Below, piece after piece: positions 1 through 64,000 of a stretch of DNA of 64,000 bases. How positions within the stretch are numbered: the first letter of the stretch is position 1; each line of letters opens with the position of its first letter. Below the pieces are notes generated by a model. It made no database searches. It was not told the DNA's origin and was given only the letters and a program-made list of their open reading frames with translations. A program made the translations under genes and the position numbers. The stretch comes from Fibrobacterota bacterium (GTDB taxonomy: Bacteria > Fibrobacterota > Fibrobacteria > UBA5070): contig JAKPQQ010000309.1 of NCBI GenBank assembly GCA_029557215.1, positions 55,927 to 119,926 of the forward strand, in the 5' to 3' direction.

Positions 1-107
1 CGGGAGGGAACCTGACCCAGGCCGCGGCCATCCTCGGGATCGACCGCAAGGTCCTGCGCGACCTGCTCAAGAGGCTGGGGATGTACGAGGATGCGGATCC
101 CGAATAG
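1..107 (+). CDS. 3' end of a gene truncated by the window edge: Fis-type HTH tail of a sigma-54-dependent (NtrC-family) transcriptional activator
   Basis: Frame 3 (from nt 3) reads GGNLTQAAAILGIDRKVLRDLLKRLGMYEDADPE-stop. The N-x-TQAA-x-LGI-x-R-x-L-x-x-KL pattern is the classic C-terminal Fis/HTH_8 helix-turn-helix of enhancer-binding proteins. Only 34 codons are visible. Confidence 0.6.
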   Translation, partial: GGNLTQAAAILGIDRKVLRDLLKRLGMYEDADPE

Positions 108-299
108 CGCGGCGAGGGAGATCGACTCCAGTCTGAGACTCGATCTCGACACAAGATCCTGCGCTAGCACAAAAACCGTCGAAAACGACGGATTCCGGTG
201 AATTTCCTGCAAAATGAAAAGTGGAGCCGAACTTCGGCTGTTATTATTCGGTCCAACTCCTGTCACAGGGACGTTTCAAAAATCACTCGGAGAAGCAAC

Positions 300-530
300 A
301 TGAGCAAGATCACCGTCGTCGCCCTCGCCACCCTCGCAGCCATCGCCTTCGCCGCCAAGCCGGCCAAGAAGGACGCCAAGACCGAAGCCAAGGTCGACAC
401 CGCCAAGGTCGTCGCCGTCGACACCGCCAAGAAGGCCGACACCGCCAAGGTCGTCGCCGTCGACACCGCCAAGAAGGTCGAAGCCGTCAAGGTCGACACC
501 GCCAAGAAGGCCGACGCCAAGAAGAAGTAA
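300..530 (+). CDS. small secreted Lys/Ala/Asp-rich tandem-repeat protein (76 aa), function unknown
   Basis: ATG at 300 is preceded by GGAG. Signal peptide MSKITVVALATLAAIAFA, then repeats of VDTAKK(A/V). G/C third-position bias is in frame, and a strong intrinsic terminator follows. The upstream part of the 198..530 ORF looks non-coding. Confidence 0.6.
   Translation: MSKITVVALATLAAIAFAAKPAKKDAKTEAKVDTAKVVAVDTAKKADTAKVVAVDTAKKVEAVKVDTAKKADAKKK
393..506 (+). repeat. in-frame coding microrepeat: four copies of the 15-mer GTCGACACCGCCAAG (VDTAK)
   Basis: Copies start at 393, 417, 459 and 492. Nucleotides 417-458 form a 42-nt unit (VDTAKKADTAKVVA) that restarts at 459. Confidence 0.8.
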
Positions 531-564
531 GAACCTTTCGCGTTCTTCGGATCGCGAGGCTCGA

Positions 565-590
565 AGCGGAACCGACGGTTCCGCTTTTTC
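565..590 (+). terminator. rho-independent terminator
   Basis: GCGGAACC (566-573), loop GAC, GGTTCCGC (577-584), then TTTTT. It lies 35 nt after the stop of the small repeat gene. Confidence 0.7.
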
Positions 591-729
591 GTTTCCGGCA
601 AGTTCGGATTCCCGGTTGCTTCCGCCAATCGAGCGTGCGACTCTAGATGGCACGGCGATTGTTTTCGATTTTGGATCGCAGCGAACGGGACATGGGAGTC
701 CATCGACACCTTCAATGGGGGAGCACGGG

Positions 730-1173
730 ATGCGCAGGCCAACGGCGCGGCACGGGACAAGGGCGATCTGGATGCTTCTCTGGGCATCGCTTCTCCTGTG
801 CGCGGGCGTCGCCGGGGCCGTCGACGACGTTCCCGACGTCGACCCCGCCGGGATCTCCGACCCCGTCGAGCGGAAGTTCTACCAGGAACTCCGCGAACTG
901 CGGCACAAGCAGAAGCTGCAAAGACAGGAATTGGCAAGCCGGGAGATGGATCCCGAGGCCAGGCTGGAGCGTCGCCGCGAGCTGCTCGTGCAGGAGCACA
1001 AGCAGCTCCAGGAACTGGAGGTCGCCTACCAGGCCAAGCTTTCGCCGGAAGCCCGCACCCGCTGGATGGAACGCAAGGCCAACCGCGAAAAGCGCTTCGA
1101 GAAGCTCCAGCAGGGTGAACCGCCGCCTCGCAAGCGCGGCAAGGGCAAGTCCACCCCCAAGAGCGCGCCTTGA
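730..1173 (+). CDS. secreted coiled-coil protein, function unknown
   Basis: ATG at 730 is preceded by GGGGGAG. Signal peptide MRRPTARHGTRAIWMLLWASLLLCAGVAGA, followed by a charged helical region (RELRHKQKLQRQELASREMDPEARLERRRELLVQEHKQLQELE) and a basic tail. An alternative ATG lies at 715. Confidence 0.55.
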   Translation: MRRPTARHGTRAIWMLLWASLLLCAGVAGAVDDVPDVDPAGISDPVERKFYQELRELRHKQKLQRQELASREMDPEARLERRRELLVQEHKQLQELEVAYQAKLSPEARTRWMERKANREKRFEKLQQGEPPPRKRGKGKSTPKSAP

Positions 1174-2261
1174 TCCTCTTCGCCCTTTGCGCCGCGATCT
1201 CCGGAGCCGACGCCGACAGCCTCCCCCTGGCCCAGGCGAACCTGCTGCTCGCCGAAGGCGACACGATCGCGGCCATGGACGTGCTCCACGCCTGGACCGC
1301 CGACCACGAACCGGGACGGGAATTGTCGGATCTGCTCGGGGTGTTGCACATGCCGGACGAACCCGTCGAATCGGGATCCGACACGGTGGGAGTCACCGGT
1401 CCCGACACCGCCGTGGACGCCAAGTCCGGCGCCGTTCGGCGCTGGAGGCTGCGTCTGGACGGCGGGGCGCTCTCGGCCGGCGATTTCCTGTGGGAGTCGG
1501 GCGCGATGCTTTCCACCAGGCTCGGGGAGCTGCGGGTCCTGGGATCGCCATCGGTCGTCGACGGCGGCGTGGCCGCGATGTTCTGGGGTGTTTCCGGATC
1601 GGACCCCGATTGGGGGCTGGACCCCGTCGTCGGTTGGTCGGTGTTCGCGGGGGCGTGGGATGTTCGATTGGACGGCTGGACCGGATACCTTGGCGGCGAT
1701 TGGGACGCGGGCCTTGCGGCGACGGCCTCGCGCCTGAAGATCGATTCGCTCGGGCGGCGGCGCAGAGCCGGCCTGGTGGCCCGCCATTCCCTGTTGGCCA
1801 CGAGCTTCATCGGCGGGTTCTACCAATGGGAGATCGGCCGTGGCCCCTGGTCGCTGGATGCGCGGGGCGATCTGCGCCTGCGGCAGGATCCCGTCCAGGA
1901 AGGCGTTGACCTTCCCGAATCCATGCGAGCGGACATCCAGGGAACGCGGCTCCAGATCCTGACCCGCTCCACGTTCCTGCGTTCCTGGCGCCGTGTCGCC
2001 ATCGGACCCGCTCTGGAAATCGACTTGAGAACCTCGCTGGCCTCCGACGAATGGAACGATGGCGCCTCCAGGCGCAGCGGCGTGCGCAAGGATGGGACGA
2101 TCAGCGCGGGGTTCGTGGGGCGTCTGGCCACTCCCGGCGGCCACTGGGGCGAAGCCCGGGTGGGCTGGACTTCCGCGGTTCTCGATTCGGACATGGACCC
2201 GGGATATTCCGACCGCAACACCGGTCTGGCCACATCTTTGTCGCTGGCTTCCAGCTTCTGA
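1170..2261 (+). CDS. hypothetical envelope protein, probable outer-membrane beta-barrel
   Basis: TTG start overlaps the upstream stop (TTGA at 1170-1173). In-frame G/C third-position bias runs throughout. The C-terminus ...TSLSLASSF ends in Phe, like an OMP beta-signal. I recognise no family. Confidence 0.5.
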
Positions 2262-2291
2262 CTTGCCGCGGCCGCGATCAGCGGCCAGTTT

Positions 2292-3032
2292 ATGGGAATG
2301 CCCGAAATTCCGTCCAATCTGCAGGAAAGGCTTCGCGCGGCGAAATCCGTCGCGGTGCTTTCCGGTTCCGGGATCTCGGCCGAATCGGGAGTGCCCACCT
2401 TCCGCGACGCCCAGACGGGGATGTGGGCCCGCTATTCGCCCGAGGACCTCGCGACCCCGCAGGCCTTCCAGCGCAATCCCCGGATGGTCTGGGAATGGTA
2501 CCAGTGGCGCCGCCAGCTGGTCCTGGAGGCGCAGCCGAACTCGGGGCACCTGGCCATCGCCGCGATGGAGGGACGCTTTGCCGGATTCCGTCTGGTCACC
2601 CAGAACGTCGACGGCCTGCACCAGAGGGCGGGATCGTCGCGCGTCCTGGAGCTGCACGGGAACATCTTCCGCAACCTCTGCTTCCGGGAAGGGATCGAGC
2701 TCGACGAACTGGTGGAATCCATCGAGCCCCCTCCTCGTTGCCCGCATTGCGGCGGTCCCGTCAGGCCGGGCGTCGTCTGGTTCGGCGAATCGCTGTCGGG
2801 CAAGGTCTTCGAAGAATCGCTGCGCGCCTGCACCGACGCCGACGTGCTCCTGGTGGTCGGCACGTCCGGACTGGTCCATCCGGCCGCGGGGCTGCCCGCC
2901 CACGCGAAGGCCTCGGGGACGTTCGTCGTCGAGGTGAATCCCGAGTCGACTCCGATCTCCGGGCTCGCCGACGTCGTGCTGCGCGACAAGGCGGGGCCGG
3001 CGTTGACCTCCCTGCTGGAGGCGCTCCCGTGA
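2292..3032 (+). CDS. cobB: NAD-dependent protein deacylase, Sir2 family
   Basis: [28 protein letters not shown], and zinc ribbon C-x-x-C (CPHCGG) followed by RPGVVWFGE are all sirtuin signatures. Confidence 0.9.
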
Positions 3033-3400
3033 GCGACGAGGCGCGACCCAGGATCGAGCTTCCGGAATCCGACGAAGACCTCCTGGAAGAATGCGAAGCC
3101 CAGACCTACCGGTCTTCGGGGCCGGGCGGGCAGAACGTGAACAAGACGGAATCCGCCGTGAGGTTGCGCCACGAACCCACGGGGATCGTGGTCCAGTGCC
3201 AGGAAGAACGATCGCAGCACCTGAACAAGCTCAAGGCGCTCGCCAAACTGCGCGAGAAGGTGGAGCAGCTCAACCATCGGGATCCCACGCGGATCCCCAC
3301 CAAGCCCACCGGGGGATCCAAGCGCCGCGGAAGGATCGCCAAACGCAGGCATTCCCAGCGCAAACGGCAACGGGGCGATCGGAGCTGGCTCGAGGATTGA
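3029..3400 (+). CDS. arfB: alternative ribosome-rescue factor ArfB (peptidyl-tRNA hydrolase, RF-1 domain)
   Basis: GTG start overlaps the cobB stop (GTGA). The GGQ motif sits in [20 protein letters not shown], followed by a basic C-terminal tail ([18 protein letters not shown]) typical of ArfB/YaeJ. Confidence 0.85.
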
Positions 3401-3548
3401 CCGCTTCGCGCCGGGATTCCCGCGGCATGCGGCAGGAGAGGGACGGATGGGCGATCGCCTTGAAAACAACCACTCGGATAAAGGAGCGGTCAGACTACAT
3501 TTTTCGACTTCCCAAAAGGGCATACACCGGCACAATCCGGAGCGCAAA

Positions 3549-3980
3549 ATGGGCCTCACGAAAAAAGATCTGAAGTTCTTCGAGGATCTTCTCAACGAGA
3601 AGAAGGAAAAGCTCCTGCAGGAGCTTGGCAACCTCGAATCTTCCACGGTGGGCAAGAACCCTCTGGAACAGTCGGGCGACCTATCCGGTTACGCCTACCA
3701 CCTGGCCGACCAGGCCGCCGACGCCATGGATCGCGAGCACGCGTTCGCCATGGCTTCGCGCGAGTCGCGCTATCTGCTCTACTTGAACGAGGCCCTCGAT
3801 CGCATCAAGGAAGGCACCTTCGGCATCTGCAAGAAGTGCAAGAAGGCCCCGCACCCCAAGAATCCCGACCAGCCCTGGATCACGCGCCAGCGCCTGGAAG
3901 CCGTGCCCACCGCCACCTTGTGCATCTGGCACAAGGCCGAGGCCGACGCCTCCAAGTCGCAGGCCAAGGACAAGGACTGA
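3549..3980 (+). CDS. DksA/TraR-family zinc-finger protein (atypical finger)
   Basis: ATG at 3549 with GGAG 8 nt upstream. Coiled-coil N-terminal part, acidic tip (DLSGYAYHLADQAADAMD), and finger C-K-K-C ... L-C-I-W-H aligned to E. coli DksA C-E-S-C ... L-C-I-D-C. Confidence 0.8.
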   Translation: MGLTKKDLKFFEDLLNEKKEKLLQELGNLESSTVGKNPLEQSGDLSGYAYHLADQAADAMDREHAFAMASRESRYLLYLNEALDRIKEGTFGICKKCKKAPHPKNPDQPWITRQRLEAVPTATLCIWHKAEADASKSQAKDKD

Positions 3981-4044
3981 CCCCGATTTCGTCCGGGTGC
4001 GGCTCCGCCGACCCGACGAAAATCGACGCATCGGACAGAAATCG

Positions 4045-4076
4045 AAAAGGCATCCCCACCGGGATGCCTTTTGTCG
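4045..4076. terminator. bidirectional rho-independent terminator between convergent genes
   Basis: GGCATCCC (4049-4056), loop CACC, GGGATGCC (4061-4068), flanked by AAAA on the left and TTTTG on the right. Confidence 0.6.
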
Positions 4077-4233
4077 TTGGTGACAGGAGTTGTTCGCGCC
4101 AGGGACCGTCACCCGCCATGGGCGCAGACCCCGCACGTAGGGGCGATTCACGAATCGCCCTGGTCGGATGTCCATGTGTTCGCGGTGCGGGGGCCTGCGG
4201 GCCGCAGGCCTAGGGCCCGTCCGGCGCCCAACC

Positions 4234-5286
4234 CTATTTGGGCTCCATCCCGGCGGGCCAGCTGATGGTCAGGCGGTAACCGGTGGGTAGCAGGGCCAGG
4301 TCCCAGGCTTCGCCGCCGTTGTCCTTCCAGGCCAGCAGGGCGAATTCCGAAGGCATCCGCTTCATGGCGATCAAGTCCTGCAGGATGTCGTCTTCGAAGA
4401 TGCCGTCGGTCCGTTCCGGATCCCATTCCGAGCCGCCGATCAGGTTCGGGACGGCCTGGTTGGCGATCGCGTAGAACTTCCGGAAGGTTTCGCGAAGCGC
4501 GTCCTTCAGATCCGCGCTGGAAGGATCGGATGAATTCAGGATGCGGTTGACCTCGACGGAGGCCTGGGCGTCGCCGATGGTCAATTCCAGGCGGGTGTTC
4601 TTCTTGGTGGCGATCGTGAGCGTTCCGCGCGTGTTGCGGGTGGCCCAGGTCCGGACATTGGCCTTGGGGGCCTGCTCCCTGAGGTTCGCCGTCAGGCCTG
4701 AAAGCGACTTGCCGCCCCAGGCGGGACGGATCTTGTTGACCGCGGCGCTGCTCATCAACCGGCCGGTTCCTTGCTGTCCGGTCAGTCCCATGTCCTGCTT
4801 GGCCTGGGCCCATTCCCGCGAGGTGATCCGCAGCTGCGGCCCCTGGAGGGTGTTCTGCAGCTGCGCGGCCATCTCGCCTTTCTGCGGCGCGAAATTGATC
4901 AGGGTGTTGGGGGCCTGCAGCACCTGGTAGGGCGACACGAGCGGCGTCCCCTGGCGCAGCAGCTCGAATCGGGGGCCTTTGCCGTCCAGGACCGCCCAAA
5001 GTTCTTCCTTCTCCCAGTTCTTGTCGCCGGGGCGCACCCAGCGTTCTTCCACCGACTTGTCGTCGCGGAACAGGACGTGGACCTTGAAGTCCTGCCCGCC
5101 CAGGCCGGATTTGCGCGTCACGGTCCAGACCTGCTCCTTGGTTTCGAACGGGCCGTCGCCGGTGTGCGACGAACGTCCCCATTTGGCCACGTACTCGGCG
5201 GGCGACTTGCCCATCCCCTGCACGACAGGCTGGGCCAGGAGCGGTAGCGCCGCCAACGCAAGCAGGGCGGTGGATCGTTTCAGCAT
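4234..5286 (-). CDS. secreted hypothetical protein
   Basis: ATG at 5286 gives signal peptide MLKRSTALLALAALPLLAQP. In-frame GC3 bias is good. It overlaps the stop of the upstream aspartoacylase-family gene by 7 nt. No recognisable domain. Confidence 0.6.
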   Translation of the reverse strand: MLKRSTALLALAALPLLAQPVVQGMGKSPAEYVAKWGRSSHTGDGPFETKEQVWTVTRKSGLGGQDFKVHVLFRDDKSVEERWVRPGDKNWEKEELWAVLDGKGPRFELLRQGTPLVSPYQVLQAPNTLINFAPQKGEMAAQLQNTLQGPQLRITSREWAQAKQDMGLTGQQGTGRLMSSAAVNKIRPAWGGKSLSGLTANLREQAPKANVRTWATRNTRGTLTIATKKNTRLELTIGDAQASVEVNRILNSSDPSSADLKDALRETFRKFYAIANQAVPNLIGGSEWDPERTDGIFEDDILQDLIAMKRMPSEFALLAWKDNGGEAWDLALLPTGYRLTISWPAGMEPK

Positions 5287-6221
5287 GGTTCTCCTCTCGA
5301 GCCGGTCCAACGGAGGCGGCGCGTGGCGTGGTAGGCGATTCCCGATTCCACGTAGGCGGCTTCGCCCAGGAACACGGGGTGCATCGTGGCGCCCTTGTGG
5401 GGGATGGTCGATCCGTCGATCGGATCGACGAACAGGGGGGCGCCGTCCTCGAAGGGTTGGTAATCGCGGCCGATGGCGTCCATGTGGACCATCGCGCGCG
5501 GCGTCCCGGTGGCGTCGGCCGGGTAGCGTTCGACGGAAATCGTCTGGAAGTACTCGAACCGTTCTTCACGGAGGGCGGCGGCGGGATCGAATCCGTCCGG
5601 ACACGAAGCGAGCCGTTCGAGGATTCCCCGCACCTGCTGCCGGGCCGCGAGCCAGGCCCAGTGGCTGTGGGTCCCGTGGGGAACCGCGCCGATCTCGAGC
5701 GTGACCTCGTGCGCGCCCAGCGAGGGCAGGAAGATGTTGGATTCCGGCGATTCGGGCGCGTGCAGGATCTTCACGCGATCGTCGGCCTTGCGGGCCTGCG
5801 AGGCCAGGTACAGGGGCCAGGGGTCCAGGGAGGGCAGGATCCAGGTGATCCCCATGGCGGCGGTGGTGTTGTGGAGATCCACGACAAGATCCGGCCGGAG
5901 TCCTCCAGGACAGATCTCGTCGCGGATCTCCAGGGCGCGGCGGCGTTCGCGCTGCTCGTGGGTGGCGCTGGCGAAGCGCAGCTCGGGGCCGAAGCAGCGG
6001 TTCAGGTCCCGGTCCAGGTAGCGCAGGTTCCGCTCCGCGGCGTCCGGGTTGGCCAGCACCGCCGACACGTCCAGGTTCGCGTAGCGCCAGGAATCGGGCG
6101 AGCGGAGCATCTCCCGCACCACCCAGATACCGCCCTTTTCGTTGCCGTGGGTGCCACCGACGACGACGACCTTCCGAGGTCGCGGGTGCTTGGAACCTTC
6201 GATGGGATTTCCGGCGGACAT
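5280..6221 (-). CDS. aspartoacylase / succinylglutamate desuccinylase (AstE-AspA) family zinc hydrolase
   Basis: Start MSAGNPIEG is preceded by GGAAGG. The motif VVVVGGTHGNEKGG, DRDLNRCF and DLHNTTAAMG match the AstE/AspA family. Confidence 0.8.
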   Translation of the reverse strand: MSAGNPIEGSKHPRPRKVVVVGGTHGNEKGGIWVVREMLRSPDSWRYANLDVSAVLANPDAAERNLRYLDRDLNRCFGPELRFASATHEQRERRRALEIRDEICPGGLRPDLVVDLHNTTAAMGITWILPSLDPWPLYLASQARKADDRVKILHAPESPESNIFLPSLGAHEVTLEIGAVPHGTHSHWAWLAARQQVRGILERLASCPDGFDPAAALREERFEYFQTISVERYPADATGTPRAMVHMDAIGRDYQPFEDGAPLFVDPIDGSTIPHKGATMHPVFLGEAAYVESGIAYHATRRLRWTGSRGEPC

Positions 6222-6300
6222 CTGGCCTTCCAAGATAGACTGAACGAAGCCGAGCTTCGGGCGGAAATCGGCGATCTCCGCCACCGCCGGAAAACGGACT

Positions 6301-6340
6301 CCCAAGAAACGGAAAGGGCCGCTCCGGCGAGCGGCCCTTC
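6301..6340 (-). terminator. rho-independent terminator of the 6366-7328 gene
   Basis: On the minus strand the stem is AGGGCCGCTC / GAGCGGCCCT with loop GCCG, followed by TTTCCGTTTCTT. Confidence 0.55.
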
Positions 6341-6365
6341 GAATTTCGTCGCCCCGATCAGAAGA

Positions 6366-7328
6366 TCAGTAGCGGAACCAGAAGTACTTGAGATCGGCCT
6401 TGATCTTCCAGCCGTTGTTGGTGGCCACCGAAGCGTTGCCGCTGCCCATCACGGTGTAGTCGAAGGCGAGTTCGGCGCTGAAGTCGCCGGCCAGGGTCAG
6501 GTCGATGCCGGGGCTCACGACCAGCTGCATGCCGCCCGAGGCTTCCTTGTTGTCGTCGATCTTGTAGTCGCCGTAGCCCTTGTAGGTCACGGCGAGGTAC
6601 GGACGATACTGGGCATCGGCCAACAGGTAGCCCATGCGCAGGTAGCCGCTCCAGGAATCCTGCTTGTCGAGCTGGCGGTTGGTGGCGGGCAGGTCGAACC
6701 CGTACACGAAGTTGGTCAGGACCTGGTACTGCTTCATGGCCGTGAGGTTGAAGAACAGGCCCATGTCGATCTGGCCGTCGCCGTTGCAGTAGGCGCCCGA
6801 TCCCAGAGCTTCGCCGACCGGCAACACCAGCGCGAAGTAACCGCCCACGCCGCCTTCGGCCGAACCCATGTTCAGCTCGTAGGCGCTCTTGACGGCCATG
6901 GTCCAGTCGCCGAACCCGGCGGCCGAAGTGTCGCCCGATCCACGCTGGCTGAGAGCCTTCTTGGTATCGGTCTCGTTGGCCGTGGGCTCCATGCGACGCA
7001 CGTCGCCCGAAGCGAGCACGTACGGAATGTCCAGGATGGCTTCCGTGTTGGCCACGAACCCGTGCCGGATCCGGAGGTTCAACTGCGTGAGCGATCCGGC
7101 GTTGGGGAGGTCGATGACCTTGGAGCCGGACGTGGCCGTGACCGTGTCGCTTTTCGCGTAGTAGCCAGGCAGGCTGGCGTAGCTGGCGCCCAACTGGAAC
7201 TGCAACGCCGAATTGCGGATCGGCAGATACGGATCCATGGTGGCGGCATCGGTGCGGCCGACAGGGCCAGCCGACCACGCGGATGCGGCCAAGGAGAGAC
7301 ACAGCGAGGCAAAGCGGAAACCCCTCAT
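6366..7328 (-). CDS. outer-membrane beta-barrel protein, family unknown
   Basis: ATG at 7328 is preceded by AGGAGAA. Signal peptide MRGFRFASLCLSLAASAWSA. Amphipathic strand patterns alternate, and the aromatic C-terminus is ...KADLKYFWFRY. Confidence 0.65.
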   Translation of the reverse strand: MRGFRFASLCLSLAASAWSAGPVGRTDAATMDPYLPIRNSALQFQLGASYASLPGYYAKSDTVTATSGSKVIDLPNAGSLTQLNLRIRHGFVANTEAILDIPYVLASGDVRRMEPTANETDTKKALSQRGSGDTSAAGFGDWTMAVKSAYELNMGSAEGGVGGYFALVLPVGEALGSGAYCNGDGQIDMGLFFNLTAMKQYQVLTNFVYGFDLPATNRQLDKQDSWSGYLRMGYLLADAQYRPYLAVTYKGYGDYKIDDNKEASGGMQLVVSPGIDLTLAGDFSAELAFDYTVMGSGNASVATNNGWKIKADLKYFWFRY

Positions 7329-7595
7329 CGAAAATTCTCCTGAAGGTCGAACAATGCTAAAACTCGGTTTCCAGGAACGGAAAAGAACTGTTCCTAGGTG
7401 GATGCCAGGAAGAAGTAACAAGTTACCTCCATCTCCCCTGGCTTTGCTCTACGTTTTTTTGCGACATCCACCCATTGTCAACGATCGAATGGGCGACTTT
7501 TTACAAAAGGCAGAGGTCGAGGCAGGACTTCCGCTCGTCCTCGGATGCGCCGTCCTTGCGGCGGCCCGTCCGGGACGAACGGAGCGTCGCGATCC

Positions 7596-10064
7596 TCAGC
7601 CCAGCTCGATCACGACCTTGGCGACCGAACCCTTGGGCAGGATGGGCAGGACGTTTCCTGCCACTTCCTTGCCGTCCACGGTGGCCTTCACCACGCCCTT
7701 GCAGACGCCCTTGGGGTTCTTGACCTCGATCTCGTAGGTCGCGCCGCGGAACTTGCGGGTCGCCTTGAATCCGGGCCAGGCCTTGGGGATGCAAGGATCG
7801 ACCATCAGGCCGGCAAAATCCGGCTTGATGCCGAAGATGCCCTGCGACACGACCACGAAGGTCCAGGCCGCGGTGCCGGTGAGCCACGAGTTCTTGGCTT
7901 CGCCAAAGCACGGAGCGTCCTTGCCGGCGGTCATCTGCGCGTAGACGTAGGGTTCCGAACGGTAGGTGTCGATCTGCTCTTCCTTCTTGGAGGGGCAGAT
8001 GGAGTGGTAGTACTCCAGCGCGCGGTCGCCCTCGCCCAGCAAGCACCAGCCCAGGTGGATCCAGGTGTTGTTGTGCGAGAAGATGCCGGCGTTTTCCTTC
8101 ACTCCGGGCGGGTAGCTGGTCACTTCGCCGTACTCGGTGTGGTAGGTGCTGTAGGCGGGCTGCTGGAGCACGATGCCGTTCTTGGTGTACAGGTGCTTGT
8201 GCACGGATTCCATGGCCAGGCGCGCGCGGCCGTTGTCGGCACCGGCACCGCCCAGGACGCACCAGCCCTGGCTCTCGATGAAGATCTTGCCTTCGGGATT
8301 GGTCTTGGAGCCGATCACCTTGCCCTGGTAGTCGTAGGCGCGGGTGTACCATTCACCGTCCCAGGTCACGCTTTCCACGATGTCCATCATGGTCTTGCGG
8401 TCGGCGGCGATGCGATCGGCGTCGGCCTTGCGACCCAGGAAGGTGTACAGGCTGCTCAGCTCGCGGGCGGCGTAGAGGAACAGGCCCGCGATCATCACCG
8501 ACTCGGCCTTCGATCCGCCCACGTCGCCGGCGGTCTGGAACGACTCGTTGGGCTCGGTGGAGTGGCAGTTCAGGTTCAGGCAGTCGTTCCAGTCGGCGTG
8601 TCCGATCAGGGGCAGCCCTTGCGGGCCACGCATCTTCATGGTGTACGCGATGGAAGTTTCCAGGTGGTGCAGGAGGTTTTCCTTCTCCTTGTCGGATCCG
8701 TACTTCTTGTCGGCGTAGCCGCAAGGAGCTTCCAGGATGGACGCGTCGCCCGATTCCTTGATGTAGGAAACGGTCGAGAGCACCAGCCACAGGTGGTCGT
8801 CGTAGAAGTCGCCGCCGACTTCGGCGTTGCCCTTCTTGGTCAGCGGCTGGTACTGGTGGTAGCAGGTGCCGTCGGAGAGCTGGGTGGCGGCGATGTCCAG
8901 GATGCGCTCGCGGGCGCGTCCGTGGATCATGTGCACGAAGCCCAGGAGATCCTGGTTGGAGTCGCGGAAGCCCATGCCGCGGCCGATTCCCGTCTCGTAC
9001 ATGGAGGCCGAACGGCTCATGTTGAAGGTGGCCATGCACTGGTACTGGTTCCAGGTGTTGGCCATGCGGGTGGCGTGGGGGTCGGGGCTTTCCACCTGGA
9101 AGTTGGAAAGGTTCTCGTCCCAGTAGGCCTTGAGGTTCGCGAAGGCCTGTTCCACGGCGCCGGGCTTGGAGTACTTCTCCACGATCGCCTTGCCCACGGT
9201 CTTGTTGATCACGTACGGGGCCACGAACTTGTCGCCGGTGAAGTTCACCAGCGTGTGGTCCACGTAGGCCAGAATGAAGGCGAAGGTCTCGGACTGGCCG
9301 GGCTGGAGTTCCAGCGAGACTTCGTGCGAGCCGATCGGGTTCCAGCCGAATGCCTTGGAGTTGGAGGCCTTGCCGGAAAACGGCACCTTGGCTTCGTGCA
9401 GGCCTTCGTGGATGCCCACGAACGCGTCGCGCGAAGTGTCGTAGCCCGAAATGTCGCGGGTGCAGGCGAACAGCGTGTAGTGGTTGCGGCGCTCGCGGTA
9501 TTCGGTCTTGTGGTAGATCGCGTTGCCTTCGATCTCCACTTCGCCGATGCTGTACGTGCGCTGGTAGTTGGTCATGTCGTTGAGCGCTTCGAAGAAGCAG
9601 AACTCCTGGTAGGAGTAGAGCTTGGGCGACTTCGCGACCTTGCCGGTGTTCTTGACGGTGACCTGCCACAGCTCCAGGTTCTCGCCCGGGGGCACGCACA
9701 TCTTCTGGGTGACTTCCACTCCGTCCTTTTCGGCGACGATGGTCGTGTAGCCCAGGCCGTGGCGGCACTCGTACTTGTCGAGTTTCGCCTTGGTGGGCTT
9801 CCAGCCCGGATTCCAGACCGACCCGCCGTCGTTGACGTACAAGTAACGGCCACCCAGGTCGTAGGGCACGTTGTTGTAGCGGTAGCGGGTCAGGCGACGG
9901 AGCTTGGCGTCCTTCCAGAAGGTGTAGCCGCCGGCCGTGTTGGTGCAAAGGCCGAAGAACTCGTCTTGTCCCAGGTAGTTCAGCCAGGGCAGCGGAGTGT
10001 CGGGGCGGGTGATGACATATTCGCGCGCTGCGTCGTCAAAGCGGCCGTACGGATTCTGGGACAC
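7596..10064 (-). CDS. GH94 disaccharide phosphorylase (cellobiose/cellodextrin/chitobiose phosphorylase type)
   Basis: GTG at 10064 lies 6 nt after a perfect AAGGAG. The N-terminus VSQNPYGRFDDAAREYVITRPDTPLPWLNYLG and the catalytic region GMGFRDSNQD match GH94 phosphorylases. The 822-aa length fits. The ORF track extends 48 codons further upstream without support. Confidence 0.9.
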   Translation of the reverse strand: MSQNPYGRFDDAAREYVITRPDTPLPWLNYLGQDEFFGLCTNTAGGYTFWKDAKLRRLTRYRYNNVPYDLGGRYLYVNDGGSVWNPGWKPTKAKLDKYECRHGLGYTTIVAEKDGVEVTQKMCVPPGENLELWQVTVKNTGKVAKSPKLYSYQEFCFFEALNDMTNYQRTYSIGEVEIEGNAIYHKTEYRERRNHYTLFACTRDISGYDTSRDAFVGIHEGLHEAKVPFSGKASNSKAFGWNPIGSHEVSLELQPGQSETFAFILAYVDHTLVNFTGDKFVAPYVINKTVGKAIVEKYSKPGAVEQAFANLKAYWDENLSNFQVESPDPHATRMANTWNQYQCMATFNMSRSASMYETGIGRGMGFRDSNQDLLGFVHMIHGRARERILDIAATQLSDGTCYHQYQPLTKKGNAEVGGDFYDDHLWLVLSTVSYIKESGDASILEAPCGYADKKYGSDKEKENLLHHLETSIAYTMKMRGPQGLPLIGHADWNDCLNLNCHSTEPNESFQTAGDVGGSKAESVMIAGLFLYAARELSSLYTFLGRKADADRIAADRKTMMDIVESVTWDGEWYTRAYDYQGKVIGSKTNPEGKIFIESQGWCVLGGAGADNGRARLAMESVHKHLYTKNGIVLQQPAYSTYHTEYGEVTSYPPGVKENAGIFSHNNTWIHLGWCLLGEGDRALEYYHSICPSKKEEQIDTYRSEPYVYAQMTAGKDAPCFGEAKNSWLTGTAAWTFVVVSQGIFGIKPDFAGLMVDPCIPKAWPGFKATRKFRGATYEIEVKNPKGVCKGVVKATVDGKEVAGNVLPILPKGSVAKVVIELG

Positions 10065-10289
10065 CAGAGTGCTCCTTGGAAAAGAAAGATGGTGGAGTCT
10101 GAGAACGAGGAAAATGCATACGCGGGAGCGAACTTCCCAGACGGACAGATGCTGCCCGGCCCCACCGCCTGGCCGCAAGCGACAAGGTGCGTCGGAAAAC
10201 AAGTTCAACGCCTCTGTCGGAATTCCCCCCTGTCCGGAAGGGGGTGGGCCAGTCTAGCTTTGAACGACCAACTGCCCTATGAGGTGCAA

Positions 10290-11708
10290 ATGATCCGGAA
10301 ATTGCCCTTCCTGGCTCTCGCGGCCGTTGCGGGCGTCTTCGCGCTCGCTGGTTGCAAATCCAAGCGCGGCCAAGACGGCGAGGCCGGAACCGGCACCGTG
10401 CTGCGTTTTTGGGCCATGCCCAACACGTCCAAGCCCCAGGCCGACCTCGAAAACATCCTCAAACGGTTCGAATCGCAGAACCCCGACATCGACGTCCAGG
10501 TGGAGATCCTGGACTGGGGCAACGCCCTGGATCGCATCACCAAGGCGGCCAATTCGGGCATCGGCCCCGACGTGTTCCAGATCGGGACCACCTACACGGC
10601 TTCCATCACCGACCTCGGCAGCCTTTCCTCCCTGGACGCCACCGTGCAGGCGGTGGGGGGCGACACCGTGTTCGTGCCGGCCGTGCGGTCGTACATGAAG
10701 CCCATCTACGCCGACAGCATCACGTCCATGCCGTGGTTCGTGGACGTGCGCCCGGTCTACTACCGCACCGACGTCTTCGCGAAGGTCGGGCTCGATCCCG
10801 ATGCCGTTTTCGCGAGCTGGGACGCCTACCGCGCGGGGCTTGCCAGGATCCGCGACGCCAAGCTTTCCATCGATGGACAGAAAATGGAAGCGGTCGGCCT
10901 GGCCGGCAAGAACGACTGGAACGTGGTCCACAACATCTATCCGTGGATCGTGGGCAACGGCGGAGACATCGTCAATGCGCTGGGCGACAGCGTGCTGCTG
11001 GACGACGAACGTTCGGTGCAGGGCGTCCTCACGTTCCTCCGGCTGATCCGCGAGGGCCTGAGCCCCCGTTCGTACCTGGAAAAGAGCACCGCCCAGGTTT
11101 CCGCCGAATTCGACCAGGGCCGCATCGCCACCTGGCAGGAAACGACCTCCAAGCTGGTGTACCTGGAACGCCCCGCCGAGATGGGCGGAGTGGGTGCCAG
11201 CACCGCGGCCAAGAACTTCGCCTCGGCCTTGCCGCCCGCGGGGCCCGCAGGCCGGAAATTGTTCATCGGTGGATCCAACCTGGCCATCTTCAAGTCGTCC
11301 AAGAGCCAGGAAGCCGCCAGAAAGCTCGTGACGTTCCTGACCACCGACACCACCGCGGTCCTGGAGTTCAGCAAGGCTTCGGGCATGGCTCCGGCCCTGA
11401 TCAAGGTCTACGAATCCGACTACTTCCAGGGCAACGCCAACCGCAAGCTCTACAAGGAGCTGGCCATGGCGGGCAAGGCCTACCCGGCCGTCCCGTACTG
11501 GGGCGCGCTGGAGACCTCCATCCTGAACACCCGTTTTGGCAACATCTTCGACATCGCCGGCGAAGTGGAAGGCCCTTTCAGCGAAGACGCCGTCCGCAAG
11601 GAGCTGCAGGAAGGCGCCAAGCAGGCCCGCGAGCTGATCGAAAGCCAGCTCAAGCCGATGCCGCAGTACCTCCAGAAGCTCGACCGCCTGCGCCAGCAGG
11701 GCGGCTAA
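10290..11708 (+). CDS. ABC-transporter carbohydrate-binding lipoprotein (extracellular solute-binding protein family 1)
   Basis: ATG at 10290 after GAGGTG. Lipobox MIRKLPFLALAAVAGVFALAGC. LRFWAMPN, DVQVEILDWGNALDRI and GIGPDVFQIGTTY are typical of sugar SBPs. The rest of the 1387-aa track ORF is antisense to GH94. Confidence 0.85.
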   Translation: MIRKLPFLALAAVAGVFALAGCKSKRGQDGEAGTGTVLRFWAMPNTSKPQADLENILKRFESQNPDIDVQVEILDWGNALDRITKAANSGIGPDVFQIGTTYTASITDLGSLSSLDATVQAVGGDTVFVPAVRSYMKPIYADSITSMPWFVDVRPVYYRTDVFAKVGLDPDAVFASWDAYRAGLARIRDAKLSIDGQKMEAVGLAGKNDWNVVHNIYPWIVGNGGDIVNALGDSVLLDDERSVQGVLTFLRLIREGLSPRSYLEKSTAQVSAEFDQGRIATWQETTSKLVYLERPAEMGGVGASTAAKNFASALPPAGPAGRKLFIGGSNLAIFKSSKSQEAARKLVTFLTTDTTAVLEFSKASGMAPALIKVYESDYFQGNANRKLYKELAMAGKAYPAVPYWGALETSILNTRFGNIFDIAGEVEGPFSEDAVRKELQEGAKQARELIESQLKPMPQYLQKLDRLRQQGG

Positions 11709-11970
11709 CGGGGATGCAAGCGTGCGGTGTTTGTCGGCACATCGGCGCCGATCTGGCTGCATGCTCCTGCCTGGAACGTCTGGAGTGCTCCAACCTGGAC
11801 CATTTTTTTGGAACGTCGTGCAGGAATGACCGAGTGGTGACATATTCCTGACTTCGTACGGGTGCCCAGGGTGTGCCACGTGTTGCCGAATTTTGTAAGG
11901 CGATGCGTGGTTCCACCGTTGCAACCGCGCAAGGGGAGTTCTTATTCTTCGAGGCCACAGTAGGTCAGAT

Positions 11971-12002
11971 CGTGTCTGGCCGGCCGAAGGGTGTCCGGAC
12001 AC
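11971..12002. promoter_or_regulatory. candidate operator: perfect 12-bp palindrome GTGTCCGGACAC plus a related upstream half-site
   Basis: GTGTCCGGACAC at 11991-12002 equals its own reverse complement. GTGTCTGG at 11972-11979 repeats the half-site. Both lie about 100-125 nt upstream of the 12098 start, inside a 389-nt non-coding gap. Confidence 0.3.
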
Positions 12003-12097
12003 GGTGGTGAACCTGCCGAGACCTCCTTGCGACACAGTGCTGGAAGTTTTATCAAGAGATCGATCGCGTTCATGCACGATTCACTCCGGAGAACCAC

Positions 12098-14722
12098 GTG
12101 ATGGCAAAACCCATCTCCTCCCGAACCGCAATCCTGGCAGTGCTTGCCGCGATGCCTGGTTTGGTCCACTCGACGCCGGCTCCTGTCGGCCAGGAGGCCC
12201 AATCGGCCGCCCTGGACAGCATCGAGCAGAACCTCGACCCGGTGGAAGCCCAGGCGCGTCGATCCCTCTTCGGCGGCGGCTCCAAGCCCGTGTCGTTTTC
12301 CGGCGAGGCATACCTCCGGTTCATCGGAACGAGCTACGACAAGCATCCGTCATGGCTTATCCACGATGTGACCGAGACGAAGAACAGCAGTGCGACAATG
12401 CGCGTGGGCATGGTCGCCGCACCGCACCGCAACCTTCGGCTGTGGTCCAAGATCGGCTTCAACCACCAGATGCTGGGCAACAACAAGCCGGCGAGCAATG
12501 CGAAAGACGAAAGCTATCAGGGTGCGCCTCGGATTGGAAGCTTGGACCTCCGGGACATCATCGTCTACGAGGACATGTCCGCAGGTTTGATCGCCAAAAC
12601 GGGCCCTGTCACGACGCAGACCCGCATCGGCGGAATCCTTTGGACCGAAGCATCGCCGCTGTCGATCTGGAAGGGCCAGAACCGCATGTTCGGCTGGGAT
12701 TACGTGCCCTACGAACTCGAACAATCCAGTGCGCAGTACTACGAATACGCGACCATCAAGGGTGAAAAGACGGGGCGCGCAGCATGGAACAAAAAACCGT
12801 TCCAAGGCTTGCAGTTCGAGTCCATCGAGATGCCCTGGAACTTGTATTACAACGTGACCTACGGATCGTTCGACATGGGGCAAAAGTATCAGCCCTACAT
12901 GATCAACACGAATACGACCAACGGTTTGATGAATACGAACACCTATGGCAAGGAGGGCGGAAACAACCAAGATGCGCCGGGACCCCGAACCTACGGAAAC
13001 AAAGGCATCGGCTCTGGCGACACCTACAGAAAGACCTTGCTTTTGCGTTTGGCGAAGTCTGAGCTCCCGCTTGGGATCACCGCTGGCCTGAACTACGTGG
13101 GGTTCAACGTTGACCCAGACTATCCAAAACAGTTTTGGAACATGTGGTCTGGCACGGGCGAAAAAGATGCTTTTCCGGTGGCTGCTTGGCATTATCGCGA
13201 TACCGCCGATAAGGTCGGCGTCTACAACTCCAACTACTTCCTGAACTTCCAGGTGGTCACGGCCGATTTCCGCAGGAATCTGCCGGGTGGTTTGCAGTTC
13301 CATGTCGACATCGCCGCCAGCAAGGCCGACACCAACTTCTTCAAGGTAGAGCCGAGCGGTGCGACGGCTTCGTGGAAGCGCTATGGCATTTCGGATTCCG
13401 TGACGATCACCAACGCGCTTCGGGGCGATGTGCTGGGTAGCCGCAGCACGGGATGGACTCCGGCCGTCTATGGCATGATGAACTACCCACTTTCCTTGGC
13501 AGGCAAGAACTACGACTTCATGCTCCAGGGTATCTACGCTCCCAAGGAGTTCTATTCGGGTGGCTCCTTTGTGCTTCCCGCCGATGTGTTCTTCCCGTAC
13601 GAATCGAATCTGACCGGTGCAGGCAAATTTGCAGGGGCCGACAACGGGACTCCTTACGCATTGAACATGACGGGCGCCAACCTGACGGCCAAGATCCCGG
13701 TAGCGAATGGCCATGCCAAGATCAACTTCGGTTTCCACACCCAGCTGGAAAAGGGCAGCGACTTCCTGTTCCTTCCTTGGCGATTGAATGGAACGGCGTT
13801 CAACTACACCTTGAACGCTTCGACGAGCCGCTACGATGGCGCGACCCTGACCGATGCGTACATGCAAGGCAATCCTGCGACAACAACAGCATCCACTGGA
13901 AACGGTGGAACGAACGGCATCTATCGTCAGATCGCGCGAATCGGGAACGAGTACTATCAGTACAGAAATCCAAAGGCGCGCCTCACCGAGGTTGTTGATC
14001 GGCGCAACCCGTATGCTCCTCAGCCTGGTTTGGCCGGTGGCATCCGCAACGATTACTTGTCCACCTTCGAAGGCTTTGGGGCCTACCAATTGCGCAATGA
14101 CTCTGCGACTCGCACCCAGGACATCAAGGCCATCCAGACCATGCTGGAAACGGGGGTGATGCCGCAGAACCAGAAGTCCACCCAGAACCTCAGTCTGGAT
14201 GTTTCGAAGGACATCGCTCGCTTCTGGAACGGCAAGAACTCGGTGCACTTGGCGTTCTATGGCGCCTTGAACTCTGTGACCAAGAGTGGTTCGCCGATCC
14301 CAACCTTATCCACCAGCGACGACGTGTACTTGAGTTCCTACCACCTTCGTTTCGAGCCGGTGGTGCAGTTGACCCAGAAGCTTTATTTGATTGGCATGCT
14401 GGGGCATGAAACCTGGAAATCAGCCTATGGCGTGGCGGTGATCGATTCTGCCAACGGGCGGGCTCCAGAAACGCATATGGAATACTACATGGCGGGATCC
14501 CGTGTAAACACGGCCAATTGGTATGCCGCCCCGATCGACTACTCCGATTGGGCCTATGGCATCGGATTCGATTGGGACATCGCTCCGAGAGTGGGATTGC
14601 ACATGCGTGTGCAAAAATTCACCCACGAAGACAAAGGCATTTCCAAAAACGTCCCCACCGTCGCGGGGAAAAACGATTACGAGGCGTGGTTCCTGCACGC
14701 CGAAACCAAGATGTGGTTCTGA
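12098..14722 (+). CDS. very large outer-membrane beta-barrel protein (874 aa), family unknown
   Basis: ATGATG start after GGAG. Signal peptide MMAKPISSRTAILAVLAAMPGLVHS. Gly/Tyr/Asn/Trp-rich strand-like sequence throughout. C-terminal beta-signal ...AWFLHAETKMWF. No TonB-box or plug-like N-terminus that I can recognise. Confidence 0.65.
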   Translation: MMAKPISSRTAILAVLAAMPGLVHSTPAPVGQEAQSAALDSIEQNLDPVEAQARRSLFGGGSKPVSFSGEAYLRFIGTSYDKHPSWLIHDVTETKNSSATMRVGMVAAPHRNLRLWSKIGFNHQMLGNNKPASNAKDESYQGAPRIGSLDLRDIIVYEDMSAGLIAKTGPVTTQTRIGGILWTEASPLSIWKGQNRMFGWDYVPYELEQSSAQYYEYATIKGEKTGRAAWNKKPFQGLQFESIEMPWNLYYNVTYGSFDMGQKYQPYMINTNTTNGLMNTNTYGKEGGNNQDAPGPRTYGNKGIGSGDTYRKTLLLRLAKSELPLGITAGLNYVGFNVDPDYPKQFWNMWSGTGEKDAFPVAAWHYRDTADKVGVYNSNYFLNFQVVTADFRRNLPGGLQFHVDIAASKADTNFFKVEPSGATASWKRYGISDSVTITNALRGDVLGSRSTGWTPAVYGMMNYPLSLAGKNYDFMLQGIYAPKEFYSGGSFVLPADVFFPYESNLTGAGKFAGADNGTPYALNMTGANLTAKIPVANGHAKINFGFHTQLEKGSDFLFLPWRLNGTAFNYTLNASTSRYDGATLTDAYMQGNPATTTASTGNGGTNGIYRQIARIGNEYYQYRNPKARLTEVVDRRNPYAPQPGLAGGIRNDYLSTFEGFGAYQLRNDSATRTQDIKAIQTMLETGVMPQNQKSTQNLSLDVSKDIARFWNGKNSVHLAFYGALNSVTKSGSPIPTLSTSDDVYLSSYHLRFEPVVQLTQKLYLIGMLGHETWKSAYGVAVIDSANGRAPETHMEYYMAGSRVNTANWYAAPIDYSDWAYGIGFDWDIAPRVGLHMRVQKFTHEDKGISKNVPTVAGKNDYEAWFLHAETKMWF

Positions 14723-14752
14723 TCCATGGTCGCCGAAACAAAGGGAACACGC

Positions 14753-17062
14753 ATGAACACCAAGGCCCTCGCCGTTGCTGCAAGTCTTTGGGTCCCGATG
14801 GTCGCCTCGGCGGCCACCGAAGGAACCGTCACCGATCGTCAGGAAGCGCTCTCCGCGCAGCTGGAAGAAATCCTGGCCAAGACCGGTATTTCCATTGGAG
14901 GAGCATTCCGCGGAGAAGTCGGATCGTCCAAACTGGGCGGCAACTACGCTTACGCCGAACGCCGCGATGACGAGACCATCGGGTTTACCTCGGTGGATTT
15001 CGATCTCCGCGCTCGTCCCAACACGGCCACCACTGCGCGCGCCGTATTCCGGATGCACCTGGATCACGCGAACTTCTTCGGATCCCCCTATTCGCCGCTG
15101 GCAACCCGCTGGCTTTCGATCGACGGCGGGTTTTTCGACATGGTCTACTACCACTTTGGCAACATGCAAGCCAAGTGGTCGCCGCTCATGATTGGCGCCA
15201 CCGAACCCGGGTTCTTGTACACTCCTCGCATTTTCGCTCAGCAGCAGAAGCAGGCGATGGACGAACGTTTCATCGGCGGAGGGGTGCGAAACCTGCAGGG
15301 CATGAACCTGGGGTTGCGCGCGGCGGTTCCGCAACTGGCGATCGACTCGTTCGATGTTTCTGTGCTGGCTGCCAAGCTGCTTAGTGCGGCGACGATCGCG
15401 GATCCCTACTCGATGTTCGTTTCGAGAGCAAATCTTGGCGGTGACGCACTCACGGGCGCTCCGGATTCGCTGGCGAACTTCGATCGCTGGGCGCTGGGAG
15501 CACGTGGAAACGTGACCTTCCTGAAGGGTGTCACCCTGGGAGCCAGTGCGCTGAACATCAAGGATCTTCGTTCCACCTACGGTGCAATGGGGCCGACAAG
15601 TCAGGTGATGAAGTATCGATATTTCCAAGAAGATACGGTGATCGCTGGCGTGCCGAGCTTGAAGAGAGCGATGGATTCTACCGAGGTGGTCGGCGAGACC
15701 CCTCCTGAGGTCCTTCGCGATTCCATCATCCAAAACGGATTGGTCATCGGAGGTGTTGTCGGAATCGATGTGGCAAGACTCCTAGGCAACGACAATCTGA
15801 TTGCCGGGCTCAATGTGGACCTGGGACGTTCTTCTTGGGATCGTTTCCTTGCTCGCGGCATGGATGTCGCCGGAACCAAAGTGGATTCGGTCAGTGCCGC
15901 CGGTGGCAGACTTCGCAGGCGTTTTTGGGTCGACACCGGGTCTTTCAAGCCGATCTACGAAACGGTCAACGGTCTGGCTGTGAACGCGACGCTCGCTGGT
16001 GGCTGGAAGGCCGAAGGCTGGACTGCCAAGGTCCGTGCAGGGTACATCTTGACGGATTCCGCATTCCGTTCCGACCTGGCCCAGAGCCCGGTCTTCTACT
16101 CCTCGCTCGGGCGCGTGTTCAACACCGACCAAGATTCGGTGGGAAGGCTCGGGAAGTACAACACCTTCGATGCGATGTACCATCAGGTCCACCGCTTCGT
16201 CGCGGAAGACAAGAACGAGTACGCCAAGAGCCCCTACGACAAGATCGCCTACTCCAACTACGCCGCGGGCAGCGTGAACCCTGCTCTCACCGATTGGCTG
16301 TTGGGCATCAAGAGCGTCGCCAAGACGAAGGCGAACAACCAGAGGGTCGTCGACTCCATGACGGCGATCCTTGCGAGCGGCTCGGCGACAAGGGCGGATT
16401 CCACCCGCTTGACCACCGAGAAGAAAGCATTGATCACCTCGAACCAGAATCTGTACATGGCGTCCTTGGAAGGAACCGTTTGGGATCGCGACATCCAGCT
16501 GGTTCTACCGGTGGGTGAGGCTTCCGCCAACCGCGTTGGCCCCAAGTTCGGTCTGGATTTCGACCTGATGCAGGGTGGATTGGAAGTCAAGGTCGATGGC
16601 TACATGCTGCAGGAAGCCAAGGGAACCATCCTGGATTCGGCAAATCAGCTTGTCGCCGAGAAGGCCAAGTTCCAGCAGGTCCAGGCAGGACTGCGTACTC
16701 GTATTGACCGGTTCATCACCGGATGGGACAAGCCGATCGAGCTGTCGGGTTCCGTCGGTCTTTCCACTGCCAAGGGTGGTACGGCTCTGAACTACCAGTC
16801 CACCGTGATCAACGCCGGCTTGTACGCCGGGGTCATCAAGCGCCTCGCGGTGCTGGGTGGTTACCAGCTGATCGACGGCAAGGACAAGGCGTTCTTCGTG
16901 GATCGCAAGCAGTCGAACATGGCTGGTGGACTTGAATTCAAGGTCCAGGAAGGCGCTTACCTGTTGGGTATGTACAACCTGGTCAAGACCGAGTTCCCGA
17001 ACGCTCCCGAATACAACTTCGATCAGACCATCTGGTCCACCAAGATTTCGGTCTCGTTCTAA
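14753..17062 (+). CDS. very large outer-membrane beta-barrel protein (769 aa), distant paralogue of the preceding gene
   Basis: ATG at 14753 gives MNTKALAVAASLWVPMVASA. It starts 30 nt after the previous stop. The N-terminal layout is similar: an acidic helix, then GISIGGAFRGEV (compare KPVSFSGEAYLRF). The C-terminus is ...IWSTKISVSF. Confidence 0.65.
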   Translation: MNTKALAVAASLWVPMVASAATEGTVTDRQEALSAQLEEILAKTGISIGGAFRGEVGSSKLGGNYAYAERRDDETIGFTSVDFDLRARPNTATTARAVFRMHLDHANFFGSPYSPLATRWLSIDGGFFDMVYYHFGNMQAKWSPLMIGATEPGFLYTPRIFAQQQKQAMDERFIGGGVRNLQGMNLGLRAAVPQLAIDSFDVSVLAAKLLSAATIADPYSMFVSRANLGGDALTGAPDSLANFDRWALGARGNVTFLKGVTLGASALNIKDLRSTYGAMGPTSQVMKYRYFQEDTVIAGVPSLKRAMDSTEVVGETPPEVLRDSIIQNGLVIGGVVGIDVARLLGNDNLIAGLNVDLGRSSWDRFLARGMDVAGTKVDSVSAAGGRLRRRFWVDTGSFKPIYETVNGLAVNATLAGGWKAEGWTAKVRAGYILTDSAFRSDLAQSPVFYSSLGRVFNTDQDSVGRLGKYNTFDAMYHQVHRFVAEDKNEYAKSPYDKIAYSNYAAGSVNPALTDWLLGIKSVAKTKANNQRVVDSMTAILASGSATRADSTRLTTEKKALITSNQNLYMASLEGTVWDRDIQLVLPVGEASANRVGPKFGLDFDLMQGGLEVKVDGYMLQEAKGTILDSANQLVAEKAKFQQVQAGLRTRIDRFITGWDKPIELSGSVGLSTAKGGTALNYQSTVINAGLYAGVIKRLAVLGGYQLIDGKDKAFFVDRKQSNMAGGLEFKVQEGAYLLGMYNLVKTEFPNAPEYNFDQTIWSTKISVSF

Positions 17063-17089
17063 TCAACCCAGACGCAGGAGAAATACCAA

Positions 17090-20000
17090 ATGCGTAAAAC
17101 CACTTCCTTGGCCGCGATGGCGGCCCTGGTGGGGCTCGGGTTGAGCGGCTGCTTGCAGCCCATCCCGAACCAGTCGGCCGATCTGAATGCCGGCAAAGGT
17201 GTCGCTGGCAAGGTTTCCGGAGTTTCCGACAAATCCTACCCCGTCTACACCTTCTACGACGAAGACTTCCAGCAGGGCGGATTCACGTTCGTCTATGGCG
17301 GATCCACCAAGATGACGCAGCAGGAAGGTGCCGGTGCCGAAGGCTCCGAATACTTCCTGAAAGCCAATCTGGACGTTCGTGACTATTCCGGCGTGGCCGT
17401 CTGCCTCTGGAACATGCAGTTCGACCTGACCCCGTACCTCGCCAACGGCGCCCTGGTGTTCCAGGCGCGTTCCAAGAACGGCGGCGAAAAGGTCGTCGTC
17501 GGTCTGGGCGACGACGAAAAATCAGACGGCTGGAAGGCGGTGGTGCGCAAGCCCCTGGAAGCCTACGGCACCCTCAAGGCGGGCGAGTGGACCACCTTCG
17601 TGATCCCTCTGCGCGACTTCGGCAAGCGTGGCGTGGCGTGGGACGCATCCAAGGGGATCGAACTCCCGATGCCGTTCCAGTGGGACAATGTGCAGGAATT
17701 CCGTCTGCTCACGAACAAGGGCGAAAACCCCGAAGTCGAAGTCGAATTGGACAACATCCAGATCTACGCCGACGCGGTGGGTGAAAGCTCCGAAGCGCCG
17801 ACCGACGACTGGCTCGATCTCGACAAGAACTCCGACGGTCCGACCCCCGAGCAGATGAAGCTCGACGACGAGATCGCCGCGACGTTCTTCGAGAACGACT
17901 ACCCGCAGGGTGGGTTCGCCTACGGCTACGGTGGCAAGACGGTCCAGCGGATCCTGGAGTGCACCACTCCGGGGAACACCGGCGTCTGGGCCAACTATTT
18001 CGACAACGACTGGTCGGGATTGAATCTGTCGGTGGGAGCCGACAAGTACGTGGACGTCACGCCGTTCCGCAAGACCGGCAGCCTCACGTTCTGGATCAAG
18101 GCCGGTCCCAACGCCAAGAAGTTCATGGTCGGCCTGATGGACAACCAGGGCAACGACAAGAAGGTCCAGACCAAGGTCATGGCCGATGGCTACGCCGTCC
18201 TCAAGGAAGGCGAATGGGTCCAGGTGCGCGTGCCCCTCAAGGCGTTCATCGACGATGGCGTTTATTGGGATGCCAAGGCCGCCCGCGAAATCTCGAGCAA
18301 GATGGACTGGTCCAAGATCCAGGAAATCCGCATCTCGATCGGCAAGGACGAAAACAAGCCCGGTGCCGGCAAGCCGGTGATCTTCTACTTGGACCAGATC
18401 CAGCTGACCAAGACGTCCAACGGGATCTTCGATCCGGACGCCTATTGGGACGCGTTCAAGTCCGACGCACCCGACATGCTCGTCACCGACTTCACCAAGT
18501 GGGGCGACAAGTGGGAAACCGGTCACGGATCGTCGGCCGACATCTCGGCGTCGATCGTACCGCTGCCCAAGGGTGCTCCAGCCTTCGTGAAGGGGCAGGC
18601 GCTCAAGATCGACTTCAAGCCGGGCGACTGGTACGATGCGTTCATCAAGATGGAGAACGCGCCTGGAATCCAGGCTGATTGGAGCAAGCACTACGCGGTG
18701 AGCTTCTGGCTCTATACGGAAAAGCCGTACCAGTCCTTGGACTTCACGATCCAGGACAAGGGCAAGGAAATGTTCCTGACCAAGGTCGGCGACGCTCGCG
18801 GTTGGCACCAGGTCCTGGTTCCGTTCCGCAACATCACCAAGTTCCCGTACTACCAGCCGCCCGATGCCGTGCAGAACAACCTGCTCGATCTGGACGGCAT
18901 CTTCCAGTTCGGCCTCAAGCCGGGCGGTGAAGTTCCCGGCACGTTCTACATGGCCAACATCCAGCTCACGAACCTGCGCCAGATCCAGAAGGTCAAGGGG
19001 CCGGCCAGCCTGCCCGCGATCTTCAAGGGCAATGCGGCCAAGACCATCCAGAAGGTTCCTGACATCTACGGCATCAACGTGGGTCTCTGGGCGCCCGAAC
19101 TGATGGACGACGCTTCCGTGGAGCTCCAGAAGCCCATGAACCTGGGTGTCGTGCGTTATCCCGGCGGTCTTCGTTCCGACGAAGAAGACTGGGAGAAGAC
19201 GCTGCGCGACAAGGACTTCCATGTCGACACCGACGAGTTCCTGGATTGGTGCGACAAGGTCAATTGCAAGCCCATGTTCACCGCCAACATCGGCGACGGC
19301 TCGCCCGAGCGCGCCGCCCGGTGGGTGGAATACGTGAACAAGAAGCGCTCCGGCCCGCGTGTCCAGTACTGGGAGCTCGGCAACGAGGTCTACGGCAACT
19401 GGCACAAGTACTACGAGCAGTGGGGCAAGGACGGCGGCGCCGCCTACGCCAAGATGTGCCGCAAGTACATCGAGGCCATGAAAGCCGTGGATCCCGACAT
19501 CAAGATCACCGTGGTCTGGATGCTGGGCGGCAACTGGAACAAGACCACGTTCGAAGAACTGGCCGACATCGTGGATGGCGTGAACGTCCACCACTATGCG
19601 CAGGCCACCGGCTCGGAAAGCGATCAGGGATTGCTCGCGGTGTCGCAGGAATCCGATGTCCTGATGAAGGACGTTCGCCACCAGGTCGACCAGTACGGCG
19701 TGAAGGGCAAGAAGTACGAGATCTGGCTCACGGAGTGGAACTCGGTCGACTTCAACCCCGGTCCGCAGATCCTGCAGCACGTGAACGCCTTGTTCGTCGC
19801 CGACTACCTGGGCCACCTGGCCGAAGCGCCGATCGAGATCGCCAACCTGTGGGCCCTGTACAACGGCCGCGACAAGCGCATGGGCGACTACGGCGTGCTG
19901 GCGGCTTCGTCCGACCCGCAGGGCCTGAACGCCCGTCGTCCCACCTACTGGGCGATGCGCCTGATGGCCACGGCGCTCAACGGCACCTTGCTGGAAGGCA

Positions 20001-20299
20001 AGAGCGACCAGGAGCCTCTGCAGTCCTGGATGTCCAAGCGCGCCGACGGGAAGCTCTCGATCGTGTTCGTGAACAAGAACCCGGACACCGAGTACAAGAC
20101 CACGCTCAAGGTGCCCGGACTCAAGGGCGAGGCGATCGTGGAAGTGCTGACGGCGGAGAATTCGGGCGGCCTCAAGTCGAACGAAGCCACCGGCGAAGTC
20201 CACTCGCAGGAAGGCCCCAAGCCGGAGAAGATGTCCCTGAAGGACGGCTCCGTGATCTCGGTGCCCAAGCACTCGATCGTCACGATCCGGTTCCAGTAA
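17090..20299 (+). CDS. surface lipoprotein: three tandem CBM-like beta-sandwich modules plus a clan GH-A (TIM-barrel) glycoside hydrolase
   Basis: Lipobox MRKTTSLAAMAALVGLGLSGC. Three roughly 190-aa internal repeats share D-F/Y-x-x-GGF-x-Y-G-Y/G-GG ... GEW-x-x-V/F-x-I/V-PL-x-x-F ... W-x-x-V/I-QE-x-R (CBM11/CIA30-like by eye). The catalytic part has VVRYPGG, YWELGNEVYGNW (acid/base) and IWLTEWN (nucleophile). The GH family is not assignable by eye (GH51/GH39/GH30-like). Confidence 0.8.
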   Translation: MRKTTSLAAMAALVGLGLSGCLQPIPNQSADLNAGKGVAGKVSGVSDKSYPVYTFYDEDFQQGGFTFVYGGSTKMTQQEGAGAEGSEYFLKANLDVRDYSGVAVCLWNMQFDLTPYLANGALVFQARSKNGGEKVVVGLGDDEKSDGWKAVVRKPLEAYGTLKAGEWTTFVIPLRDFGKRGVAWDASKGIELPMPFQWDNVQEFRLLTNKGENPEVEVELDNIQIYADAVGESSEAPTDDWLDLDKNSDGPTPEQMKLDDEIAATFFENDYPQGGFAYGYGGKTVQRILECTTPGNTGVWANYFDNDWSGLNLSVGADKYVDVTPFRKTGSLTFWIKAGPNAKKFMVGLMDNQGNDKKVQTKVMADGYAVLKEGEWVQVRVPLKAFIDDGVYWDAKAAREISSKMDWSKIQEIRISIGKDENKPGAGKPVIFYLDQIQLTKTSNGIFDPDAYWDAFKSDAPDMLVTDFTKWGDKWETGHGSSADISASIVPLPKGAPAFVKGQALKIDFKPGDWYDAFIKMENAPGIQADWSKHYAVSFWLYTEKPYQSLDFTIQDKGKEMFLTKVGDARGWHQVLVPFRNITKFPYYQPPDAVQNNLLDLDGIFQFGLKPGGEVPGTFYMANIQLTNLRQIQKVKGPASLPAIFKGNAAKTIQKVPDIYGINVGLWAPELMDDASVELQKPMNLGVVRYPGGLRSDEEDWEKTLRDKDFHVDTDEFLDWCDKVNCKPMFTANIGDGSPERAARWVEYVNKKRSGPRVQYWELGNEVYGNWHKYYEQWGKDGGAAYAKMCRKYIEAMKAVDPDIKITVVWMLGGNWNKTTFEELADIVDGVNVHHYAQATGSESDQGLLAVSQESDVLMKDVRHQVDQYGVKGKKYEIWLTEWNSVDFNPGPQILQHVNALFVADYLGHLAEAPIEIANLWALYNGRDKRMGDYGVLAASSDPQGLNARRPTYWAMRLMATALNGTLLEGKSDQEPLQSWMSKRADGKLSIVFVNKNPDTEYKTTLKVPGLKGEAIVEVLTAENSGGLKSNEATGEVHSQEGPKPEKMSLKDGSVISVPKHSIVTIRFQ

Positions 20300-20330
20300 G
20301 TCAATTAACGTCAAATTGACGCAATCTGAC
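20300..20330. promoter_or_regulatory. 31-bp nested dyad symmetry: GTCA-N6-CGTCAA-a-TTGACG-N6-TGAC
   Basis: The sequence gtcaattaacgtcaaattgacgcaatctgac begins immediately after the glycosidase stop. The inner arms CGTCAA/TTGACG (20309-20321) are perfect, and the outer GTCA/TGAC arms are 10 bp further out on each side. Confidence 0.3.
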
Positions 20331-20365
20331 GCCTCGCGGGAGAAACATCCCGCGGGGCGTTTTTG
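20331..20365 (+). terminator. rho-independent terminator of the barrel-barrel-glycosidase operon
   Basis: GCCTCGCGGGA, loop GAAACA, TCCCGCGGGGC (one mismatch), followed by GTTTTT. Confidence 0.65.
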
Positions 20366-20435
20366 CTTGCACCTGCAGGGGCTTAATTGTTACGCTTCGA
20401 AGAGGAGCGCGCAACCGCCCCCACCGGAGGAACGA

Positions 20436-22958
20436 ATGCCAAGGGAAAAGAAGACCGCCGAAAAGACCGCGATCCCCGCCACGAAGGCCCAGGTGCTGGA
20501 AGACGTGGAGGATCTGGTCGGAACCGACGCGGACAGCATCCGCAAGGCCTTCAACTACCATCTGCGACTGTCGCTGGCCCGCGACCGCTACACCGCGACG
20601 GAAAACGACAGGTACTTGTCGCTGGCCTGGGCCGTGCGCGACCGCCTGGTGGAAAACTGGATCTCCACCCAGCAGAGCTACTACAACCAGGACGTCAAGC
20701 GGGTCTACTACTTCTCGCTGGAATTCCTCATGGGCCGCGCCTTGGGCAACTCCACGCTCAACCTGGGGCTGGAGGAATCCGTCAAGGAGGCGCTGGACCA
20801 GCTGGCGCTTTCCTACGAGGACCTTCGCGAGATGGAGCAGGACGCGGGCCTGGGCAACGGCGGTCTGGGACGGCTCGCCGCATGCTTCCTGGATTCGTGC
20901 GCCACCTTGCGCCTGCCCGCCTACGGCTGCGGCATCCGCTACGAGTACGGCATCTTCAAACAGAAGATCGTCGACGGCTACCAGCTGGAAGAACCAGACA
21001 ACTGGCTGTACCTGTCCAATCCTTGGGAGATCCCGCGCCCCGAGAACGCCGTTCCCGTGAACTTCTACGGCCGCGTGGAAAGCCGCACCGACCGCAACGG
21101 CCGCCCCGTGTTCCAGTGGGTGGACACCGAGAAGGTGATGGCGCTTCCGTTCGACACGCCGGTCCCCGGTTACAAGAACGGCGTGGTGAACAACCTGCGC
21201 CTGTGGTCGGCCAAGAGCACCAACGATTTCGATCTCCAGTTCTTCAACGACGGCGACTACGTGCGCGCCTCGATCGCCAAGAACGATTCCGAGACGATCT
21301 CCAAGGTTCTGTACCCCAACGACAGCGTGACGGCCGGACAGGAACTGCGCCTCAAGCAGCAGTATTTCTTCTGCGCGGCGGGCATCCACGACGTGATCCG
21401 TAGGCACCTCAAGCACAACGCGTCCTTGAAGAACCTGGCCGACAAGGCCGTGGTGCAGCTCAACGACACGCACCCCACCGTCGCGATCCCCGAACTCATG
21501 CGCATCCTGCTGGACGACCACGGGTTCGGCTGGGACGAGGCCTGGGCGATCACGACCAAGATCTTCGCCTACACCAACCACACGCTGCTTCCCGAAGCGC
21601 TGGAGAAGTGGCCCGTGGAGCTGTTCGGCAAGCTCCTGCCGCGGCACCTGCAGATCATCTACGAGATCAACTTCAGGTTCCTGCGCCAGGTGGCGTTCCG
21701 CTACCCCGGCGACACCGAGAAGCTGCGGCGCATGAGCATCATCGACGAGGACGGCGTGCGCAAGATCCGCATGGCGCACCTGTGCGTGGTGGGTTCTCAC
21801 AGCGTCAACGGCGTGGCCGCGCTGCACTCCGAGCTGCTCAAGAAGCACGTGCTGCACGAGTTCTACGAATTCTTCCCGACCAAGTTCAACAACAAGACCA
21901 ACGGCATCACCCCGCGCCGCTGGCTGCTCAAGTGCAACGCGGCCGCTTCGAACCTGATCTCCGAGAAGATCGGCGAGGAGTGGCACACCGATCTTTCCAA
22001 GCTCAAGAAGCTCGAGAAGTTCGCGACCGACAAGGAGTTCCAGAAGGCCTGGCGTGCCACCAAGCGCGCGGCCAAGGAAAAGCTCGCCGAATACGTGCTC
22101 AAGGAGCACGGGGTGCGCCTGAACTGCGACGCCTTGTTCGACGTGCAGATCAAGCGTCTGCACGAATACAAGCGCCAGCTCCTGAACCTGCTGCACGTGA
22201 TCCACCTCTACCAGAAGATCAAGGCCAACCCCAAGGGGGATTACACCCCCCGCGTGGTGCTGTTCGGCGCCAAGGCGGCTCCCGGCTACGCGCAGGCCAA
22301 GCTCATCATCAAGCTCATCAACTCGGTGGCGACGGTGGTGAACAACGACCCCGACGTGGGCGACAGGCTCAAGGTCCTGTTCCTGGCCAACTACCGCGTG
22401 AGCCTTGCCGAAAAGATCATTCCCGCCGCCGACCTGTCGGAACAGATTTCGACCGCGGGTCTGGAGGCGTCGGGCACCGGCAACATGAAGCTGTCGCTCA
22501 ACGGCGCGCTCACCATCGGCACCTGGGACGGGGCGAACATCGAGATCGCCGAAGAAGTGGGCGAAGAGAACTGCATCATGTTCGGACTCAAGACCGAAGA
22601 GGTGCATGCGCTCCAGGCCAAGGGTTACAAGCCCAACGACTTCATCGAAGCCGATGCCGATCTCAAGAGCGTGATCGAGCTGATCGAAAGCGGATTCTTC
22701 GCTCCCGAAAAGCACGACCTGTTCAAGCCGATCACCGACCATCTGCGCCACAAGGACACCTACCTGCTGTGCGCCGACTTCGCCGAATACATCCGCGCCC
22801 AGAACGAGGCGGCCGCGGGGTACAAGAAGGAAGCCGAATGGACGAAGCGTTCGATTTTGAACACGGCCCGCATGGGCAAGTTCAGCTCCGACCGCACGAT
22901 CCAGCAGTACGCCGACGAAATCTGGGGCGTGAAGCCGGTGGGCCGCAAGGCGGGATAG
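20436..22958 (+). CDS. glgP: glycogen/alpha-glucan phosphorylase (GT35)
   Basis: ATG at 20436 after GGAGG. Full-length similarity to GlgP/MalP, including LGNGGLGRLAACFLDS and the PLP-lysine region EASGTGNMKLSLNGALTIGTWDGANIEI. 840 aa. Confidence 0.92.
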   Translation: MPREKKTAEKTAIPATKAQVLEDVEDLVGTDADSIRKAFNYHLRLSLARDRYTATENDRYLSLAWAVRDRLVENWISTQQSYYNQDVKRVYYFSLEFLMGRALGNSTLNLGLEESVKEALDQLALSYEDLREMEQDAGLGNGGLGRLAACFLDSCATLRLPAYGCGIRYEYGIFKQKIVDGYQLEEPDNWLYLSNPWEIPRPENAVPVNFYGRVESRTDRNGRPVFQWVDTEKVMALPFDTPVPGYKNGVVNNLRLWSAKSTNDFDLQFFNDGDYVRASIAKNDSETISKVLYPNDSVTAGQELRLKQQYFFCAAGIHDVIRRHLKHNASLKNLADKAVVQLNDTHPTVAIPELMRILLDDHGFGWDEAWAITTKIFAYTNHTLLPEALEKWPVELFGKLLPRHLQIIYEINFRFLRQVAFRYPGDTEKLRRMSIIDEDGVRKIRMAHLCVVGSHSVNGVAALHSELLKKHVLHEFYEFFPTKFNNKTNGITPRRWLLKCNAAASNLISEKIGEEWHTDLSKLKKLEKFATDKEFQKAWRATKRAAKEKLAEYVLKEHGVRLNCDALFDVQIKRLHEYKRQLLNLLHVIHLYQKIKANPKGDYTPRVVLFGAKAAPGYAQAKLIIKLINSVATVVNNDPDVGDRLKVLFLANYRVSLAEKIIPAADLSEQISTAGLEASGTGNMKLSLNGALTIGTWDGANIEIAEEVGEENCIMFGLKTEEVHALQAKGYKPNDFIEADADLKSVIELIESGFFAPEKHDLFKPITDHLRHKDTYLLCADFAEYIRAQNEAAAGYKKEAEWTKRSILNTARMGKFSSDRTIQQYADEIWGVKPVGRKAG

Positions 22959-22999
22959 CCCGGAAATCGACCGCCCGCGCAAGCGGGCGACGACATGTG

Positions 23000-23036
23000 A
23001 ACGCCCGGTTCCGGCAAGGACCGGGCGTTTTGTTTT
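23000..23036 (+). terminator. rho-independent terminator of glgP
   Basis: AACGCCCGG (23000-23008) pairs with CCGGGCGTT (23021-23029), followed by TTTGTTTT. Confidence 0.75.
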
Positions 23037-23117
23037 GGGCGGATGGATGTACGGGCCGGATACGGGGAAAGGGAGCCTGAACTGTTCGTGTCTCTCCTGG
23101 CCGCATCCAGGGAAGTC

Positions 23118-23164
23118 AAAAACCATGAAATTTCGGAGTCGTCCTCCGAGATTTCATGGTTTTT
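23118..23164. terminator. long perfect-stem hairpin, probable bidirectional terminator
   Basis: AAAAACCATGAAATTTCGGAG (23118-23138), loop TCGTC, CTCCGAGATTTCATGGTTTTT (23144-23164). That is 21 bp with one G-T pair. The A5/T5 ends give a U-tract on either strand. It lies 19 nt beyond the stop of the minus-strand 23183 gene. Confidence 0.55.
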
Positions 23165-23182
23165 CGAGGGTGGTCGCACCCG

Positions 23183-24055
23183 CTATGGTGCGCATCCTTG
23201 CGGGTCGAACTCGATTCTCCGGTCGCCGTCCATGGCGGGATCAACGATCCGCGCGCCCACCGCGCGGGCGCGGGCCAGGGCGGCGGCGGTCGGGTGGCCG
23301 TAGTCGTTGTCCAGGCCGTATTGCACGATCGCCTGGCGCGGAGCGGCCTTGCCCAAGAATCGCAGGTGTCCGCTGGTGCGGCTGCCATGGTGGCCCAGTT
23401 GCAGGACCTCCACGGGGTCGACAAATTCCGTTGCGGCGAGTTCGCCCAGCGTGTCCAGGTCGCCCGACACGAGCAGGAGCCCGCGTTCGCCCTGGCTCGC
23501 GCGCAGCACGAGGGAGCCGTCGTTGTCGTCTCCGAAGGTGCGCCCGGAATCCGGCCAGAACGCGTCGATGCGGATGGATCCGGAGTGCGTGCGCGACCGG
23601 CCATGCCAGATCGTGTCGCATCCGGACATGGTGCGGCGGCAGGCCCAGGCGATGGTCTGCGCGCGGCGGGCGGAATCCAGCGGTCCGTGGACCAATCGCT
23701 GCACGGGGAAGGTGGCGAACAGCGAATCGAATCCGCCCCGGTGGTCCAGATCGGGATGGGTGAGGTAGATCGCCTCGATGGAATCCACCCCCGCCCGTCG
23801 GAGCGATCTGGCGAGCGCGCCTTGCGCTGGAGGTCCCGCGTCGAACACGACGGCCTTGCGCGCCACCACCAAGGCGATGCCGTGGCCTTGGCCCACGTAC
23901 GGAACGAGCAGGGTCGCGCCGGGGAACCTGCAGTCGGGAGGCGAAGTGGATGTGCAGGCGGAAAGGGCGATCCAGAGGAACGCAAGGCACCAGCCGAGAC
24001 GCCTGGGTCGGGGACGGGTGTGCGGCGATTTCGGTTTCCGAGTGAAGGCCATCAT
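23183..24055 (-). CDS. exported metallo-beta-lactamase-fold lipoprotein of the ComEC/Rec2 C-terminal-domain type
   Basis: Lipobox ...WCLAFLWIALSAC. MBL motifs YLTHPDLDHRGG, LLLVSGDL and VLQLGHHGSRTS, plus GLDNDYGHP, as in the ComEC C-terminal domain. There is no ComEC membrane channel domain. Confidence 0.75.
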   Translation of the reverse strand: MMAFTRKPKSPHTRPRPRRLGWCLAFLWIALSACTSTSPPDCRFPGATLLVPYVGQGHGIALVVARKAVVFDAGPPAQGALARSLRRAGVDSIEAIYLTHPDLDHRGGFDSLFATFPVQRLVHGPLDSARRAQTIAWACRRTMSGCDTIWHGRSRTHSGSIRIDAFWPDSGRTFGDDNDGSLVLRASQGERGLLLVSGDLDTLGELAATEFVDPVEVLQLGHHGSRTSGHLRFLGKAAPRQAIVQYGLDNDYGHPTAAALARARAVGARIVDPAMDGDRRIEFDPQGCAP

Positions 24056-24158
24056 GACGCTTCGCCCATTGTCCCATAGCGCCGCGGCCCGTGGATCGCG
24101 ATCGCGTCCGCGGGTGACTTGTTGCGGAGCGGTCTTCGGGTATGGTAGACCTTAGGAC

Positions 24159-26819
24159 ATGAAATCCCACGCGCAGAGCCTCTTCGGCAAGCTGTTCCTG
24201 CATTTGCTGCTGCCCATGTTGCTCGTGATCCTGGCCAGCGGCGTGTTCACCTACTTTTGTTCCACGCGCGCCCTCGCCGCGGCGAACGAAGGACAATATC
24301 TGACGCTGCGCAAGGCGTTGGAGGAGCTGGCCGGGACCAGCTACCAGATGACGCAGCAGATGGTCGAATCGAACCTGCGCGCGGCCAACGCGATCCTGCT
24401 GCCCAAGATCTCGCTCGCGCAGGAGCGCGAACGGATCGAGGCGGTGGACCAGGTGACCAAGGAGGCCCGGCGCGTGTCGGTGCCGGTCATGCGTCTGGAC
24501 GGTGCCAGGGCCTTCGGGGACGTGAAGTGGGTCGACAGCCTCACGAAGGTCGTGAAGGGAGCCACGACCGTCTTCCAGATGATCCCCGGCGGAATGGTCC
24601 GCGTCGCGACCAGCGTCCGCAAGGCCGACGGAAAACGGGCGATCGGGACCTACATCCCCGAGCGATCGCCGGTGTACCAGGCGATCGCGGAAGGGCGCGA
24701 GTACTACGGTCGTGCGCTGGTCGCGGGGGAGTGGTACGTGACCGCCTACTCCCCGGTGCGCGAAGCCGGCAAGGTGGTTGGGGCCTTGTTCGTGGGGGTT
24801 CCCCAGGAGAATCTGGACGTGCTGCGCGAGCGGGTGGTTTCGTTCAAGGTCGGCGAACACGGGTTCGCGCAGATCATCGACACCTCGGGCAAGCAGATCA
24901 TCCATCCCGACAAGGGCGTGGAAGGTTCGGTCCGCAAATCGGCGCACCACCTGGCCATGCTGAAGAACAAGGAAGGCGTCCTGCACGGCGTCCAGGAAAG
25001 CGACCTGAACGGCCGCAAGGGTGCCGAGGTGGTGTACGCCTACGCGTTGATCCCCGAGATGCAGTGGATCGTCACGGCCTGCGCCTACAAGGACGAGCTG
25101 GACGCGCCGTTGATCCGCATCCGCAACCTCCTGGTGGTGTCGCTGGTGCTCGCGTTGGTCGTGGCCATGGGTCTGGGGCTTCTGGTCATGCGATCGATCG
25201 TGGGGCCGCTCAACGAATGCGTGCGGATCGCCGACCGGGTGTCGCGCGGCGATACCGGCGTCGAGATCGTGGTGGATTCGCGCGACGAGATCGGGAACCT
25301 GAAGGCCGCCATGAAGCGCATGGTGGAATCGATCCGCCGGATGAGCGACGACGTTTCCGGTCTGGCAAGATCCGCGGTGGAGGGCGATCTCTCGGCGCGC
25401 GCCGACGCCTCGCGCCACCAGGGCGATTTCCGGGGCATCGTGGAAGGCTTCAACGGGGCGCTGGATGCCGTGATCGGGCCTCTGCGGGTGGCGGCGCGCT
25501 GCGTGGACCAGATCTCCAAGGGCGAGATCCCCCCGAAGATCTCCGAAACCTACCGCGGCGATCTGGACGCCCTGCGGACGAACCTGAACCAGTGCATCGG
25601 AGCGGTGCTGGCGCTGGTGGAAGATTCCCAGGCGCTGGCGCAGGGCGCGGCCCAGGGGGACCTCGGCGTGCGTGCCGACATTTCCCGTCACCAAGGCGAC
25701 TTCCGCCGGATCGTGCAGGGCATGAACGAGACGCTGGTCTCGGTGGTGGTGCCGTTCAACGAGGCGGCGTCGGCCTTGGACCGCTTGGCCGAACGCGATC
25801 TGACCGCGCGGATGACCGGCGACTACAAGGGGGATTTCGACAACATCAAGATCTCGTTCAACAAGGCGGCGGGCAACCTGGACGACGCGATGCGGCAGGT
25901 GGCCGAAGCCGCCGCCCACGTGGCGTCGGCCAGCGAGCAGATCGGATCCGAGAGCCAATCCCTGGCGCAGGGAGCCAGCGCCCAGGCGGGCTCGCTGGAC
26001 GCGATCGCCACCAGCCTGGACGGCATGGCGCACATGACCGGCAAGAACGCCCGGAACGCGGACATGGCCAAGTCGATCGCCGACAAGGCGAGCGAAGACG
26101 CGCGGCGCGGCGGACTGTCCATGGAACGCATGGGCGATTCGATCCAGCGCATCAAGGCGTCCAGCGACGAGACCGCCAAGATCGTGAAGACGATCGACGA
26201 GATCGCCATGCAGACCAACCTGTTGGCGCTCAACGCGGCGGTGGAGGCGGCGCGGGCGGGCGAAGCGGGCAAGGGGTTCGCGGTGGTCGCCGAAGAGGTC
26301 CGCGATCTCGCGCAGCGAAGCGCCCACGCGGCAAGGATCACGGCCGACAAGATCGGCGAATCGGTGGGGAATTCGTACGAAGGCGTGAAGATCGCCGCCG
26401 AGGTGTCGGATGCGTTCGCGGCCATCGCGCAGGGCGTGCGCGAGGTCAACGGACTGGTCACCGAGATCGCCGCGGCCTCCAAGGCGCAGGCGCAGGGACT
26501 GGACGAAGTGAACCGCGCCACGTCGCAGATGGACAAGATCACCCAGCAGAACGCGGCCAACTCCGAAGAGGGGGCGAGCGAGGCGCAGGAACTGGGCGCC
26601 CAGGCCAAGGAGCTGCAGGCGTTGCTTTCCAGGTTCCGGATCGGCGGGGCGGGTGACGGAAATCGTCACCAGGAGCAGGCGACGCTTCCCGTTGCGGCGA
26701 TGGGCATGTCGGCGCGCAAGGAGCTCTTCGCGGCCAGCAGGAAGCTCAGCCGCATCGAGGCGGTCTCGACTTCCGACGAATGGGAGACGCTCCAGGAGGT
26801 CCCGGCCAGGACCGAGTAG
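24159..26819 (+). CDS. methyl-accepting chemotaxis protein with double-Cache-like periplasmic sensor and multiple HAMP-like repeats
   Basis: TM1 [18 protein letters not shown]; a Cache-like region ([11 protein letters not shown]..., [17 protein letters not shown]); TM2; repeated HAMP segments (GDL[14 protein letters not shown] occurs twice); and the signalling hairpin [30 protein letters not shown]. Confidence 0.9.
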
Positions 26820-27975
26820 GAGGCCGAACCCGACAGGATCTGGCTTCCGCGGCGCACTTCGGCGCCGAATCGCGTCGAGACGTTCCGCATCCCCGCCGAA
26901 TCGGCCAGGGCGATCTCCAGCGAAGGCGTCGCGGCGCCCAACGACCTCGCCGCGCGCGATCGGGCCGACCACCGGGGCGCGTTGGGCGAATTCTCCGACC
27001 AGGATCCGGTTGTCCGCAGCGACCAGCCGTGCTCCTCCACGGCGAATTCGGTCCGGGCCCTGGAATCCACCTTGCCCAGCGAATCCCGGCTCGCGTCCAG
27101 CTGGAAACGGATCGAGGCTCCGTCGCGGACGGCGCGTCGGACGGAAACGGTTCCCGCGCTGGTCCCCCTCCAGCGCGAGACCGCGCCGTCGTGCTGGAAT
27201 CCGCTCGGGACGTGGCGCAGGGCCGCGGCCAGGCGGGTCCCACGGCGTTCCATCGCGGCGTTGGCGAGCCAGGCCGCCACGATCCCGTGGTCGGGCGATT
27301 CGGCGAAGGCGGCCTGGATCCGGTTGCGGGAGCTTCCCACGGCCAGGACGGCGGCGAACGGCGACATCGTCGACGAATCCATCGTAGAGAACCTGGCCCC
27401 GACCGTCGCCAGCCGGTAGGACGCCGCGACGGCTCCCGATCCGACCTCGCGCCCGTGGACGTCGCGCTCGATGCGCGCACGCGAACGGATGCGCCACGAA
27501 TCGCCGCCGGCTTCCAGATCGATTCCGTTGGGCGCGCGTCCCGATCCGTGCAACAAGCGATGGGAAAGCGAAGTGTCGGAAGCCTTGGCGCCCGGGCGGG
27601 AAGAGGCGCCTTCCAGGAGGGGCAGCCGCGTCCACGGGGCGAGGTCGCCGATCCGCACGGAAAAGGCGTCCGATTTCCACGACAGATTCCGGCTGACCAG
27701 TCCCCCGGGCGTGGAATGGCGCCAGGCCAGCGACAGTCCCGAATCGACATCCCGCAGGAACGAGACGCTGTGGCGCGAGGTGCCGTCGCGGGTGGTGGCC
27801 GCCCAGCGCAGCGAAGTGGGAAGCGAACGGCCCTGCTCCAGGGAGTCGACCCAGGAGAGCGAGTCGTCGACGACCACGGTGGTGGCGTCGGCGAGCGAAT
27901 CGGGCGTGGGGGATTGGGCGAAGGCGGTGCCGGCCACCAGCGCGACGCACGCCAGGGCTCGGATCGCGACGCGAA
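26666..27975 (-). CDS. hypothetical secreted/outer-membrane protein; start codon unresolved
   Basis: The minus frame reads ...[24 protein letters not shown] (signal-peptide-like), followed by Ser/Arg/Trp-rich strand-like sequence ending ...GSVACSW. The opposite-strand frame here is Arg/Gly junk. No in-frame ATG/GTG/TTG precedes the signal peptide, and the 3' end overlaps the MCP gene by 154 nt. The start coordinate is approximate. Confidence 0.45.
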
Positions 27976-27985
27976 AAGCGGGATA

Positions 27986-28831
27986 ATGGCGACGATGGTC
28001 GTTCGACGCTTCCTTGTTGCGGTCGCTGGACTGGTTTGCATCGGCCGGTCCGCGTGCCCCGTGGTTTCCGAGATCGCGGCGAATCCTTCCACGGGAGAGC
28101 CCGAATGGATCGAACTGGCCGATCGATCGGGAACCAAGACGAATCTTGTCGGATGGACGGTCGACGACGGCACGACCCGAAGACGTCTCGATTCCACGGC
28201 GGTGCTTCCCGCAAGCGGTCGGCTGGTGGTCGCCGGCGATTGCGAACGTTTGGCGTCCTGGTACGGCACGAGTTCCATTCCCTGCGCCAAGCCTTCGGCC
28301 TGGAACGCCTTGGCCGTCGGTTCCGACAGGGTGGTCCTGCGAGACGTGGATGGAGCTGTTTGCGATTCGATCGAGTGGAACGACGCGAGCTGGGGGGATT
28401 GGCCCAAAGGACGCAGCCTGGAACGGGTCGATCTGGCGCGCACCGGCAACGATCCCGCCAACTGGATCGCCACATCCTCGCCCCTGGGCGGCACGCCCGG
28501 CTGGGAGGGAACCCCGGCGCTGGAACCCAAAGGAGCGGGCATCCGACTCGAAATGCTCTCCCGCAAGGTCGTGCCGGGCCAGCCACGCGCGCTGGTGCGC
28601 ATCCACGCACCCTGGGACCTGCACCTCAAGGCCGAACTCTTCGATCTGTCGCGCCGCCGGGCGGCGACCCTCCACGACGGACGGATTCCGGCAAGCGGCG
28701 AACTGGTCTGGAACGGCGCCCACGATGGGAAGCCGGTCCTTCCCGGCGCGTACATGCTCCTCGTGGAGATCGGGTCGGGAAGCAAGGATGTCCAGGCCCG
28801 GTCGCGCGAGTGGATCGTGGTGACCAAATGA
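27986..28831 (+). CDS. secreted lamin-tail-domain (LTD) protein with a FlgD-Ig / T9SS-type C-terminal sorting-like domain
   Basis: Signal peptide MATMVVRRFLVAVAGLVCIGRSA. The LTD signature is VVSEIAANPSTGEPEWIELADRSGTKTNLVGWTVDD. The C-terminal roughly 80 aa (LHLKAELFDLSRRRAATLHDGRIPASGELVWNGAHDGKPVLPGAYMLLVEIG) match the FlgD-Ig/Por-tail pattern. Confidence 0.75.
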   Translation: MATMVVRRFLVAVAGLVCIGRSACPVVSEIAANPSTGEPEWIELADRSGTKTNLVGWTVDDGTTRRRLDSTAVLPASGRLVVAGDCERLASWYGTSSIPCAKPSAWNALAVGSDRVVLRDVDGAVCDSIEWNDASWGDWPKGRSLERVDLARTGNDPANWIATSSPLGGTPGWEGTPALEPKGAGIRLEMLSRKVVPGQPRALVRIHAPWDLHLKAELFDLSRRRAATLHDGRIPASGELVWNGAHDGKPVLPGAYMLLVEIGSGSKDVQARSREWIVVTK

Positions 28832-29637
28832 CGGCGCGGTGGTCATGGGCGATCCTTGCCTGCGCGGTGGTGGCCAACGCCGCGTTCGACGCGCCGGTTC
28901 CCTGCGCCGCGGAAGTCGCATCCGGCGACGGCCAGGTGGCGCGGGCCGCGACGGGTGGGGCCCTGGAATCCAACCCCGCTCTGGCGGCATCCGGCGGATG
29001 GCGCGCCGGGGCGGGATCCACGCACCCCTACGGGATCGATGCCCTGGAACTTTCCGGATTCTGGGCGGGGCGAGGCCATGCGGGCCGGGTGCCGGGCTGG
29101 CAGGCCCGCTGGAAGCTGTTGCGGGCGGGAAGCCTGTACCGCGAAGACCAGATCGCGCTCGACCTCGCGCAGGCGGTCGGAAATTGGCAGGTCGGAGCCG
29201 GATGGCGCGGCGGTCGGTCGGAACTCGAGGGCGAGATTCCCGACTGGATCCACGGTTTGGCTCTGGGGGCCACGTTCGCGCCCAACCGTCTCGTCACGGT
29301 CGGGATCGCATGGGAGGATCTTTCCGCCTTGGCGGTCTCCGATTCCCGCTTGGCCCGACCTTGGACGCTGCGTTCGGGCGTGGCGGCCGTCCCGTTCGAT
29401 TCCGCATGGGTTTCCAGGGTCGGATGGGAATACCGCCAACGCGAGCCTGTCCGCTGGAGCTTTGGACAGGAAATGCGCTGGGGCGTCCTGTCGCTGCGCG
29501 CCGGGTTCGGCGTCCAGCCCTGGGTGCTGGCGTTCGGAGCGGGAGTCCGCTGGAGCGGCATCGGGATCGACTGGGCGCAGGAAGGGGATCCGCGCCTGGG
29601 CTGGCAGCAGCATTGGTCGATTTCCGTCGAGAGGTGA
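28828..29637 (+). CDS. putative outer-membrane beta-barrel (PorP/PorV-like by N-terminal motif)
   Basis: The ATG overlaps the LTD gene stop (ATGA at 28828-28831). Signal peptide MTARWSWAILACAVVANA. The motif ARAATGGALESNPALAA resembles the G-G-A ... NPA-x-LA motif of PorV/PorP/FadL-like barrels. The body is Trp/Gly/Arg-rich with alternating sequence. Confidence 0.55.
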   Translation: MTARWSWAILACAVVANAAFDAPVPCAAEVASGDGQVARAATGGALESNPALAASGGWRAGAGSTHPYGIDALELSGFWAGRGHAGRVPGWQARWKLLRAGSLYREDQIALDLAQAVGNWQVGAGWRGGRSELEGEIPDWIHGLALGATFAPNRLVTVGIAWEDLSALAVSDSRLARPWTLRSGVAAVPFDSAWVSRVGWEYRQREPVRWSFGQEMRWGVLSLRAGFGVQPWVLAFGAGVRWSGIGIDWAQEGDPRLGWQQHWSISVER

Positions 29638-29643
29638 GGCGTG

Positions 29644-30909
29644 TCAGTCGCAGGAGGTCGCGACGGGCGAATCGGATCCGTCGGCGCACCACGAGCGTCC
29701 CGCGGAGGCTTCCAGGACGGTGGCCGCAGCGGCGCGCCGGAGGGTGCGCGAGGTGCTCGCGTTGAGGTCGGGCCATCCGTTCTGGCCGTCGAAGACCACG
29801 AACTGGTCCAACAGCGAACCTTCGCTCGCGCGCAGTTCCCAGAGCGTGCCGGTGGACGACCACGAAACGCTCAAGGACGACACCCCGCAGACCAGCGAGG
29901 GCGCACCGTGCAAGGGGTGGGCGGCGTTCGCGGTCGCGGCGCAGGCGGCGCGGGACACGACGGCCGACGCTCCGGGAGCGAGGTCCAGCTGGACGGAAAA
30001 CGACTCGGTGCCGCGCACGATCCGGACCGATTCGGTGGCGGGAGCGGTGCCGCGGTTGTCGATGCGGATCCAGTCGCCGGCGCCGCTGTCGGACATCGCA
30101 CCGATCACCAGACGGCCCGATGCGGCCTGGTCTTCCGGGAACAGCGCCACGGCATCCACTTCGCCGCCGGCCTGGAACTGGGCGTCAAAGGCGATTTGGC
30201 CGCGGGCATCCAGCATCCGGATCTGGAGCGCCTGGTCGGCCTGCGACAGGATGGTGCATGCGGAGTCCGCGAAGTAGAGCGTGTCGCCAAGGGCGTTCCA
30301 GGCGCGGATGCGCAGGGTGCCGGACGACCCCACCGCGAGCGAATCCAGGCGCAGGGCGGTGCGCCCCGAAGGCCCTCGCGCGGCGCGGCTGGTCTTGGTG
30401 GTCCCGTTCGAGGTCCAGGAAAGCGACAGGCTGTCGACCGCGACCGGGGCCGAGGGCACCACCAGCTGCAATCTGCCCAGCAGCGCGCGCAGCTGGAACG
30501 AGGCTTCCGTCACGCGGGAGCGGACGACTTCCAGGTCGCGCAGGGTGTCGGCGTGCGTGACCAGACCACGCGCGTCGCGGTAGAACACGGTCGCCTGGTA
30601 GCCCACCCCTTCGGGGATGGCTCCAAAGCGCAGGTTGGCGCCTGAATTCCCGTTCCAGTCGATCGAGTCGCGGAAGGAGGTCCGTTTGGCGGTGTGGCGG
30701 ATTTCGGCGACGATTTTGCCACCCGGTTCGGCGGCGAGGCTCCGTGCCGCCCAAGCGGTGTTCTTCGCCGTCAGAGACACCGCCCCGGTCGAGGATTCCG
30801 GGGCGGGCTCTGCGGAGAGGAGAGGCTGGCTGCCGTCTGGGAGGCAGCCAGCCAGATAAGTGGTGAGCGAGATCTGGATAATGAGCGCAGCCAAATGCTT
30901 TCGATTCAT
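29644..30909 (-). CDS. lipoprotein with an LTD-like C-terminal half
   Basis: ATG at 30909 gives MNRKHLAALIIQISLTTYLAGC (lipobox). The segment RLVIGAMSDSGAGDWIRIDNRGTAPATESVRIV resembles the LTD core. The gene is convergent with the previous gene, 6 nt apart. Confidence 0.6.
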   Translation of the reverse strand: MNRKHLAALIIQISLTTYLAGCLPDGSQPLLSAEPAPESSTGAVSLTAKNTAWAARSLAAEPGGKIVAEIRHTAKRTSFRDSIDWNGNSGANLRFGAIPEGVGYQATVFYRDARGLVTHADTLRDLEVVRSRVTEASFQLRALLGRLQLVVPSAPVAVDSLSLSWTSNGTTKTSRAARGPSGRTALRLDSLAVGSSGTLRIRAWNALGDTLYFADSACTILSQADQALQIRMLDARGQIAFDAQFQAGGEVDAVALFPEDQAASGRLVIGAMSDSGAGDWIRIDNRGTAPATESVRIVRGTESFSVQLDLAPGASAVVSRAACAATANAAHPLHGAPSLVCGVSSLSVSWSSTGTLWELRASEGSLLDQFVVFDGQNGWPDLNASTSRTLRRAAAATVLEASAGRSWCADGSDSPVATSCD

Positions 30910-31106
30910 CGCGGACTCCATATCGGGTTAGTGTGCAACGGAGGGATCAGAACTGGAGTTGCGCGAGTACATCTTCCTTAATGCACAAGCCGTGCCAAAC
31001 GATTCTTGCTCCGGCAGGGCTGGAATTTGGACAAGAATGCAGAGGGGGGCTTGCGCCGGACGCGGATTGCATGGTAGACTCGATTCCTTGTAGCTTGAAC
31101 ACCCAT

Positions 31107-32087
31107 ATGCAGGAACCAGACAAGATTCGCGCCTTCCTGAAGAAGGTGGGACGAGGCAAGACGTTGTCCAGGGATCTCACCCGCGAAGAAGCGCGAGAGG
31201 CCGTGGCAAGCCTTCTGCGGGGCGAATTCACCCCGGCGCAGACGGGTGCGTTCCTGCAGGCGTTGCGCATCAAGGAAACCTCGGTCGACGAACTGGTGGG
31301 CGCGGCCGAGGGTGCAGCAAGTTTTCGGCAGGGCGCGTTTCCGGTGCAGCCCGCTGGTGCGGAACACCCTTTGGTGGTCAATCTGGCCTTCGATACCGCG
31401 CGCAAGGGCGGGGTCGTGTCGCTGGTCGCCCTGGCCTGGCTGCGGTCGCGTGGTCTGGTCCGCGGCATGGTGGTCTGGGAGCCGCCCTCGATCCACCGCG
31501 AGGCCGACGCGGTGGGGCGCACCCTGGATGCCATCCGGAGCCAGCCGTGGCTGGCCGCCTCGATGCCCGAAACGGCGACCGTCCGGGAAATGTGCCCGCG
31601 GTGGCAGGAATTGGCATCGATCCGACAGGAATTGGGATTCCGCAGCATCCTGAACACGGTGGAAAAGCTCTTGCGGCCGTGGGAGACGGTGCCGGTGGTG
31701 GTCGGGATTTCCCACGACACCTTTTCCGAGCGGTTGTGCCATGTCCTGAACGCGCTCGGGGCCCCGCGCGTGGCCGTGGTTCGCGGGAACCACGGGACCT
31801 GCGATCTGGGGTTGGGCGAAAAGCCCACCGAAGTCCACGCCTTCGCCGACGGTGTCGTCCGGGAGGTCCTGGTGGGCGCCACAGATTTCCCCTGGAAGAC
31901 CGATCCTTCCGTCCTGCTCGTGTCTTCGCTGGATTCGTGGAAGGATCAGCTCGCAGACGATTCCTCCCCGCTGTGGGGTGCGGTCCTGGCGCAGGCCGCG
32001 TTCTTCCATTCCATCGCCACCGGATCGCCGTTGTCGGAATCCGTCAACCTGGCCGCTTCGCTCCCGAAAGGTCCCCTCCATGCCTGA
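31107..32087 (+). CDS. anthranilate phosphoribosyltransferase (TrpD)-fold protein lacking the catalytic GTGGD motif
   Basis: The N-terminal helical domain [41 protein letters not shown] is typical of TrpD/GT family 3. Later blocks are recognisable ([34 protein letters not shown]), but there is no GTGGD. An alternative ATG lies at 31071. Confidence 0.6.
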
Positions 32088-32535
32088 AGTCGGAAAGTCC
32101 GCTCCTTCCCTGAAACTGGAAAACCAGGACGGCGTCCTGGTCGATCTCTCCAAGCTCGCGGGCAAGTGGGTGGTGGTCTATTTCTATCCCAAGGACTCCA
32201 CGCCCGGCTGCACCACCGAGGCCTGCGATTTCCGCGACAACTTCGCCAGGCTCGGATCCAAGGGCGCCGTGGTGCTGGGGGTCTCCAAGGACTCGGCCAA
32301 GAGCCACGCCAAATTCCGGGAAAAGCAGGGATTGCCGTTCGATCTGCTCGTGGACGCCGACGGCGCGGTTTGCGAGGCCTGGGGCGTGTGGCGCATGAAG
32401 AAATTCATGGGGCGCGAGGGGATGGGCATCGTGCGCAGCACGTTCCTGGTCGACCCGACCGGCAGGATCGCCCGGATCTGGAGCCCGGTTTCCGTCAAAG
32501 GGCACGTGCAGGAGGTCCTGGACGCCATCGCCTGA
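32080..32535 (+). CDS. bcp: thioredoxin-dependent thiol peroxidase (peroxiredoxin Bcp)
   Basis: [25 protein letters not shown] contains the peroxidatic Cys motif, and the length and remaining sequence are typical of Bcp. It overlaps the upstream gene by 8 nt. Confidence 0.9.
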
Positions 32536-32566
32536 GCCGTGCGTCGGACAACGCTCCGACCTTCGT

Positions 32567-33316
32567 TCAGAACAGGACGCTGGGGCCCAGTTGCGCGCCG
32601 ATGCTCCACGCCGGTCCGCGATGGATTCCGGTCGCCGTCACGTGGGGGGACGCCGACTCGAACCGCACCGGGAACCGCAGGAACACGTCCCAGGCGCGCG
32701 ACAGCTTCTTGGAATCGTGCCAGAATTCGGACATGCTGTAGACGACGCCGACTTCCATGTCCAGTCCCAGGTTCACTCCGGCGTTGTCGCCCAAGGCCCG
32801 GAACGCCACGAAGGGCGCTCCCGACGCCCACCACCCGAACCGGGGAGTGGCGCGATGTCCGAATCCGCCCCGCAGGGAGAGGCCCAGATCGCTTCCGATG
32901 TCCTCGATCGGATCGGTTCCAATGAGCGTGTCCAGGTAGGCTTTGGTGTTGACGAGGCTTCCGATCAACGACAATTCGACCGCGCGCACGGGGTCGTGCC
33001 AGGGGATCCAGGTCGATGTGACATCGTAGCGGGCTTGCGTGTAGGATTCGAGGCGCGAGGGAATCCTGCTGGAAAGCTCCATTCCCGCCCCTCCGATGAC
33101 GGTCGGGAAGTAGTGGAACCATCCTTGGGCCAGGATCTGGTTGGGTGCGGTTCCGTGTCGACTCGCCAGCACCGGCCCAGCTCCCAGCACCATGCCGATG
33201 CCGATCGAGTCGTAGTTCCTGGCCCACGAGGTGGGAACCGCCGCGTGGAGAGGGCGCGCCCCGGACCACAAGACGGCCAGGGTCCCCAGGAAGCGAATCG
33301 ACGATCGGACGACCAT
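32567..33316 (-). CDS. small outer-membrane beta-barrel protein, family unknown
   Basis: ATG at 33316 gives signal peptide MVVRSSIRFLGTLAVLWSGARPLHA. The C-terminus ...WSIGAQLGPSVLF ends in Phe. The remaining 960 codons of the track ORF are antisense shadow. Confidence 0.6.
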   Translation of the reverse strand: MVVRSSIRFLGTLAVLWSGARPLHAAVPTSWARNYDSIGIGMVLGAGPVLASRHGTAPNQILAQGWFHYFPTVIGGAGMELSSRIPSRLESYTQARYDVTSTWIPWHDPVRAVELSLIGSLVNTKAYLDTLIGTDPIEDIGSDLGLSLRGGFGHRATPRFGWWASGAPFVAFRALGDNAGVNLGLDMEVGVVYSMSEFWHDSKKLSRAWDVFLRFPVRFESASPHVTATGIHRGPAWSIGAQLGPSVLF

Positions 33317-33336
33317 CACGCGATCACGGAGTGTGA

Positions 33337-33699
33337 TCAGGTGGCGTCTTTGATCGAAAGCTCGGACAGGTCCTTCTTGAGCAGGGCCGGAATCGACTTC
33401 AAGGAAAGCGGCGTGCTCAGGATGGTGATGCCCATTTCGGTGGCTTTGCGCATTTCCGGTGCCTTCGGCTTTTGGCCGTTGGTGTAGAGGATCGCGACGA
33501 CGTCGGTTTCGCCGCAGACCCGAAGGACCTCGGACGAATCCTGGTTCGTGACCAGCATCACGTTGAACAGGTCGGCCTCGAGGAGGTCGGCGAATTCGGA
33601 ACCGATGTAGGCGCTCTCCACGACCGGAAGCTCTTCTTCCGATCCGACGATGAGTTGCGCGTTCAGGGGACCGCTGAGATGGTCCGTTTCCAGCTGCAT
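33337..33699 (-). CDS. DRTGG-domain protein (stand-alone)
   Basis: The layout LIVGSEE...VMLVTNQDSSEVLRVCGETDVVAILYTNGQKP...ATEMGITILSTP matches the DRTGG domain fold pattern. It ends 20 nt upstream of the barrel gene. Assignment is by eye only. Confidence 0.5.
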   Translation of the reverse strand: MQLETDHLSGPLNAQLIVGSEEELPVVESAYIGSEFADLLEADLFNVMLVTNQDSSEVLRVCGETDVVAILYTNGQKPKAPEMRKATEMGITILSTPLSLKSIPALLKKDLSELSIKDAT

Positions 33700-33922
33700 G
33701 GATGGAACGATAAAACGCCATGGTGGAAACTGGCAATTGGCTTTTCGCGGATTGGCTGGAATTCTCCAGGTGGCCGTCGGGATGATCGAGGGGCAACCGG
33801 GGGTGTGGCCATTGGGGGTAAGCCCCTGTCGCTTCTTGGTTTATGTTGTAGGTTTCACGTTCCCGTGCCGAGATGCCCCGGATAGGTTCTGGTGTTCTGT
33901 TCTCTCGAAAGGGAGTCGATTC

Positions 33923-36391
33923 ATGCACGCGATGGCTTCTTTGGATTCGAGATCGATGCGGGGGCTTGCTTGGTTCGCCGGATGCGCGATCGTCCTGTCG
34001 ACGTTCGGCTCCTGCAAGATCGTCGACGAACCGATCGGTCCGCAGGAGCCGGAATCGCCGAAGGTGTACCTGGCCGGTCTTTCGGGCCTGGGGGCCAAGG
34101 TCGCTCCGCAAGCGGCGACCTGGCGCATGCGAGGCGACACCGCCGAGGTCAGCCTGGTCCGCGACAGGAACGGTGGAATCGTGGCCGTGAAGGCCGTGCT
34201 GGATTCCGCGCCGAGCGACACGGTCCGCGTGGGTCTCTGGCGGGCCGGGGTCCGGTTCGGGCAGGCGATCTACCGCTACGACGGATCGCCGTCGCTGGAG
34301 CGCCTGGGATATCTGGCCGACGGTCTCGCCGAAGGCATCCTCGCCAAGATGGACGATTCGACAACTTCCGGCAGCTTCGAATCGGTCCTGGCCAAGGTCC
34401 TGGTGGAGGGCGATCCCCTGTTGGACGACAACCCCTACCGGGTGCCCGAAGGAGCCGATTCCGGTGCGCTCCAGAAGTTCGTCGCGATCGAGCTCCTGGA
34501 GACGGGCAAGCCGTTCGACGAAGCCGTCGCGGCCGGCGCTCCGCTTCTGGACACCAACGGATTGAAGGATCTGATCCGCCAGCTCGTCGATTCGGGCGTG
34601 GTCGAGGACACCTCGAAGATCTTTCCGCCGACCCCACCTCTTCCACCGCCACCCCCGCCGCAAGATCGGACTCCGCCCTCCGTGCGGATCGTTTCTCCGG
34701 TGAACGACAGCGTCCTGCCTTCCGGATTGGATGCCGTGGACGTGCTCGTGCGGGTGGACGATTCCTCCGGGGTCGATTCGGTCTGGATCGCGGGATTCCC
34801 CGCAAGCCGCCGCGACCGCGATTGGATCCTGGAAGCTCTCGGGTTCCCCGCCACGGAATCCGTCCTGCGCATCGTGGTGCGCGCGAAGGATCCGGCCGGG
34901 AACGAGGCGTCGGAATCCGTCCAGGTGCGCCGCCAGGGCGACACGGCGGGCCCCGAGGTCTCGGTGGTTACGCCGTCGGACGGCGCGAAGCTCGCGCACG
35001 ATTCGGATTCTGTGTCGGTGAAGGTGGTGGCGCAGGACATGTCGGGAGTGGATTCGGTATGGATCGGCGGGGTCCACGCGGTCCTGGCCAACGGTTATTG
35101 GATCGCGAAGGTGTCCGTTCCGATCGGGAAGTCCGGCATCGAGGTCCGCGCCGTGGACGGCGCCGGGAACGTCTCGTCGGCGGACGTTTCGGTGGATCGC
35201 GCAGCGCCGCCGCCTCGCGACAGCCTGGGGCCTTCGATCCGGGTTCTCGCGCCGATCCTCCGCGATCTCCCCTACGACAGCACGGCTGTGACGATTTCCG
35301 TCTTGGTCGTCGACGCCGGAGGACTCGCCTCCTTCCGCATCGGCGATTCGCTCGTGCCGGGTTCCGACAGTGTTTTCGCGCGCAGGGTGGATCTCGCCGC
35401 GGGCACCAACCTCTTCGTGCTGGATGCCCAGGACCGTTCGGGCAACCGTTCGGTCGACTCTCTCGTGCTGGTGCGTTCTCCCGTTCCGCCTCCGGACACC
35501 GCGCCTCCGGTGCTCAAGCGGGGGAAGGGAGCCGTCTCGCGCAGCGTTCCGTTCGATTCGAGCTTCGCGCTGGTGGCATGGAGCGTCTGGGACGACCGGA
35601 AACTGTCCGAGGTCCGGATCGGCGATTCGCTGGTCGTCGGCGACGAAGGCGTGTTCTTCCGGGCGCTTCCGCTTCGCGTGGGTGGGAACGTGGTCGTCGC
35701 CAAGGCCACGGATTCCACGGGAAATTCCGCGTCCGACACCGTCAGGATCGTGCGCGAACAGGACACCAGCCGCCCGGTCGTCGTCGACAGGCCCGATGCC
35801 GAGGTGGTGCTCCCGCAGGGCGTTTCCGGGACGGACCTTTCCTGGAAGATCCACGACAACCTTCCGATGAAGGTGAGCATCGGAGATGTTCCCGTGTCGG
35901 GGGACGATTCCGTCTACTCGAGGTGGATCCTGGTGGTCGGTCCCAGCGTGTCCGTCACGCTCGTGGCGACGGACGAAGCCGGGAACACGACCCGGGAGGT
36001 GGTCGTCGTCCGCCGGTCCGGCGACACGTTGGGGCCGCAACTGCGTCGCAACGCGGGAACCAACGACACGACGGTTTCCGGCGACACGCAGGAATGGAAC
36101 TTCGGTTGGGTCGTGCGCGACAACAGCTCGCTCAAGATCGTCGAGATCTGCGGCATCCCGATCGACATGGAGGCGTCCGATTCGTCGTTCAGCGGCAAGG
36201 CGCAATTGGAGGAAGGCCCGAACGTCTTCTGGATCGAAGCGGAAGACGCGTACGGGAACAGTTCGTCGGACACGATCCGCGTGACGAAGCTCCCTTCTGG
36301 GGTCGGGTCTCCGCGGTCGTCTTCCCCGATCCCCGCCGCCAGGAAGGCTCCGTCCATCGTCGTGTTCGTGACGGGAAAGGAACAGGAATGA
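33923..36391 (+). CDS. lipoprotein with six tandem Ig-like repeats (D-T-x-x-P ... D-x-A/S-GN motif type)
   Basis: ATG at 33923 after GGGAG. Lipobox CAIVLSTFGSC; a proline linker PPTPPLPPPPPPQ; then six roughly 90-aa repeats from about 34664, each starting D(R/T/S)xxP and ending with D-x-(A/S/T)-GN (AKDPAGNEAS, AVDGAGNVSS, AQDRSGNRSV, ATDSTGNSAS, ATDEAGNTTR, AEDAYGNSSS). Confidence 0.7.
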   Translation: MHAMASLDSRSMRGLAWFAGCAIVLSTFGSCKIVDEPIGPQEPESPKVYLAGLSGLGAKVAPQAATWRMRGDTAEVSLVRDRNGGIVAVKAVLDSAPSDTVRVGLWRAGVRFGQAIYRYDGSPSLERLGYLADGLAEGILAKMDDSTTSGSFESVLAKVLVEGDPLLDDNPYRVPEGADSGALQKFVAIELLETGKPFDEAVAAGAPLLDTNGLKDLIRQLVDSGVVEDTSKIFPPTPPLPPPPPPQDRTPPSVRIVSPVNDSVLPSGLDAVDVLVRVDDSSGVDSVWIAGFPASRRDRDWILEALGFPATESVLRIVVRAKDPAGNEASESVQVRRQGDTAGPEVSVVTPSDGAKLAHDSDSVSVKVVAQDMSGVDSVWIGGVHAVLANGYWIAKVSVPIGKSGIEVRAVDGAGNVSSADVSVDRAAPPPRDSLGPSIRVLAPILRDLPYDSTAVTISVLVVDAGGLASFRIGDSLVPGSDSVFARRVDLAAGTNLFVLDAQDRSGNRSVDSLVLVRSPVPPPDTAPPVLKRGKGAVSRSVPFDSSFALVAWSVWDDRKLSEVRIGDSLVVGDEGVFFRALPLRVGGNVVVAKATDSTGNSASDTVRIVREQDTSRPVVVDRPDAEVVLPQGVSGTDLSWKIHDNLPMKVSIGDVPVSGDDSVYSRWILVVGPSVSVTLVATDEAGNTTREVVVVRRSGDTLGPQLRRNAGTNDTTVSGDTQEWNFGWVVRDNSSLKIVEICGIPIDMEASDSSFSGKAQLEEGPNVFWIEAEDAYGNSSSDTIRVTKLPSGVGSPRSSSPIPAARKAPSIVVFVTGKEQE

Positions 36392-36485
36392 GTCTCATTT
36401 CATCGGTCGGCCTGCGTTCGTTCGCGATGCCGAATTGCGCCGATCGTCCCTTGATGGATCGGCATCCACCAACCAGATTGATCAC

Positions 36486-36824
36486 ATGGCAACCCTGACC
36501 AGCAGCCAGCGGGGCGCGTGGAATGTCTTGCGGCTGGTCGGCGAAATCCAGACCTTCGCCGATGCAGCAACCCTCCGCGCAGTCCTCTTCGATCGCCTCT
36601 CCCGCGAGAACGCCAGTCTTGCGCTCGATCTCTCCGACCTGTCGTACATCGGATCGAGCGGAATCGGCGTGGTCGCCCAGGTCCAGCAGGAACTGGAAAA
36701 ACGCAACAAGTCGCTCGTCCTGATCGGCGCGAATTCCAACGTCAAGCATCTGCTGGAGATCGTGAGCCTGGACCGCCTGGTGCAGTTCCTCGATCAGCCC
36801 GACCAGTTGGACGAATTGACTTGA
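36486..36824 (+). CDS. STAS-domain anti-sigma-factor antagonist (SpoIIAA/RsbV-like)
   Basis: LRLVGEI...LALDLSDLSYIGSSGIGVVAQV...LVLIGANSNVKHLLEIVSLD is the STAS fold, with the conserved phosphorylatable Ser in D-L-S-Y-I-G-S-S-G. Confidence 0.8.
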   Translation: MATLTSSQRGAWNVLRLVGEIQTFADAATLRAVLFDRLSRENASLALDLSDLSYIGSSGIGVVAQVQQELEKRNKSLVLIGANSNVKHLLEIVSLDRLVQFLDQPDQLDELT

Positions 36825-36891
36825 TGCCTTGACGGACCTCTCTCCCGAATGGGAGAATGGAGACATCCACCTTGTCGCGGGAGATGCCTCC

Positions 36892-37329
36892 ATGGTCACG
36901 AAGATCGCCAGGTTCCTTTGTCTGTTCGCGTTCGTCGCGTTCGCTTCGCCCAAGGACGACGCGATCGCCCTGGTCAAGGACGCCCAGAAGTTCATCAAGG
37001 ACAACGGCAAGGAAAAGGCCTTGCTGGAAATGTCCAAGCCCGACGGGAAATGGGTCAAAGGGGAACTGTACGTGTTCGCCTACGACCTGCAGGCGGTGAT
37101 GGTCGCGCATCCCAAGAACCCCAAGCTGGTGGGCAAGAACCTGATGGAAGTCCCCGATGTCGAAGGCAGGCTGTTCCGCAAGGAGATCGTGGAACTCGCC
37201 AAATCCAAGGGCTCCGGCTGGGTCGACTACAAGTACAAGAACCCCCAGACGGGCAAGATCGAAGACAAGACGACCTACCTGTTGAAGGTGGGCGACATCA
37301 TCCTCTGTTGCGGGATCTACAAGGACTGA
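36892..37329 (+). CDS. secreted stand-alone single-Cache (sCache_2-type) ligand-binding protein
   Basis: Signal peptide [39 protein letters not shown]...[28 protein letters not shown]...[24 protein letters not shown]...CCGIYK matches sCache_2 over its whole length. It has no TM segment or output domain. Confidence 0.7.
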
Positions 37330-39002
37330 TGCGCTGGAACGATCTGCCGCTGCGGCGCAAGCTGCTGGCGGCGCCGGCCATGGCCCTGGTGTTCCTGGCG
37401 GGAAGCGGGGTCTTTTCCACCTTCCAGGGGTTCCGGCAGAGCGCCGCGTTTTCCCGCGTGGCCACCACAACCGGACTGGAGCGCCAGGACAACGAGCGCA
37501 GGCTTCTGCTCGTGGAAACCCACGCCGACCTCCAGCAACTGCTGGGCTGGGCGTCGTCGGGGTATCCCCAGGCGCGTCGGGACAGCTTGGCGACCAGCCT
37601 CGTCCGGTCCCTGGACGAGGCGGATTCGTCGCTGGCAAGACGGATGGATGACCTGGCCGAAGGGGACGACACGCGCCCTTGGCTAATCCAAACGGATTCC
37701 GCGCTGGACAGGTACCGCAGGGCGGTGGTGCAGGTGCTGGACATGGTCGATGTGGACATGACCATCGCCAACACCATGGTCGAGCCGGCGCGTCGGCAGC
37801 TCGATTCCGTGAAACTGCGCGCGGCGGCGCTGGATTCGGTGGCCAAGGTGCGGATCGCGGCCTGCGAGCGGGATGCCGCCTCGATGGTCTCCACCACGCT
37901 GTGGGTGAACGTCATCGCGTGCGTCGTGTCCGTGCTGGTGGTGTTGTTCCTGGCGCGTTCCACCTTGAAAGGCGTGGCGCGACCGGTGGAACGGATCATC
38001 GTCGGGGTCAAGCGGATCACCGCCCGGGATCTGACGCAGGAGATCGATGTGGACCAGGCCGACGAGATCGGGGCCGTGGCTTTTGCGGTGAGGGAGGCCC
38101 AGGGCGCCCTGCGTTCCATGGTGGGGCGGATCGCGGCCTCCAGCGGTTCGCTGGACACCGGAGCCATGGAACTGCAGCAGGTGGCGCACGCTCTCGATGC
38201 CGCGATGCTGGATGTCTCGCGACGGACCGAGGAGCTGACGGAATCCGTCAGGGGCCTGGCCGCCGGAGCGGGGGCCATCGCCCGGGGCGGCGAAGCGCTT
38301 TCCGCCGGTGTGGAAGCCGCCACTTCGGCGGTGAAAGGGTTCGATCTGGCGTTTTCCGACATCAGCGTTTCCAGCGCGGCCCAGCTCGACCAGGCGTCGC
38401 TCGCGCGCTCCAGGGCGGATTCGGCGGGCGAGGCCCTGGAACGGCTCCAGGGCGCGGCGCGGGAAAGCGCCGAACTGGCGGGGCTGATCCGCGACATCCT
38501 GGACCAGACCAAGCTGCTGGCGCTGAACGCGACCATCGAAGCGAGCCGCGCCGGCGAAGCGGGCAAGGGATTCGCCGTGGTGGCCCAGGAAGTGAAGAAT
38601 CTATCCGGCCAGACGGGAACCGCGACCGACAGGATCGAAGGCAGCCTTCGGCTCATGCTGGAGCACACGGACGTCGCCGTGCGGGAATTGTCGGCGATGC
38701 GCGATTCCATGGCGAAGGTGCACGAAGTCTCCACCGAAATCGCGGGCTCCGTCCAGAAGCGAGGTACCGAGGTCCGCGGGGTCGTCGCTCGACTGGACGA
38801 GGCCAACCGGGTGGCCGCCGATATTTCCAATCTGGTGTCCGGTGCCGCCCGGGAGCTGGAGGTGGTTTCCCGCAAACTGGACGAAGCGGAGCAGGCCACG
38901 CGGATCGCCGCGGATTCCAGCCAGCGGTTGGACGGCATCGCATCCGCCCTCGGGAAGGAATCGGGCACGCTTCGCGAAACCATCGCCGACTACCGCGTCT
39001 GA
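37329..39002 (+). CDS. methyl-accepting chemotaxis protein (helical periplasmic domain, one HAMP)
   Basis: The ATG shares one nt with the upstream stop (TGATG). Two TM segments, a HAMP segment ([37 protein letters not shown]), and the signalling hairpin [32 protein letters not shown]. Confidence 0.9.
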
Positions 39003-39034
39003 GCGGTAGCGGCGACGGAGAAAAACGCGCAAAC

Positions 39035-39475
39035 CTAGGCCGATCCGATTGCCCTGGAGATCCCCACCACCTGCGCGAGCCTCTTGTCGATGGCGTTCAG
39101 GCCGGCGTCGGCCGTGGCTTGGGTGCCGCTTTTGATGCTGGCTTGGGCTTGGGCCGAAAGCTGTGGCGCGTTGGTTCCGGTTCGCTTCGCGTCGGCAAGG
39201 ACGCCGTCCATGGGGTTGGCGGCCGTCTTCTTGTCGGCCATCTGTTCTTCGTGCGCCTTCTTGAACGATTCGGCGAGGCCCTTGGCGGAATAGGTCGCCA
39301 GCTCCTGGGTCCGGGATCCTCCTGATCCGGACAACATGGCGTTCAAGCTCTGCGACAGCACGTAGTCCTTGGCCGACTGGGCGGTCGTGGCGGCGGCTTC
39401 GGTCTTCTTGGGGGCGGCGGCCGTGGTCGTCGGCTCCAGGATCTTGTTGATCATTTGGATGGGATCGGTGGGCAT
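39035..39475 (-). CDS. hypothetical protein (Ala/Thr/Lys-rich, 146 aa)
   Basis: ATG at 39475 is preceded by AGGAGG, and in-frame GC3 bias is present. No signal peptide or domain recognised. Confidence 0.5.
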   Translation of the reverse strand: MPTDPIQMINKILEPTTTAAAPKKTEAAATTAQSAKDYVLSQSLNAMLSGSGGSRTQELATYSAKGLAESFKKAHEEQMADKKTAANPMDGVLADAKRTGTNAPQLSAQAQASIKSGTQATADAGLNAIDKRLAQVVGISRAIGSA

Positions 39476-39590
39476 GGCAGGCCTCCTGGATGGAGCGAAC
39501 GACTCCATATCCGTTTTCGGCGCCAACCGCGATGAACTTGAGCGTTTTTTTTGCGGAAACCCGAACGGTGGGTGGGCGTACGCGAAAACG

Positions 39591-39633
39591 CCAAGAAACA
39601 AGAAGCCCCCCGGCTCCGAATGGAACCGAGGGG
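39591..39633 (-). terminator. rho-independent terminator of the 39667-40572 lipoprotein gene
   Basis: On the minus strand there is an imperfect GC-rich hairpin (CCCCTCGGTTCC ATTC GGAGCCGGGGGG) followed by CTTCTTGTTTCTT. Confidence 0.5.
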
Positions 39634-39666
39634 CGAAGCCTCGAAGGTGTCGAAGCGGAGTCGGTG

Positions 39667-40572
39667 TTACTTCTTGCCCTTGACCGAGAATTCGACGTTG
39701 GTTGCGCCGGAGTTCTTGGTGATGTTCACCTTGATGATGCGGTAGTTGCCTTCCACGGTCTTCACCACGAGCTCGTCGCCATCGGCCAGGATCAGCTGGG
39801 TGGACTGCGCCGTGCCTTCGACGTACAGCGCCTGGACGGCGGCGGCGGTGGTGGCGGCGGCGTAGGAGCCAGCGGCGACCTTGTGGAACTTGGTGGGGTT
39901 CTTGGTCGTCCAGCCGTTGGCCGAAGTCAGGCTGGCGTCCGCCGAAGGCGCGCGCACTTCGTTTTTGTTGTCGCTGGTGTTGTTAAAACGCAGGTCGACG
40001 GCGGCAGGATCGGCACTGGCGGCCTTGGCACCCATGGCGACCATTCCGTCGGCGTCGAGGAACGAAGGAAGAGCCGATCCCGATCCGCCGAGGCTGACGG
40101 AGGCTTCGGACAGGTTGACGACTGACGAGCCGCCGCCGACGCTAAAGGAAATTTCAGCAGTGGAAGAGGCGCCGTCCGCATCCTTCGCGGTGATCTGCAG
40201 CTTGTAGTCGCCATTGGCGGCCGTGGTCTTCGCCTTGATCTTGCCGCCGCCCTCGGTGGGCGAGCCGATGCTCCATTCCTCTTCGCCGGAAGGAACCTGC
40301 GTGAAAGTGATGTCGAAATCGGAGCTCTTGTCGGCAGCTGCCGAGTTGAGAACCTTGAACGAGACGCTCACGCCAGCCTTGTCGTCGGAGACAATGCCGC
40401 GGATGGCGGTGGCCGAAGTGCCATCCGCGGTGAGCGTGGTGTTGTCCAGGCGCGTTTCCGAAACGGTTGGCGAAGAGTTGGATGTTTCGTCGGAATCGAA
40501 CAGGTCGCAGCCGGTCATGAGGCCGGAGAGGGCGAACACGGAGGCGAGGGTCAGGATGCGGAACTTCTTCAT
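39667..40572 (-). CDS. lipoprotein, function unknown
   Basis: ATG at 40572 gives MKKFRILTLASVFALSGLMTGC (lipobox). A Ser/Thr/Ala/Asp-rich beta-type sequence follows. No recognised domain. Confidence 0.65.
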   Translation of the reverse strand: MKKFRILTLASVFALSGLMTGCDLFDSDETSNSSPTVSETRLDNTTLTADGTSATAIRGIVSDDKAGVSVSFKVLNSAAADKSSDFDITFTQVPSGEEEWSIGSPTEGGGKIKAKTTAANGDYKLQITAKDADGASSTAEISFSVGGGSSVVNLSEASVSLGGSGSALPSFLDADGMVAMGAKAASADPAAVDLRFNNTSDNKNEVRAPSADASLTSANGWTTKNPTKFHKVAAGSYAAATTAAAVQALYVEGTAQSTQLILADGDELVVKTVEGNYRIIKVNITKNSGATNVEFSVKGKK

Positions 40573-40795
40573 GGATGTCCTCTTCATTGGGGTTTGAGTG
40601 CTTTCCAGCACTGGAGCAGATTGCCGGATCGCATCCCAACATACCATTCCAAGCGACAACGGGCCAGTGCGGGAAGGGTGTCATGGATGGTTGGCAGGCA
40701 CCCCGCCACACAATCGCAACACGATCCGGCGCGCTTGAGCGATATTTGACAGGATGCGTCGAACCTGCCCTCGGCGCGAACCAGGGAGCCTTCGC

Positions 40796-41155
40796 ATGCC
40801 CCATCGAAACCAACATCTTCCCGTGGTGCTCACCTGTTCCGGAGCTTCGGATGTCGGGGAGCTTTCCGACCTGGTGGGACGCGAATTGTCGCGGACCCGC
40901 GTCGTGCAACTGGAGTGCGCGGCATCGGTGGGTGCGGCCAAGCCCGATTCCCTGGAACGATTGCGGCGCGCGAAGACCGTTCTGGTCGTCGACGGGTGCG
41001 CTTCGCGCTGCACGCGCAAGATGGTGGAAAAGGCCGGGATCGAGCGGAGTCGGCACCTGGATCTCGGGGAGTTGGGTTTGTCCAAAGGCCACTCTCCGGC
41101 GACGGAGGTCAACGTGTCGCGCACGGTGGAGGCGGTCAAGGCCCTGCTGGGCTGA
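40796..41155 (+). CDS. DGC-domain putative zinc-binding protein
   Basis: PVVLTCSGASDVGELSDLVGREL...ECAASVG...VLVVDGCASRCTRKMVEKAGI has the C-S-G-A-S, Cys and D-G-C-x-x-x-C signature of the DGC domain. The start is uncertain (40754 or 40796). Confidence 0.6.
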   Translation: MPHRNQHLPVVLTCSGASDVGELSDLVGRELSRTRVVQLECAASVGAAKPDSLERLRRAKTVLVVDGCASRCTRKMVEKAGIERSRHLDLGELGLSKGHSPATEVNVSRTVEAVKALLG

Positions 41156-41314
41156 TCGGGACGCGCCTGCCGGGCGGTGCGACGGTGCCGGCCGGGGTGT
41201 CGTGTCCGTGCGTCGCGGAAGGCTTTTGGCGACATCGGAGGGGAATCTCCCGCAAGTGCCTATTTTTACTGCTTTGCTCCGCCAATGTTTGTGGAGCGCA
41301 GGAGGTAGGACGGA

Positions 41315-42352
41315 ATGGCCCGAATCGGGATTCTGGGTGCGACAGGGTACACCGGGGTGGAATTGTCTCTCCTGCTGGAGAAGCACCCCGAAGCTGAAAT
41401 CGTGTTCATCTCGAGCGAAGCGAGCGCGGGACAGGAGCTTTCGAGCGTGTTCCCCCGTTTGGCCGGATGCGACAAGATCCGAGGCAAATCCCTCCAGAAC
41501 GCCGCTTCCTGCCAGTCCGTTTCCGTGGACGTGGTCTTTTCGTGCCTGCCGCACGGAGCGTCGGCCGAAGCCTGTCTGCCGTTCGTCGATGGCGGCGCCC
41601 GCGTGATCGACCTTTCCGCCGATTTCCGTCTGGCCGACCCGGCGTTGTATCCCAAATGGTACGGCAAGCCGCATCCTCGGCCCGAGCGGCTGCAGGAAGC
41701 CGTCTATTGCATTCCCGAACTGGATCGCGCCAAGGTGCGCGGGGCCAAACTGATCGCCAATCCAGGGTGCTATCCCACCTCGGTGCTGCTGCCATTGGTG
41801 CCGCTGGCCAAGGCGGGCGCCGTGGGCGCGGGGCCCGTCATCGCCGACTCCAAGTCGGGTGTATCCGGTGCGGGGCGCAAGCCCAGCTTGGGCACGGCCT
41901 ACTGCGAAACCAACGAGTCGATCTCCGCCTACAAGATCGGTCGCACCCACCAGCATCTGGGCGAAATGACCCAGCAGCTGGCGCGCGCGACCACCGGCGG
42001 ATTGCCATTGATCTTCTCGCCGCATCTGGTTCCCATGGAACGGGGGATCCTCACCGTGGCCTACGTGCCCCCGGCACCCGGGTTCGATGCCGCAAAGGTG
42101 CGTCAGATCCTGTCCGACGCCTACGCGAACGAGCCGTTCGTGAAAGTGCTCTCCAAGGCCGAAGGCCTGCCTGCCACAGGCCACGTGGCCCACACCAACC
42201 GCTGCCACATCGCCGTCGCGGAAATGCCGGAAAACGACATGGTGCTGGTGGTGAGCGTGATCGACAACCTGGTCAAGGGCGCGTCGGGGCAGGCGGTGCA
42301 GAACTGGAACGCGTCCAACGGCTGGGCCGAGACGCTGGGATTCGGCGCGTGA
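41315..42352 (+). CDS. argC: N-acetyl-gamma-glutamyl-phosphate reductase
   Basis: MARIGILGATGYTGVEL (NAD fold), the active-site ANPGCYPTS, and full-length ArgC similarity. Confidence 0.92.
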   Translation: MARIGILGATGYTGVELSLLLEKHPEAEIVFISSEASAGQELSSVFPRLAGCDKIRGKSLQNAASCQSVSVDVVFSCLPHGASAEACLPFVDGGARVIDLSADFRLADPALYPKWYGKPHPRPERLQEAVYCIPELDRAKVRGAKLIANPGCYPTSVLLPLVPLAKAGAVGAGPVIADSKSGVSGAGRKPSLGTAYCETNESISAYKIGRTHQHLGEMTQQLARATTGGLPLIFSPHLVPMERGILTVAYVPPAPGFDAAKVRQILSDAYANEPFVKVLSKAEGLPATGHVAHTNRCHIAVAEMPENDMVLVVSVIDNLVKGASGQAVQNWNASNGWAETLGFGA

Positions 42353-43131
42353 ACACGATCGTCGTGAAGATCGGCGGCTCGATGGCCGAAGATCGCAAAT
42401 GCCTGGAAGAGCTGGCCGTGGATCTCAAGGAACTCGCGGCATCGGGCGCGCGGGTCGCGCTGGTGCACGGCGGGGGCAAGGACATCAATCGCAACCTCCA
42501 GTGGCTGGGGCAGGAACCCAGGTTCGTGGATGGTCTGCGCGTGACGGATTCCGCCGCCATGGACATGGTGGAGATGACCCTTTCGGGTCGCGTGAACAAA
42601 CTGCTGGTCCGGCTTCTGGCCGCCGCCGGAGCCAAGCCCTGCGGGATCAGCGGCGTGGACGGCGGATTGTTCGGGGCCTCCCCGATGCGCCAGGACGGCG
42701 CGCTCGGCCAGGTCGGGCGCGTGACCTCGGTCAAGACGGAACTTGTCGAGGCGCTGTGGGCGGGCGGATTCCTGCCCGTGGCGAGTCCGGTGAGCCTCGG
42801 GCCCGACGGCAATTCCTGGAACGTGAACGCCGACGACGCGGCCGCGGCCCTTGCCGGTGCGCTGGTGGCCGATCGGCTCGTGTTCATCTCGGATGTGCCT
42901 GGCGTTCTCGACCAGGACAAGAACCGGATCCCTTCCCTGGATCCCGCAGGGATCGAAGATCTCGTCGCCAGGGGCGTCGCCAAGGATGGCATGATCCCCA
43001 AGCTTCGCGGTTGCGCCGGGACGGTCGCCGCGGGAGTGTCGGGAGTCGTCATCTCCGGATGGAGCGGACCCGGCTCGCTGGGCCGGATCCTGGACGGACA
43101 GTCGGGAACCATCATCCAGGCGAAGCCCTGA
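42349..43131 (+). CDS. argB: acetylglutamate kinase
   Basis: GTG overlaps the argC stop (GTGA). IVVKIGGS, LVHGGG, RFVDGLRVTD, WNVNADDAA and DVPGVLD are ArgB motifs. Confidence 0.9.
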   Translation: MNTIVVKIGGSMAEDRKCLEELAVDLKELAASGARVALVHGGGKDINRNLQWLGQEPRFVDGLRVTDSAAMDMVEMTLSGRVNKLLVRLLAAAGAKPCGISGVDGGLFGASPMRQDGALGQVGRVTSVKTELVEALWAGGFLPVASPVSLGPDGNSWNVNADDAAAALAGALVADRLVFISDVPGVLDQDKNRIPSLDPAGIEDLVARGVAKDGMIPKLRGCAGTVAAGVSGVVISGWSGPGSLGRILDGQSGTIIQAKP

Positions 43132-44054
43132 TGCGCGTAGTGTTTCTGGGGACGCCGCCGGTGGCGGCGACCTGCCTGGAAGGATTCGCGAAGAGCCGTC
43201 ACGAAATCGCGATGGTGGGGACGCATCCCGACCGCATCGCCGGCCGCGGGCTCAAGCCGGTTCCCACCGCGGTCAAGGAAATGGCCGCGCGTCTGGGATT
43301 GCCGGTGCTGGAAGTGCCCGACGTCAAGGATCCGGCCTTCGCGCAGGCCCTGCGCGATCTGCAGGCCGACCTGCTCGTGGTGGTGGCCTTCGTGGTCCTG
43401 CCTCCGGAAGTCCTGGGCGCCACGCGTCTGGGGGCCATCAACCTGCACGGAAGCCTGTTGCCCAAGTGGCGCGGCGCGGCACCGGTGCAGCGCGCGGTGG
43501 AATCGGGCGAGGCCGTCACCGGCGGCACCATCTTCCGTCTGGACAACGGCGTGGATACCGGCGGGATCATCCTGCAGGAAAAGATCGAGATCGGCCCCGA
43601 CGACACATCGGGCGATGTCTTGGCCAAGCTCGCCGAGCAGGGCGGCGCGTGGCTCGCGCGAGCGGTGGACCATCTGGAGGCGAATCCGGCCGATCCCGGC
43701 CTCAAGCAGGATCCGGCATTGGCCACCAGGGCGCCCAAACTGTTTCCGGAAGAGGGATCGTTGGACTTCACGAAATCCGCCCAGGCCTTGCACGACAAGA
43801 TCCGCGCCTTCCATCCGGCGCCCGGGTGCTGGTGCCGCCCTTCGGGCAGGCTCCTGAAGATCTGGCGGACCCGGGTGATGACGGAATCCGTCGGCGCGGC
43901 GGGCGAGGCGTCGCGTCTGCCCGACGGTCGCGTCGCGGTGGCATGCGGGGCGGGCTCGCTTGAACTGGTGGAGGTGCAACCCGAAGGCAAAAAACGCCAA
44001 TCGGGCGGCGACTGGTTCAACGGATTGCGCGCCGACCTGGTCGTCCTCTCGTGA
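43131..44054 (+). CDS. fmt: methionyl-tRNA formyltransferase
   Basis: The ATG shares one nt with the argB stop. MRVVFLGTP, INLHGSLLPKWRGAAPVQRAV, and the C-terminal Fmt domain. Confidence 0.9.
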   Translation: MRVVFLGTPPVAATCLEGFAKSRHEIAMVGTHPDRIAGRGLKPVPTAVKEMAARLGLPVLEVPDVKDPAFAQALRDLQADLLVVVAFVVLPPEVLGATRLGAINLHGSLLPKWRGAAPVQRAVESGEAVTGGTIFRLDNGVDTGGIILQEKIEIGPDDTSGDVLAKLAEQGGAWLARAVDHLEANPADPGLKQDPALATRAPKLFPEEGSLDFTKSAQALHDKIRAFHPAPGCWCRPSGRLLKIWRTRVMTESVGAAGEASRLPDGRVAVACGAGSLELVEVQPEGKKRQSGGDWFNGLRADLVVLS

Positions 44055-45298
44055 TCCCCGGACTGGCCAGCCGCCACGCGGCCCTGGATGCCCTGTTCCG
44101 CTGGGAAGAGTCGGGCCACCACATCGCCGATTCGCTGGCGCGGCACGCCACCCGCCTGGACCATCGCGACCATGCCCTGGCCCTGGAGATCGCCACCACC
44201 GCCTTGCGCTGGAAGATGCTCCTGGACTACCACCTGCGTCCGTTCGTGCGCGAAGACACCGACCTGGAGCTGCGGTGGGTGTTGCGCCTGACCTTGGCGC
44301 AGACGCACAAGCTGGATCGGATTCCGCTGCACGCCGCCGTGGACCTGGGAGTGGAGCTCGCCCGCATGCTTCGCGGCAAAGGTGGCTCGGGGTTCGTCAA
44401 CGCCGTCCTGCGCCGCGCCATGGAGAAACCCTTGGCGCCCCCGGTGGGCGACGACCCCGACAGCGTGGCCGTGCGCCATTCGCACCCCAAGTGGCTGGTC
44501 CAGCGATGGATCGCGCGCCACGGCCTGGAAACCGCCGAGTCCATGATGCAAGCGGGCAACCGCGAACCGGCGTTGTGGGTGCGCGTCCGGCGTGGCGCCA
44601 AGAACCTTCCCTGGGCTCCCGAGCAGGTGCTGGAAACCGCCCACGACGGATTCTTCGTGCGCCCGGAGATGTTCCGCGACCAATTGTTGTCGAGCGACGC
44701 GTTCGCCCGCGGCGACATCGCGCTCCAGGATCCGGCATCGGGCGCCGCCGCGCTGCTCCTTTCCGGAGCGTTGCGGCCTGGTTCCGCCTTGGCCGACCTG
44801 TGCGCCGCGCCGGGCGGCAAGATCGCGTGTCTTTCCGACCACGGCGACCTGGACGGCGTGAAGGTGCTCGCCTTCGACCGCTCGGGGTTCCGGCAGCGCA
44901 AGACCGTTGACGGATTCCGTCGAACCGGGATCCGGGCCGTGGTGGGGGTGGCCGACGGCCTGGTGCCGCCGTTGCGCCCGGCCAGCCTGGACGCGATCCT
45001 GCTGGACGCCCCGTGTTCCAACCTGGGGGTGATCTCGCGTCGTCCCGAGGTGCGCTGGAACGCCAAGCCCACGGATCCCGAAAAGCACGGCGAGCTGCAG
45101 GAAAAGCTCCTGGAATCGGCGTGGAAGCTCCTGAAACCCGGCGCCTGCATGGTCTATTCGGTGTGTTCCACCGAAGTGGAGGAATGCCAGGAAGTGGTGG
45201 CCCAAGTTCCCGACGCGATCCGCGAAGCCGAGCAATTGCGGCTCCCCGGCCAGGACGGCTGGGACGGGTTCTACGCGGTGCGGTTGCGGAAGGGTTGA
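44051..45298 (+). CDS. rsmB: 16S rRNA (cytosine-C5) methyltransferase RsmB/Sun family
   Basis: GTG overlaps the fmt stop (GTGA). NusB-like N-terminal domain; DLCAAPGGK (SAM binding); the catalytic DAPCSNLGVISRRPEVRW; and MVYSVCS. Confidence 0.88.
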   Translation: MIPGLASRHAALDALFRWEESGHHIADSLARHATRLDHRDHALALEIATTALRWKMLLDYHLRPFVREDTDLELRWVLRLTLAQTHKLDRIPLHAAVDLGVELARMLRGKGGSGFVNAVLRRAMEKPLAPPVGDDPDSVAVRHSHPKWLVQRWIARHGLETAESMMQAGNREPALWVRVRRGAKNLPWAPEQVLETAHDGFFVRPEMFRDQLLSSDAFARGDIALQDPASGAAALLLSGALRPGSALADLCAAPGGKIACLSDHGDLDGVKVLAFDRSGFRQRKTVDGFRRTGIRAVVGVADGLVPPLRPASLDAILLDAPCSNLGVISRRPEVRWNAKPTDPEKHGELQEKLLESAWKLLKPGACMVYSVCSTEVEECQEVVAQVPDAIREAEQLRLPGQDGWDGFYAVRLRKG

Positions 45299-45494
45299 TC
45301 CGCTGGCTTCGATACACCGCCTTCGGCGGCACTCAGCCAACGGATCCGATCCTGGAGGGAGTGCCCGGGGAATCGACCAGTGGAGAGGGATCGAAAGAGG
45401 GAAAAGCGTTTGTTGCCTGAGTGGCCCGTAGGGCTGTATCGAAGGCAACAACTGAGGATGGCCGATTCCACTCGAGTTCCGTAACTTCCCACGC

Positions 45495-45914
45495 ATGAAA
45501 TACTGGCTCCTGAAATCGGAACCCGAGACCTATTCCTACGACCATCTGGTGAAGGAAAAGACCGGCAGGTGGGACGGAGTGCGCAACTACATGGCGCGCA
45601 ACAACCTCCGGGCGATGGAGGTGGGGGATCTGGCGCTGTTCTACCATTCGGTCTCGGAGAAATCGGTGGTCGGAATCTGCAAGGTCTCGAAACAGGCCTA
45701 TCCCGATCCGACGGCGGAAAGCGGCGATTGGTCGTGCGTGGAGGTCGAACCGGTGCGGAAGCTCGATCTCCCGGTGACCTTGGAACAGCTCAAGGCCGAA
45801 CCCGCGTTGGCGGGAATGGCCATGTTCAAGTACAACCGGCTTTCCGTGGCGCCGCTGACGGAAGACGAATTTCGTCGTGTTTGCGAAATGGGTTCGATCT
45901 CAAAAAACGCGTGA
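45495..45914 (+). CDS. EVE-domain (PUA-like) protein
   Basis: MKYWLLKSEPETYSYDHLVKEKTGRWDGVRNYMARNNLRAMEVGDLALFYHS is the canonical EVE domain start. 139 aa. Confidence 0.85.
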   Translation: MKYWLLKSEPETYSYDHLVKEKTGRWDGVRNYMARNNLRAMEVGDLALFYHSVSEKSVVGICKVSKQAYPDPTAESGDWSCVEVEPVRKLDLPVTLEQLKAEPALAGMAMFKYNRLSVAPLTEDEFRRVCEMGSISKNA

Positions 45915-46105
45915 TTCGGATCACACTCGGAAAGCGGTATTTTTTCTAGCGCGTTGCCGGGCGTCCAGTGGTGGTTCTAGATTGGATCGTCAGCGGAACA
46001 GAAGAAAAATGTCACATGGGCTCTGGAGTTCGGGATCCGTTCCGGCACGAGGGCTTGGGTGTCGCTTCTTGCCGTGCCGCAATTTCACTTCATCCAGGAG
46101 CCCCC

Positions 46106-49100
46106 ATGGTCACCCCAATCCCGTGGACACGTCCCGTCTGGACGGCGTTCGCGATCGGCGCAGTGTCGATCGCCTCCGCCGGCCAGCTGTCCATCGACCT
46201 GCCCAGTCCGCCGATTTCGACCGCAGCCGGATCGCTGTTCCTTGGCGACGACGCCCGCAACGGATTCGTGCACAGGGCCCAGCCCGGCGAACCCCGGTTG
46301 CCGGAACGCACGTTGAGCATCCTGCTTCCGCCGCAGGCGGACCCGTCCACCGTCACCGTGTCGATTTCCGGCACCAAGGAGACCGACGAACCCAACGTCT
46401 TCGACATGTCGCCCGGCTACCCGGTCGCCATCAGCGCGGCTCCCGTCTGGCCCGTGGGCAAGCGCATCCAGGACGGACGCGATCTGGACATCTACGGCAA
46501 GGATGCGTTCCATCCCGCCAAGAATTTTGGCGAGCCCCACGTGCGCCGCTGGGGCGCCTTCCAGATCCTGGAGGTGGCCTACCACCCCTGGAAGTGGAAT
46601 CCTCGTCGCGGCATCCTGCGTCGCGCCACCGGCGGCAAGCTGGTCGTGAAGTACGCCGAGCGCAAGGTGGCCGCGTCTTCGCTATCCAAGACCGAGCTGG
46701 CCGAAGCCAAGGAAGTGTCGAGCCTCGTTTCCAATCCCGAGGTCGTCGCGACCTACACCGGCGGCGTCGCCGTCAGCGCGGCGTCGGAAACCGGCACCTA
46801 TGCGATCGTCACCACCAACGCGATCCGCACGGGCAGTACCAATCTGCTCGCCTTCGCGCGCTCCAAGGTCGCGCGCGGGTTCGCGGTGGAGCTGGCGACC
46901 CAGACCGGGCACTGGAGGCTTTCCAGCGGCGCATGGTCCTGCATCCAGGCCGATTGCGGCGGCGGATGGGGCGGAGGCACCGGTGACGCGGCGGCGGAAG
47001 CCCTGCGCGCCTGGCTGCGGGCCAATTACGTTTCGCGCGACATCCAGTACGCGCTCCTGATCGGCAATCCCAACCCGACATCGGGCGATGTTCCCATGAA
47101 GATGACCTGGCCGCGCAGGGCGGAGGGCGACTATCCCGAGTGCCCCACCGACTACTTCTTCGCGGAACTGTCGGGCATCTGGGACGTGGACGCCAACGGC
47201 TACGCCGGCGAATACCCCGCCGACTACGTCACGGGCGGCATCGACAAGTTCCCCGAGATCGTGGTCGGGCGCATTCCCTACTACGGCTACATGGCCGATC
47301 TCGACAAGATCCTGGCCAAGACCATCGCGTTCGAGAACGCCACCGACATCGCCTGGCGCAAGAACGCGCTGTTGCCCATGGAGCCCAGCGACGCTTCCAC
47401 GCCGGGATACCAGTTGGGCGAACAGATCCGCACCAACTTCCTGATCCCGCGGGAATTCTCCTCCACCCGCATCTACGACGAGGACTACGGAGTCGCTCCG
47501 GAAATCACTCCGTGCAACATCGCCAACGTCCGCAACGCCTGGAGCACCGGCACCTACGGCGTGACCACCTGGTGGACGCACGGTTCGGAAACATCCGCGG
47601 CCGACATCTTCCGCTCCTCCGACGCCTCGTACCTCAACGACGCGTATCCGTCGTTCACCTTCCAGAACAGCTGCACCAACGGTTCGCCCGAATGGTCCAA
47701 CAACCTGGGCTACGCGCTGTTGCGCAACGGCGCGATCGGCACGGTTTCGGCCAGCCGCGTGTCGTGGTACTGGGTCGGCCAGAAATCGTTCACGGGTTCG
47801 CCGCAGTCCAACGCCATGATGGCCTACGCCTACACCGGCGCGCTCACCTACGACTCGCTCGTCGCCGGCAAGGCGCTCAACAAGGTCCGTCGCTCGATGA
47901 TCGTCGACGGCACCTGGTGGGCCATGAACCTCGCCGACTTCAACCTGTATGGCGATCCCTCTGTCGGCCTCTTCACGTCGGCGCCCTCGCGTCCGGTTCC
48001 CACCGGTCTCGCGGCCGTTGCCGGAATCCGTCAGGTATCGCTTTCCTGGGACGTCTTCGCCGGCGCGATCAAGTACTACGTCCTGCGCTCCGTCGCGGGA
48101 GGCGAGCTGGTCGTGGTCGACTCCACGACGACGAATTCCTTCAAGGACGTCGGCTTGACCGACAATACCGCCTACACCTACGCCGTTTCCGCGCGCACTT
48201 CCGTTGAAGTCACCGGGAATTCGTCCACGGTCCGGTCGCTGACCGCTCCCGCCGTCGTGCTCGATCTCACTGCCACCGCAGCCAACCAGCGTGCGATCCT
48301 GAGTTGGAGCGCCTCCCAAGGCGCGACCAGCTACCGGATCTACCGGCTGGAAGTGGAAGGCGATCCGACTCTCGTCGGAACCTCCGAGACGGCAAGCTAC
48401 ACCGTGCTTGGTTTGGAGAACGGCAAGGAATACGGATTCGTCGTGGTGCCGGTGAACGAGAACGGAACCGTCGGTTCGCCGAGCGAGCCGGTCACGGTGA
48501 TTCCCGTGTTCACGCTGGATCGGGTTCAAGGCTTGGCCGCCATCGGCGGCGACGCCGTGGTCGATCTGACCTGGCAGGCCGTGGACGGCGCCGACTCCTA
48601 CGCGGTGTTCCGCGGAACCGGCAAGGGTGTCATGGTCCCTGTCGACACCGTGGCCGCCGTGGCGTTCCACGACCAGGGCCTGGTGAACGGAACGGAATAC
48701 GCCTACGCCGTGGCGGCCATGAAGGCCGACGTGGTCGGGCCGGTTTCCGTCACCGTGCGCGCGACGCCTCTCGTGGCTGTGCCCGCTGTCCCGACCGGGA
48801 TCGCCGCCGTCGGCAAGATCTCGGCCGTGGACGTTTCCTGGAAGGCTTCGGTTCGCGCGACGGGTTACGACGTCTACCGCTCCTCGGGTACGACGGGATA
48901 CGTCAAGGTGGGAACCACCACGGCGCTTTCCTTCAATGACGCCCCGCTGACTCCGTACGTCCGCTACTTCTACAGGATCGCCGCGACCAACGCGACCGGA
49001 TCGAGCGCGCTTTCCGATACGGTCGGTGCGACCGTCCTGGCGCCTGTTCCCGCCGCTCCCGCTTCGGTGGTCGCCACCGCGGGTGATCGCTCCATCGCGG

Positions 49101-51853
49101 TGACCTGGGCCGCGGCCCAGTACGCTTCCACCTACACGGTCAAGACCGCCACCGTGGCGGGTGGACCCTACACGGTGGCCAAGTCGGGGATCTCGGGAAC
49201 TTCCGCGAACCTGACCGGCCTCGTGAACGGCACCACCTACTACGTGGTGGTGAGCGCGACCAACGCCAGCGGCGAAGGCCCCAACTCCGTGGAAGCCAGC
49301 GCCAAGCCGGTGCCTCCGCCCAGCGGCCTGAAGGTCATGTACAAGGTCGGCGACGCGAGCGCGACGGACAACACGATCCGTCCGCTGATCCAGCTGGTGA
49401 ACACCGGCAACGCTGCGATCGCCCTGAACGACGTGACGATCCGCTACTGGTTCACCAACGAGCAGGCCAAGGGCCAGTCGTACTGGTGCGACTGGGCGCA
49501 GATCGGCTGTTCCAACCTGACCGGCACCTACAAGGCGCTGGCCAAGTCGGTCCCGGGTGCCGACGGGTACATGGAGATCGCCTTCAAGACCACCGTGGGA
49601 AGTCTCGCGGCCGGTGCCAATTCCGGCGACATCCAGTCCCGCATCACGCGCTCCGACTGGTCCAACCACAACGAGACCGGCGACTGGTCCTACGACGCGA
49701 CCAAGCTCGCGTTCGCCGACTGGAACCAGATCACCGTCTACAAGGCCGGAGTCCTGGTCTGGGGCAAGGAGCCGGGTGTGGCGACGCCTCCTGCGGTTCC
49801 CACCGCCCTGGCCGCGTTGGCTGGCGTGCACAAGGTGACGCTTTCGTGGGTGGCCGGCGAGAACGACGCGTCCTACAACGTCTATCGCCGCGCCGCCAAC
49901 GGCGCGCGATCCCTCCTGGGATCCGCGACCGCGACGGGCTACGTGGACGACGCCGTCGTCGACGGCACCAGGTACACCTACTGGGTGAGCGGCGTGAACG
50001 GCGCGCTGGAAAGCGCGCTGTCGGATTCCGCCGTGGCGACTCCGGTGGGCGAAGCCCCCGCGAAGGTGACGGGAATTGTCGCCGTCGCGGGCGACGCGGT
50101 GGTGGATCTGTCCTGGAAGGCATCGAGCGGCGCCACCAGCTACAAGATCCTGCGCGGCCCGGAGGGCGGGACCTTGTCCTTGCTGACCACGGTGTCGACG
50201 GTGTCCTACAAGGACGCCACGGCGGCCAACGGCAAGACCTACGCGTACAAGGTGGTGGCCTCCAACGTCTGGGGCGACGCTCCGGCGTCGGACTCGGTGC
50301 TCGCCAGCCCCGAGGCTCCGCTGGTGCCCGCGGTCCCCACCGGACTGGCCGCCTTGGCGGGCGTCCACAAGGTGACCCTGTCGTGGATCGCCGGTGAGAA
50401 CGACGCGTCCTACAACGTGTACCGCAAGACCATCGACGGAGCTCGCACCCTGCTGGGCAAGTCGACCAGGACGAGCTACGTGGACGACGCGGTCGTCGAC
50501 GGCACGCAGTACACCTACTGGGTGAGCGGCGTGAACGGCGCGCTGGAAAGCGCCCTGTCGGATTCCGCCACTGCGATTCCGTCGGGCGAAGCGCCCGCGA
50601 TGGTGACAGGACTTGTTGCCACGGCGGGCGACGCGGTGGTGGATCTGTCGTGGACGGCCTCGACCGGCGCCACAAGCTACAAGATCCTGCGCGGGCTGGA
50701 AGGCGGAACGCTGTCCTTGCTGACCACGATTTCCACGGCATCTTACAAGGATGCTTCGGTGGTCAACGGCACGACCTACACCTACAACGTGGTGGCTTCC
50801 AACGTCTGGGGCGACGCCCCTGCGTCGGACTCCGTGCTCGCGACGCCCGCGGCTCCGCTGGTGCCCGCGGTCCCCACCGAGTTGGTGGCCGTGGCTGGCG
50901 TCCACATGGTGACGCTTTCGTGGGTGCCAGGCGAAAACGATGCGTCGTACAACGTGTATCGCAAGACCATCGACGGTACCCGCACCCTGCTGGCCAATTC
51001 CTTCAGGACGTCGTACGTGGACGACGCTGTGGTCGACGGCACGCGGTACACCTACTGGGTGAGCGGCGTGAACGGCGCGCTGGAAAGCGCCCTGTCGGAT
51101 TCCGCCGTGGCGGCTCCGGTGGGCGAAGCTCCCGCGAAGGTGACGGGACTTGTCGCCACGGCGGGCAACGCGGTGGTGGATCTGTCGTGGACGGCCTCGA
51201 CCGGCGCCACGAGCTACAAGATCCTGCGTGGCGTGGAGGGCGGAACGATGTCCTTGCTGACCACGGTGTCGACTGCGTCGTACAAGGATGTCACGGTGGT
51301 CAACGGCACGACCTACGCGTACAAGGTGGTGGCGTCCAACGTCTGGGGCGACGCCTTGGCGTCGGATTCGGTCCTGGCGAGCCCCAAGGCTCCCGTGGCC
51401 AACATCAAGGCCCAGTACCGCGCCGGCAACGGCCAGGCTTCCACCAACGGTATCCAACCGATCCTCAAGCTGGTGAACACCGGTTCGACCTCGATCCCGC
51501 TTTCCGAGATCACGGTCCGCTACTGGTTCACCAACGACGGCAGGGCTTCGGTGAACTACTGGTGCGACTGGGCGCAGGTCGGCGCGGCCAATCTGACGGG
51601 AACCGTCAAGGCTGTCTCGCCTGCACGCAGCGGCGCCGACCGCTACCTGGAAGTCGCCTTCAAGGCCTCCGCCGGCAGCATCGCCGCGGGCGGAACCTCC
51701 GGCGAGATCCAGAACCGCTTCAGCAAGAGCGACTGGACCAACTTCACCCAGACCAACGACGCTTCGTTCGACGCCACCAAGACGGCCTTCGCCGACTGGA
51801 ACAAGGTGACCGTCTACCGCAACGGCGTCCTCGTGTGGGGCGTCGAGCCGTAA
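46106..51853 (+). CDS. 1915-aa secreted multidomain protein: gingipain-like C25 cysteine peptidase + 5 FN3 + CBM3 + 6 FN3 + CBM3
   Basis: ATG at 46106 after AGGAG, with signal peptide MVTPIPWTRPVWTAFAIGAVSIASA. C25 blocks: YALLIGNPNP...VPM, DYFFAELSG, VVGRIP, catalytic His in WWTHGSETSAA (His codon 47579-47581) and Cys in FQNSCTNG (47672-47674). FN3 modules carry the L-S/T-W ... SY-x-I/V-YR pattern. Two modules align along their length with clostridial CBM3a (IRYWFTNEQ...SYWCDWAQ...GYMEIAF...DWSNHNETGDWSY...VLVWGKEP). Confidence 0.85.
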   Translation: MVTPIPWTRPVWTAFAIGAVSIASAGQLSIDLPSPPISTAAGSLFLGDDARNGFVHRAQPGEPRLPERTLSILLPPQADPSTVTVSISGTKETDEPNVFDMSPGYPVAISAAPVWPVGKRIQDGRDLDIYGKDAFHPAKNFGEPHVRRWGAFQILEVAYHPWKWNPRRGILRRATGGKLVVKYAERKVAASSLSKTELAEAKEVSSLVSNPEVVATYTGGVAVSAASETGTYAIVTTNAIRTGSTNLLAFARSKVARGFAVELATQTGHWRLSSGAWSCIQADCGGGWGGGTGDAAAEALRAWLRANYVSRDIQYALLIGNPNPTSGDVPMKMTWPRRAEGDYPECPTDYFFAELSGIWDVDANGYAGEYPADYVTGGIDKFPEIVVGRIPYYGYMADLDKILAKTIAFENATDIAWRKNALLPMEPSDASTPGYQLGEQIRTNFLIPREFSSTRIYDEDYGVAPEITPCNIANVRNAWSTGTYGVTTWWTHGSETSAADIFRSSDASYLNDAYPSFTFQNSCTNGSPEWSNNLGYALLRNGAIGTVSASRVSWYWVGQKSFTGSPQSNAMMAYAYTGALTYDSLVAGKALNKVRRSMIVDGTWWAMNLADFNLYGDPSVGLFTSAPSRPVPTGLAAVAGIRQVSLSWDVFAGAIKYYVLRSVAGGELVVVDSTTTNSFKDVGLTDNTAYTYAVSARTSVEVTGNSSTVRSLTAPAVVLDLTATAANQRAILSWSASQGATSYRIYRLEVEGDPTLVGTSETASYTVLGLENGKEYGFVVVPVNENGTVGSPSEPVTVIPVFTLDRVQGLAAIGGDAVVDLTWQAVDGADSYAVFRGTGKGVMVPVDTVAAVAFHDQGLVNGTEYAYAVAAMKADVVGPVSVTVRATPLVAVPAVPTGIAAVGKISAVDVSWKASVRATGYDVYRSSGTTGYVKVGTTTALSFNDAPLTPYVRYFYRIAATNATGSSALSDTVGATVLAPVPAAPASVVATAGDRSIAVTWAAAQYASTYTVKTATVAGGPYTVAKSGISGTSANLTGLVNGTTYYVVVSATNASGEGPNSVEASAKPVPPPSGLKVMYKVGDASATDNTIRPLIQLVNTGNAAIALNDVTIRYWFTNEQAKGQSYWCDWAQIGCSNLTGTYKALAKSVPGADGYMEIAFKTTVGSLAAGANSGDIQSRITRSDWSNHNETGDWSYDATKLAFADWNQITVYKAGVLVWGKEPGVATPPAVPTALAALAGVHKVTLSWVAGENDASYNVYRRAANGARSLLGSATATGYVDDAVVDGTRYTYWVSGVNGALESALSDSAVATPVGEAPAKVTGIVAVAGDAVVDLSWKASSGATSYKILRGPEGGTLSLLTTVSTVSYKDATAANGKTYAYKVVASNVWGDAPASDSVLASPEAPLVPAVPTGLAALAGVHKVTLSWIAGENDASYNVYRKTIDGARTLLGKSTRTSYVDDAVVDGTQYTYWVSGVNGALESALSDSATAIPSGEAPAMVTGLVATAGDAVVDLSWTASTGATSYKILRGLEGGTLSLLTTISTASYKDASVVNGTTYTYNVVASNVWGDAPASDSVLATPAAPLVPAVPTELVAVAGVHMVTLSWVPGENDASYNVYRKTIDGTRTLLANSFRTSYVDDAVVDGTRYTYWVSGVNGALESALSDSAVAAPVGEAPAKVTGLVATAGNAVVDLSWTASTGATSYKILRGVEGGTMSLLTTVSTASYKDVTVVNGTTYAYKVVASNVWGDALASDSVLASPKAPVANIKAQYRAGNGQASTNGIQPILKLVNTGSTSIPLSEITVRYWFTNDGRASVNYWCDWAQVGAANLTGTVKAVSPARSGADRYLEVAFKASAGSIAAGGTSGEIQNRFSKSDWTNFTQTNDASFDATKTAFADWNKVTVYRNGVLVWGVEP
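49790..51400 (+). repeat. three tandem in-frame copies of a 537-bp (179-aa, two-FN3) unit
   Basis: Units start at 49790, 50327 and 50864, each beginning CC(T/C)GCGGT(T/C)CCCACC (PAVPT). The copies are highly similar and include a stretch (TACACCTACTGGGTGAGCGGCGTGAACGGCGCGCTGGAAAGCGC.CTGTCGGATTCCGCC) that is nearly identical in all three. Confidence 0.9.
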
Positions 51854-51864
51854 CGACACCCATT

Positions 51865-51893
51865 GGTCGACCGGCTTCCCGGTCGACATTTTC
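51865..51893 (+). terminator. rho-independent terminator of the giant gene
   Basis: GTCGACCGG, loop CTTC, CCGGTCGAC, followed by ATTTTCC. It starts 12 nt after the stop. Confidence 0.55.
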
Positions 51894-51942
51894 CGATCAC
51901 GGGCCTCGGACCAGCCAACGCTGGTGCCGGGGCCTTTTCGTT

Positions 51943-52962
51943 TCAGGTCCCCAGCAGGTCTTCCGCCACGGTCCGGCAGCCGTGCGAGGCGGCGAGGTGG
52001 CCGGCCAGGTATTCCTGTTCCGTCTGGCCTGGGGTCGGCACGAACAGGCAACGCTGGTCCAGCAGATCCAATGCGCACAGGTCCATCACCGTGCTGTAGC
52101 CGCCGCGGCAGATGATCTCGCGCGCTCCGCGAAGGGCCGTGGCGAGCTCCGCGGTCGGCAGGTGCGGCGTCTCCACGAGTCCGCTCGGGGCGGGTTCGCC
52201 GGTGGGAAGAGGCAGGTCGGGGCGTCCGCGGACCAGAAGATGCCTGCCCTTCCGATCGGACAGGAGTTGTCGGAGGCGTTCTTCGAACGCCGTCCGTGTC
52301 GGTTCGGGCCCCGAAACCAGGGCGACGGTGTCCCACATGTCCACCCATGCGGGAGTGGGCAGGTCGCGGAACCTGGACAGAGGCCCGACGTAGCGCAGAC
52401 GCGGGAAGGCCCCAGGACGCGATGGATGCCCCAGCTTGCCCGAAAGGTCGTCCAACGTCTCGTTGTCGGGAATCCAGAGTTCGTCGAAATGGCGGGCCAT
52501 CCTCGACAGGAATCGTTCGCCGAGCGGTTCCAGCCTGGTCAACGGTCCGGGAGCCGCCAGGCGGAGCTGGTGCGAGAGCAGGACGGATTTCGCACCGGAG
52601 GCATGGCATCCGTAGCGGTTGTCGGAAAGCACGAGGTCGTAGCGCCCCGATTTCACCCAGCCTTCGACCAGGGCATGTTCGGCGCGGACGGCCTTGTACA
52701 CGCGGGGGAGGCTCGCCAGGAGTCCGGGAACGAGCCGCCAACCCTTGGCGTAGGTGATGCCGTAGTCGGGCAGCTCGCGCAGTTCCAGATCGGGGAACTC
52801 GCGGCGCCACCAGTCGGCGGAACGCCCGTTGGAGGCCAGCACCACACGGGTTCCGGTGGCCAGGAGTGCATGGACCAGAGGCGTGGTGCGGGCCACGTGG
52901 CCCAGTCCCCAATCGAGCGCGCAGACCAGTGCGGCCCGCGGCGGCGCGATGGGGAACTTCAT
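51943..52962 (-). CDS. glycosyltransferase (GT28/MurG-like C-terminal domain family)
   Basis: The N-terminal CALDWGLGHVARTTPLV (G-x-GH loop) and C-terminal ICRGGYSTVMDL...FVPTPGQTEQEYLA are typical of the GT1/GT28 superfamily. It starts 4 nt downstream of rfbB. Confidence 0.7.
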   Translation of the reverse strand: MKFPIAPPRAALVCALDWGLGHVARTTPLVHALLATGTRVVLASNGRSADWWRREFPDLELRELPDYGITYAKGWRLVPGLLASLPRVYKAVRAEHALVEGWVKSGRYDLVLSDNRYGCHASGAKSVLLSHQLRLAAPGPLTRLEPLGERFLSRMARHFDELWIPDNETLDDLSGKLGHPSRPGAFPRLRYVGPLSRFRDLPTPAWVDMWDTVALVSGPEPTRTAFEERLRQLLSDRKGRHLLVRGRPDLPLPTGEPAPSGLVETPHLPTAELATALRGAREIICRGGYSTVMDLCALDLLDQRCLFVPTPGQTEQEYLAGHLAASHGCRTVAEDLLGT

Positions 52963-52966
52963 CGTG

Positions 52967-54904
<1,938 letters not shown>

Positions 54905-54908
<4 letters not shown>

Positions 54909-55402
54909 CCCTGGAAGTTCGTGAATTGGAGATCGACCGACCAGTCGCCCTTGCGCAGCATCTGCATCGCGTCCTGGAGATCGTCCTTGGACTTGCCCGT
55001 CACGCGCAGGTGGTCGCCCAGGATGGACGCCTGCACCTTGAGCTGCTTGGCCTCCTTGATGGCCGCGGCGATCTTCTTGGCGTCGGGCTGCGGGATGCCC
55101 GCCTTGAGGCTGGCTTCCTGGCGCACGGTCATGTGTCCGGCCGCCTGCAGCTTGCCCCACTCGAGTCCCTTGGTGCTCACGCCGCGCTTGATCAGCTTGG
55201 TGTCCAGGACGTCCTTGAGCTGTTCCATCTTGGGTTCGTCGTCGGCGGTGAGCTTGAGCTTGTCGCCGTCGAACTCGATCTCGCACTTGCTTCCCTTGAA
55301 GTCGAACCGCGAAGAAACCTCGCGTTTCGCCTGGTCCACCGCGTTGCGGACTTCCTGGGGGTCGATCTTGCTGACGATGTCGAAGGAGCAGTCTTTGGCC
55401 AT
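54905..55402 (-). CDS. yajQ: YajQ-family nucleotide (cyclic-di-GMP)-binding protein
   Basis: MAKDCSFDIVSKIDPQEVRNAVDQAKREVSSRFDFKGS... matches YajQ/UPF0234 end to end. 165 aa. Confidence 0.9.
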
Positions 55403-55444
55403 AGGATCCTCAAGTTACCAAAGCGCGCCGCCGCGCGGCCCATG

Positions 55445-55993
55445 CTACTTGCCGGCGGTCAACCGCTTGAGGGTGTCGATCTCGGAATTGGCGATCTTGG
55501 CTTTGCGGGCGATTTCCACGAGGTCTTCCATCTCCTTGCGCTGCCCGCGAGCGAAGTGGTAGCGTCCCGCCGCCAGGAGAAGCCGGGAATCGACCTCGCC
55601 TTTGGCCAAGGCCGCGGCGGCGAATCCCTTGCGCAGGTCGTTGGGGTCGTCGGTGAGCGACAACCGCCAGAACGTGGCGACGGCCGAACCGCGCGGTTCC
55701 AGGTCCGCGCACCGGTCGCGGACGGCCTGCACCTTGCCCCAGGAGAGGTCCCGGCGGCAGATCCTGTCCAGGTCCCGGATCTTCGACGGTGCGGCCGGAG
55801 CGGGTTTCGATTCCGGTTTCCCGGCCGTGGCCTTGCCGGGCTTGCCCGACTTCGCAGGCTTGGCGGGAGAGGCCGCCTTGGATGTGGTGGCGGATTTTCC
55901 CGGAGACGGTTTCGCTTTCGAAGCCGCCGACGGCTTGGAGGACGGCGCCAGGAGCGCCATCGCGGCGACGACGAGGACGGCCGGGGCGATCAA
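55445..55993 (-). CDS. membrane-anchored protein with a Pro/Ala/Lys-rich linker, function unknown
   Basis: A TTG at 55993 overlaps the upstream stop (TTGA). TM segment IAPAVLVVAAMALLAP, low-complexity SKPSAASKAKPSPGKSATTSKAASPAKPAKSGKPGKATAGKPESKPAPAAP, then a helical C-terminal domain. The start is uncertain (an ATG lies 10 codons downstream). Confidence 0.5.
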   Translation of the reverse strand: MIAPAVLVVAAMALLAPSSKPSAASKAKPSPGKSATTSKAASPAKPAKSGKPGKATAGKPESKPAPAAPSKIRDLDRICRRDLSWGKVQAVRDRCADLEPRGSAVATFWRLSLTDDPNDLRKGFAAAALAKGEVDSRLLLAAGRYHFARGQRKEMEDLVEIARKAKIANSEIDTLKRLTAGK

Positions 55994-57012
55994 CGGGACG
56001 GTTCCCCGATCCGCACGATCCTGCGCCCGAATTCGTCGATCCGGGCTTCCAGGCGATCGGATTCCGCCAGCAGCAGCGACGCCGGCGGCTTGGGGAGCTT
56101 GGCGACGGAATCCGACAGTTGCTGCACGCGCATTCCGGGGAGCTCGCGGGTCTTCCAGCTCGACACGGGGAACGCCAGGATCGGTTCGATGGGCGAAAGC
56201 AGTTTCACGGCCAGGATGTCGGCTTGGGAGCCGACCCAGGCGCCGACCACCGTCTGGAATTCGCGCGGCGCGTGGATCCGCACCGAATCCCAGTCCCATT
56301 CGGGCGACCACCAGGCTCCGGCCTGGTAGGACGCCTCCAGTCGATCCCACGCCGACTTCCCGTCGCGCCGCGAGAACGACCATTTCTGTCCATCCGGCCC
56401 GGAAAGCTCCATTCCGCAGACGCCGGCCTTGTCCAGGCAAGGATTGACGACGTCCACCGAAAGCTTGCGCTGGGCCGCGAGCGAACGCAGGCCGTTTTCC
56501 GTCACGCCGTCGGCCAATCCCACGCTGGCCGTGGGCGCGGCCTGGCCCAGGGGCGCGATGCGAAGCCCGGTGGCGCCGTGGCGGGCGAAGGTGGCGGCGG
56601 CCAGGCGCGGCTTGCAGGATCGGCAGAGGAACCCTTGCGAAGCGGGTTCGCGCATTCCCTTCAAGAACGCTTTCGGCAAGGCGTCGGGGTCGGTTTCCGT
56701 CCATTCGGATTCGTTGGACGTTCCGTCGAGGATCGCCCAGAAGACGTCGTCGGGAAGATCGTGGGCGCGCACTCCCGTTTCGGCGGTCCATTCCAGCGAC
56801 CGCACGGACCCGTCCTTGGCCGAATCGGTGGCGACCAGGACGCGTTGCGCGCCGCCGGAAAGCTTGCGGCTCTGCCACACGCCTCGCCGGGCTTCGTCGG
56901 CGGGTTCCAGGCGCCAAAGCTTGCGCAGGGCGTCCATGGTCGAGGGCCATCCCGGATTCTGTCCAGACGCCAAGGAGGATGCGAGCGCGATGGCCGCGAG
57001 CCAGGCGGTCAT
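55990..57012 (-). CDS. secreted hypothetical protein
   Basis: ATG at 57012 overlaps the hpt stop (ATGA). Signal peptide MTAWLAAIALASSLASG. In-frame GC3 bias is present. No recognised domain. Confidence 0.55.
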   Translation of the reverse strand: MTAWLAAIALASSLASGQNPGWPSTMDALRKLWRLEPADEARRGVWQSRKLSGGAQRVLVATDSAKDGSVRSLEWTAETGVRAHDLPDDVFWAILDGTSNESEWTETDPDALPKAFLKGMREPASQGFLCRSCKPRLAAATFARHGATGLRIAPLGQAAPTASVGLADGVTENGLRSLAAQRKLSVDVVNPCLDKAGVCGMELSGPDGQKWSFSRRDGKSAWDRLEASYQAGAWWSPEWDWDSVRIHAPREFQTVVGAWVGSQADILAVKLLSPIEPILAFPVSSWKTRELPGMRVQQLSDSVAKLPKPPASLLLAESDRLEARIDEFGRRIVRIGEPSR

Positions 57013-57536
57013 TCCGCGGGCTCCGGAAGCTGCGCGACGTGGGGCAGGTTGCGGTACTTTTCCGCGTGGTCCAGGCCGTAGCCCACCACGAACACGTCGG
57101 GGACCTGGAACCCGAAGAAATCGGGCTTGATGGCCGCGTCTCGCCGATGCGGCTTGTCGAGCAGGAAGCATCCGCGCACGGAAAGGGCTTCGCGCTCAAG
57201 CAGCCAGTCCTTGAGCGCCAGGAACGTCGCGCCGGTGTCCAGGATGTCGTCGACCACCAGGACGTGCTTGTCGGAGATCTTCTCCAGGTCCGGGCCGATC
57301 ACCTCGGGAGCTCGTTCGGGCGACGTGGAGTTCCCGTAGGTGCGCGACTGGGCGAACTCGAGCTGGAACGGCGAGCGGATCTGGCGCATCAGGTCGGACG
57401 CGAAGACCATGGCCCCCTTGAGGACCACCAGCAGGATGAACTCCTCGCCGTCGTAGTGCTTGTCGATCTCCTTGGCGACCTGCGCCACCCGCGCCTCGAT
57501 CTGTCGGGCCTGGAGGAGGATCCGGCTGGTCGTCAT
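57009..57536 (-). CDS. hpt: hypoxanthine-guanine phosphoribosyltransferase
   Basis: LLVVLKGAMVFASDL and the PRPP motif VLVVDDILDTGATF, with the C-terminal VVGYGLDHAEKYRNLP. 175 aa. The rest of the 991-aa track ORF is an alternative frame of GH57. Confidence 0.9.
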   Translation of the reverse strand: MTTSRILLQARQIEARVAQVAKEIDKHYDGEEFILLVVLKGAMVFASDLMRQIRSPFQLEFAQSRTYGNSTSPERAPEVIGPDLEKISDKHVLVVDDILDTGATFLALKDWLLEREALSVRGCFLLDKPHRRDAAIKPDFFGFQVPDVFVVGYGLDHAEKYRNLPHVAQLPEPAE

Positions 57537-60013
57537 TCTTTCTTTTCCCCGTAGGAGAGCGCTTCGCGTTCGATGTCCATGTTGAAATTGAGCCGTTCCA
57601 GCAGCGCGATCCAAGTTGCCGCTTTTTGTCGCCCAGTGTCGTTGAGCGCGGGATCCTTGAGGATCGGGTGGAGCTTTTCCGCGCGGATGCGCTCGCCCAG
57701 GTTCTCCAGCGGGGCCTTGCTCACGGGGATCTTGGCGGCCTCGCCCAGGTCCAGCAGGATGCGGATCGAATCCACCGCGGCCTGGTCGGCCGACGTGGAC
57801 AGCCGCTTCATGTGGCTGCGCAGCGCCTTGTCCAGGGACCGGGCGGGCATCCGCGGATCGAGCTGCAACCCCAGCGAGGCGGCTTCCTGCAACGCCTGGT
57901 GGGCTTCCTTGATGGATTGCGCGTCCGGGTGGGCGAGGGTCTTGCGGATGGCGTCGCCCAGGGCGTGTTCCAGGATGACCTGACGCGAAGCCAGTAGGAA
58001 CGCGGGAGCGCGGAACCCGAGCGATTCCAGATCCTGTCGAGGGTCGAGCGAGGCCTGGTCGAGCTTGCGGTGCAGCGGGAGCAGGTCGTCGAGCGCGTGT
58101 TGCACGCGGCGGTCGGCCAGGTCGCGGCGCTTGTCCAGGAGAAGGTCGGGAAGATGGAACGGGTGGCAGATCCAGGCCCGCGCCACCGCCTGGTGGAGGG
58201 CCTTGCCCGACAGGTTCCAGTCGACCTGCGGGAGCGAAGTCGCGTCTTCCAGGATGCGGACCTCCGCCGCCGAACCATCCACCTGCCATGCGAGCACCCG
58301 CATGATGGAAGTGGTTTCCAGTTCGGGGTCGCGCACCTTGGCGCGCCCCGTCCAGACGCCGGCGGTCGGCGATTCGAGCTCGAGATCCACGTGGTGGTGG
58401 AACAGCTTGGCGGGGTCCTCGTCCAGGGGTGTTTCCACCAGGCGTTCGAACAGCGCGTGGGCGGCCACCAGGTGGCTCGCGTTCCAGCGCGGGCGCACCC
58501 AGTTTTCCCACATCCACCTGCCCGTGCGCGACTCCACGTTGGAGACCGCCTCCTCGAGCTGCGACAGGATCCGTCGTTCCGGCGAAGGACGCCCCAGCGA
58601 CTCGATGAGTTCGCACACGCGACGGGCGTAGCGCATGTTCTGGACCGGTTCGAGCCCTCCCAGGTCGTCGAAGAACCAGCCGCAGCTGGTGAGGCAGAAC
58701 TGGCCCATCCGCACGAGTTCGAGCAGGATCAACGCCCTGGAACGTCCTTCGTCGTCGAGTTCGGGCCGCAGGTGCCGGGAAAGCCAGGCCTCGCGGGTGA
58801 GCGCTCCCGTGCGGGTGGCGACCCATTCCTGGCGGGCGTCCCAAGGGTCGTTCAGAAGGTCGGGCGACAGCGCGTCCCAGGTGGATTCGGCCGCGTCGCG
58901 GGCCAGCTCCATGGCCTTGCGCAAAGGGCCGCGCCAGGCCTGGTTCCAGCCCGGGCCTCCGCCTGTGTTGCAGCCGCAATCGCGTTGCCAGCGGCCGGTT
59001 CCGTGCGCGCACGACCAGGCGGTGCCTTCGCCGTGCGAGTTCTTGAGGCGCACTTCCTCCACGGGCGGGCACAGCTCCAGAAAATGTCCGTAGTTGGTGG
59101 GGATGACGCCGTCGCGCGGACAGAGCGTCTCGAACAGGTAGGCCAGGGCCATGTCGCCGAACGGCTCGTGGTGGCCGTACGATTCGCCGTCGGTGGCGAT
59201 GTTGACCAGGCTCGGGGTCTGGCTGTCGGGTGTCCATGCGCCCTTCAGGCGTTGGAAGAACCCTTGGGCGTCGCGCAGCAGATGTTCGAACCCGACCGCG
59301 GACGAAATGGGGCCGTCGTAGAAGAACACGTCCAGATGGCCGCCGCAGATCGGCTCGCCGTGGATGTCCAATGGGTAGATGCGGTAGGGGCGTCGCGGAT
59401 CGATCGACTGGTCCGAGACGTCGTTCCACTGGTCGGAATCCATGTGGCGCACGCGTTCGGCCTGCGTGGGCGCCAGCACGGTGAACTTCACGCCCGATTC
59501 GATCAGGTCGACCACCGTGTCCATGTTGATGGCGGTCTCCGCGAGCCAAATCCCCTCGGCGTCGCGTCCGAACCGGGATTTGAAATCGCGCAGTCCCCAG
59601 CCGATCTGGGTCTGGCGGTCGCGGCGGGTCCCGAGCGGCATGATGGCGTGGTTGTACACCTGGGCGATCGCGTTGCCGTGTCCGCGCTGGTCGGCGCGCG
59701 ACAAGCGGTCGGCCTCCAGGATGCGTTCCAACGTTTCGCGGTCGTGTTTTTCGATCCAGTCCAGGAGCGTGGGCCCGAAATTGAACGACAGGTGCCGGTA
59801 GTTGTTGACCAGGCCTCTGATCCTGCCCCAGCCGTCCAACAGGCGCGAGGCGCCGTTGGGGGCGTAGCACTCGCGCGAGATGCGCTCGTTCCAGTCGTGG
59901 TGCGGCGCGGCGCTTTCCTGGGCCTCGATCTCGCCGATCCAGGGGTTTTCGCGCGGTGGCTGGTAGAAGTGGCCGTGGATGCACAGCCGCATGGGATGGC
60001 GAATCGGAGTCAT
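57533..60013 (-). CDS. GH57-family alpha-glucan-active enzyme with a long C-terminal extension
   Basis: LCIHGHFYQPPRENPW, HLSFNFGPTLLDWI, YNHAIMPL and ATDGESYGHHE are GH57 blocks. The stop overlaps the hpt start (ATGA). The start is either ATG 60013 or ATG 59991. Confidence 0.85.
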   Translation of the reverse strand: MTPIRHPMRLCIHGHFYQPPRENPWIGEIEAQESAAPHHDWNERISRECYAPNGASRLLDGWGRIRGLVNNYRHLSFNFGPTLLDWIEKHDRETLERILEADRLSRADQRGHGNAIAQVYNHAIMPLGTRRDRQTQIGWGLRDFKSRFGRDAEGIWLAETAINMDTVVDLIESGVKFTVLAPTQAERVRHMDSDQWNDVSDQSIDPRRPYRIYPLDIHGEPICGGHLDVFFYDGPISSAVGFEHLLRDAQGFFQRLKGAWTPDSQTPSLVNIATDGESYGHHEPFGDMALAYLFETLCPRDGVIPTNYGHFLELCPPVEEVRLKNSHGEGTAWSCAHGTGRWQRDCGCNTGGGPGWNQAWRGPLRKAMELARDAAESTWDALSPDLLNDPWDARQEWVATRTGALTREAWLSRHLRPELDDEGRSRALILLELVRMGQFCLTSCGWFFDDLGGLEPVQNMRYARRVCELIESLGRPSPERRILSQLEEAVSNVESRTGRWMWENWVRPRWNASHLVAAHALFERLVETPLDEDPAKLFHHHVDLELESPTAGVWTGRAKVRDPELETTSIMRVLAWQVDGSAAEVRILEDATSLPQVDWNLSGKALHQAVARAWICHPFHLPDLLLDKRRDLADRRVQHALDDLLPLHRKLDQASLDPRQDLESLGFRAPAFLLASRQVILEHALGDAIRKTLAHPDAQSIKEAHQALQEAASLGLQLDPRMPARSLDKALRSHMKRLSTSADQAAVDSIRILLDLGEAAKIPVSKAPLENLGERIRAEKLHPILKDPALNDTGRQKAATWIALLERLNFNMDIEREALSYGEKKE

Positions 60014-60176
60014 TCCTTGTCTGTGTCCCTTCTGCTCGTTTCCGAGTTTAGCAAAATGGGCGATGACGACATTGTCCGATCCCGGGACCCGGTGGCGCCA
60101 TGGGCATCTGGTGGACGGTGGGAGGGGGGTGCGGGAATGGCCGGAAGCGATCCTCGGGGATCGGGGTCGAATCGCG

Positions 60177-61313
60177 TCAATTTCCGTAGATCGACAAGAT
60201 CCTCTCCAGGAAGAGTTCCGGCGAATGATCCCGGGCGATCTTCCGCGTCGCTTCGAGTCCGAACCGCACCCGATCGAAGCCGCGGGCCTCGGTACGAAGC
60301 AATTCGCTCCAGGCATCCACGGAACCTCGCTCGACCAGGAATCCGTTCCGGCCGTGTTCGATCAAGTCGGGATACCCGCCCACCCGCGAGGCGGCGACGG
60401 GGCATCCTTCGCGCATGGCTTCCAGGACGAAGACGGGGGCGTTTTCCACCCAGAGGCTGGGAAGTGCGGCCAGATGGGCGTTGCGGCATTCTTCCAAGAC
60501 TCGTTCGCGAGGCAGCTTGCCCAGCCAATCGACGCGATCGGCGACGCCCAGGCGGGACGACAGATCCTGAAGCGATGCTTTGTGGCCTCCCTCGCCCGCG
60601 ATCCTGAACCGGACGCCGGGGACCTTCGAGATGGCTTCGACCAGGAACTGGAGCCCTTTTTCCTTCTCGATCCGACCCGCATGGAACAGGGTCAACGCAT
60701 CTGGGAGAGTCGATGCGGGGGAAAGCGCATCGGGAGCTTCGATGAACAAGGGCAAGGCCACGCTGGGAACGCCGGGATAGAGTCGCCCGACCCAGTCGGC
60801 AAGGAACTTGGACGGCGCCGTGAAGGTCTTCACCGTTCGGCGCAGCACGGGAATCTGCAAGGCGAGGCGCAAGGAGTTGTATCTGCGGTATCCGTCGAGC
60901 GCGAGACTTGTGCTTCGCAGGCAACGGCTGTTGAAGCAGTGGCCGCCGAACCCTTTTTCGCAGACGCTGGCGTCGCCGCGGGTCATCCAGCCCTCCGGGC
61001 AGACCGCGCTGAAGTCGTGGGTCGTGCAGACGACCGGGATGCCGAGGTGCTTCGCCGCCAGGAAGGGCGCGATGGACCACAGCAGGTTGTATTTGTGGAT
61101 GTGCACGACATCCGGGCCGAACGCGCGGAAACGCCTGAGCGCGACCAGATACAGCCAAGGGTTGAACAACATGGACGCGTAGTGGATGGGGTGCTTGCGT
61201 CCGTGGAGGATGTCCGTCTGGTGCCCGGCCGAGTTCAGGAGGGTGGACAGGCCGTGGAGATGGACTTCGGCCCCGCCTCCGGAAAAATGGTCGTTGACGA
61301 GTTGGATGCGCAT
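60177..61313 (-). CDS. glycosyltransferase family 4 (GT-B, group 1)
   Basis: MRIQLVNDHFSGGGAEVH at the N-terminus. C-terminal E-x7-E region: PSLWVENAPVFVLEAMREGCPVAASRVGGYPDLIEHGRNGFLV. Confidence 0.85.
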   Translation of the reverse strand: MRIQLVNDHFSGGGAEVHLHGLSTLLNSAGHQTDILHGRKHPIHYASMLFNPWLYLVALRRFRAFGPDVVHIHKYNLLWSIAPFLAAKHLGIPVVCTTHDFSAVCPEGWMTRGDASVCEKGFGGHCFNSRCLRSTSLALDGYRRYNSLRLALQIPVLRRTVKTFTAPSKFLADWVGRLYPGVPSVALPLFIEAPDALSPASTLPDALTLFHAGRIEKEKGLQFLVEAISKVPGVRFRIAGEGGHKASLQDLSSRLGVADRVDWLGKLPRERVLEECRNAHLAALPSLWVENAPVFVLEAMREGCPVAASRVGGYPDLIEHGRNGFLVERGSVDAWSELLRTEARGFDRVRFGLEATRKIARDHSPELFLERILSIYGN

Positions 61314-61346
61314 GCTGCCCTGGAAAGTGCATTTTCTGGAGATCGC

Positions 61347-62024
61347 ATGAACGACAACTACTCAGCCTACCTTCAAGACGCTTATGCCGCACGTCCAGCC
61401 TCGTACTATCTCGGGTTCGTGAAGACTCCGGTGGAATCCGGGCAATCCGTGCTCGATTGGGGTTGTGGACTTGGTGGTCTCCTGCTTGCGCTGGAGGAAC
61501 ACTGCCCGGGTTTGAAGCTTTCGGGAGCCGATGTTCTCGACGACACGTTGGCGCGGATTCGCAAGGCCAAACCGAATTGGGATCTCCGGAAGATCGACGT
61601 TTCAGCCTCGCAACTGCCGTGGGAAGCAAACAGCTTCGACCGGATCTTCCTGTTGGATGTGATCGAGCATGTGCCCGATCCTCTCGCGTTGCTTGCGGAA
61701 GCTCGACGACTTCTCAAAACGGGTGGCATTCTGACCATTTCGACCCCCGATCGCTTGGCTTTCTACAAGAAGCCGGGAAAAGGCCCTGTCGGGAACATCG
61801 GATTCAATCTCCGCCGGATTTTTGGGCTTGAATGGGTGGATCCCACCCACTTGACGGAATACACGACCTGGTCGCTTTCCAGATTGCTTTCGCGATCGAC
61901 TTTCGGTGTCTCCGGATTCCGTCCGAGCGCATGGCACTGGATTCCCTGGGCCAGACCGCCGAAGCGACATTTCAGTTTCGTCGTTGAACTTTGGAATGAG
62001 CCGGAGAGCAAGCATGAGTACTGA
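61347..62024 (+). CDS. class I SAM-dependent methyltransferase
   Basis: VLDWGCGLGG (motif I), FDRIFLLDVIEHVPDP and LKTGGILTISTP. Only the last 225 codons of the 681-aa track ORF are supported. Confidence 0.8.
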   Translation: MNDNYSAYLQDAYAARPASYYLGFVKTPVESGQSVLDWGCGLGGLLLALEEHCPGLKLSGADVLDDTLARIRKAKPNWDLRKIDVSASQLPWEANSFDRIFLLDVIEHVPDPLALLAEARRLLKTGGILTISTPDRLAFYKKPGKGPVGNIGFNLRRIFGLEWVDPTHLTEYTTWSLSRLLSRSTFGVSGFRPSAWHWIPWARPPKRHFSFVVELWNEPESKHEY

Positions 62025-62718
62025 ATCGAATTTATCCCAAGCCAGTTCCGCCGACATGTCGGATTATGGAGTAGGGCACGCCCCGCGGTATGATGCATTG
62101 GAAAAATTGATCGCAGATCTGAGATTGCCAGCTTCCGCCAAGGTTCTCGATGTTGGTTCAAGCTTTTTCACGTTGCGTTTAATCCAGATGTTTCAAGACG
62201 TCTCGACGATGGGATTTTCTGATGCACGAGATTTGATTTGCAAAATCCCGGATAGCATTCCGCATTTCAGTTTCGATCTCAATAATTCTCGCGAACCAAA
62301 GAAGTGGATCGATCTCCCTAAATTCGACCTGATCGTCTTCGCCGAGGTCGTCGAGCATCTGCCCACCGCCCCGCAACAGGTGTTCCGATTCCTCGCCAGC
62401 GGATTGGCTCGTTCCGGACTTCTTGTTGTCCAAACGCCCAACGTGACTTCGCTCGACAAACGTCTGAAAATGCTGTCCGGAACCAATCCCTACGAATTGA
62501 TCCGGGAGGACTGGACAAATCCTGGCCATTTTCGGGAATACACGAAGGCGGAATTGGTTTCCATGGCGAAAGATGCGGGGCTGGAACTGGTTCGCCACGA
62601 GTACCGCAGCTATTTTAAAAGTCCCCGCCTGGCGATGAAATTCATCGATCTGCTTGTGGTACCCTTCCCGTTTCTGCGCCGTGGTCAGACCGCGGTATTC
62701 CGCCTCCAATCCAAGTAG
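62014..62718 (+). CDS. SAM-dependent methyltransferase-like protein (degenerate motif I), low-GC gene
   Basis: VLDVGSSFF, FDLIVFAEVVEHLPTAP and GLLVVQTPN. It overlaps the previous gene by 11 nt. G+C is visibly lower than in the neighbours. Confidence 0.65.
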   Translation: MSTESNLSQASSADMSDYGVGHAPRYDALEKLIADLRLPASAKVLDVGSSFFTLRLIQMFQDVSTMGFSDARDLICKIPDSIPHFSFDLNNSREPKKWIDLPKFDLIVFAEVVEHLPTAPQQVFRFLASGLARSGLLVVQTPNVTSLDKRLKMLSGTNPYELIREDWTNPGHFREYTKAELVSMAKDAGLELVRHEYRSYFKSPRLAMKFIDLLVVPFPFLRRGQTAVFRLQSK

Positions 62719-63935
62719 GCGCGACACCCCAACCAGATCGTTGCGGCGCAAAAGGCTCCTTCCGAGAGCAGGTTGGTGATCGCCATCCCCTTGATTCCGT
62801 ACTCGGGAACGAGCCAAAGTGCCAGCAGGAATTTGAGGGTGATTGCCGGCACCATCAGAGCCAGATAGGTCCAGATCCGGTTCGCGGCCAAGAACAGGTG
62901 GTAGGCGAGGACTGCGAGCGTGGAGTTGGCCAGCAGCAATCCAAGAAGGGGCAGCACAGGAGCCGCCTGGGCGAATCCCGGAGCCCGATAAATGACCCCG
63001 AAGACAAATGGGCCTGCGATCGCCACTCCCAGGGCGAGCGCGGAGGCCAAAGCGATCTGCAAGCGCCAGACCTTCCATAGGATCACCCGCCCAGGCCGAT
63101 CGTCTCCGACAAGGCGAGGCAGGGCGATGGAGGCCAAGCCTTGAGCCAGGAATGCTCCTGCGTAGACCAGGTTGTAGGCGGAAAGCCACGCTCCGGTCGC
63201 TTCCTTGCCAAGGAAATGGTTGGCCATCCAAACATCGAGCCGCATGATCGCGGCCACCAGGAACAGGTAGCCCATGGAGCCGAGCAGCAATTCACGATGA
63301 TCCAACAGGAAGTCCCAGGAGCCTCGCAGGGTCGCGCGCATGGGGAGGATTTTCATCAATGCGCTGGAGTAGCCGAAGCAGAGGAGGAGGGGCGGGAGCG
63401 ATAGGGCCAGAAGGGCCAATCCGGATGAAGCTGGTGCGAAGGCGACGATCATGGCGCCACCCACGGAACCCAGTACGAAAGCTGTGCGCATCCGGAATTC
63501 CAGGGCTTCGAGATGGAGGGCGCGCAGGATCTGTCGAAGGAAATCGCTCCATGTGGTGACGAGCACCAAGATACCGGCGAGCATCGCCCCTGGTGAAGCG
63601 AGCGTACCGTGCGATAGGATGCTCCATGCCGCGATCAGGCAGAGGAATGCCGCGCTACCGACGAGTTTCACGCCGAGGAAAAGGGGAAATCTTCCGGAGC
63701 CCCCATCCTGGGCGATATTGCGCAATGCGAGATGACTCAATCCCAGGTCGGCGAGAGGCTGCAGCATGGAAGCTGCGGCGATGAACAATCCCATTTCGCC
63801 GTACAACGCGACGCCGAGGCGGTTGGCCACGTAGAAGTTGAGTCCTAGCAGGGCTGCTCTGCCCACGATCTCGCCGGAAAGCGTCGCCAAGACCTTGGCG
63901 ACGATGGAATGATCCCGAGAGGCTACGTGGCCCAT
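62685..63935 (-). CDS. polysaccharide/O-antigen flippase (Wzx, MOP superfamily)
   Basis: 416 aa and hydrophobic throughout, with about 12 predicted TM segments. The N-terminus LSGEIVGRAALLGLNFYVANRLG...YGEMGL is typical of Wzx/polysaccharide biosynthesis proteins. Confidence 0.8.
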   Translation of the reverse strand: MGHVASRDHSIVAKVLATLSGEIVGRAALLGLNFYVANRLGVALYGEMGLFIAAASMLQPLADLGLSHLALRNIAQDGGSGRFPLFLGVKLVGSAAFLCLIAAWSILSHGTLASPGAMLAGILVLVTTWSDFLRQILRALHLEALEFRMRTAFVLGSVGGAMIVAFAPASSGLALLALSLPPLLLCFGYSSALMKILPMRATLRGSWDFLLDHRELLLGSMGYLFLVAAIMRLDVWMANHFLGKEATGAWLSAYNLVYAGAFLAQGLASIALPRLVGDDRPGRVILWKVWRLQIALASALALGVAIAGPFVFGVIYRAPGFAQAAPVLPLLGLLLANSTLAVLAYHLFLAANRIWTYLALMVPAITLKFLLALWLVPEYGIKGMAITNLLSEGAFCAATIWLGCRAYLDWRRNTAV

Positions 63936-64000
63936 GTCGTTCGGTTTCCGGAGGATGGATTCCCTCCGGAAAAAAGGGATCTCGTCACCGGCTCTTCAGG

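Follow-up and report, generated by a model that had tools for sequence, protein, structure and literature searches.

Two large predicted outer-membrane β-barrels, here called B1 and B2, form together with the cellulose-binding lipoprotein encoded directly after them a strong and so far undescribed candidate for the passage of cellulose fragments across the outer membrane. Judging locus and mechanism jointly, we favor, on balance, reading the surrounding genes as a locus for the utilization of cellulose or cellodextrins in an uncultured bacterium of the class Fibrobacteria with a high GC content.

To our knowledge, Fibrobacter and its relatives have neither cellulosomes nor processive cellulases nor SusCD, and how they break down crystalline cellulose has been a matter of debate for decades. 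The outer-membrane route of cellodextrins in Fibrobacter is unresolved, and papers still invoke unidentified “β-barrel proteins,” TonB systems or periplasmic chain entry for its use of cellulose (PMC6851124, PMC4668043). A preliminary description made from the sequence alone had not recognized the architecture as described, and the full-text literature that we searched gave no account of either barrel or of the module.

Organization of the locus

Within the window, the 64,000-nucleotide stretch that was analyzed, the gene order is GH94, CbpB-like sugar-binding protein (SBP), B1, B2, CBM30-CBM30-CBM11-GH51 lipoprotein, terminator, and glgP (Table 1). The layout in the preliminary description was reproduced as regards the GH94 ORF divergent from a family-1 SBP with a lipobox, the 389-nt non-coding gap before a three-gene block with intergenic gaps of 30 and 27 nt, the protein sizes in this block, and the terminator followed by glgP. 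For B2, the size is counted from the ATG at 14753, which homologues and the ribosome-binding site (RBS) favor over the longer ORF beginning at 14726.

Table 1. Features of the locus, in window coordinates.
Feature	Position	Strand	Description
GH94	7596..10208	-	Cytoplasmic cellobiose phosphorylase; longest ORF, real start probably near 10058
SBP	10290..11708	+	Family-1 (CUT1-type) sugar-binding lipoprotein; SBP_bac_1 1.1e-27; lipobox FALAGC
B1 upstream region	11709..12097	+	389 nt; last ~100 nt conserved across the Fibrobacteria clade
B1	12098..14722	+	874-aa signal-peptide protein; predicted large plug-less outer-membrane β-barrel, unannotated family
B2	14753..17062	+	769-aa signal-peptide protein; second large predicted outer-membrane β-barrel, other unannotated family
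CBM30-CBM30-CBM11-GH51 lipoprotein	17090..20299	+	1069 aa; lipobox GLSGC; Cel51A-type cellulose-binding endoglucanase (predicted)
Intrinsic-terminator-like hairpin	20328..20361	+	14-bp stem, 10 GC pairs, T-rich tail; ends the B1-B2-GH51 unit
glgP	20436..22958	+	α-Glucan (glycogen) phosphorylase; Phosphorylase Pfam E=0, TIGR02093; GGAGG RBS
Second terminator	22999-23030		After glgP

The GH94 protein (Pfam Glyco_hydro_94 4.5e-146, supersandwich 1.4e-74) matches the cellobiose phosphorylases 3qde and 8ho7 at E=0, aligned from query residue 54, and end to end with enzymes of ~811-842 aa. Cellodextrin phosphorylases carry an extra N-terminal domain that cellobiose phosphorylases lack. The SBP appears similar to cellodextrin- and β-glucoside-binding proteins, its best PDB matches being the 7c63-family sugar-binding protein (4e-80) and Clostridium thermocellum CbpB (7x0i, 8e-75). 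It is thus a clear relative of the binding protein of the CbpB-type cellodextrin ABC transporters, and relatives of the locus carry SBP-permease-permease; in contrast to the C. thermocellum systems, the host is diderm and the window holds neither permeases nor ATPase.

The preliminary description had likewise noted that ABC permease and ATPase genes are absent from the window, and tblastn with the permeases of four relatives, which returned no relics either, together with a Pfam scan of 20 large ORFs, agrees: of a CUT1 importer, only the SBP is found, without the two BPD_transp_1 permeases and the MsiK/MalK-type ATPase. Relatives (L003, L004, L005, L021 and others) have the full CUT1 set, with two permeases between SBP and B1. 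Since these relatives keep SBP-permease-permease and the clade of the window only the SBP, the “orphan” SBP is, by this comparison, a derived state due to lineage-specific permease loss and not a feature of the system. Although the permeases are missing, the SBP remains intact, with 99-100% conservation from strain to strain.

Among the 47 loci with at least 4.5 kb of upstream sequence, 38 have a complete ABC importer, 10 of the CUT1 type and 28 of the Opp/Cbt type, so that one outer-membrane triad is combined with two non-homologous importers. Downstream, 14 of 40 loci contain one or two GH94 genes. The earlier proposal of an SBP-dependent importer feeding phosphorolysis thus finds support in the relatives, although the import chain is incomplete in the window itself. 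The same proposal placed the locus between two phosphorylases, both of which are present; glgP, however, also downstream in 14/40 loci, forms its own transcription unit after a terminator and is probably a conserved neighbor rather than a component of the system. An alternative glgP start at TTG 20316 was set aside for the ATG behind the terminator, which has the GGAGG RBS.

The region upstream of B1 shares ~97% identity with loci L001 and L002, against 68% for B1. Within it, at 12008-12033, lies TGAACC-N16-CGAC, the only match in the window; in up to 11 loci, TGAAC, CGAC/CAAC and the RBS CCGGAG do not vary. This element resembles an ECF-sigma-type promoter and is put forward as a lead only. 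The region has no Rfam or sigma-70 promoter match, and RNAalifold gave -0.9 kcal/mol without convincing covariation.

Two unannotated families of large, plug-less barrels

Neither B1 nor the B2 of the window has a match in Pfam, NCBIfam or a PDB sequence search, while the generic PF13505 (OMP_b-brl) is weakly matched by 10 of 59 scanned B2 relatives. The 196 homologues of B1 are all hypothetical proteins of Fibrobacterota, the family comprises 175 cluster representatives among 1.84 billion, and B1 is, as far as these searches reach, the founding member of an unannotated family. AF2 models were obtained with pLDDT 77 and pTM 0.82 for B1, an N-terminal helix followed by ~24-26 strands, and with pLDDT 82 and pTM 0.79 for B2. 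In both, a helix of ~20-30 residues runs straight into strand 1, at residues 55 and 66, so a plug appears to be lacking. The C-termini ...ETKMWF (B1) and ...KISVSF (B2), of the aromatic β-signal kind, are present as first described, and the terminal F is invariant across both families. With visible signal peptides, this invariant residue and the modeled folds, B1 and B2 are very probably large outer-membrane β-barrels.

Foldseek returned 360 and 320 PDB barrel matches at E<=1e-3 for the two proteins, all of a generic kind: TM was at most 0.48 for either, even when normalized to the smaller target, and the top match of B2 was MtrB at TM 0.28-0.32. In the HMM searches and structure models that the preliminary description had proposed, neither barrel scored as a TonB-dependent receptor, OprB, LptD/BamA or any other curated family. 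SusC has an N-terminal plug and a TonB box inside a 22-strand barrel, and a polysaccharide utilization locus (PUL) in the strict sense has a SusD/RagB gene adjoining SusC. As the preliminary description had it, neither plug nor SusD is in evidence: Plug and TonB_dep_Rec were matched by neither barrel (Pfam, NCBIfam) nor by the 59 B2 relatives (Pfam), and no SusD-like lipoprotein was found among the six locus proteins (Pfam, NCBIfam) or the 20 other large ORFs of the window (Pfam).

Sugar-specific porins fared no better. LamB, ChiP and OprB are 16-18-strand barrels of ~400-450 aa; B1 and B2 have roughly double that length and no sequence match to LamB/maltoporin, OprB, ChiP or ScrY in Pfam, NCBIfam or the PDB, and they show only a generic barrel likeness to maltoporin, chitoporin and OprD-type porins (TMq 0.21-0.26). 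LptD, BamA, fimbrial ushers and MtrB gave no HMM match and TMq of at most 0.36 at an rmsd of 12-36 Å, and no likeness to the Slam/DUF560, TpsB/POTRA or usher families was found in Pfam and NCBIfam.

The two barrels had also been called paralogous, and of this only the common N-terminal helix layout stands. BLASTP of B1 against B2 gives E=0.35, the HMMs of the two families never cross-match, and hhalign in default, local and global modes aligns only the N-terminal ~60 columns at a probability of 15-21%, covering the signal peptide, the helix and the first strand. A shared “SPL..W” motif was rejected as a sign of paralogy (probability 2%). On these comparisons, B1 and B2 are not demonstrably paralogous and are best treated as separate families sharing the N-terminal helix layout only. 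A heteromeric B1-B2 channel is nevertheless plausible, since the two strictly occur together, their allele blocks are inherited jointly and their N-terminal helices are alike.

The Cel51A-type lipoprotein

The third gene of the block had been described as a lipoprotein with three CBM-like modules and a clan GH-A domain, which resolve into two CBM30 stretches (Pfam 6.9e-20), one CBM11 (6.3e-15) and a GH51-like domain (3.4e-16 to GH51 structures in the PDB; partial NCBIfam arabinofuranosidase match, 2.3e-14). GNE and TEW motifs are visible by eye in the sequence. CBM30, CBM11 and GH51 are the domains of Cel51A, and from this common architecture we infer an endoglucanase rather than an arabinofuranosidase. 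Cel51A of F. succinogenes S85 (EG2/EGF; FSU_0382, Fisuc_3111) has the identical order CBM30, CBM30, CBM11, GH51, and a similar size, ~118 kDa against 1069 aa here, the kinship being judged by architecture; it carries a signal peptide and is associated with the cell envelope (PMC6851124, PMC4619616). Cel51A is the highest-expressed CAZyme of S85 (PMC6204037), and on cellulose, environmental Fibrobacterota express a GH51_3 enzyme built in this way (PMC11653725).

In S85, one neighbor of cel51A (FSU_0383) encodes a 27.6-kDa DsbA-like protein (PMC4619616), so this strain may lack the B1-B2 cassette. The papers and supplements searched for FSU_0379-0384 and Fisuc_3107-3112 make no mention of barrels adjoining cel51A, and homologue searches with B1 and B2, including one seeded with a “Fibrobacter sp.” MAG protein, returned no named cultured isolate of F. 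succinogenes or F. intestinalis.

One proteomic study put Cel51A in periplasm/outer-membrane fractions (PMC4668043), so the lipoprotein of the window may lie on either side of the membrane. This bears on an explanation that we hold to be decidedly improbable, namely that a single cellulose chain enters the periplasm whole through the barrels and is cut there by a periplasm-facing Cel51A-type lipoprotein anchored in the outer membrane. It would accord with the statistical assignment of S85 Cel51A to the periplasmic fraction and with a periplasmic model long proposed for Fibrobacter and Cytophaga and discussed as unresolved (PMC4668043), with CBM30 and CBM11 being type B, single-chain binders (PMC6851124), and with the very large barrels, plug-less in the AF2 models; yet other work found Cel51A on the outer membrane and on cellulose-bound vesicles (PMC6204037), and the cassette encodes no energy source for pulling a chain.

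Conservation of the core across Fibrobacterota

Synteny was followed across 68 loci of Fibrobacterota; 65 genome loci came from Fibrobacteria and Chitinivibrionia, with GC contents of 36-66%. The core order, whose conservation the preliminary description had suggested checking, proved phylum-wide, with B2 directly downstream of B1 in 63/63 loci and the CBM30/CBM11 gene after B2 in 56/56. Of the third gene, the four loci that diverge most retain only the CBM30-CBM30-CBM11 part, which argues that the glucan-binding module and not the catalytic domain is the constant partner. The cassette is also present in a cultured cellulotroph, strain ANBcel5.

Five more distant loci all show a B1-like gene with a member of the B2 family behind it (E 7e-23 to 3e-33) and a gene for a lipobox protein after that; HMM cross-search ruled out that these distant B1 matches are B2 proteins. 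Glycoside hydrolase genes follow the triad in four of them (GH2; GH3 and GH16; CBM30-GH26-CBM9; GH3-PA14), none being called within the 8.8-kb contig of the fifth (L074), and a LacI regulator, an MFS transporter or an ABC transporter is also found in three. One distant relative of B1 bears an N-terminal CBM4_9.

The strict coupling of the barrels to one lipoprotein fits a display or anchoring role for the CBM/GH protein as well as it fits transport. Slam genes sit beside those of their lipoprotein substrates, and the MtrB sheath holds a surface lipoprotein partner. By analogy, B1 and B2 could be dedicated to exporting, displaying or anchoring the CBM/GH51 protein, with cellodextrins entering otherwise, a reading that we consider unlikely. 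The CBM protein is the sole invariant partner of the barrels, with a lipobox protein in the distant loci, importers and phosphorylases vary between loci, and MtrB heads the B2 Foldseek list, at the low TM given above. However, the barrels resemble no Slam, TpsB or usher family, and in three of the four most divergent loci the signal peptide of the CBM protein is apparently of the ordinary kind and has no lipobox. Complete sugar importers of the ABC class, unrelated in their two types, next to most loci, and the regulators and transporters of the distant ones, are what an uptake component predicts, and two barrels of ~24-26 strands are much machinery for display alone.

Among strains whose flanks agree to 99-100%, the B1-B2 pair exists in at least three alleles with a DNA identity of 50-80%. 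The variation is confined to long loops; B2 has a long, hypervariable helical hairpin (residues 521-582 in the numbering of the 14726 ORF). Other loops do not vary across the phylum. We count the hypervariable loops as support for surface exposure of the barrels, and this deep diversity suggests strong pressure from phages or predators. Major porins and phage receptors typically show such extreme allelic diversity in their exposed loops; together with a codon GC3 in B1/B2 of 0.73-0.74, unlike the 0.87-0.89 of their neighbors, and the constitutive, very high expression of Cel51A in S85 (PMC6204037), this diversity would suit abundant general or structural outer-membrane proteins linked to cel51A by shared high expression only. 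We regard this as very improbable, as the pair recurs with a lipobox protein in the five distant loci, four with glycoside hydrolases of other specificity and three with sugar transporters or regulators, one B1 relative is fused to CBM4_9, and the family is small and lies beside glycan genes wherever its context was examined.

A proposed route for cellodextrins

We return to import as the preferred reading and give somewhat better than even chances to the B1-B2-CBM module capturing and importing glucan at the outer membrane, SusCD-like in its working but unrelated. The CBM/GH51 protein, held at the barrels, would capture and cut single β-1,4-glucan chains, and the barrels would pass the cellodextrins to the periplasm without TonB, maybe as a hetero-complex. 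Conserved, aromatic-rich inward loops such as B1 residues 183-233 would line the channel: one conserved B1 loop has 4 W, 5 Y and 2 F among 61 residues. The B1 loop with the strongest conservation, residues 193-230, is modeled at pLDDT <50. In the periplasm, the CbpB-like SBP would hand the sugars to an ABC importer, and in the cytoplasm the GH94 cellobiose phosphorylase would yield glucose-1-phosphate. The outer-membrane location, physical complex, substrate and transport direction of B1 and B2 are all inferred.

In comparison with the SusC/SusD PULs and utilisomes of Bacteroidota, the proposed module would join barrels, a glycan-binding lipoprotein, an endo-glycanase, an inner-membrane importer and intracellular enzymes in one operon logic, and is likewise modular, the same barrel pair occurring with other glycoside hydrolases at other loci. 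Unlike them, it has no SusC, TonB box, plug or SusD; it uses two distinct barrels in place of one, its binding protein consists of CBM30 and CBM11 β-sandwiches and not of a TPR-like SusD, and an ABC importer and phosphorolysis would complete uptake and breakdown. With the E. coli maltose system (LamB, MalE, MalFGK2, MalP) and with ChiP, OprB and ScrY, it would share an outer-membrane passage without TonB, and with the former a CUT1-family SBP and importer and a cytoplasmic phosphorylase. The aromatic-rich B1 loop is also reminiscent of a greasy slide, whereas the size and strand number of B1 and B2 (769-874 aa, ~24-26 strands), their lack of sequence relationship to LamB, ChiP or OprB, the use of two different barrels and the obligatory CBM protein set them apart. 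Most likely, the module would be SusCD-like in logic, while its outer-membrane parts have no homology to SusCD or the maltose system.

More broadly, and with slightly less than even confidence, B1, B2 and a glycan-binding (lipo)protein may constitute an unrecognized TonB-independent import machine, non-homologous to SusCD, serving Fibrobacterota for cellulose and other T9SS-bearing bacteria for other glycans, and with it the long-sought outer-membrane route of cellulose and cellodextrins in Fibrobacterota. The locus offers a concrete candidate, two unannotated barrel families tied to a Cel51A-type enzyme in every Fibrobacterota locus examined and mostly accompanied by cellodextrin importers and phosphorylases, and the presence of the cassette in cultured ANBcel5 opens these hypotheses to experiment now. 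If the module imports glycans, it would represent a new class of outer-membrane nutrient transporter, and the prediction of PULs would widen beyond SusCD, with tools that could seek B1-B2 pairs.

Organization of the locus

The gene layout, the CBM-decorated lipoprotein and the lack of importer genes in the window, as given in the preliminary description, were all reproduced from the ORF map, translations and domain searches. A GH94 gene and a divergent gene for a family-1 substrate-binding protein (SBP) are followed, after a non-coding gap, by the genes for two large signal-peptide proteins, B1 and B2, and for a lipoprotein with two CBM30 stretches, one CBM11 and a GH51-like clan GH-A domain, the spacing within this triad being 30 and 27 nt. 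In a PDB sequence search, solved cellobiose phosphorylases matched the GH94 ORF end to end (E=0) from residue 54, so that its true start lies later than that of the longest ORF. The nearest solved relatives of the SBP are the 7c63 sugar-binding protein family (4e-80) and Clostridium thermocellum CbpB (7x0i, 8e-75). The B2 start was chosen because it agrees with the consensus of the homologues (MNTKALA) and has AAGGGAA upstream. For glgP, a start at TTG 20316 was rejected, as the terminator-like hairpin, which comes after the lipoprotein stop codon, intervenes before the ATG that we assign as the start; behind this terminator, glgP is best treated as a neighbor rather than a component.

Positions of the features discussed; L-numbers denote related loci compared with the window
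Feature	Locus	Position	Strand	Remarks
GH94 cellobiose phosphorylase ORF	window	7596-10208	-	Pfam GH94 catalytic 4.5e-146, supersandwich 1.4e-74
Family-1 SBP	window	10290-11708		divergent from GH94; lipobox LAGC; Pfam
Non-coding gap	window			389 nt, between SBP and B1
TGAACC-N16-CGAC	window	12008-12033		in the gap, 65 nt 5' of B1
B1	window	12098-14722		874 aa
B2	window	ATG 14753		769 aa; best start
CBM/GH51 lipoprotein	window	17090-20299		1069 aa
Terminator-like hairpin, strong	window	20328-20361		3' of lipoprotein stop codon
glgP	window	ATG 20436		GGAGG RBS upstream
Metallo-beta-lactamase-fold protein	window	23183-24055	-	3' of glgP
Cache/HAMP methyl-accepting chemotaxis protein	window	24159-26819	+	3' of glgP
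Glycosyl transferase family 3-like protein	window	30933-32087	+	
Protein with glucodextranase domain B	window	33650-36391	+	
CBM3/fibronectin type III protein	window	45968-51853	+	1961 aa; two CBM3
GH57 with DUF3536	window	57533-60316	-	
Divergent allele block	window	12098-~16450		
Divergent allele block	L001	3613-~7985		
Divergent allele block	L075	3537-~7900		
Insertion	L001	2160-3135		~975 bp
CBM30-CBM30-CBM11 genes (630-653 aa)	L052	14814-16706		
	L056	12651-14543		
	L059	14840-16801		
	L069	12349-14292		
Distant B1-like and B2-like genes	L073	623-5196		

The non-coding gap gave no Rfam match and no conserved RNA fold. Its TGAACC-N16-CGAC element resembles, by its sequence, an ECF-sigma-type promoter; conservation of TGAAC, of CGAC/CAAC and of the leader 3' of them extends to as many as 11 loci of the Fibrobacteria clade, among them loci with permease genes before B1. 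Over B1 and B2 (12098-17062), third-position GC is 0.73-0.74 vs 0.87-0.89 in all adjoining genes, and region GC is 0.57-0.58 vs 0.62-0.65 in the flanks. The metallo-beta-lactamase-fold and chemotaxis genes lie directly 3' of glgP, an arrangement also found in L001. Farther along the window, the tabulated 1961-aa protein combines fibronectin type III domains with cellulose-binding CBM3 modules, which the cellulases of F. succinogenes are said to lack (PMC3079729). The GH57, glucodextranase domain B and glycosyl transferase family 3-like genes in the table are likewise related to carbohydrates.

B1 and B2 belong to two predicted barrel families

Neither B1 nor B2 matched any Pfam model, NCBIfam model or PDB sequence. 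AlphaFold2, supplied with alignments of 101 (B1) and 59 (B2) homologues, returned confident models of B1 (pLDDT 77, pTM 0.82) and B2 (pLDDT 82, pTM 0.79), in which the signal peptide and a short amphipathic helix are immediately followed by a very large, all-beta barrel of ~24-26 strands, as counted on DSSP strings rather than on coordinates, with no globular N-terminal plug in either model. Foldseek against the PDB retrieved hundreds of barrels (among them MtrB, ushers, TBDT barrels, AlgE, MOMP and chitoporin) at TM-scores of only 0.13-0.48, and the likeness is therefore generic. The generic OMP_b-brl model PF13505 was weakly matched by 10 of 59 B2 relatives, and a C-terminal phenylalanine is invariant in each family. 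Judging from the models, B1 and B2 are very probably outer-membrane beta-barrels from two unannotated families; given the lack of profile matches and the TM-scores, none of the characterized families against which the preliminary description had set them, such as TonB-dependent receptors, OprB or LptD/BamA, fits.

The suggestion that the two barrels are paralogous did not survive. BLASTP of B1 against B2 gave E=0.35, the two HMMs never match each other, and hhalign covers only the signal peptide, the helix and the first strand at a probability of 15-21%, so that paralogy is not demonstrable at the sequence level. In the distant locus L073, the N-termini of the B1-like and B2-like proteins share, as seen by eye, a segment of the type 'Y..L.D.AKAG(L/V)I', which might be a cell-wall-binding (SLH-like) motif.

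Synteny across Fibrobacterota

In 68 Fibrobacterota loci, we identified B1 and B2 with HMMs and the adjoining genes with single-sequence phmmer searches. B2 lies directly 3' of B1 in 63/63 loci with room, and a CBM30/CBM11(-GH51) gene directly 3' of B2 in 56/56; the gene order is thus conserved in relatives. In the four loci that diverge most (L052, L056, L059, L069), the product of the third gene matches the window protein over residues ~22-634 only, which is the CBM30-CBM30-CBM11 part, and lacks the GH51 domain; only one of the four products has a lipobox. Because the CBM part is kept without GH51, the glucan-binding module is the constant partner of the barrels. That partnership would also suit barrels serving to display or anchor the CBM protein, a reading we consider unlikely, given the importer genes found in most loci.

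Among 47 loci with >=4.5 kb of upstream sequence, 28 encode an Opp/Cbt-type importer in full (SBP5, two permeases, two ATPases) and 10 an SBP1-permease-permease set, often with an ATPase before it; the SBP stands alone in three, all of the window's clade, and six show no importer gene within the available sequence. That two non-homologous cellodextrin-type importers accompany one outer-membrane triad is the strongest argument for a role in uptake. The "orphan" status first ascribed to the SBP is true of the window, where tblastn with four relatives' permeases and Pfam on 20 further ORFs found no permease or ABC ATPase in 64 kb; it is not a trait of the system, reflecting instead a lineage-specific permease loss. 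The permeases are still present in L003 and L005, at 50% B1 identity to the window, and the SBP is intact and 99-100% identical between strains.

Downstream of the triad, one or two GH94 genes occur in 14/40 loci and glgP in 14/40. Two tandem GH94 genes come after the triad, 3' of its GH51 gene, in many Chitinivibrionia-type and low-GC loci (L014, L028, L031, L033, L037, L039, L061, L065, L066, L068); these loci carry the Opp/Cbt-type importer with its family-5 SBP, not the CUT1 type, and the pair may comprise a cellobiose and a cellodextrin phosphorylase.

Allelic divergence of the barrel pair

The window, L001 and L075 are 99-100% identical over the GH94 end, the SBP and the intergenic region, as are the window and L001 over the GH51 gene, whereas DNA identity is only 50-80% in all three pairs across B1 and the N-terminal ~575 residues of B2. 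At least three deeply divergent B1-B2 alleles thus exist, with breakpoints at the B1 start and within the 3' part of B2, and the two genes are inherited together as one block. Variable segments are long loops in B1 (124-156, 283-300, 370-385, 590-635, 665-690, 790-805) and, in B2, whose residue numbers may follow a longer ORF from 14726, loops at 288-330, long hairpins at 365-420 and a helical hairpin at 515-585. The non-strand segments B1 178-238 (W-, Y- and F-rich, with low pLDDT) and B2 120-215 and 445-510 are invariant phylum-wide. Such a pattern is typical of surface-exposed proteins that are under diversifying selection but keep their inward-facing functional loops conserved; the alleles look like products of diversifying selection and recombination in the surface loops, for which a role of the barrels as a phage receptor may be the cause. 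In L001, whose strain otherwise shares 99% identity with the window, the insertion separates the SBP from the conserved leader of B1, and its 296-aa ORF has no Pfam match.

Distribution and distant loci

When 185,579 species genomes were scanned by pattern, 65 loci with a GC content of 36-66% were obtained; three of them, which may be mis-binned, bear labels from outside Fibrobacterota, namely Thermodesulfovibrionales (L044), Draconibacterium orientale (L056) and unclassified 'bacterium' (L060). The family is small, since a profile search run exhaustively over 1.84 billion cluster representatives returned only 175 proteins at E<=1e-3. Named homologues are all hypothetical proteins of Fibrobacterota MAGs (Fibrobacteria, Chitinivibrionales, Chitinispirillaceae), with no named Fibrobacter isolate among the matches; one cultured holder is the soda-lake cellulotroph strain ANBcel5 (QA601_03265 and QA601_03260; PMC11700989).

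Distant relatives of 620-830 aa (E 1e-25 to 1e-6) match the B1 profile over its conserved loop and its C-terminal barrel, and one distant B1 bears an N-terminal CBM4_9. Five of their contexts were inspected (L070-L074; GC 30-71%), four of which, all except L073, carry T9SS-type genes and one of which is labeled a Bacteroidales MAG. In all five, the gene after the B1-like one belongs to the B2 family (E 7e-23 to 3e-33), and a gene for a lipobox protein of 270-537 aa follows; three of these lipoproteins are mutually homologous, forming a separate unannotated family, and one is CIA30/CBM11-like. Glycoside hydrolases of other specificities then come in four loci: GH2; GH3 and GH16, accompanied by a LacI regulator; CBM30-GH26-CBM9, accompanied by an MFS sugar transporter; and GH3-PA14, beside genes for a periplasmic binding protein and an ABC ATPase. 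LacI, MFS or ABC genes thus occur in 3/5, and no glycoside hydrolase gene was called in the 8.8-kb contig of L074. Since such triads recur with other glycoside hydrolases, the barrel pair and its binding lipoprotein behave like a reusable PUL-like outer-membrane module, of which the window probably holds the cellulose version.

Proposed function

The window lipoprotein shares its CBM30-CBM30-CBM11-GH51 architecture with F. succinogenes Cel51A (FSU_0382/Fisuc_3111; PMC6851124, PMC4619616), the CAZyme with the highest expression in strain S85 (PMC6204037), where one neighbor of cel51A encodes a DsbA-like protein (PMC4619616). Environmental Fibrobacterota (UBA5070) have been found to express, on cellulose, a GH51_3 enzyme with this architecture (PMC11653725). 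Intact chains might be threaded to a Cel51A-type enzyme facing the periplasm, a scheme that we regard as distinctly improbable. It is very improbable that the barrels are general major porins, tied to the locus only through shared expression. We lean instead towards a TonB-independent outer-membrane capture-and-import module, in which the CBM/GH51 protein would bind and nick single glucan chains, B1 and B2 would move cellodextrins inward, the CbpB-like SBP would supply an ABC importer coded elsewhere in the window's lineage, and GH94 would carry out phosphorolysis.

Published Fibrobacter models leave the outer-membrane step open, or call on TonB or unnamed barrels (PMC6851124, PMC4668043), and full-text literature searches found no description of B1, B2 or their paired arrangement, in keeping with the first impression that this architecture had not been described. 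The locus would work like a PUL or a maltose-type uptake system, but its proteins belong neither to the SusC and SusD families nor to the known sugar porins, and it is probably a glycan-utilisation locus built on two undescribed outer-membrane protein families.

Follow-up and report, generated by a model that had tools for sequence, protein, structure and literature searches.

What does a gingipain-type protease do on a polypeptide that also carries cellulose-binding modules? The question is raised by one gene of an uncultured high-GC Fibrobacterota bacterium, located in a stretch of 64,000 nucleotides which was analysed as a whole and is called the window (64 kb) here. A sequence-only reading had described the product as a C25 cysteine peptidase fused to eleven fibronectin type III (FN3) modules and two CBM3 modules, and had proposed a protease anchored to cellulose. 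This domain architecture is borne out in all details, as a single gene for 1915 amino acids. The proposal is upheld as a prediction by an intact C25 dyad, the eleven FN3 modules, two CBM3 modules with planar-strip residues and the lack of a T9SS tail. Judged from its sequence, the protein is probably a secreted zymogen of a C25 (clan-CD) cysteine protease which is tethered to crystalline cellulose.

The gene and its surroundings

From the N-terminus, the modules follow one another as signal peptide, pro-domain, C25 domain, five FN3 modules, CBM3, six FN3 modules and CBM3, after which comes the stop codon. The features are as follows.

46106..51853, + strand: whole gene, 1915 codons and stop, based on the collinear orthologue P0184
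46096..46100, + strand: Shine-Dalgarno-like AGGAG, 5 nt 5' of the ATG, read from the sequence
46106..46183, + strand: predicted Sec-type signal peptide, residues 1-26, MVTPIPWTRPVWTAFAIGAVSIASAG, with an A-S-A motif and without a lipobox Cys, read from the sequence
46184..46795, + strand: gingipain-type N-terminal pro-domain, residues 27-230, from the homologue profile and Foldseek matches
46796..47971, + strand: Peptidase C25 catalytic domain, residues 231-622, from Pfam, AF2 and Foldseek
47579..47581, + strand: codon of catalytic His492, aligned with RgpB His211
47672..47674, + strand: codon of catalytic Cys523, aligned with RgpB Cys244 and conserved across homologues
47981..49315, + strand: FN3 modules 1-5, residues 626-1070, 24-36% identical among themselves
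49319..49774, + strand: CBM3 module 1, residues 1072-1223, from Pfam CBM_3 and PDB matches 6d5b (E = 1.9e-41), 2l8a, 3zqw, 4jo5 and 1nbc
49781..51391, + strand: FN3 modules 6-11, residues 1226-1762, three tandem copies of a 537-bp unit of two FN3 modules
51395..51850, + strand: CBM3 module 2, residues 1764-1915, the C-terminus of the protein, from PDB matches 3zqw (E = 8.4e-45), 6d5b, 4jo5 and 1nbc

The open reading frame 45968..51853 (+) is open from end to end, and the start was set at the ATG at 46106, which matches the N-terminus of the orthologues (MVTPLPW...). One orthologue in JGI data (P0184) is collinear over its 1910 amino acids, with 83% identity and 5 gaps, and a Fibrobacterota metagenome-assembled genome (MAG) from a river has the same architecture up to the first CBM3, where its contig ends. 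An assembly chimera or a repeat collapse was rejected, because two independent assemblies share the architecture; it is also countered by the collinear orthologue and by the direct repeats of FN3 modules 6-11, which are spaced at 537 bp and are only 82-89% identical in DNA and 76-86% in protein between copies. The gene is under purifying selection and the catalytic domain is its most constrained part, the dN/dS values against the river MAG (L001) being 0.098 for C25, 0.17 for the pro-domain, 0.26 for FN3 and 0.23 for CBM3.

The flanking genes fmt, rsmB, EVE and RmlB are housekeeping genes, for which reason an operon link to cellulases was rejected. The window also encodes a GH94 cellodextrin phosphorylase, 89-97% identical to proteins of Fibrobacterota MAGs, and a CBM30/CBM11 protein, and the host, a Fibrobacterota bacterium, is of cellulolytic type.

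The protease and its pro-domain

Residues 232-620 match Pfam Peptidase_C25 (PF01364) along almost the whole profile (positions 1-372 of 374), at 115.7 bits where the cut-off is 23 (E = 3.8e-33). The domain is omitted when the full 1915-residue protein is scanned and detected when the N-terminal fragment is scanned. There is a lesson for annotation in this: since full-length Pfam scans omit C25, the architecture is hidden in public records, where these proteins are labelled "fibronectin type III", "cellulose binding" or hypothetical. Furthermore, single-sequence phmmer with residues 1-665 against the PDB gave chance matches only, and a profile of homologues was needed to find the gingipain structures. 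When this profile is aligned with RgpB (1cvr), HGSET of WWTHGSETSAA (residues 488-498) corresponds to GHGSETAW, which contains His211, and SCxNG of FQNSCTNG (residues 519-526) to ACVNG, which contains Cys244. With both motifs present and in register, and with the Pfam match, the catalytic dyad that had been recognised from the letters is confirmed as intact. His492 and Gly493 are invariant across 33 homologues; Cys523 is at least 90% conserved there (alignment A1) and invariant in a second homologue alignment (A4). An AF2 model (pLDDT 87, pTM 0.86) predicts a caspase-like alpha/beta fold for the catalytic domain, and its top Foldseek matches are RgpB 1cvr (E = 2.4e-16), 4ief_B/D and Kgp 4rbm, followed by separase and caspases.

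Two N-terminal elements, a putative signal peptide and a pro-domain, are additions to what had been described before. The signal-peptide cleavage site was placed by reading the sequence, and the AF2 pLDDT for residues 1-22 is below 50. The profile of homologues matches the pro-domains of Kgp (5mun, E = 1.2e-10) and RgpB (4ief_A, E = 5.8e-6), and Foldseek with the AF2 model matches chains A, C, E and G of 4ief as well as 5mun. Pfam Propeptide_C25 is weak in the window protein (E = 0.009) and clear in its relatives, while the position of the inhibitory-loop Arg/Lys (of the RgpB Arg126 type) lies in a poorly aligned loop of the profile alignment. A signal peptide together with an inhibitory pro-domain of the gingipain type predicts a secreted zymogen.

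The likeness to RgpB, RgpA and Kgp of Porphyromonas gingivalis (MEROPS C25, clan CD) covers the signal peptide, the inhibitory pro-domain, the caspase-like catalytic domain with its His/Cys dyad in HGSET and xCxNG motifs, and a β-sandwich module after the catalytic domain. RgpA and Kgp also have C-terminal adhesin modules which place the enzyme on its target, although these are haemagglutinin/adhesin domains, whereas here they are FN3 and CBM3. The gingipains differ in that identity to their solved structures is only 15-18%, in that they come from an animal pathogen rather than a free-living Fibrobacterota of cellulolytic type, and in that the window protein lacks a T9SS CTD. In addition, the S1 residue Asp163 of RgpB (Asp516 in Kgp), which marks an Arg- or Lys-specific pocket, has no clear counterpart; it stands opposite Tyr434 in the HMM alignment, within a poorly aligned loop. 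If Asp163 does correspond to this Tyr, the cleavage specificity could be narrow.

The cellulose-binding modules and their spacers

PF00942 (CBM_3) matches two stretches of the protein (E = 2e-52). Both modules, which are 54% identical to each other, align end to end (about 150 residues) with solved CBM3a/b modules at about 50% identity and E = 1e-31 to 1e-45, and they end in VLVWGKEP and VLVWGVEP, so that the whole-length alignment and the terminal motif noticed at first inspection are confirmed by the PDB structures. The modules compared are those of CipA (1nbc/4jo5), Acetivibrio cellulolyticus ScaA (3zqw), Caldicellulosiruptor (6d5b) and a Bacillus subtilis endoglucanase (2l8a), which share VLVWG.EP; these sit on glycoside hydrolases or scaffoldins, whereas those of the window sit on a peptidase, in Fibrobacterota. 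In the planar strip, whose numbering (Asp56, His57, Tyr67, Arg112, Trp118) we take to be that of 1nbc, the CBM3a of CipA, alignment to CipA 4jo5 shows the equivalents of Asp56, Arg112 and Trp118 kept in both modules, which makes three identities at the five positions. In place of His57 there is Trp, as in 3zqw, a change which was counted as conservative. The equivalents of Gln110 and Asn16 are also kept. The Tyr67 loop is deleted in both modules, as in the alignments of 3zqw, 6d5b and 2l8a, which is CBM3b-like. The missing loop of the CBM3a strip was counted against the protease tethered to cellulose; CBM3b modules have the same absence.

The count of eleven FN3 modules made from the sequence also holds, because an HMM built from the repeats, tblastn with one repeat and matches of the profile to structures agree. 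The profile of the eleven repeats matches structures of titin, fibronectin, RPTP, CbhA-Fn3 and ChiA1-Fn3, down to E = 1e-32, and Trp25, Tyr34 and Tyr67 of the FN3 alignment are invariant. When modules were scanned singly, only FN3-2 and FN3-5 of the 10 tested passed the Pfam fn3 cut-off. Tandem Repeats Finder, which handles periods of up to 500 bp, reported no repeats in the FN3 region, the unit being too long at 537 bp, and a direct-repeat search resolved them. Lineages differ in how many FN3 modules separate the two CBM3 modules, four against six, as is expected of spacers.

No model of a T9SS C-terminal sorting domain (type A TIGR04183, type B or type C) matched the full protein, and the chain stops directly after the complete second CBM3, with neither a sorting nor a cell-anchor domain beyond it; the sequence-only reading was right in letting the protein end in CBM3 without a T9SS-type tail. 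TIGR04183 is present in another member of the C25 clade (P0027), so the model is able to detect such a domain there. Some relatives bear a C-terminal tail of about 85 residues ending in ...WAS.YWW, and no NCBIfam sorting-domain model matched the C-terminal tails of the relatives P0045, P0046 and P0003. It should also be recorded that a protein of 1915 residues in a diderm host has no recognised T9SS domain for crossing the outer membrane, which weighs against a secreted protease on cellulose.

Relatives, alternative readings and significance

The C25 clade comprises at least 855 cluster representatives at E ≤ 1e-30, spread over many phyla and including Verrucomicrobiota, Armatimonadota, Planctomycetota, Desulfobacterota and Methanothrix, mostly without a recognisable T9SS domain; the earlier generalisation that C25 peptidases belong to the FCB group and usually carry a T9SS CTD does not hold for it. 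The C-terminal modules of the clade vary, CBM3, CBM56, CBM5/12, CBM6/35, malectin and discoidin being among them, and the fusions of C25 to varied CBMs suggest a general pattern of polysaccharide-targeted proteases. Of the 38 nearest representatives, 9 have C25 with CBM3, as do only two of 79 related loci from species-representative genomes, both Fibrobacterota, plus one Bacillota MAG. The design is rare. The fusion had been called unfamiliar; it is not unique, as about nine clusters at 50% identity have it, nearly all Fibrobacterota, and it is indeed unannotated and uncharacterised. No description of C25 joined to CBM3, or to a CBM of another family, was found in the open-access literature. 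Uncharacterised environmental proteins of the "C25 family cysteine peptidase" kind, for example HQF56474.1 (Fibrobacteria), MBK8802497.1 (Fibrobacteres), MCL6588886.1 (Bacillota) and MEK7393611.1 (Fibrobacterota), belong to the same clade and are 40-58% identical to the window protein in pro-domain and C25, several of them being C25-FN3-CBM3. They differ in having one CBM3 and 0-4 FN3 modules, the exception being MEK7393611.1, whose recovered part contains two CBM3 and nine FN3 modules.

These architectures bear on how the C-terminal region should be understood. The C25 domain might mainly cut its own chain, so that the protein would be a self-processing polyprotein whose freed FN3-CBM3 part serves as a cellulose-binding adhesin or scaffold, with little foreign proteolysis. 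The order of pro-domain, catalytic domain and C-terminal adhesin modules parallels RgpA and Kgp, and Pro/Ala-rich linkers lie exposed in the long, repetitive FN3/CBM3 part, but no cleavage motifs are identifiable, the minimal pro-C25-CBM3 form in a Bacillota MAG (P0142) has nothing to release, and the many unrelated C-terminal modules of the relatives fit targeting better than cargo release. We consider self-processing unlikely as the main function, and it is compatible with a cellulose-tethered protease rather than exclusive of it.

The target of the CBM3 modules may also be questioned, since some CBM3 members bind chitin too, and relatives in the clade carry CBM5/12 of the chitin type and CBM56 of the β-1,3-glucan type and come from rivers and wastewater, settings rich in biofilms. 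Chitin, exopolysaccharide of the cell itself or of its neighbours, bacterial cellulose of biofilms, or glycans of glycoproteins would then be bound, by a biofilm- or chitin-associated protease. This is improbable, however, as the closest solved CBM3 modules (6d5b, 2l8a, 3zqw, 1nbc) belong to scaffoldins of cellulosomes and to glycoside hydrolases/endoglucanases, the planar-strip residues are kept, and the host has the GH94 and CBM30/CBM11 genes.

A transpeptidase (sortase) like PorU, cutting secreted proteins and re-ligating them, for example onto a surface polymer, at the interface of cellulose and cell, is very improbable. PorU belongs to C25 and gives a weak profile match (6za2, E = 1.6e-5), and 2.2 kb downstream there is a gene with sub-threshold likeness to PorQ/PorV, yet RgpB and Kgp are closer in sequence, PorU is missing among the significant fold matches, the pro-domain is of the inhibitory gingipain type, the protein has no CTD, and NCBIfam T9SS_sortase scores in the relatives are 17-27 bits against a cut-off of 420. 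Finally, that the protein merely binds cellulose in an adhesive or structural role, with an inactive C25 domain, is hardly credible even though the third catalytic residue and the S1 determinant are not confidently mapped in the RgpB alignment, because His and Cys are conserved through the clade, the dN/dS of the catalytic domain is 0.10, a retained inhibitory pro-domain would be sensible only for an active protease, and an adhesin would be left without a cell anchor.

The protease tethered to cellulose remains the preferred explanation, and the case for it is made stronger by the cellulolytic type of the host and by the polysaccharide-binding modules on related C25 proteins. From sequence we infer that the protein passes the outer membrane, is activated and binds cellulose, and likewise what its substrates and its physiological role may be. 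The protein would be exported by the Sec pathway and then released from the cell, and its pro-domain would be removed on the pattern of the gingipains. The two CBM3a/b-type modules would attach to flat faces of crystalline cellulose, and the FN3 chains would be spacers, five modules leading from the protease to the first CBM3 and six joining the CBM3 modules, by which the catalytic head might be able to sweep the fibre surface round its anchor points. Proteins on or between the cellulose microfibrils, either structural proteins of the wall or adsorbed enzymes of other organisms, would be cleaved, so that an organism living on cellulose would uncover the cellulose, gain peptides, or both. The roles put forward by the sequence-only reading, namely clearance of wall protein, attack on the cellulases of rivals and processing of the organism's own enzymes, may each apply, as the sequence favours none of them.

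Proteases at the cellulose surface have a precedent of unresolved function in the dockerin-bearing peptidases of cellulosomes, for example an S8 double-dockerin protease of Clostridium thermocellum and a papain-like NlpC/P60-type module of Ruminococcus flavefaciens (PMC12484212, PMC7480376). The roles proposed for them, namely enzyme processing or turnover, nitrogen recycling and competition, are shared with the present protein (PMC12484212, PMC7480376). However, those peptidases, of the S8 and papain-like families, reach cellulose indirectly, by dockerin-cohesin binding to a scaffoldin that bears the CBM3, whereas in the window protein, of family C25, CBM3 is on the protease polypeptide itself.

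Protease and cellulose anchor in one polypeptide make a self-contained test object, and the question is opened whether proteolysis at the surface speeds cellulose breakdown, supplies nitrogen or disables rival enzymes. A protease that binds to cellulose by itself could also serve in biomass pretreatment or in textile or detergent uses. The occurrence of CBM3 in uncultured Fibrobacterota is shown, and the gingipain-type enzymes, familiar mainly for their part in the virulence of an oral pathogen, are seen to form a large family in the environment, whose targeting modules are interchangeable. A wider reading, which we hold to be possible though rather doubtful, is that CBM-fused C25 proteins constitute an unrecognised functional class of substrate-anchored proteases, in which the CBM matches the matrix and proteins on the polysaccharide, including the cellulases of competitors, are stripped off. 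CBM3 would then stand for cellulose, CBM5/12 for chitin, CBM56 for β-1,3-glucan and CBM6/35 for hemicellulose, and the window protein would be the most elaborate member. If this is true, proteolysis would be an integral but overlooked step, or a weapon, in the turnover of cellulose by non-cellulosomal bacteria.

Organisation of the C25 gene and its product

The open frame of the C25 gene spans 45968..51853 on the plus strand, and the start at ATG 46106 is borne out by AGGAG five bases 5' of it and by the N-terminus of orthologues, which it matches. The GC3 of the gene is 0.86, as for real genes of this 65% GC window, and the product from this start is 1915 aa long.

Parts of the 1915-aa window protein
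aa 1-26, Sec-type signal peptide, read from the sequence (hydrophobic core, ASA, without lipobox)
aa 27-230, gingipain-type pro-domain (A1 profile against structures, Foldseek)
aa 231-622, C25 catalytic domain (Pfam, E=3.8e-33, full model length)
aa 626-1070, FN3 modules 1-5
aa 1072-1223, CBM3 module 1
aa 1226-1762, FN3 modules 6-11
aa 1764-1915, CBM3 module 2, stop codon directly after

Sequence, dyad, fold and pro-domain all make the window protein a genuine C25 family member. The A1 profile, built from 33 homologues, matches the pro-domains of the Porphyromonas gingivalis gingipains Kgp (5mun, E=1.2e-10) and RgpB (4ief_A, E=5.8e-6), and Foldseek with the AF2 model (pLDDT 87, pTM 0.86) also retrieves these chains. 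In structure, the C25 domain best matches RgpB (1cvr, E=2.4e-16) and Kgp (4rbm), with separase and caspases next. The intact dyad claimed in the sequence-only reading is in register with RgpB in the profile alignment, WWT-H492-GSETSA standing opposite YTG-H211-GSETAW and FQNS-C523-TNG opposite FDVA-C244-VNG. His492 and Gly493 are invariant across the 33 homologues, and Cys523 is conserved at 90% or more there and invariant in a further alignment. Asp163 of RgpB (P1 specificity) lies opposite a Tyr in a poorly aligned loop. In addition, at aa 268-288 (window 46907-46969) the window protein and its orthologue share an inserted stretch of about 20 aa, GHWRLSSGAWSCIQADCGGGW, which contains two cysteines, is modelled by AF2 as a beta-hairpin and directly precedes the conserved WGGGTGD; the clade consensus there is ...VVTExTWGGGTGD.

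The modules read from the sequence also stood. A profile of the eleven FN3 modules, in all of which Trp and Tyr positions are invariant, matches structures of titin, fibronectin, RPTP, CbhA-Fn3 and ChiA1-Fn3; only two modules pass the Pfam fn3 cut-off when tested singly, so it is the ensemble that supports the FN3 assignment. Modules 6-11 consist of a two-module unit of 537 bp repeated three times in tandem, with 82-89% DNA and 76-86% protein identity between copies. The two CBM3 modules are 54% identical to each other, and both can be aligned over their full length to CBM3a/b modules of solved structure (E=1e-31 to 1e-45), such as Caldicellulosiruptor 6d5b, Bacillus subtilis 2l8a, A. cellulolyticus ScaA 3zqw and CipA 4jo5/1nbc. 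The strip and anchor residues Asp56, Arg112, Trp118, Gln110, Asn16 and Ser12 (1nbc numbering) are kept in the alignment to CipA, the His57 position is Trp, likewise in ScaA, and the Tyr67 loop is deleted as in CBM3b-type modules. No T9SS sorting-domain model matches the full protein, and the chain ends with the second CBM3 with no residues beyond, so the missing T9SS tail is confirmed; by recognised criteria the protein is not T9SS cargo.

The same design occurs in two independent assemblies. L001, a contig of a Flint River Fibrobacterota MAG, encodes an 88% identical protein running from signal peptide through pro-domain, C25 and five FN3 to the first CBM3, inside which the contig stops, and P0184, a JGI protein of 1910 aa borne on contigs of up to 581 kb, matches the window protein collinearly from one end to the other (83% identity, 5 gaps). 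The dN/dS against L001 (Nei-Gojobori) is 0.10 for C25, 0.17 for the pro-domain, 0.23 for CBM3 and 0.26 for FN3. All parts are under purifying selection, strongest on the catalytic domain, and this pattern speaks against the gene being a pseudogene or chimera and against the enzyme being dead.

The C25 clade and its CBM3-bearing members

An exhaustive phmmer search with aa 1-665 against 1.84 billion cluster representatives gave 2496 matches with E<=1e-3, of which 855 have E<=1e-30; most are long proteins (up to 2678 aa) with 37-50% identity. The clade has 475 loci in species-representative genomes, spread over many phyla, including Fibrobacterota (with Chitinispirillaceae), Verrucomicrobiota, Armatimonadota, Planctomycetota, Desulfobacterota (with the cultured Desulfonema magnum), Bacteroidales and Methanothrix. 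Therefore the clade is not restricted to the FCB group, to which the sequence-only reading had assigned C25 peptidases. The C-terminal modules are highly variable, and the clade swaps carbohydrate-binding and Ig-like modules: the 38 nearest representatives carry FN3 (12), CBM3 (9), CBM56 (2), CBM5/12 (2), malectin (2), Ig-like and PKD modules, and the next 41 carry discoidin (4), CBM6/35 (2), Ig-like and beta-helix modules, CBM3 being absent from the 25 families listed for them. One clade member has a T9SS type-A tail.

Our own CBM3 HMM found a clear CBM3 in 8 of 183 retrieved clade proteins, two of the eight being fragments of orthologues of the window gene.

Other C25 proteins with CBM3
MBK8802497.1 (Fibrobacteres MAG), pro-C25-FN3-CBM3-FN3x3-tail
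another relative, pro-C25-FN3-CBM3-tail
MCL6588886.1 (Bacillota MAG), pro-C25-CBM3
MEK7393611.1 (Fibrobacterota, partial protein), C25-FN3x5-CBM3-FN3x4-CBM3

Between its CBM3s, MEK7393611.1 has two FN3 modules fewer than the window protein, a variation in number expected of spacers. An unassigned tail of about 85-110 aa ends the C25-CBM3 relatives P0045 (~1144-1228), P0003 (~1004-1088) and P0046 (~875-987), which come from other Fibrobacterota, with similar C-termini in the three (...YSWASMYWW, ...YPWASFYWW, ...YRLSWWASN). NCBIfam sorting-domain models do not match these three tails. Such a tail could be a signal for secretion or anchoring that is specific to the lineage; the window protein is without it.

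Public records name the C25+CBM3 proteins "fibronectin type III domain-containing protein", "cellulose binding domain-containing protein", "hypothetical protein" or even "cellulose 1,4-beta-cellobiosidase". The peptidase is overlooked there, in line with the Pfam hmmscan of the full 1915-aa protein, in which Peptidase_C25 is not listed; the first 665 aa alone give it at E=3.8e-33. PF01364 is also missing from precomputed domain lists of several relatives, and annotation of long repetitive proteins probably tends to miss C25 domains. CBM3 lies downstream of C25 in only two of 79 related loci retrieved from species-representative genomes, both Fibrobacterota, and a full-text search of open-access literature found no paper that seemed to report a fusion of C25 with a CBM. 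The architecture, unfamiliar at first reading, is a variant that is rare and uncharacterised and occurs mainly in a single lineage of uncultured Fibrobacterota.

Genomic setting

Other features of the window
7596-10253, minus strand, GH94 cellobiose/cellodextrin phosphorylase (Pfam E=4.7e-146)
10254-12080, minus strand, stop-to-stop frame, 609 codons
12011-14722, plus strand, stop-to-stop frame, 904 codons
14723-17062, plus strand, stop-to-stop frame, 780 codons
17063-20299, plus strand, 1078-aa protein with CBM30 (E=7e-20) and CBM11 (E=5e-15)
33611-36391, plus strand, 927-aa protein, Glucodextranase domain B (E=1.8e-19), weak matches to OmpL47-type beta-barrels
54000-55286, minus strand, sub-threshold PorQ/PorV-family ORF, start probably near 54908, 2.2 kb downstream of the C25 gene

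The GH94 enzyme is 89-97% identical to those of five Fibrobacterota/Fibrobacteria MAGs and at most 80% elsewhere, which places the organism among the uncultured, high-GC Fibrobacterota; the enzyme is still 75-80% identical in Spirochaetales, Sorangium and various Proteobacteria, an unusually high cross-phylum conservation. The CBM30+CBM11 protein has an ArfA/GH51-like stretch at aa 686-893 (E=2.4e-14, far under cut-off) and is reminiscent of the CBM30/CBM11/GH51 cellulases of Fibrobacter succinogenes. The two plus-strand frames directly upstream of it may form a unit with it; all three frames had no match in Pfam and NCBIfam, and their GC3 is under the neighbours' level (0.73 on the plus strand, 0.60 on the minus strand). 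The 927-aa protein is a probable further surface or secreted glycan-related protein, and the window also encodes glycogen phosphorylase, a GH57 enzyme and two chemoreceptors.

The C25 gene is preceded on the same strand by fmt, rsmB and an EVE-domain gene and followed by a convergent weak GT-like ORF and RmlB; the EVE-rsmB-C25 order is also found in L001. As these immediate neighbours are housekeeping genes, it is not in a polysaccharide-utilisation cluster. The PorQ/PorV-like ORF, whose N-terminus resembles a signal peptide, scores 48.9 bits with NCBIfam T9SS PorQ (E=4.6e-13, cut-off 220) and 36 bits with the PorV/PorQ family (cut-off 90), and a PDB sequence search with it gave no match. It hints at T9SS-type outer-membrane components in the organism, though the protease is without a sorting domain, and since Fibrobacterota are reported to have T9SS (PMC11285876), this absence is more notable.

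A putative cellulose-anchored protease

Most economically, the window protein is read as a protease that is secreted as a zymogen and anchored to crystalline cellulose. The anchoring of a protease to cellulose was already proposed from the sequence, and it is supported as far as sequence analysis can reach. The two CBM3 modules would hold the protease on cellulose, and the FN3 chains would be spacers, giving the catalytic head access to proteins around its points of attachment. We also considered a self-processing polyprotein that releases FN3-CBM3 fragments, and a protease whose target is not plant cellulose but, for example, chitin or biofilm glucan. Several features disfavour two further alternatives, a PorU-like transpeptidase and a pseudo-enzyme adhesin: the protein has a pro-domain and a conserved dyad, its dN/dS is low, it lacks a cell anchor, and it is more similar to RgpB and Kgp than to PorU.

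The anchored protease would share its catalytic core and latency with the gingipains and, like RgpA and Kgp, have its own adhesin region, but with the specificity switched to cellulose. It would be functionally like the cellulosomal peptidases, although these reach cellulose through dockerin, scaffoldin and CBM3. Their roles are debated and include enzyme processing or turnover, nitrogen recycling and competition (PMC12484212; PMC7480376), and for environmental C25 peptidases a nutritional role, through attack on cell-wall proteins, has been assumed (PMC4454575); we can only infer which of these roles applies to the window protein. Should the class-level idea of polysaccharide-anchored proteases prove true, the window protein would be of greater interest.
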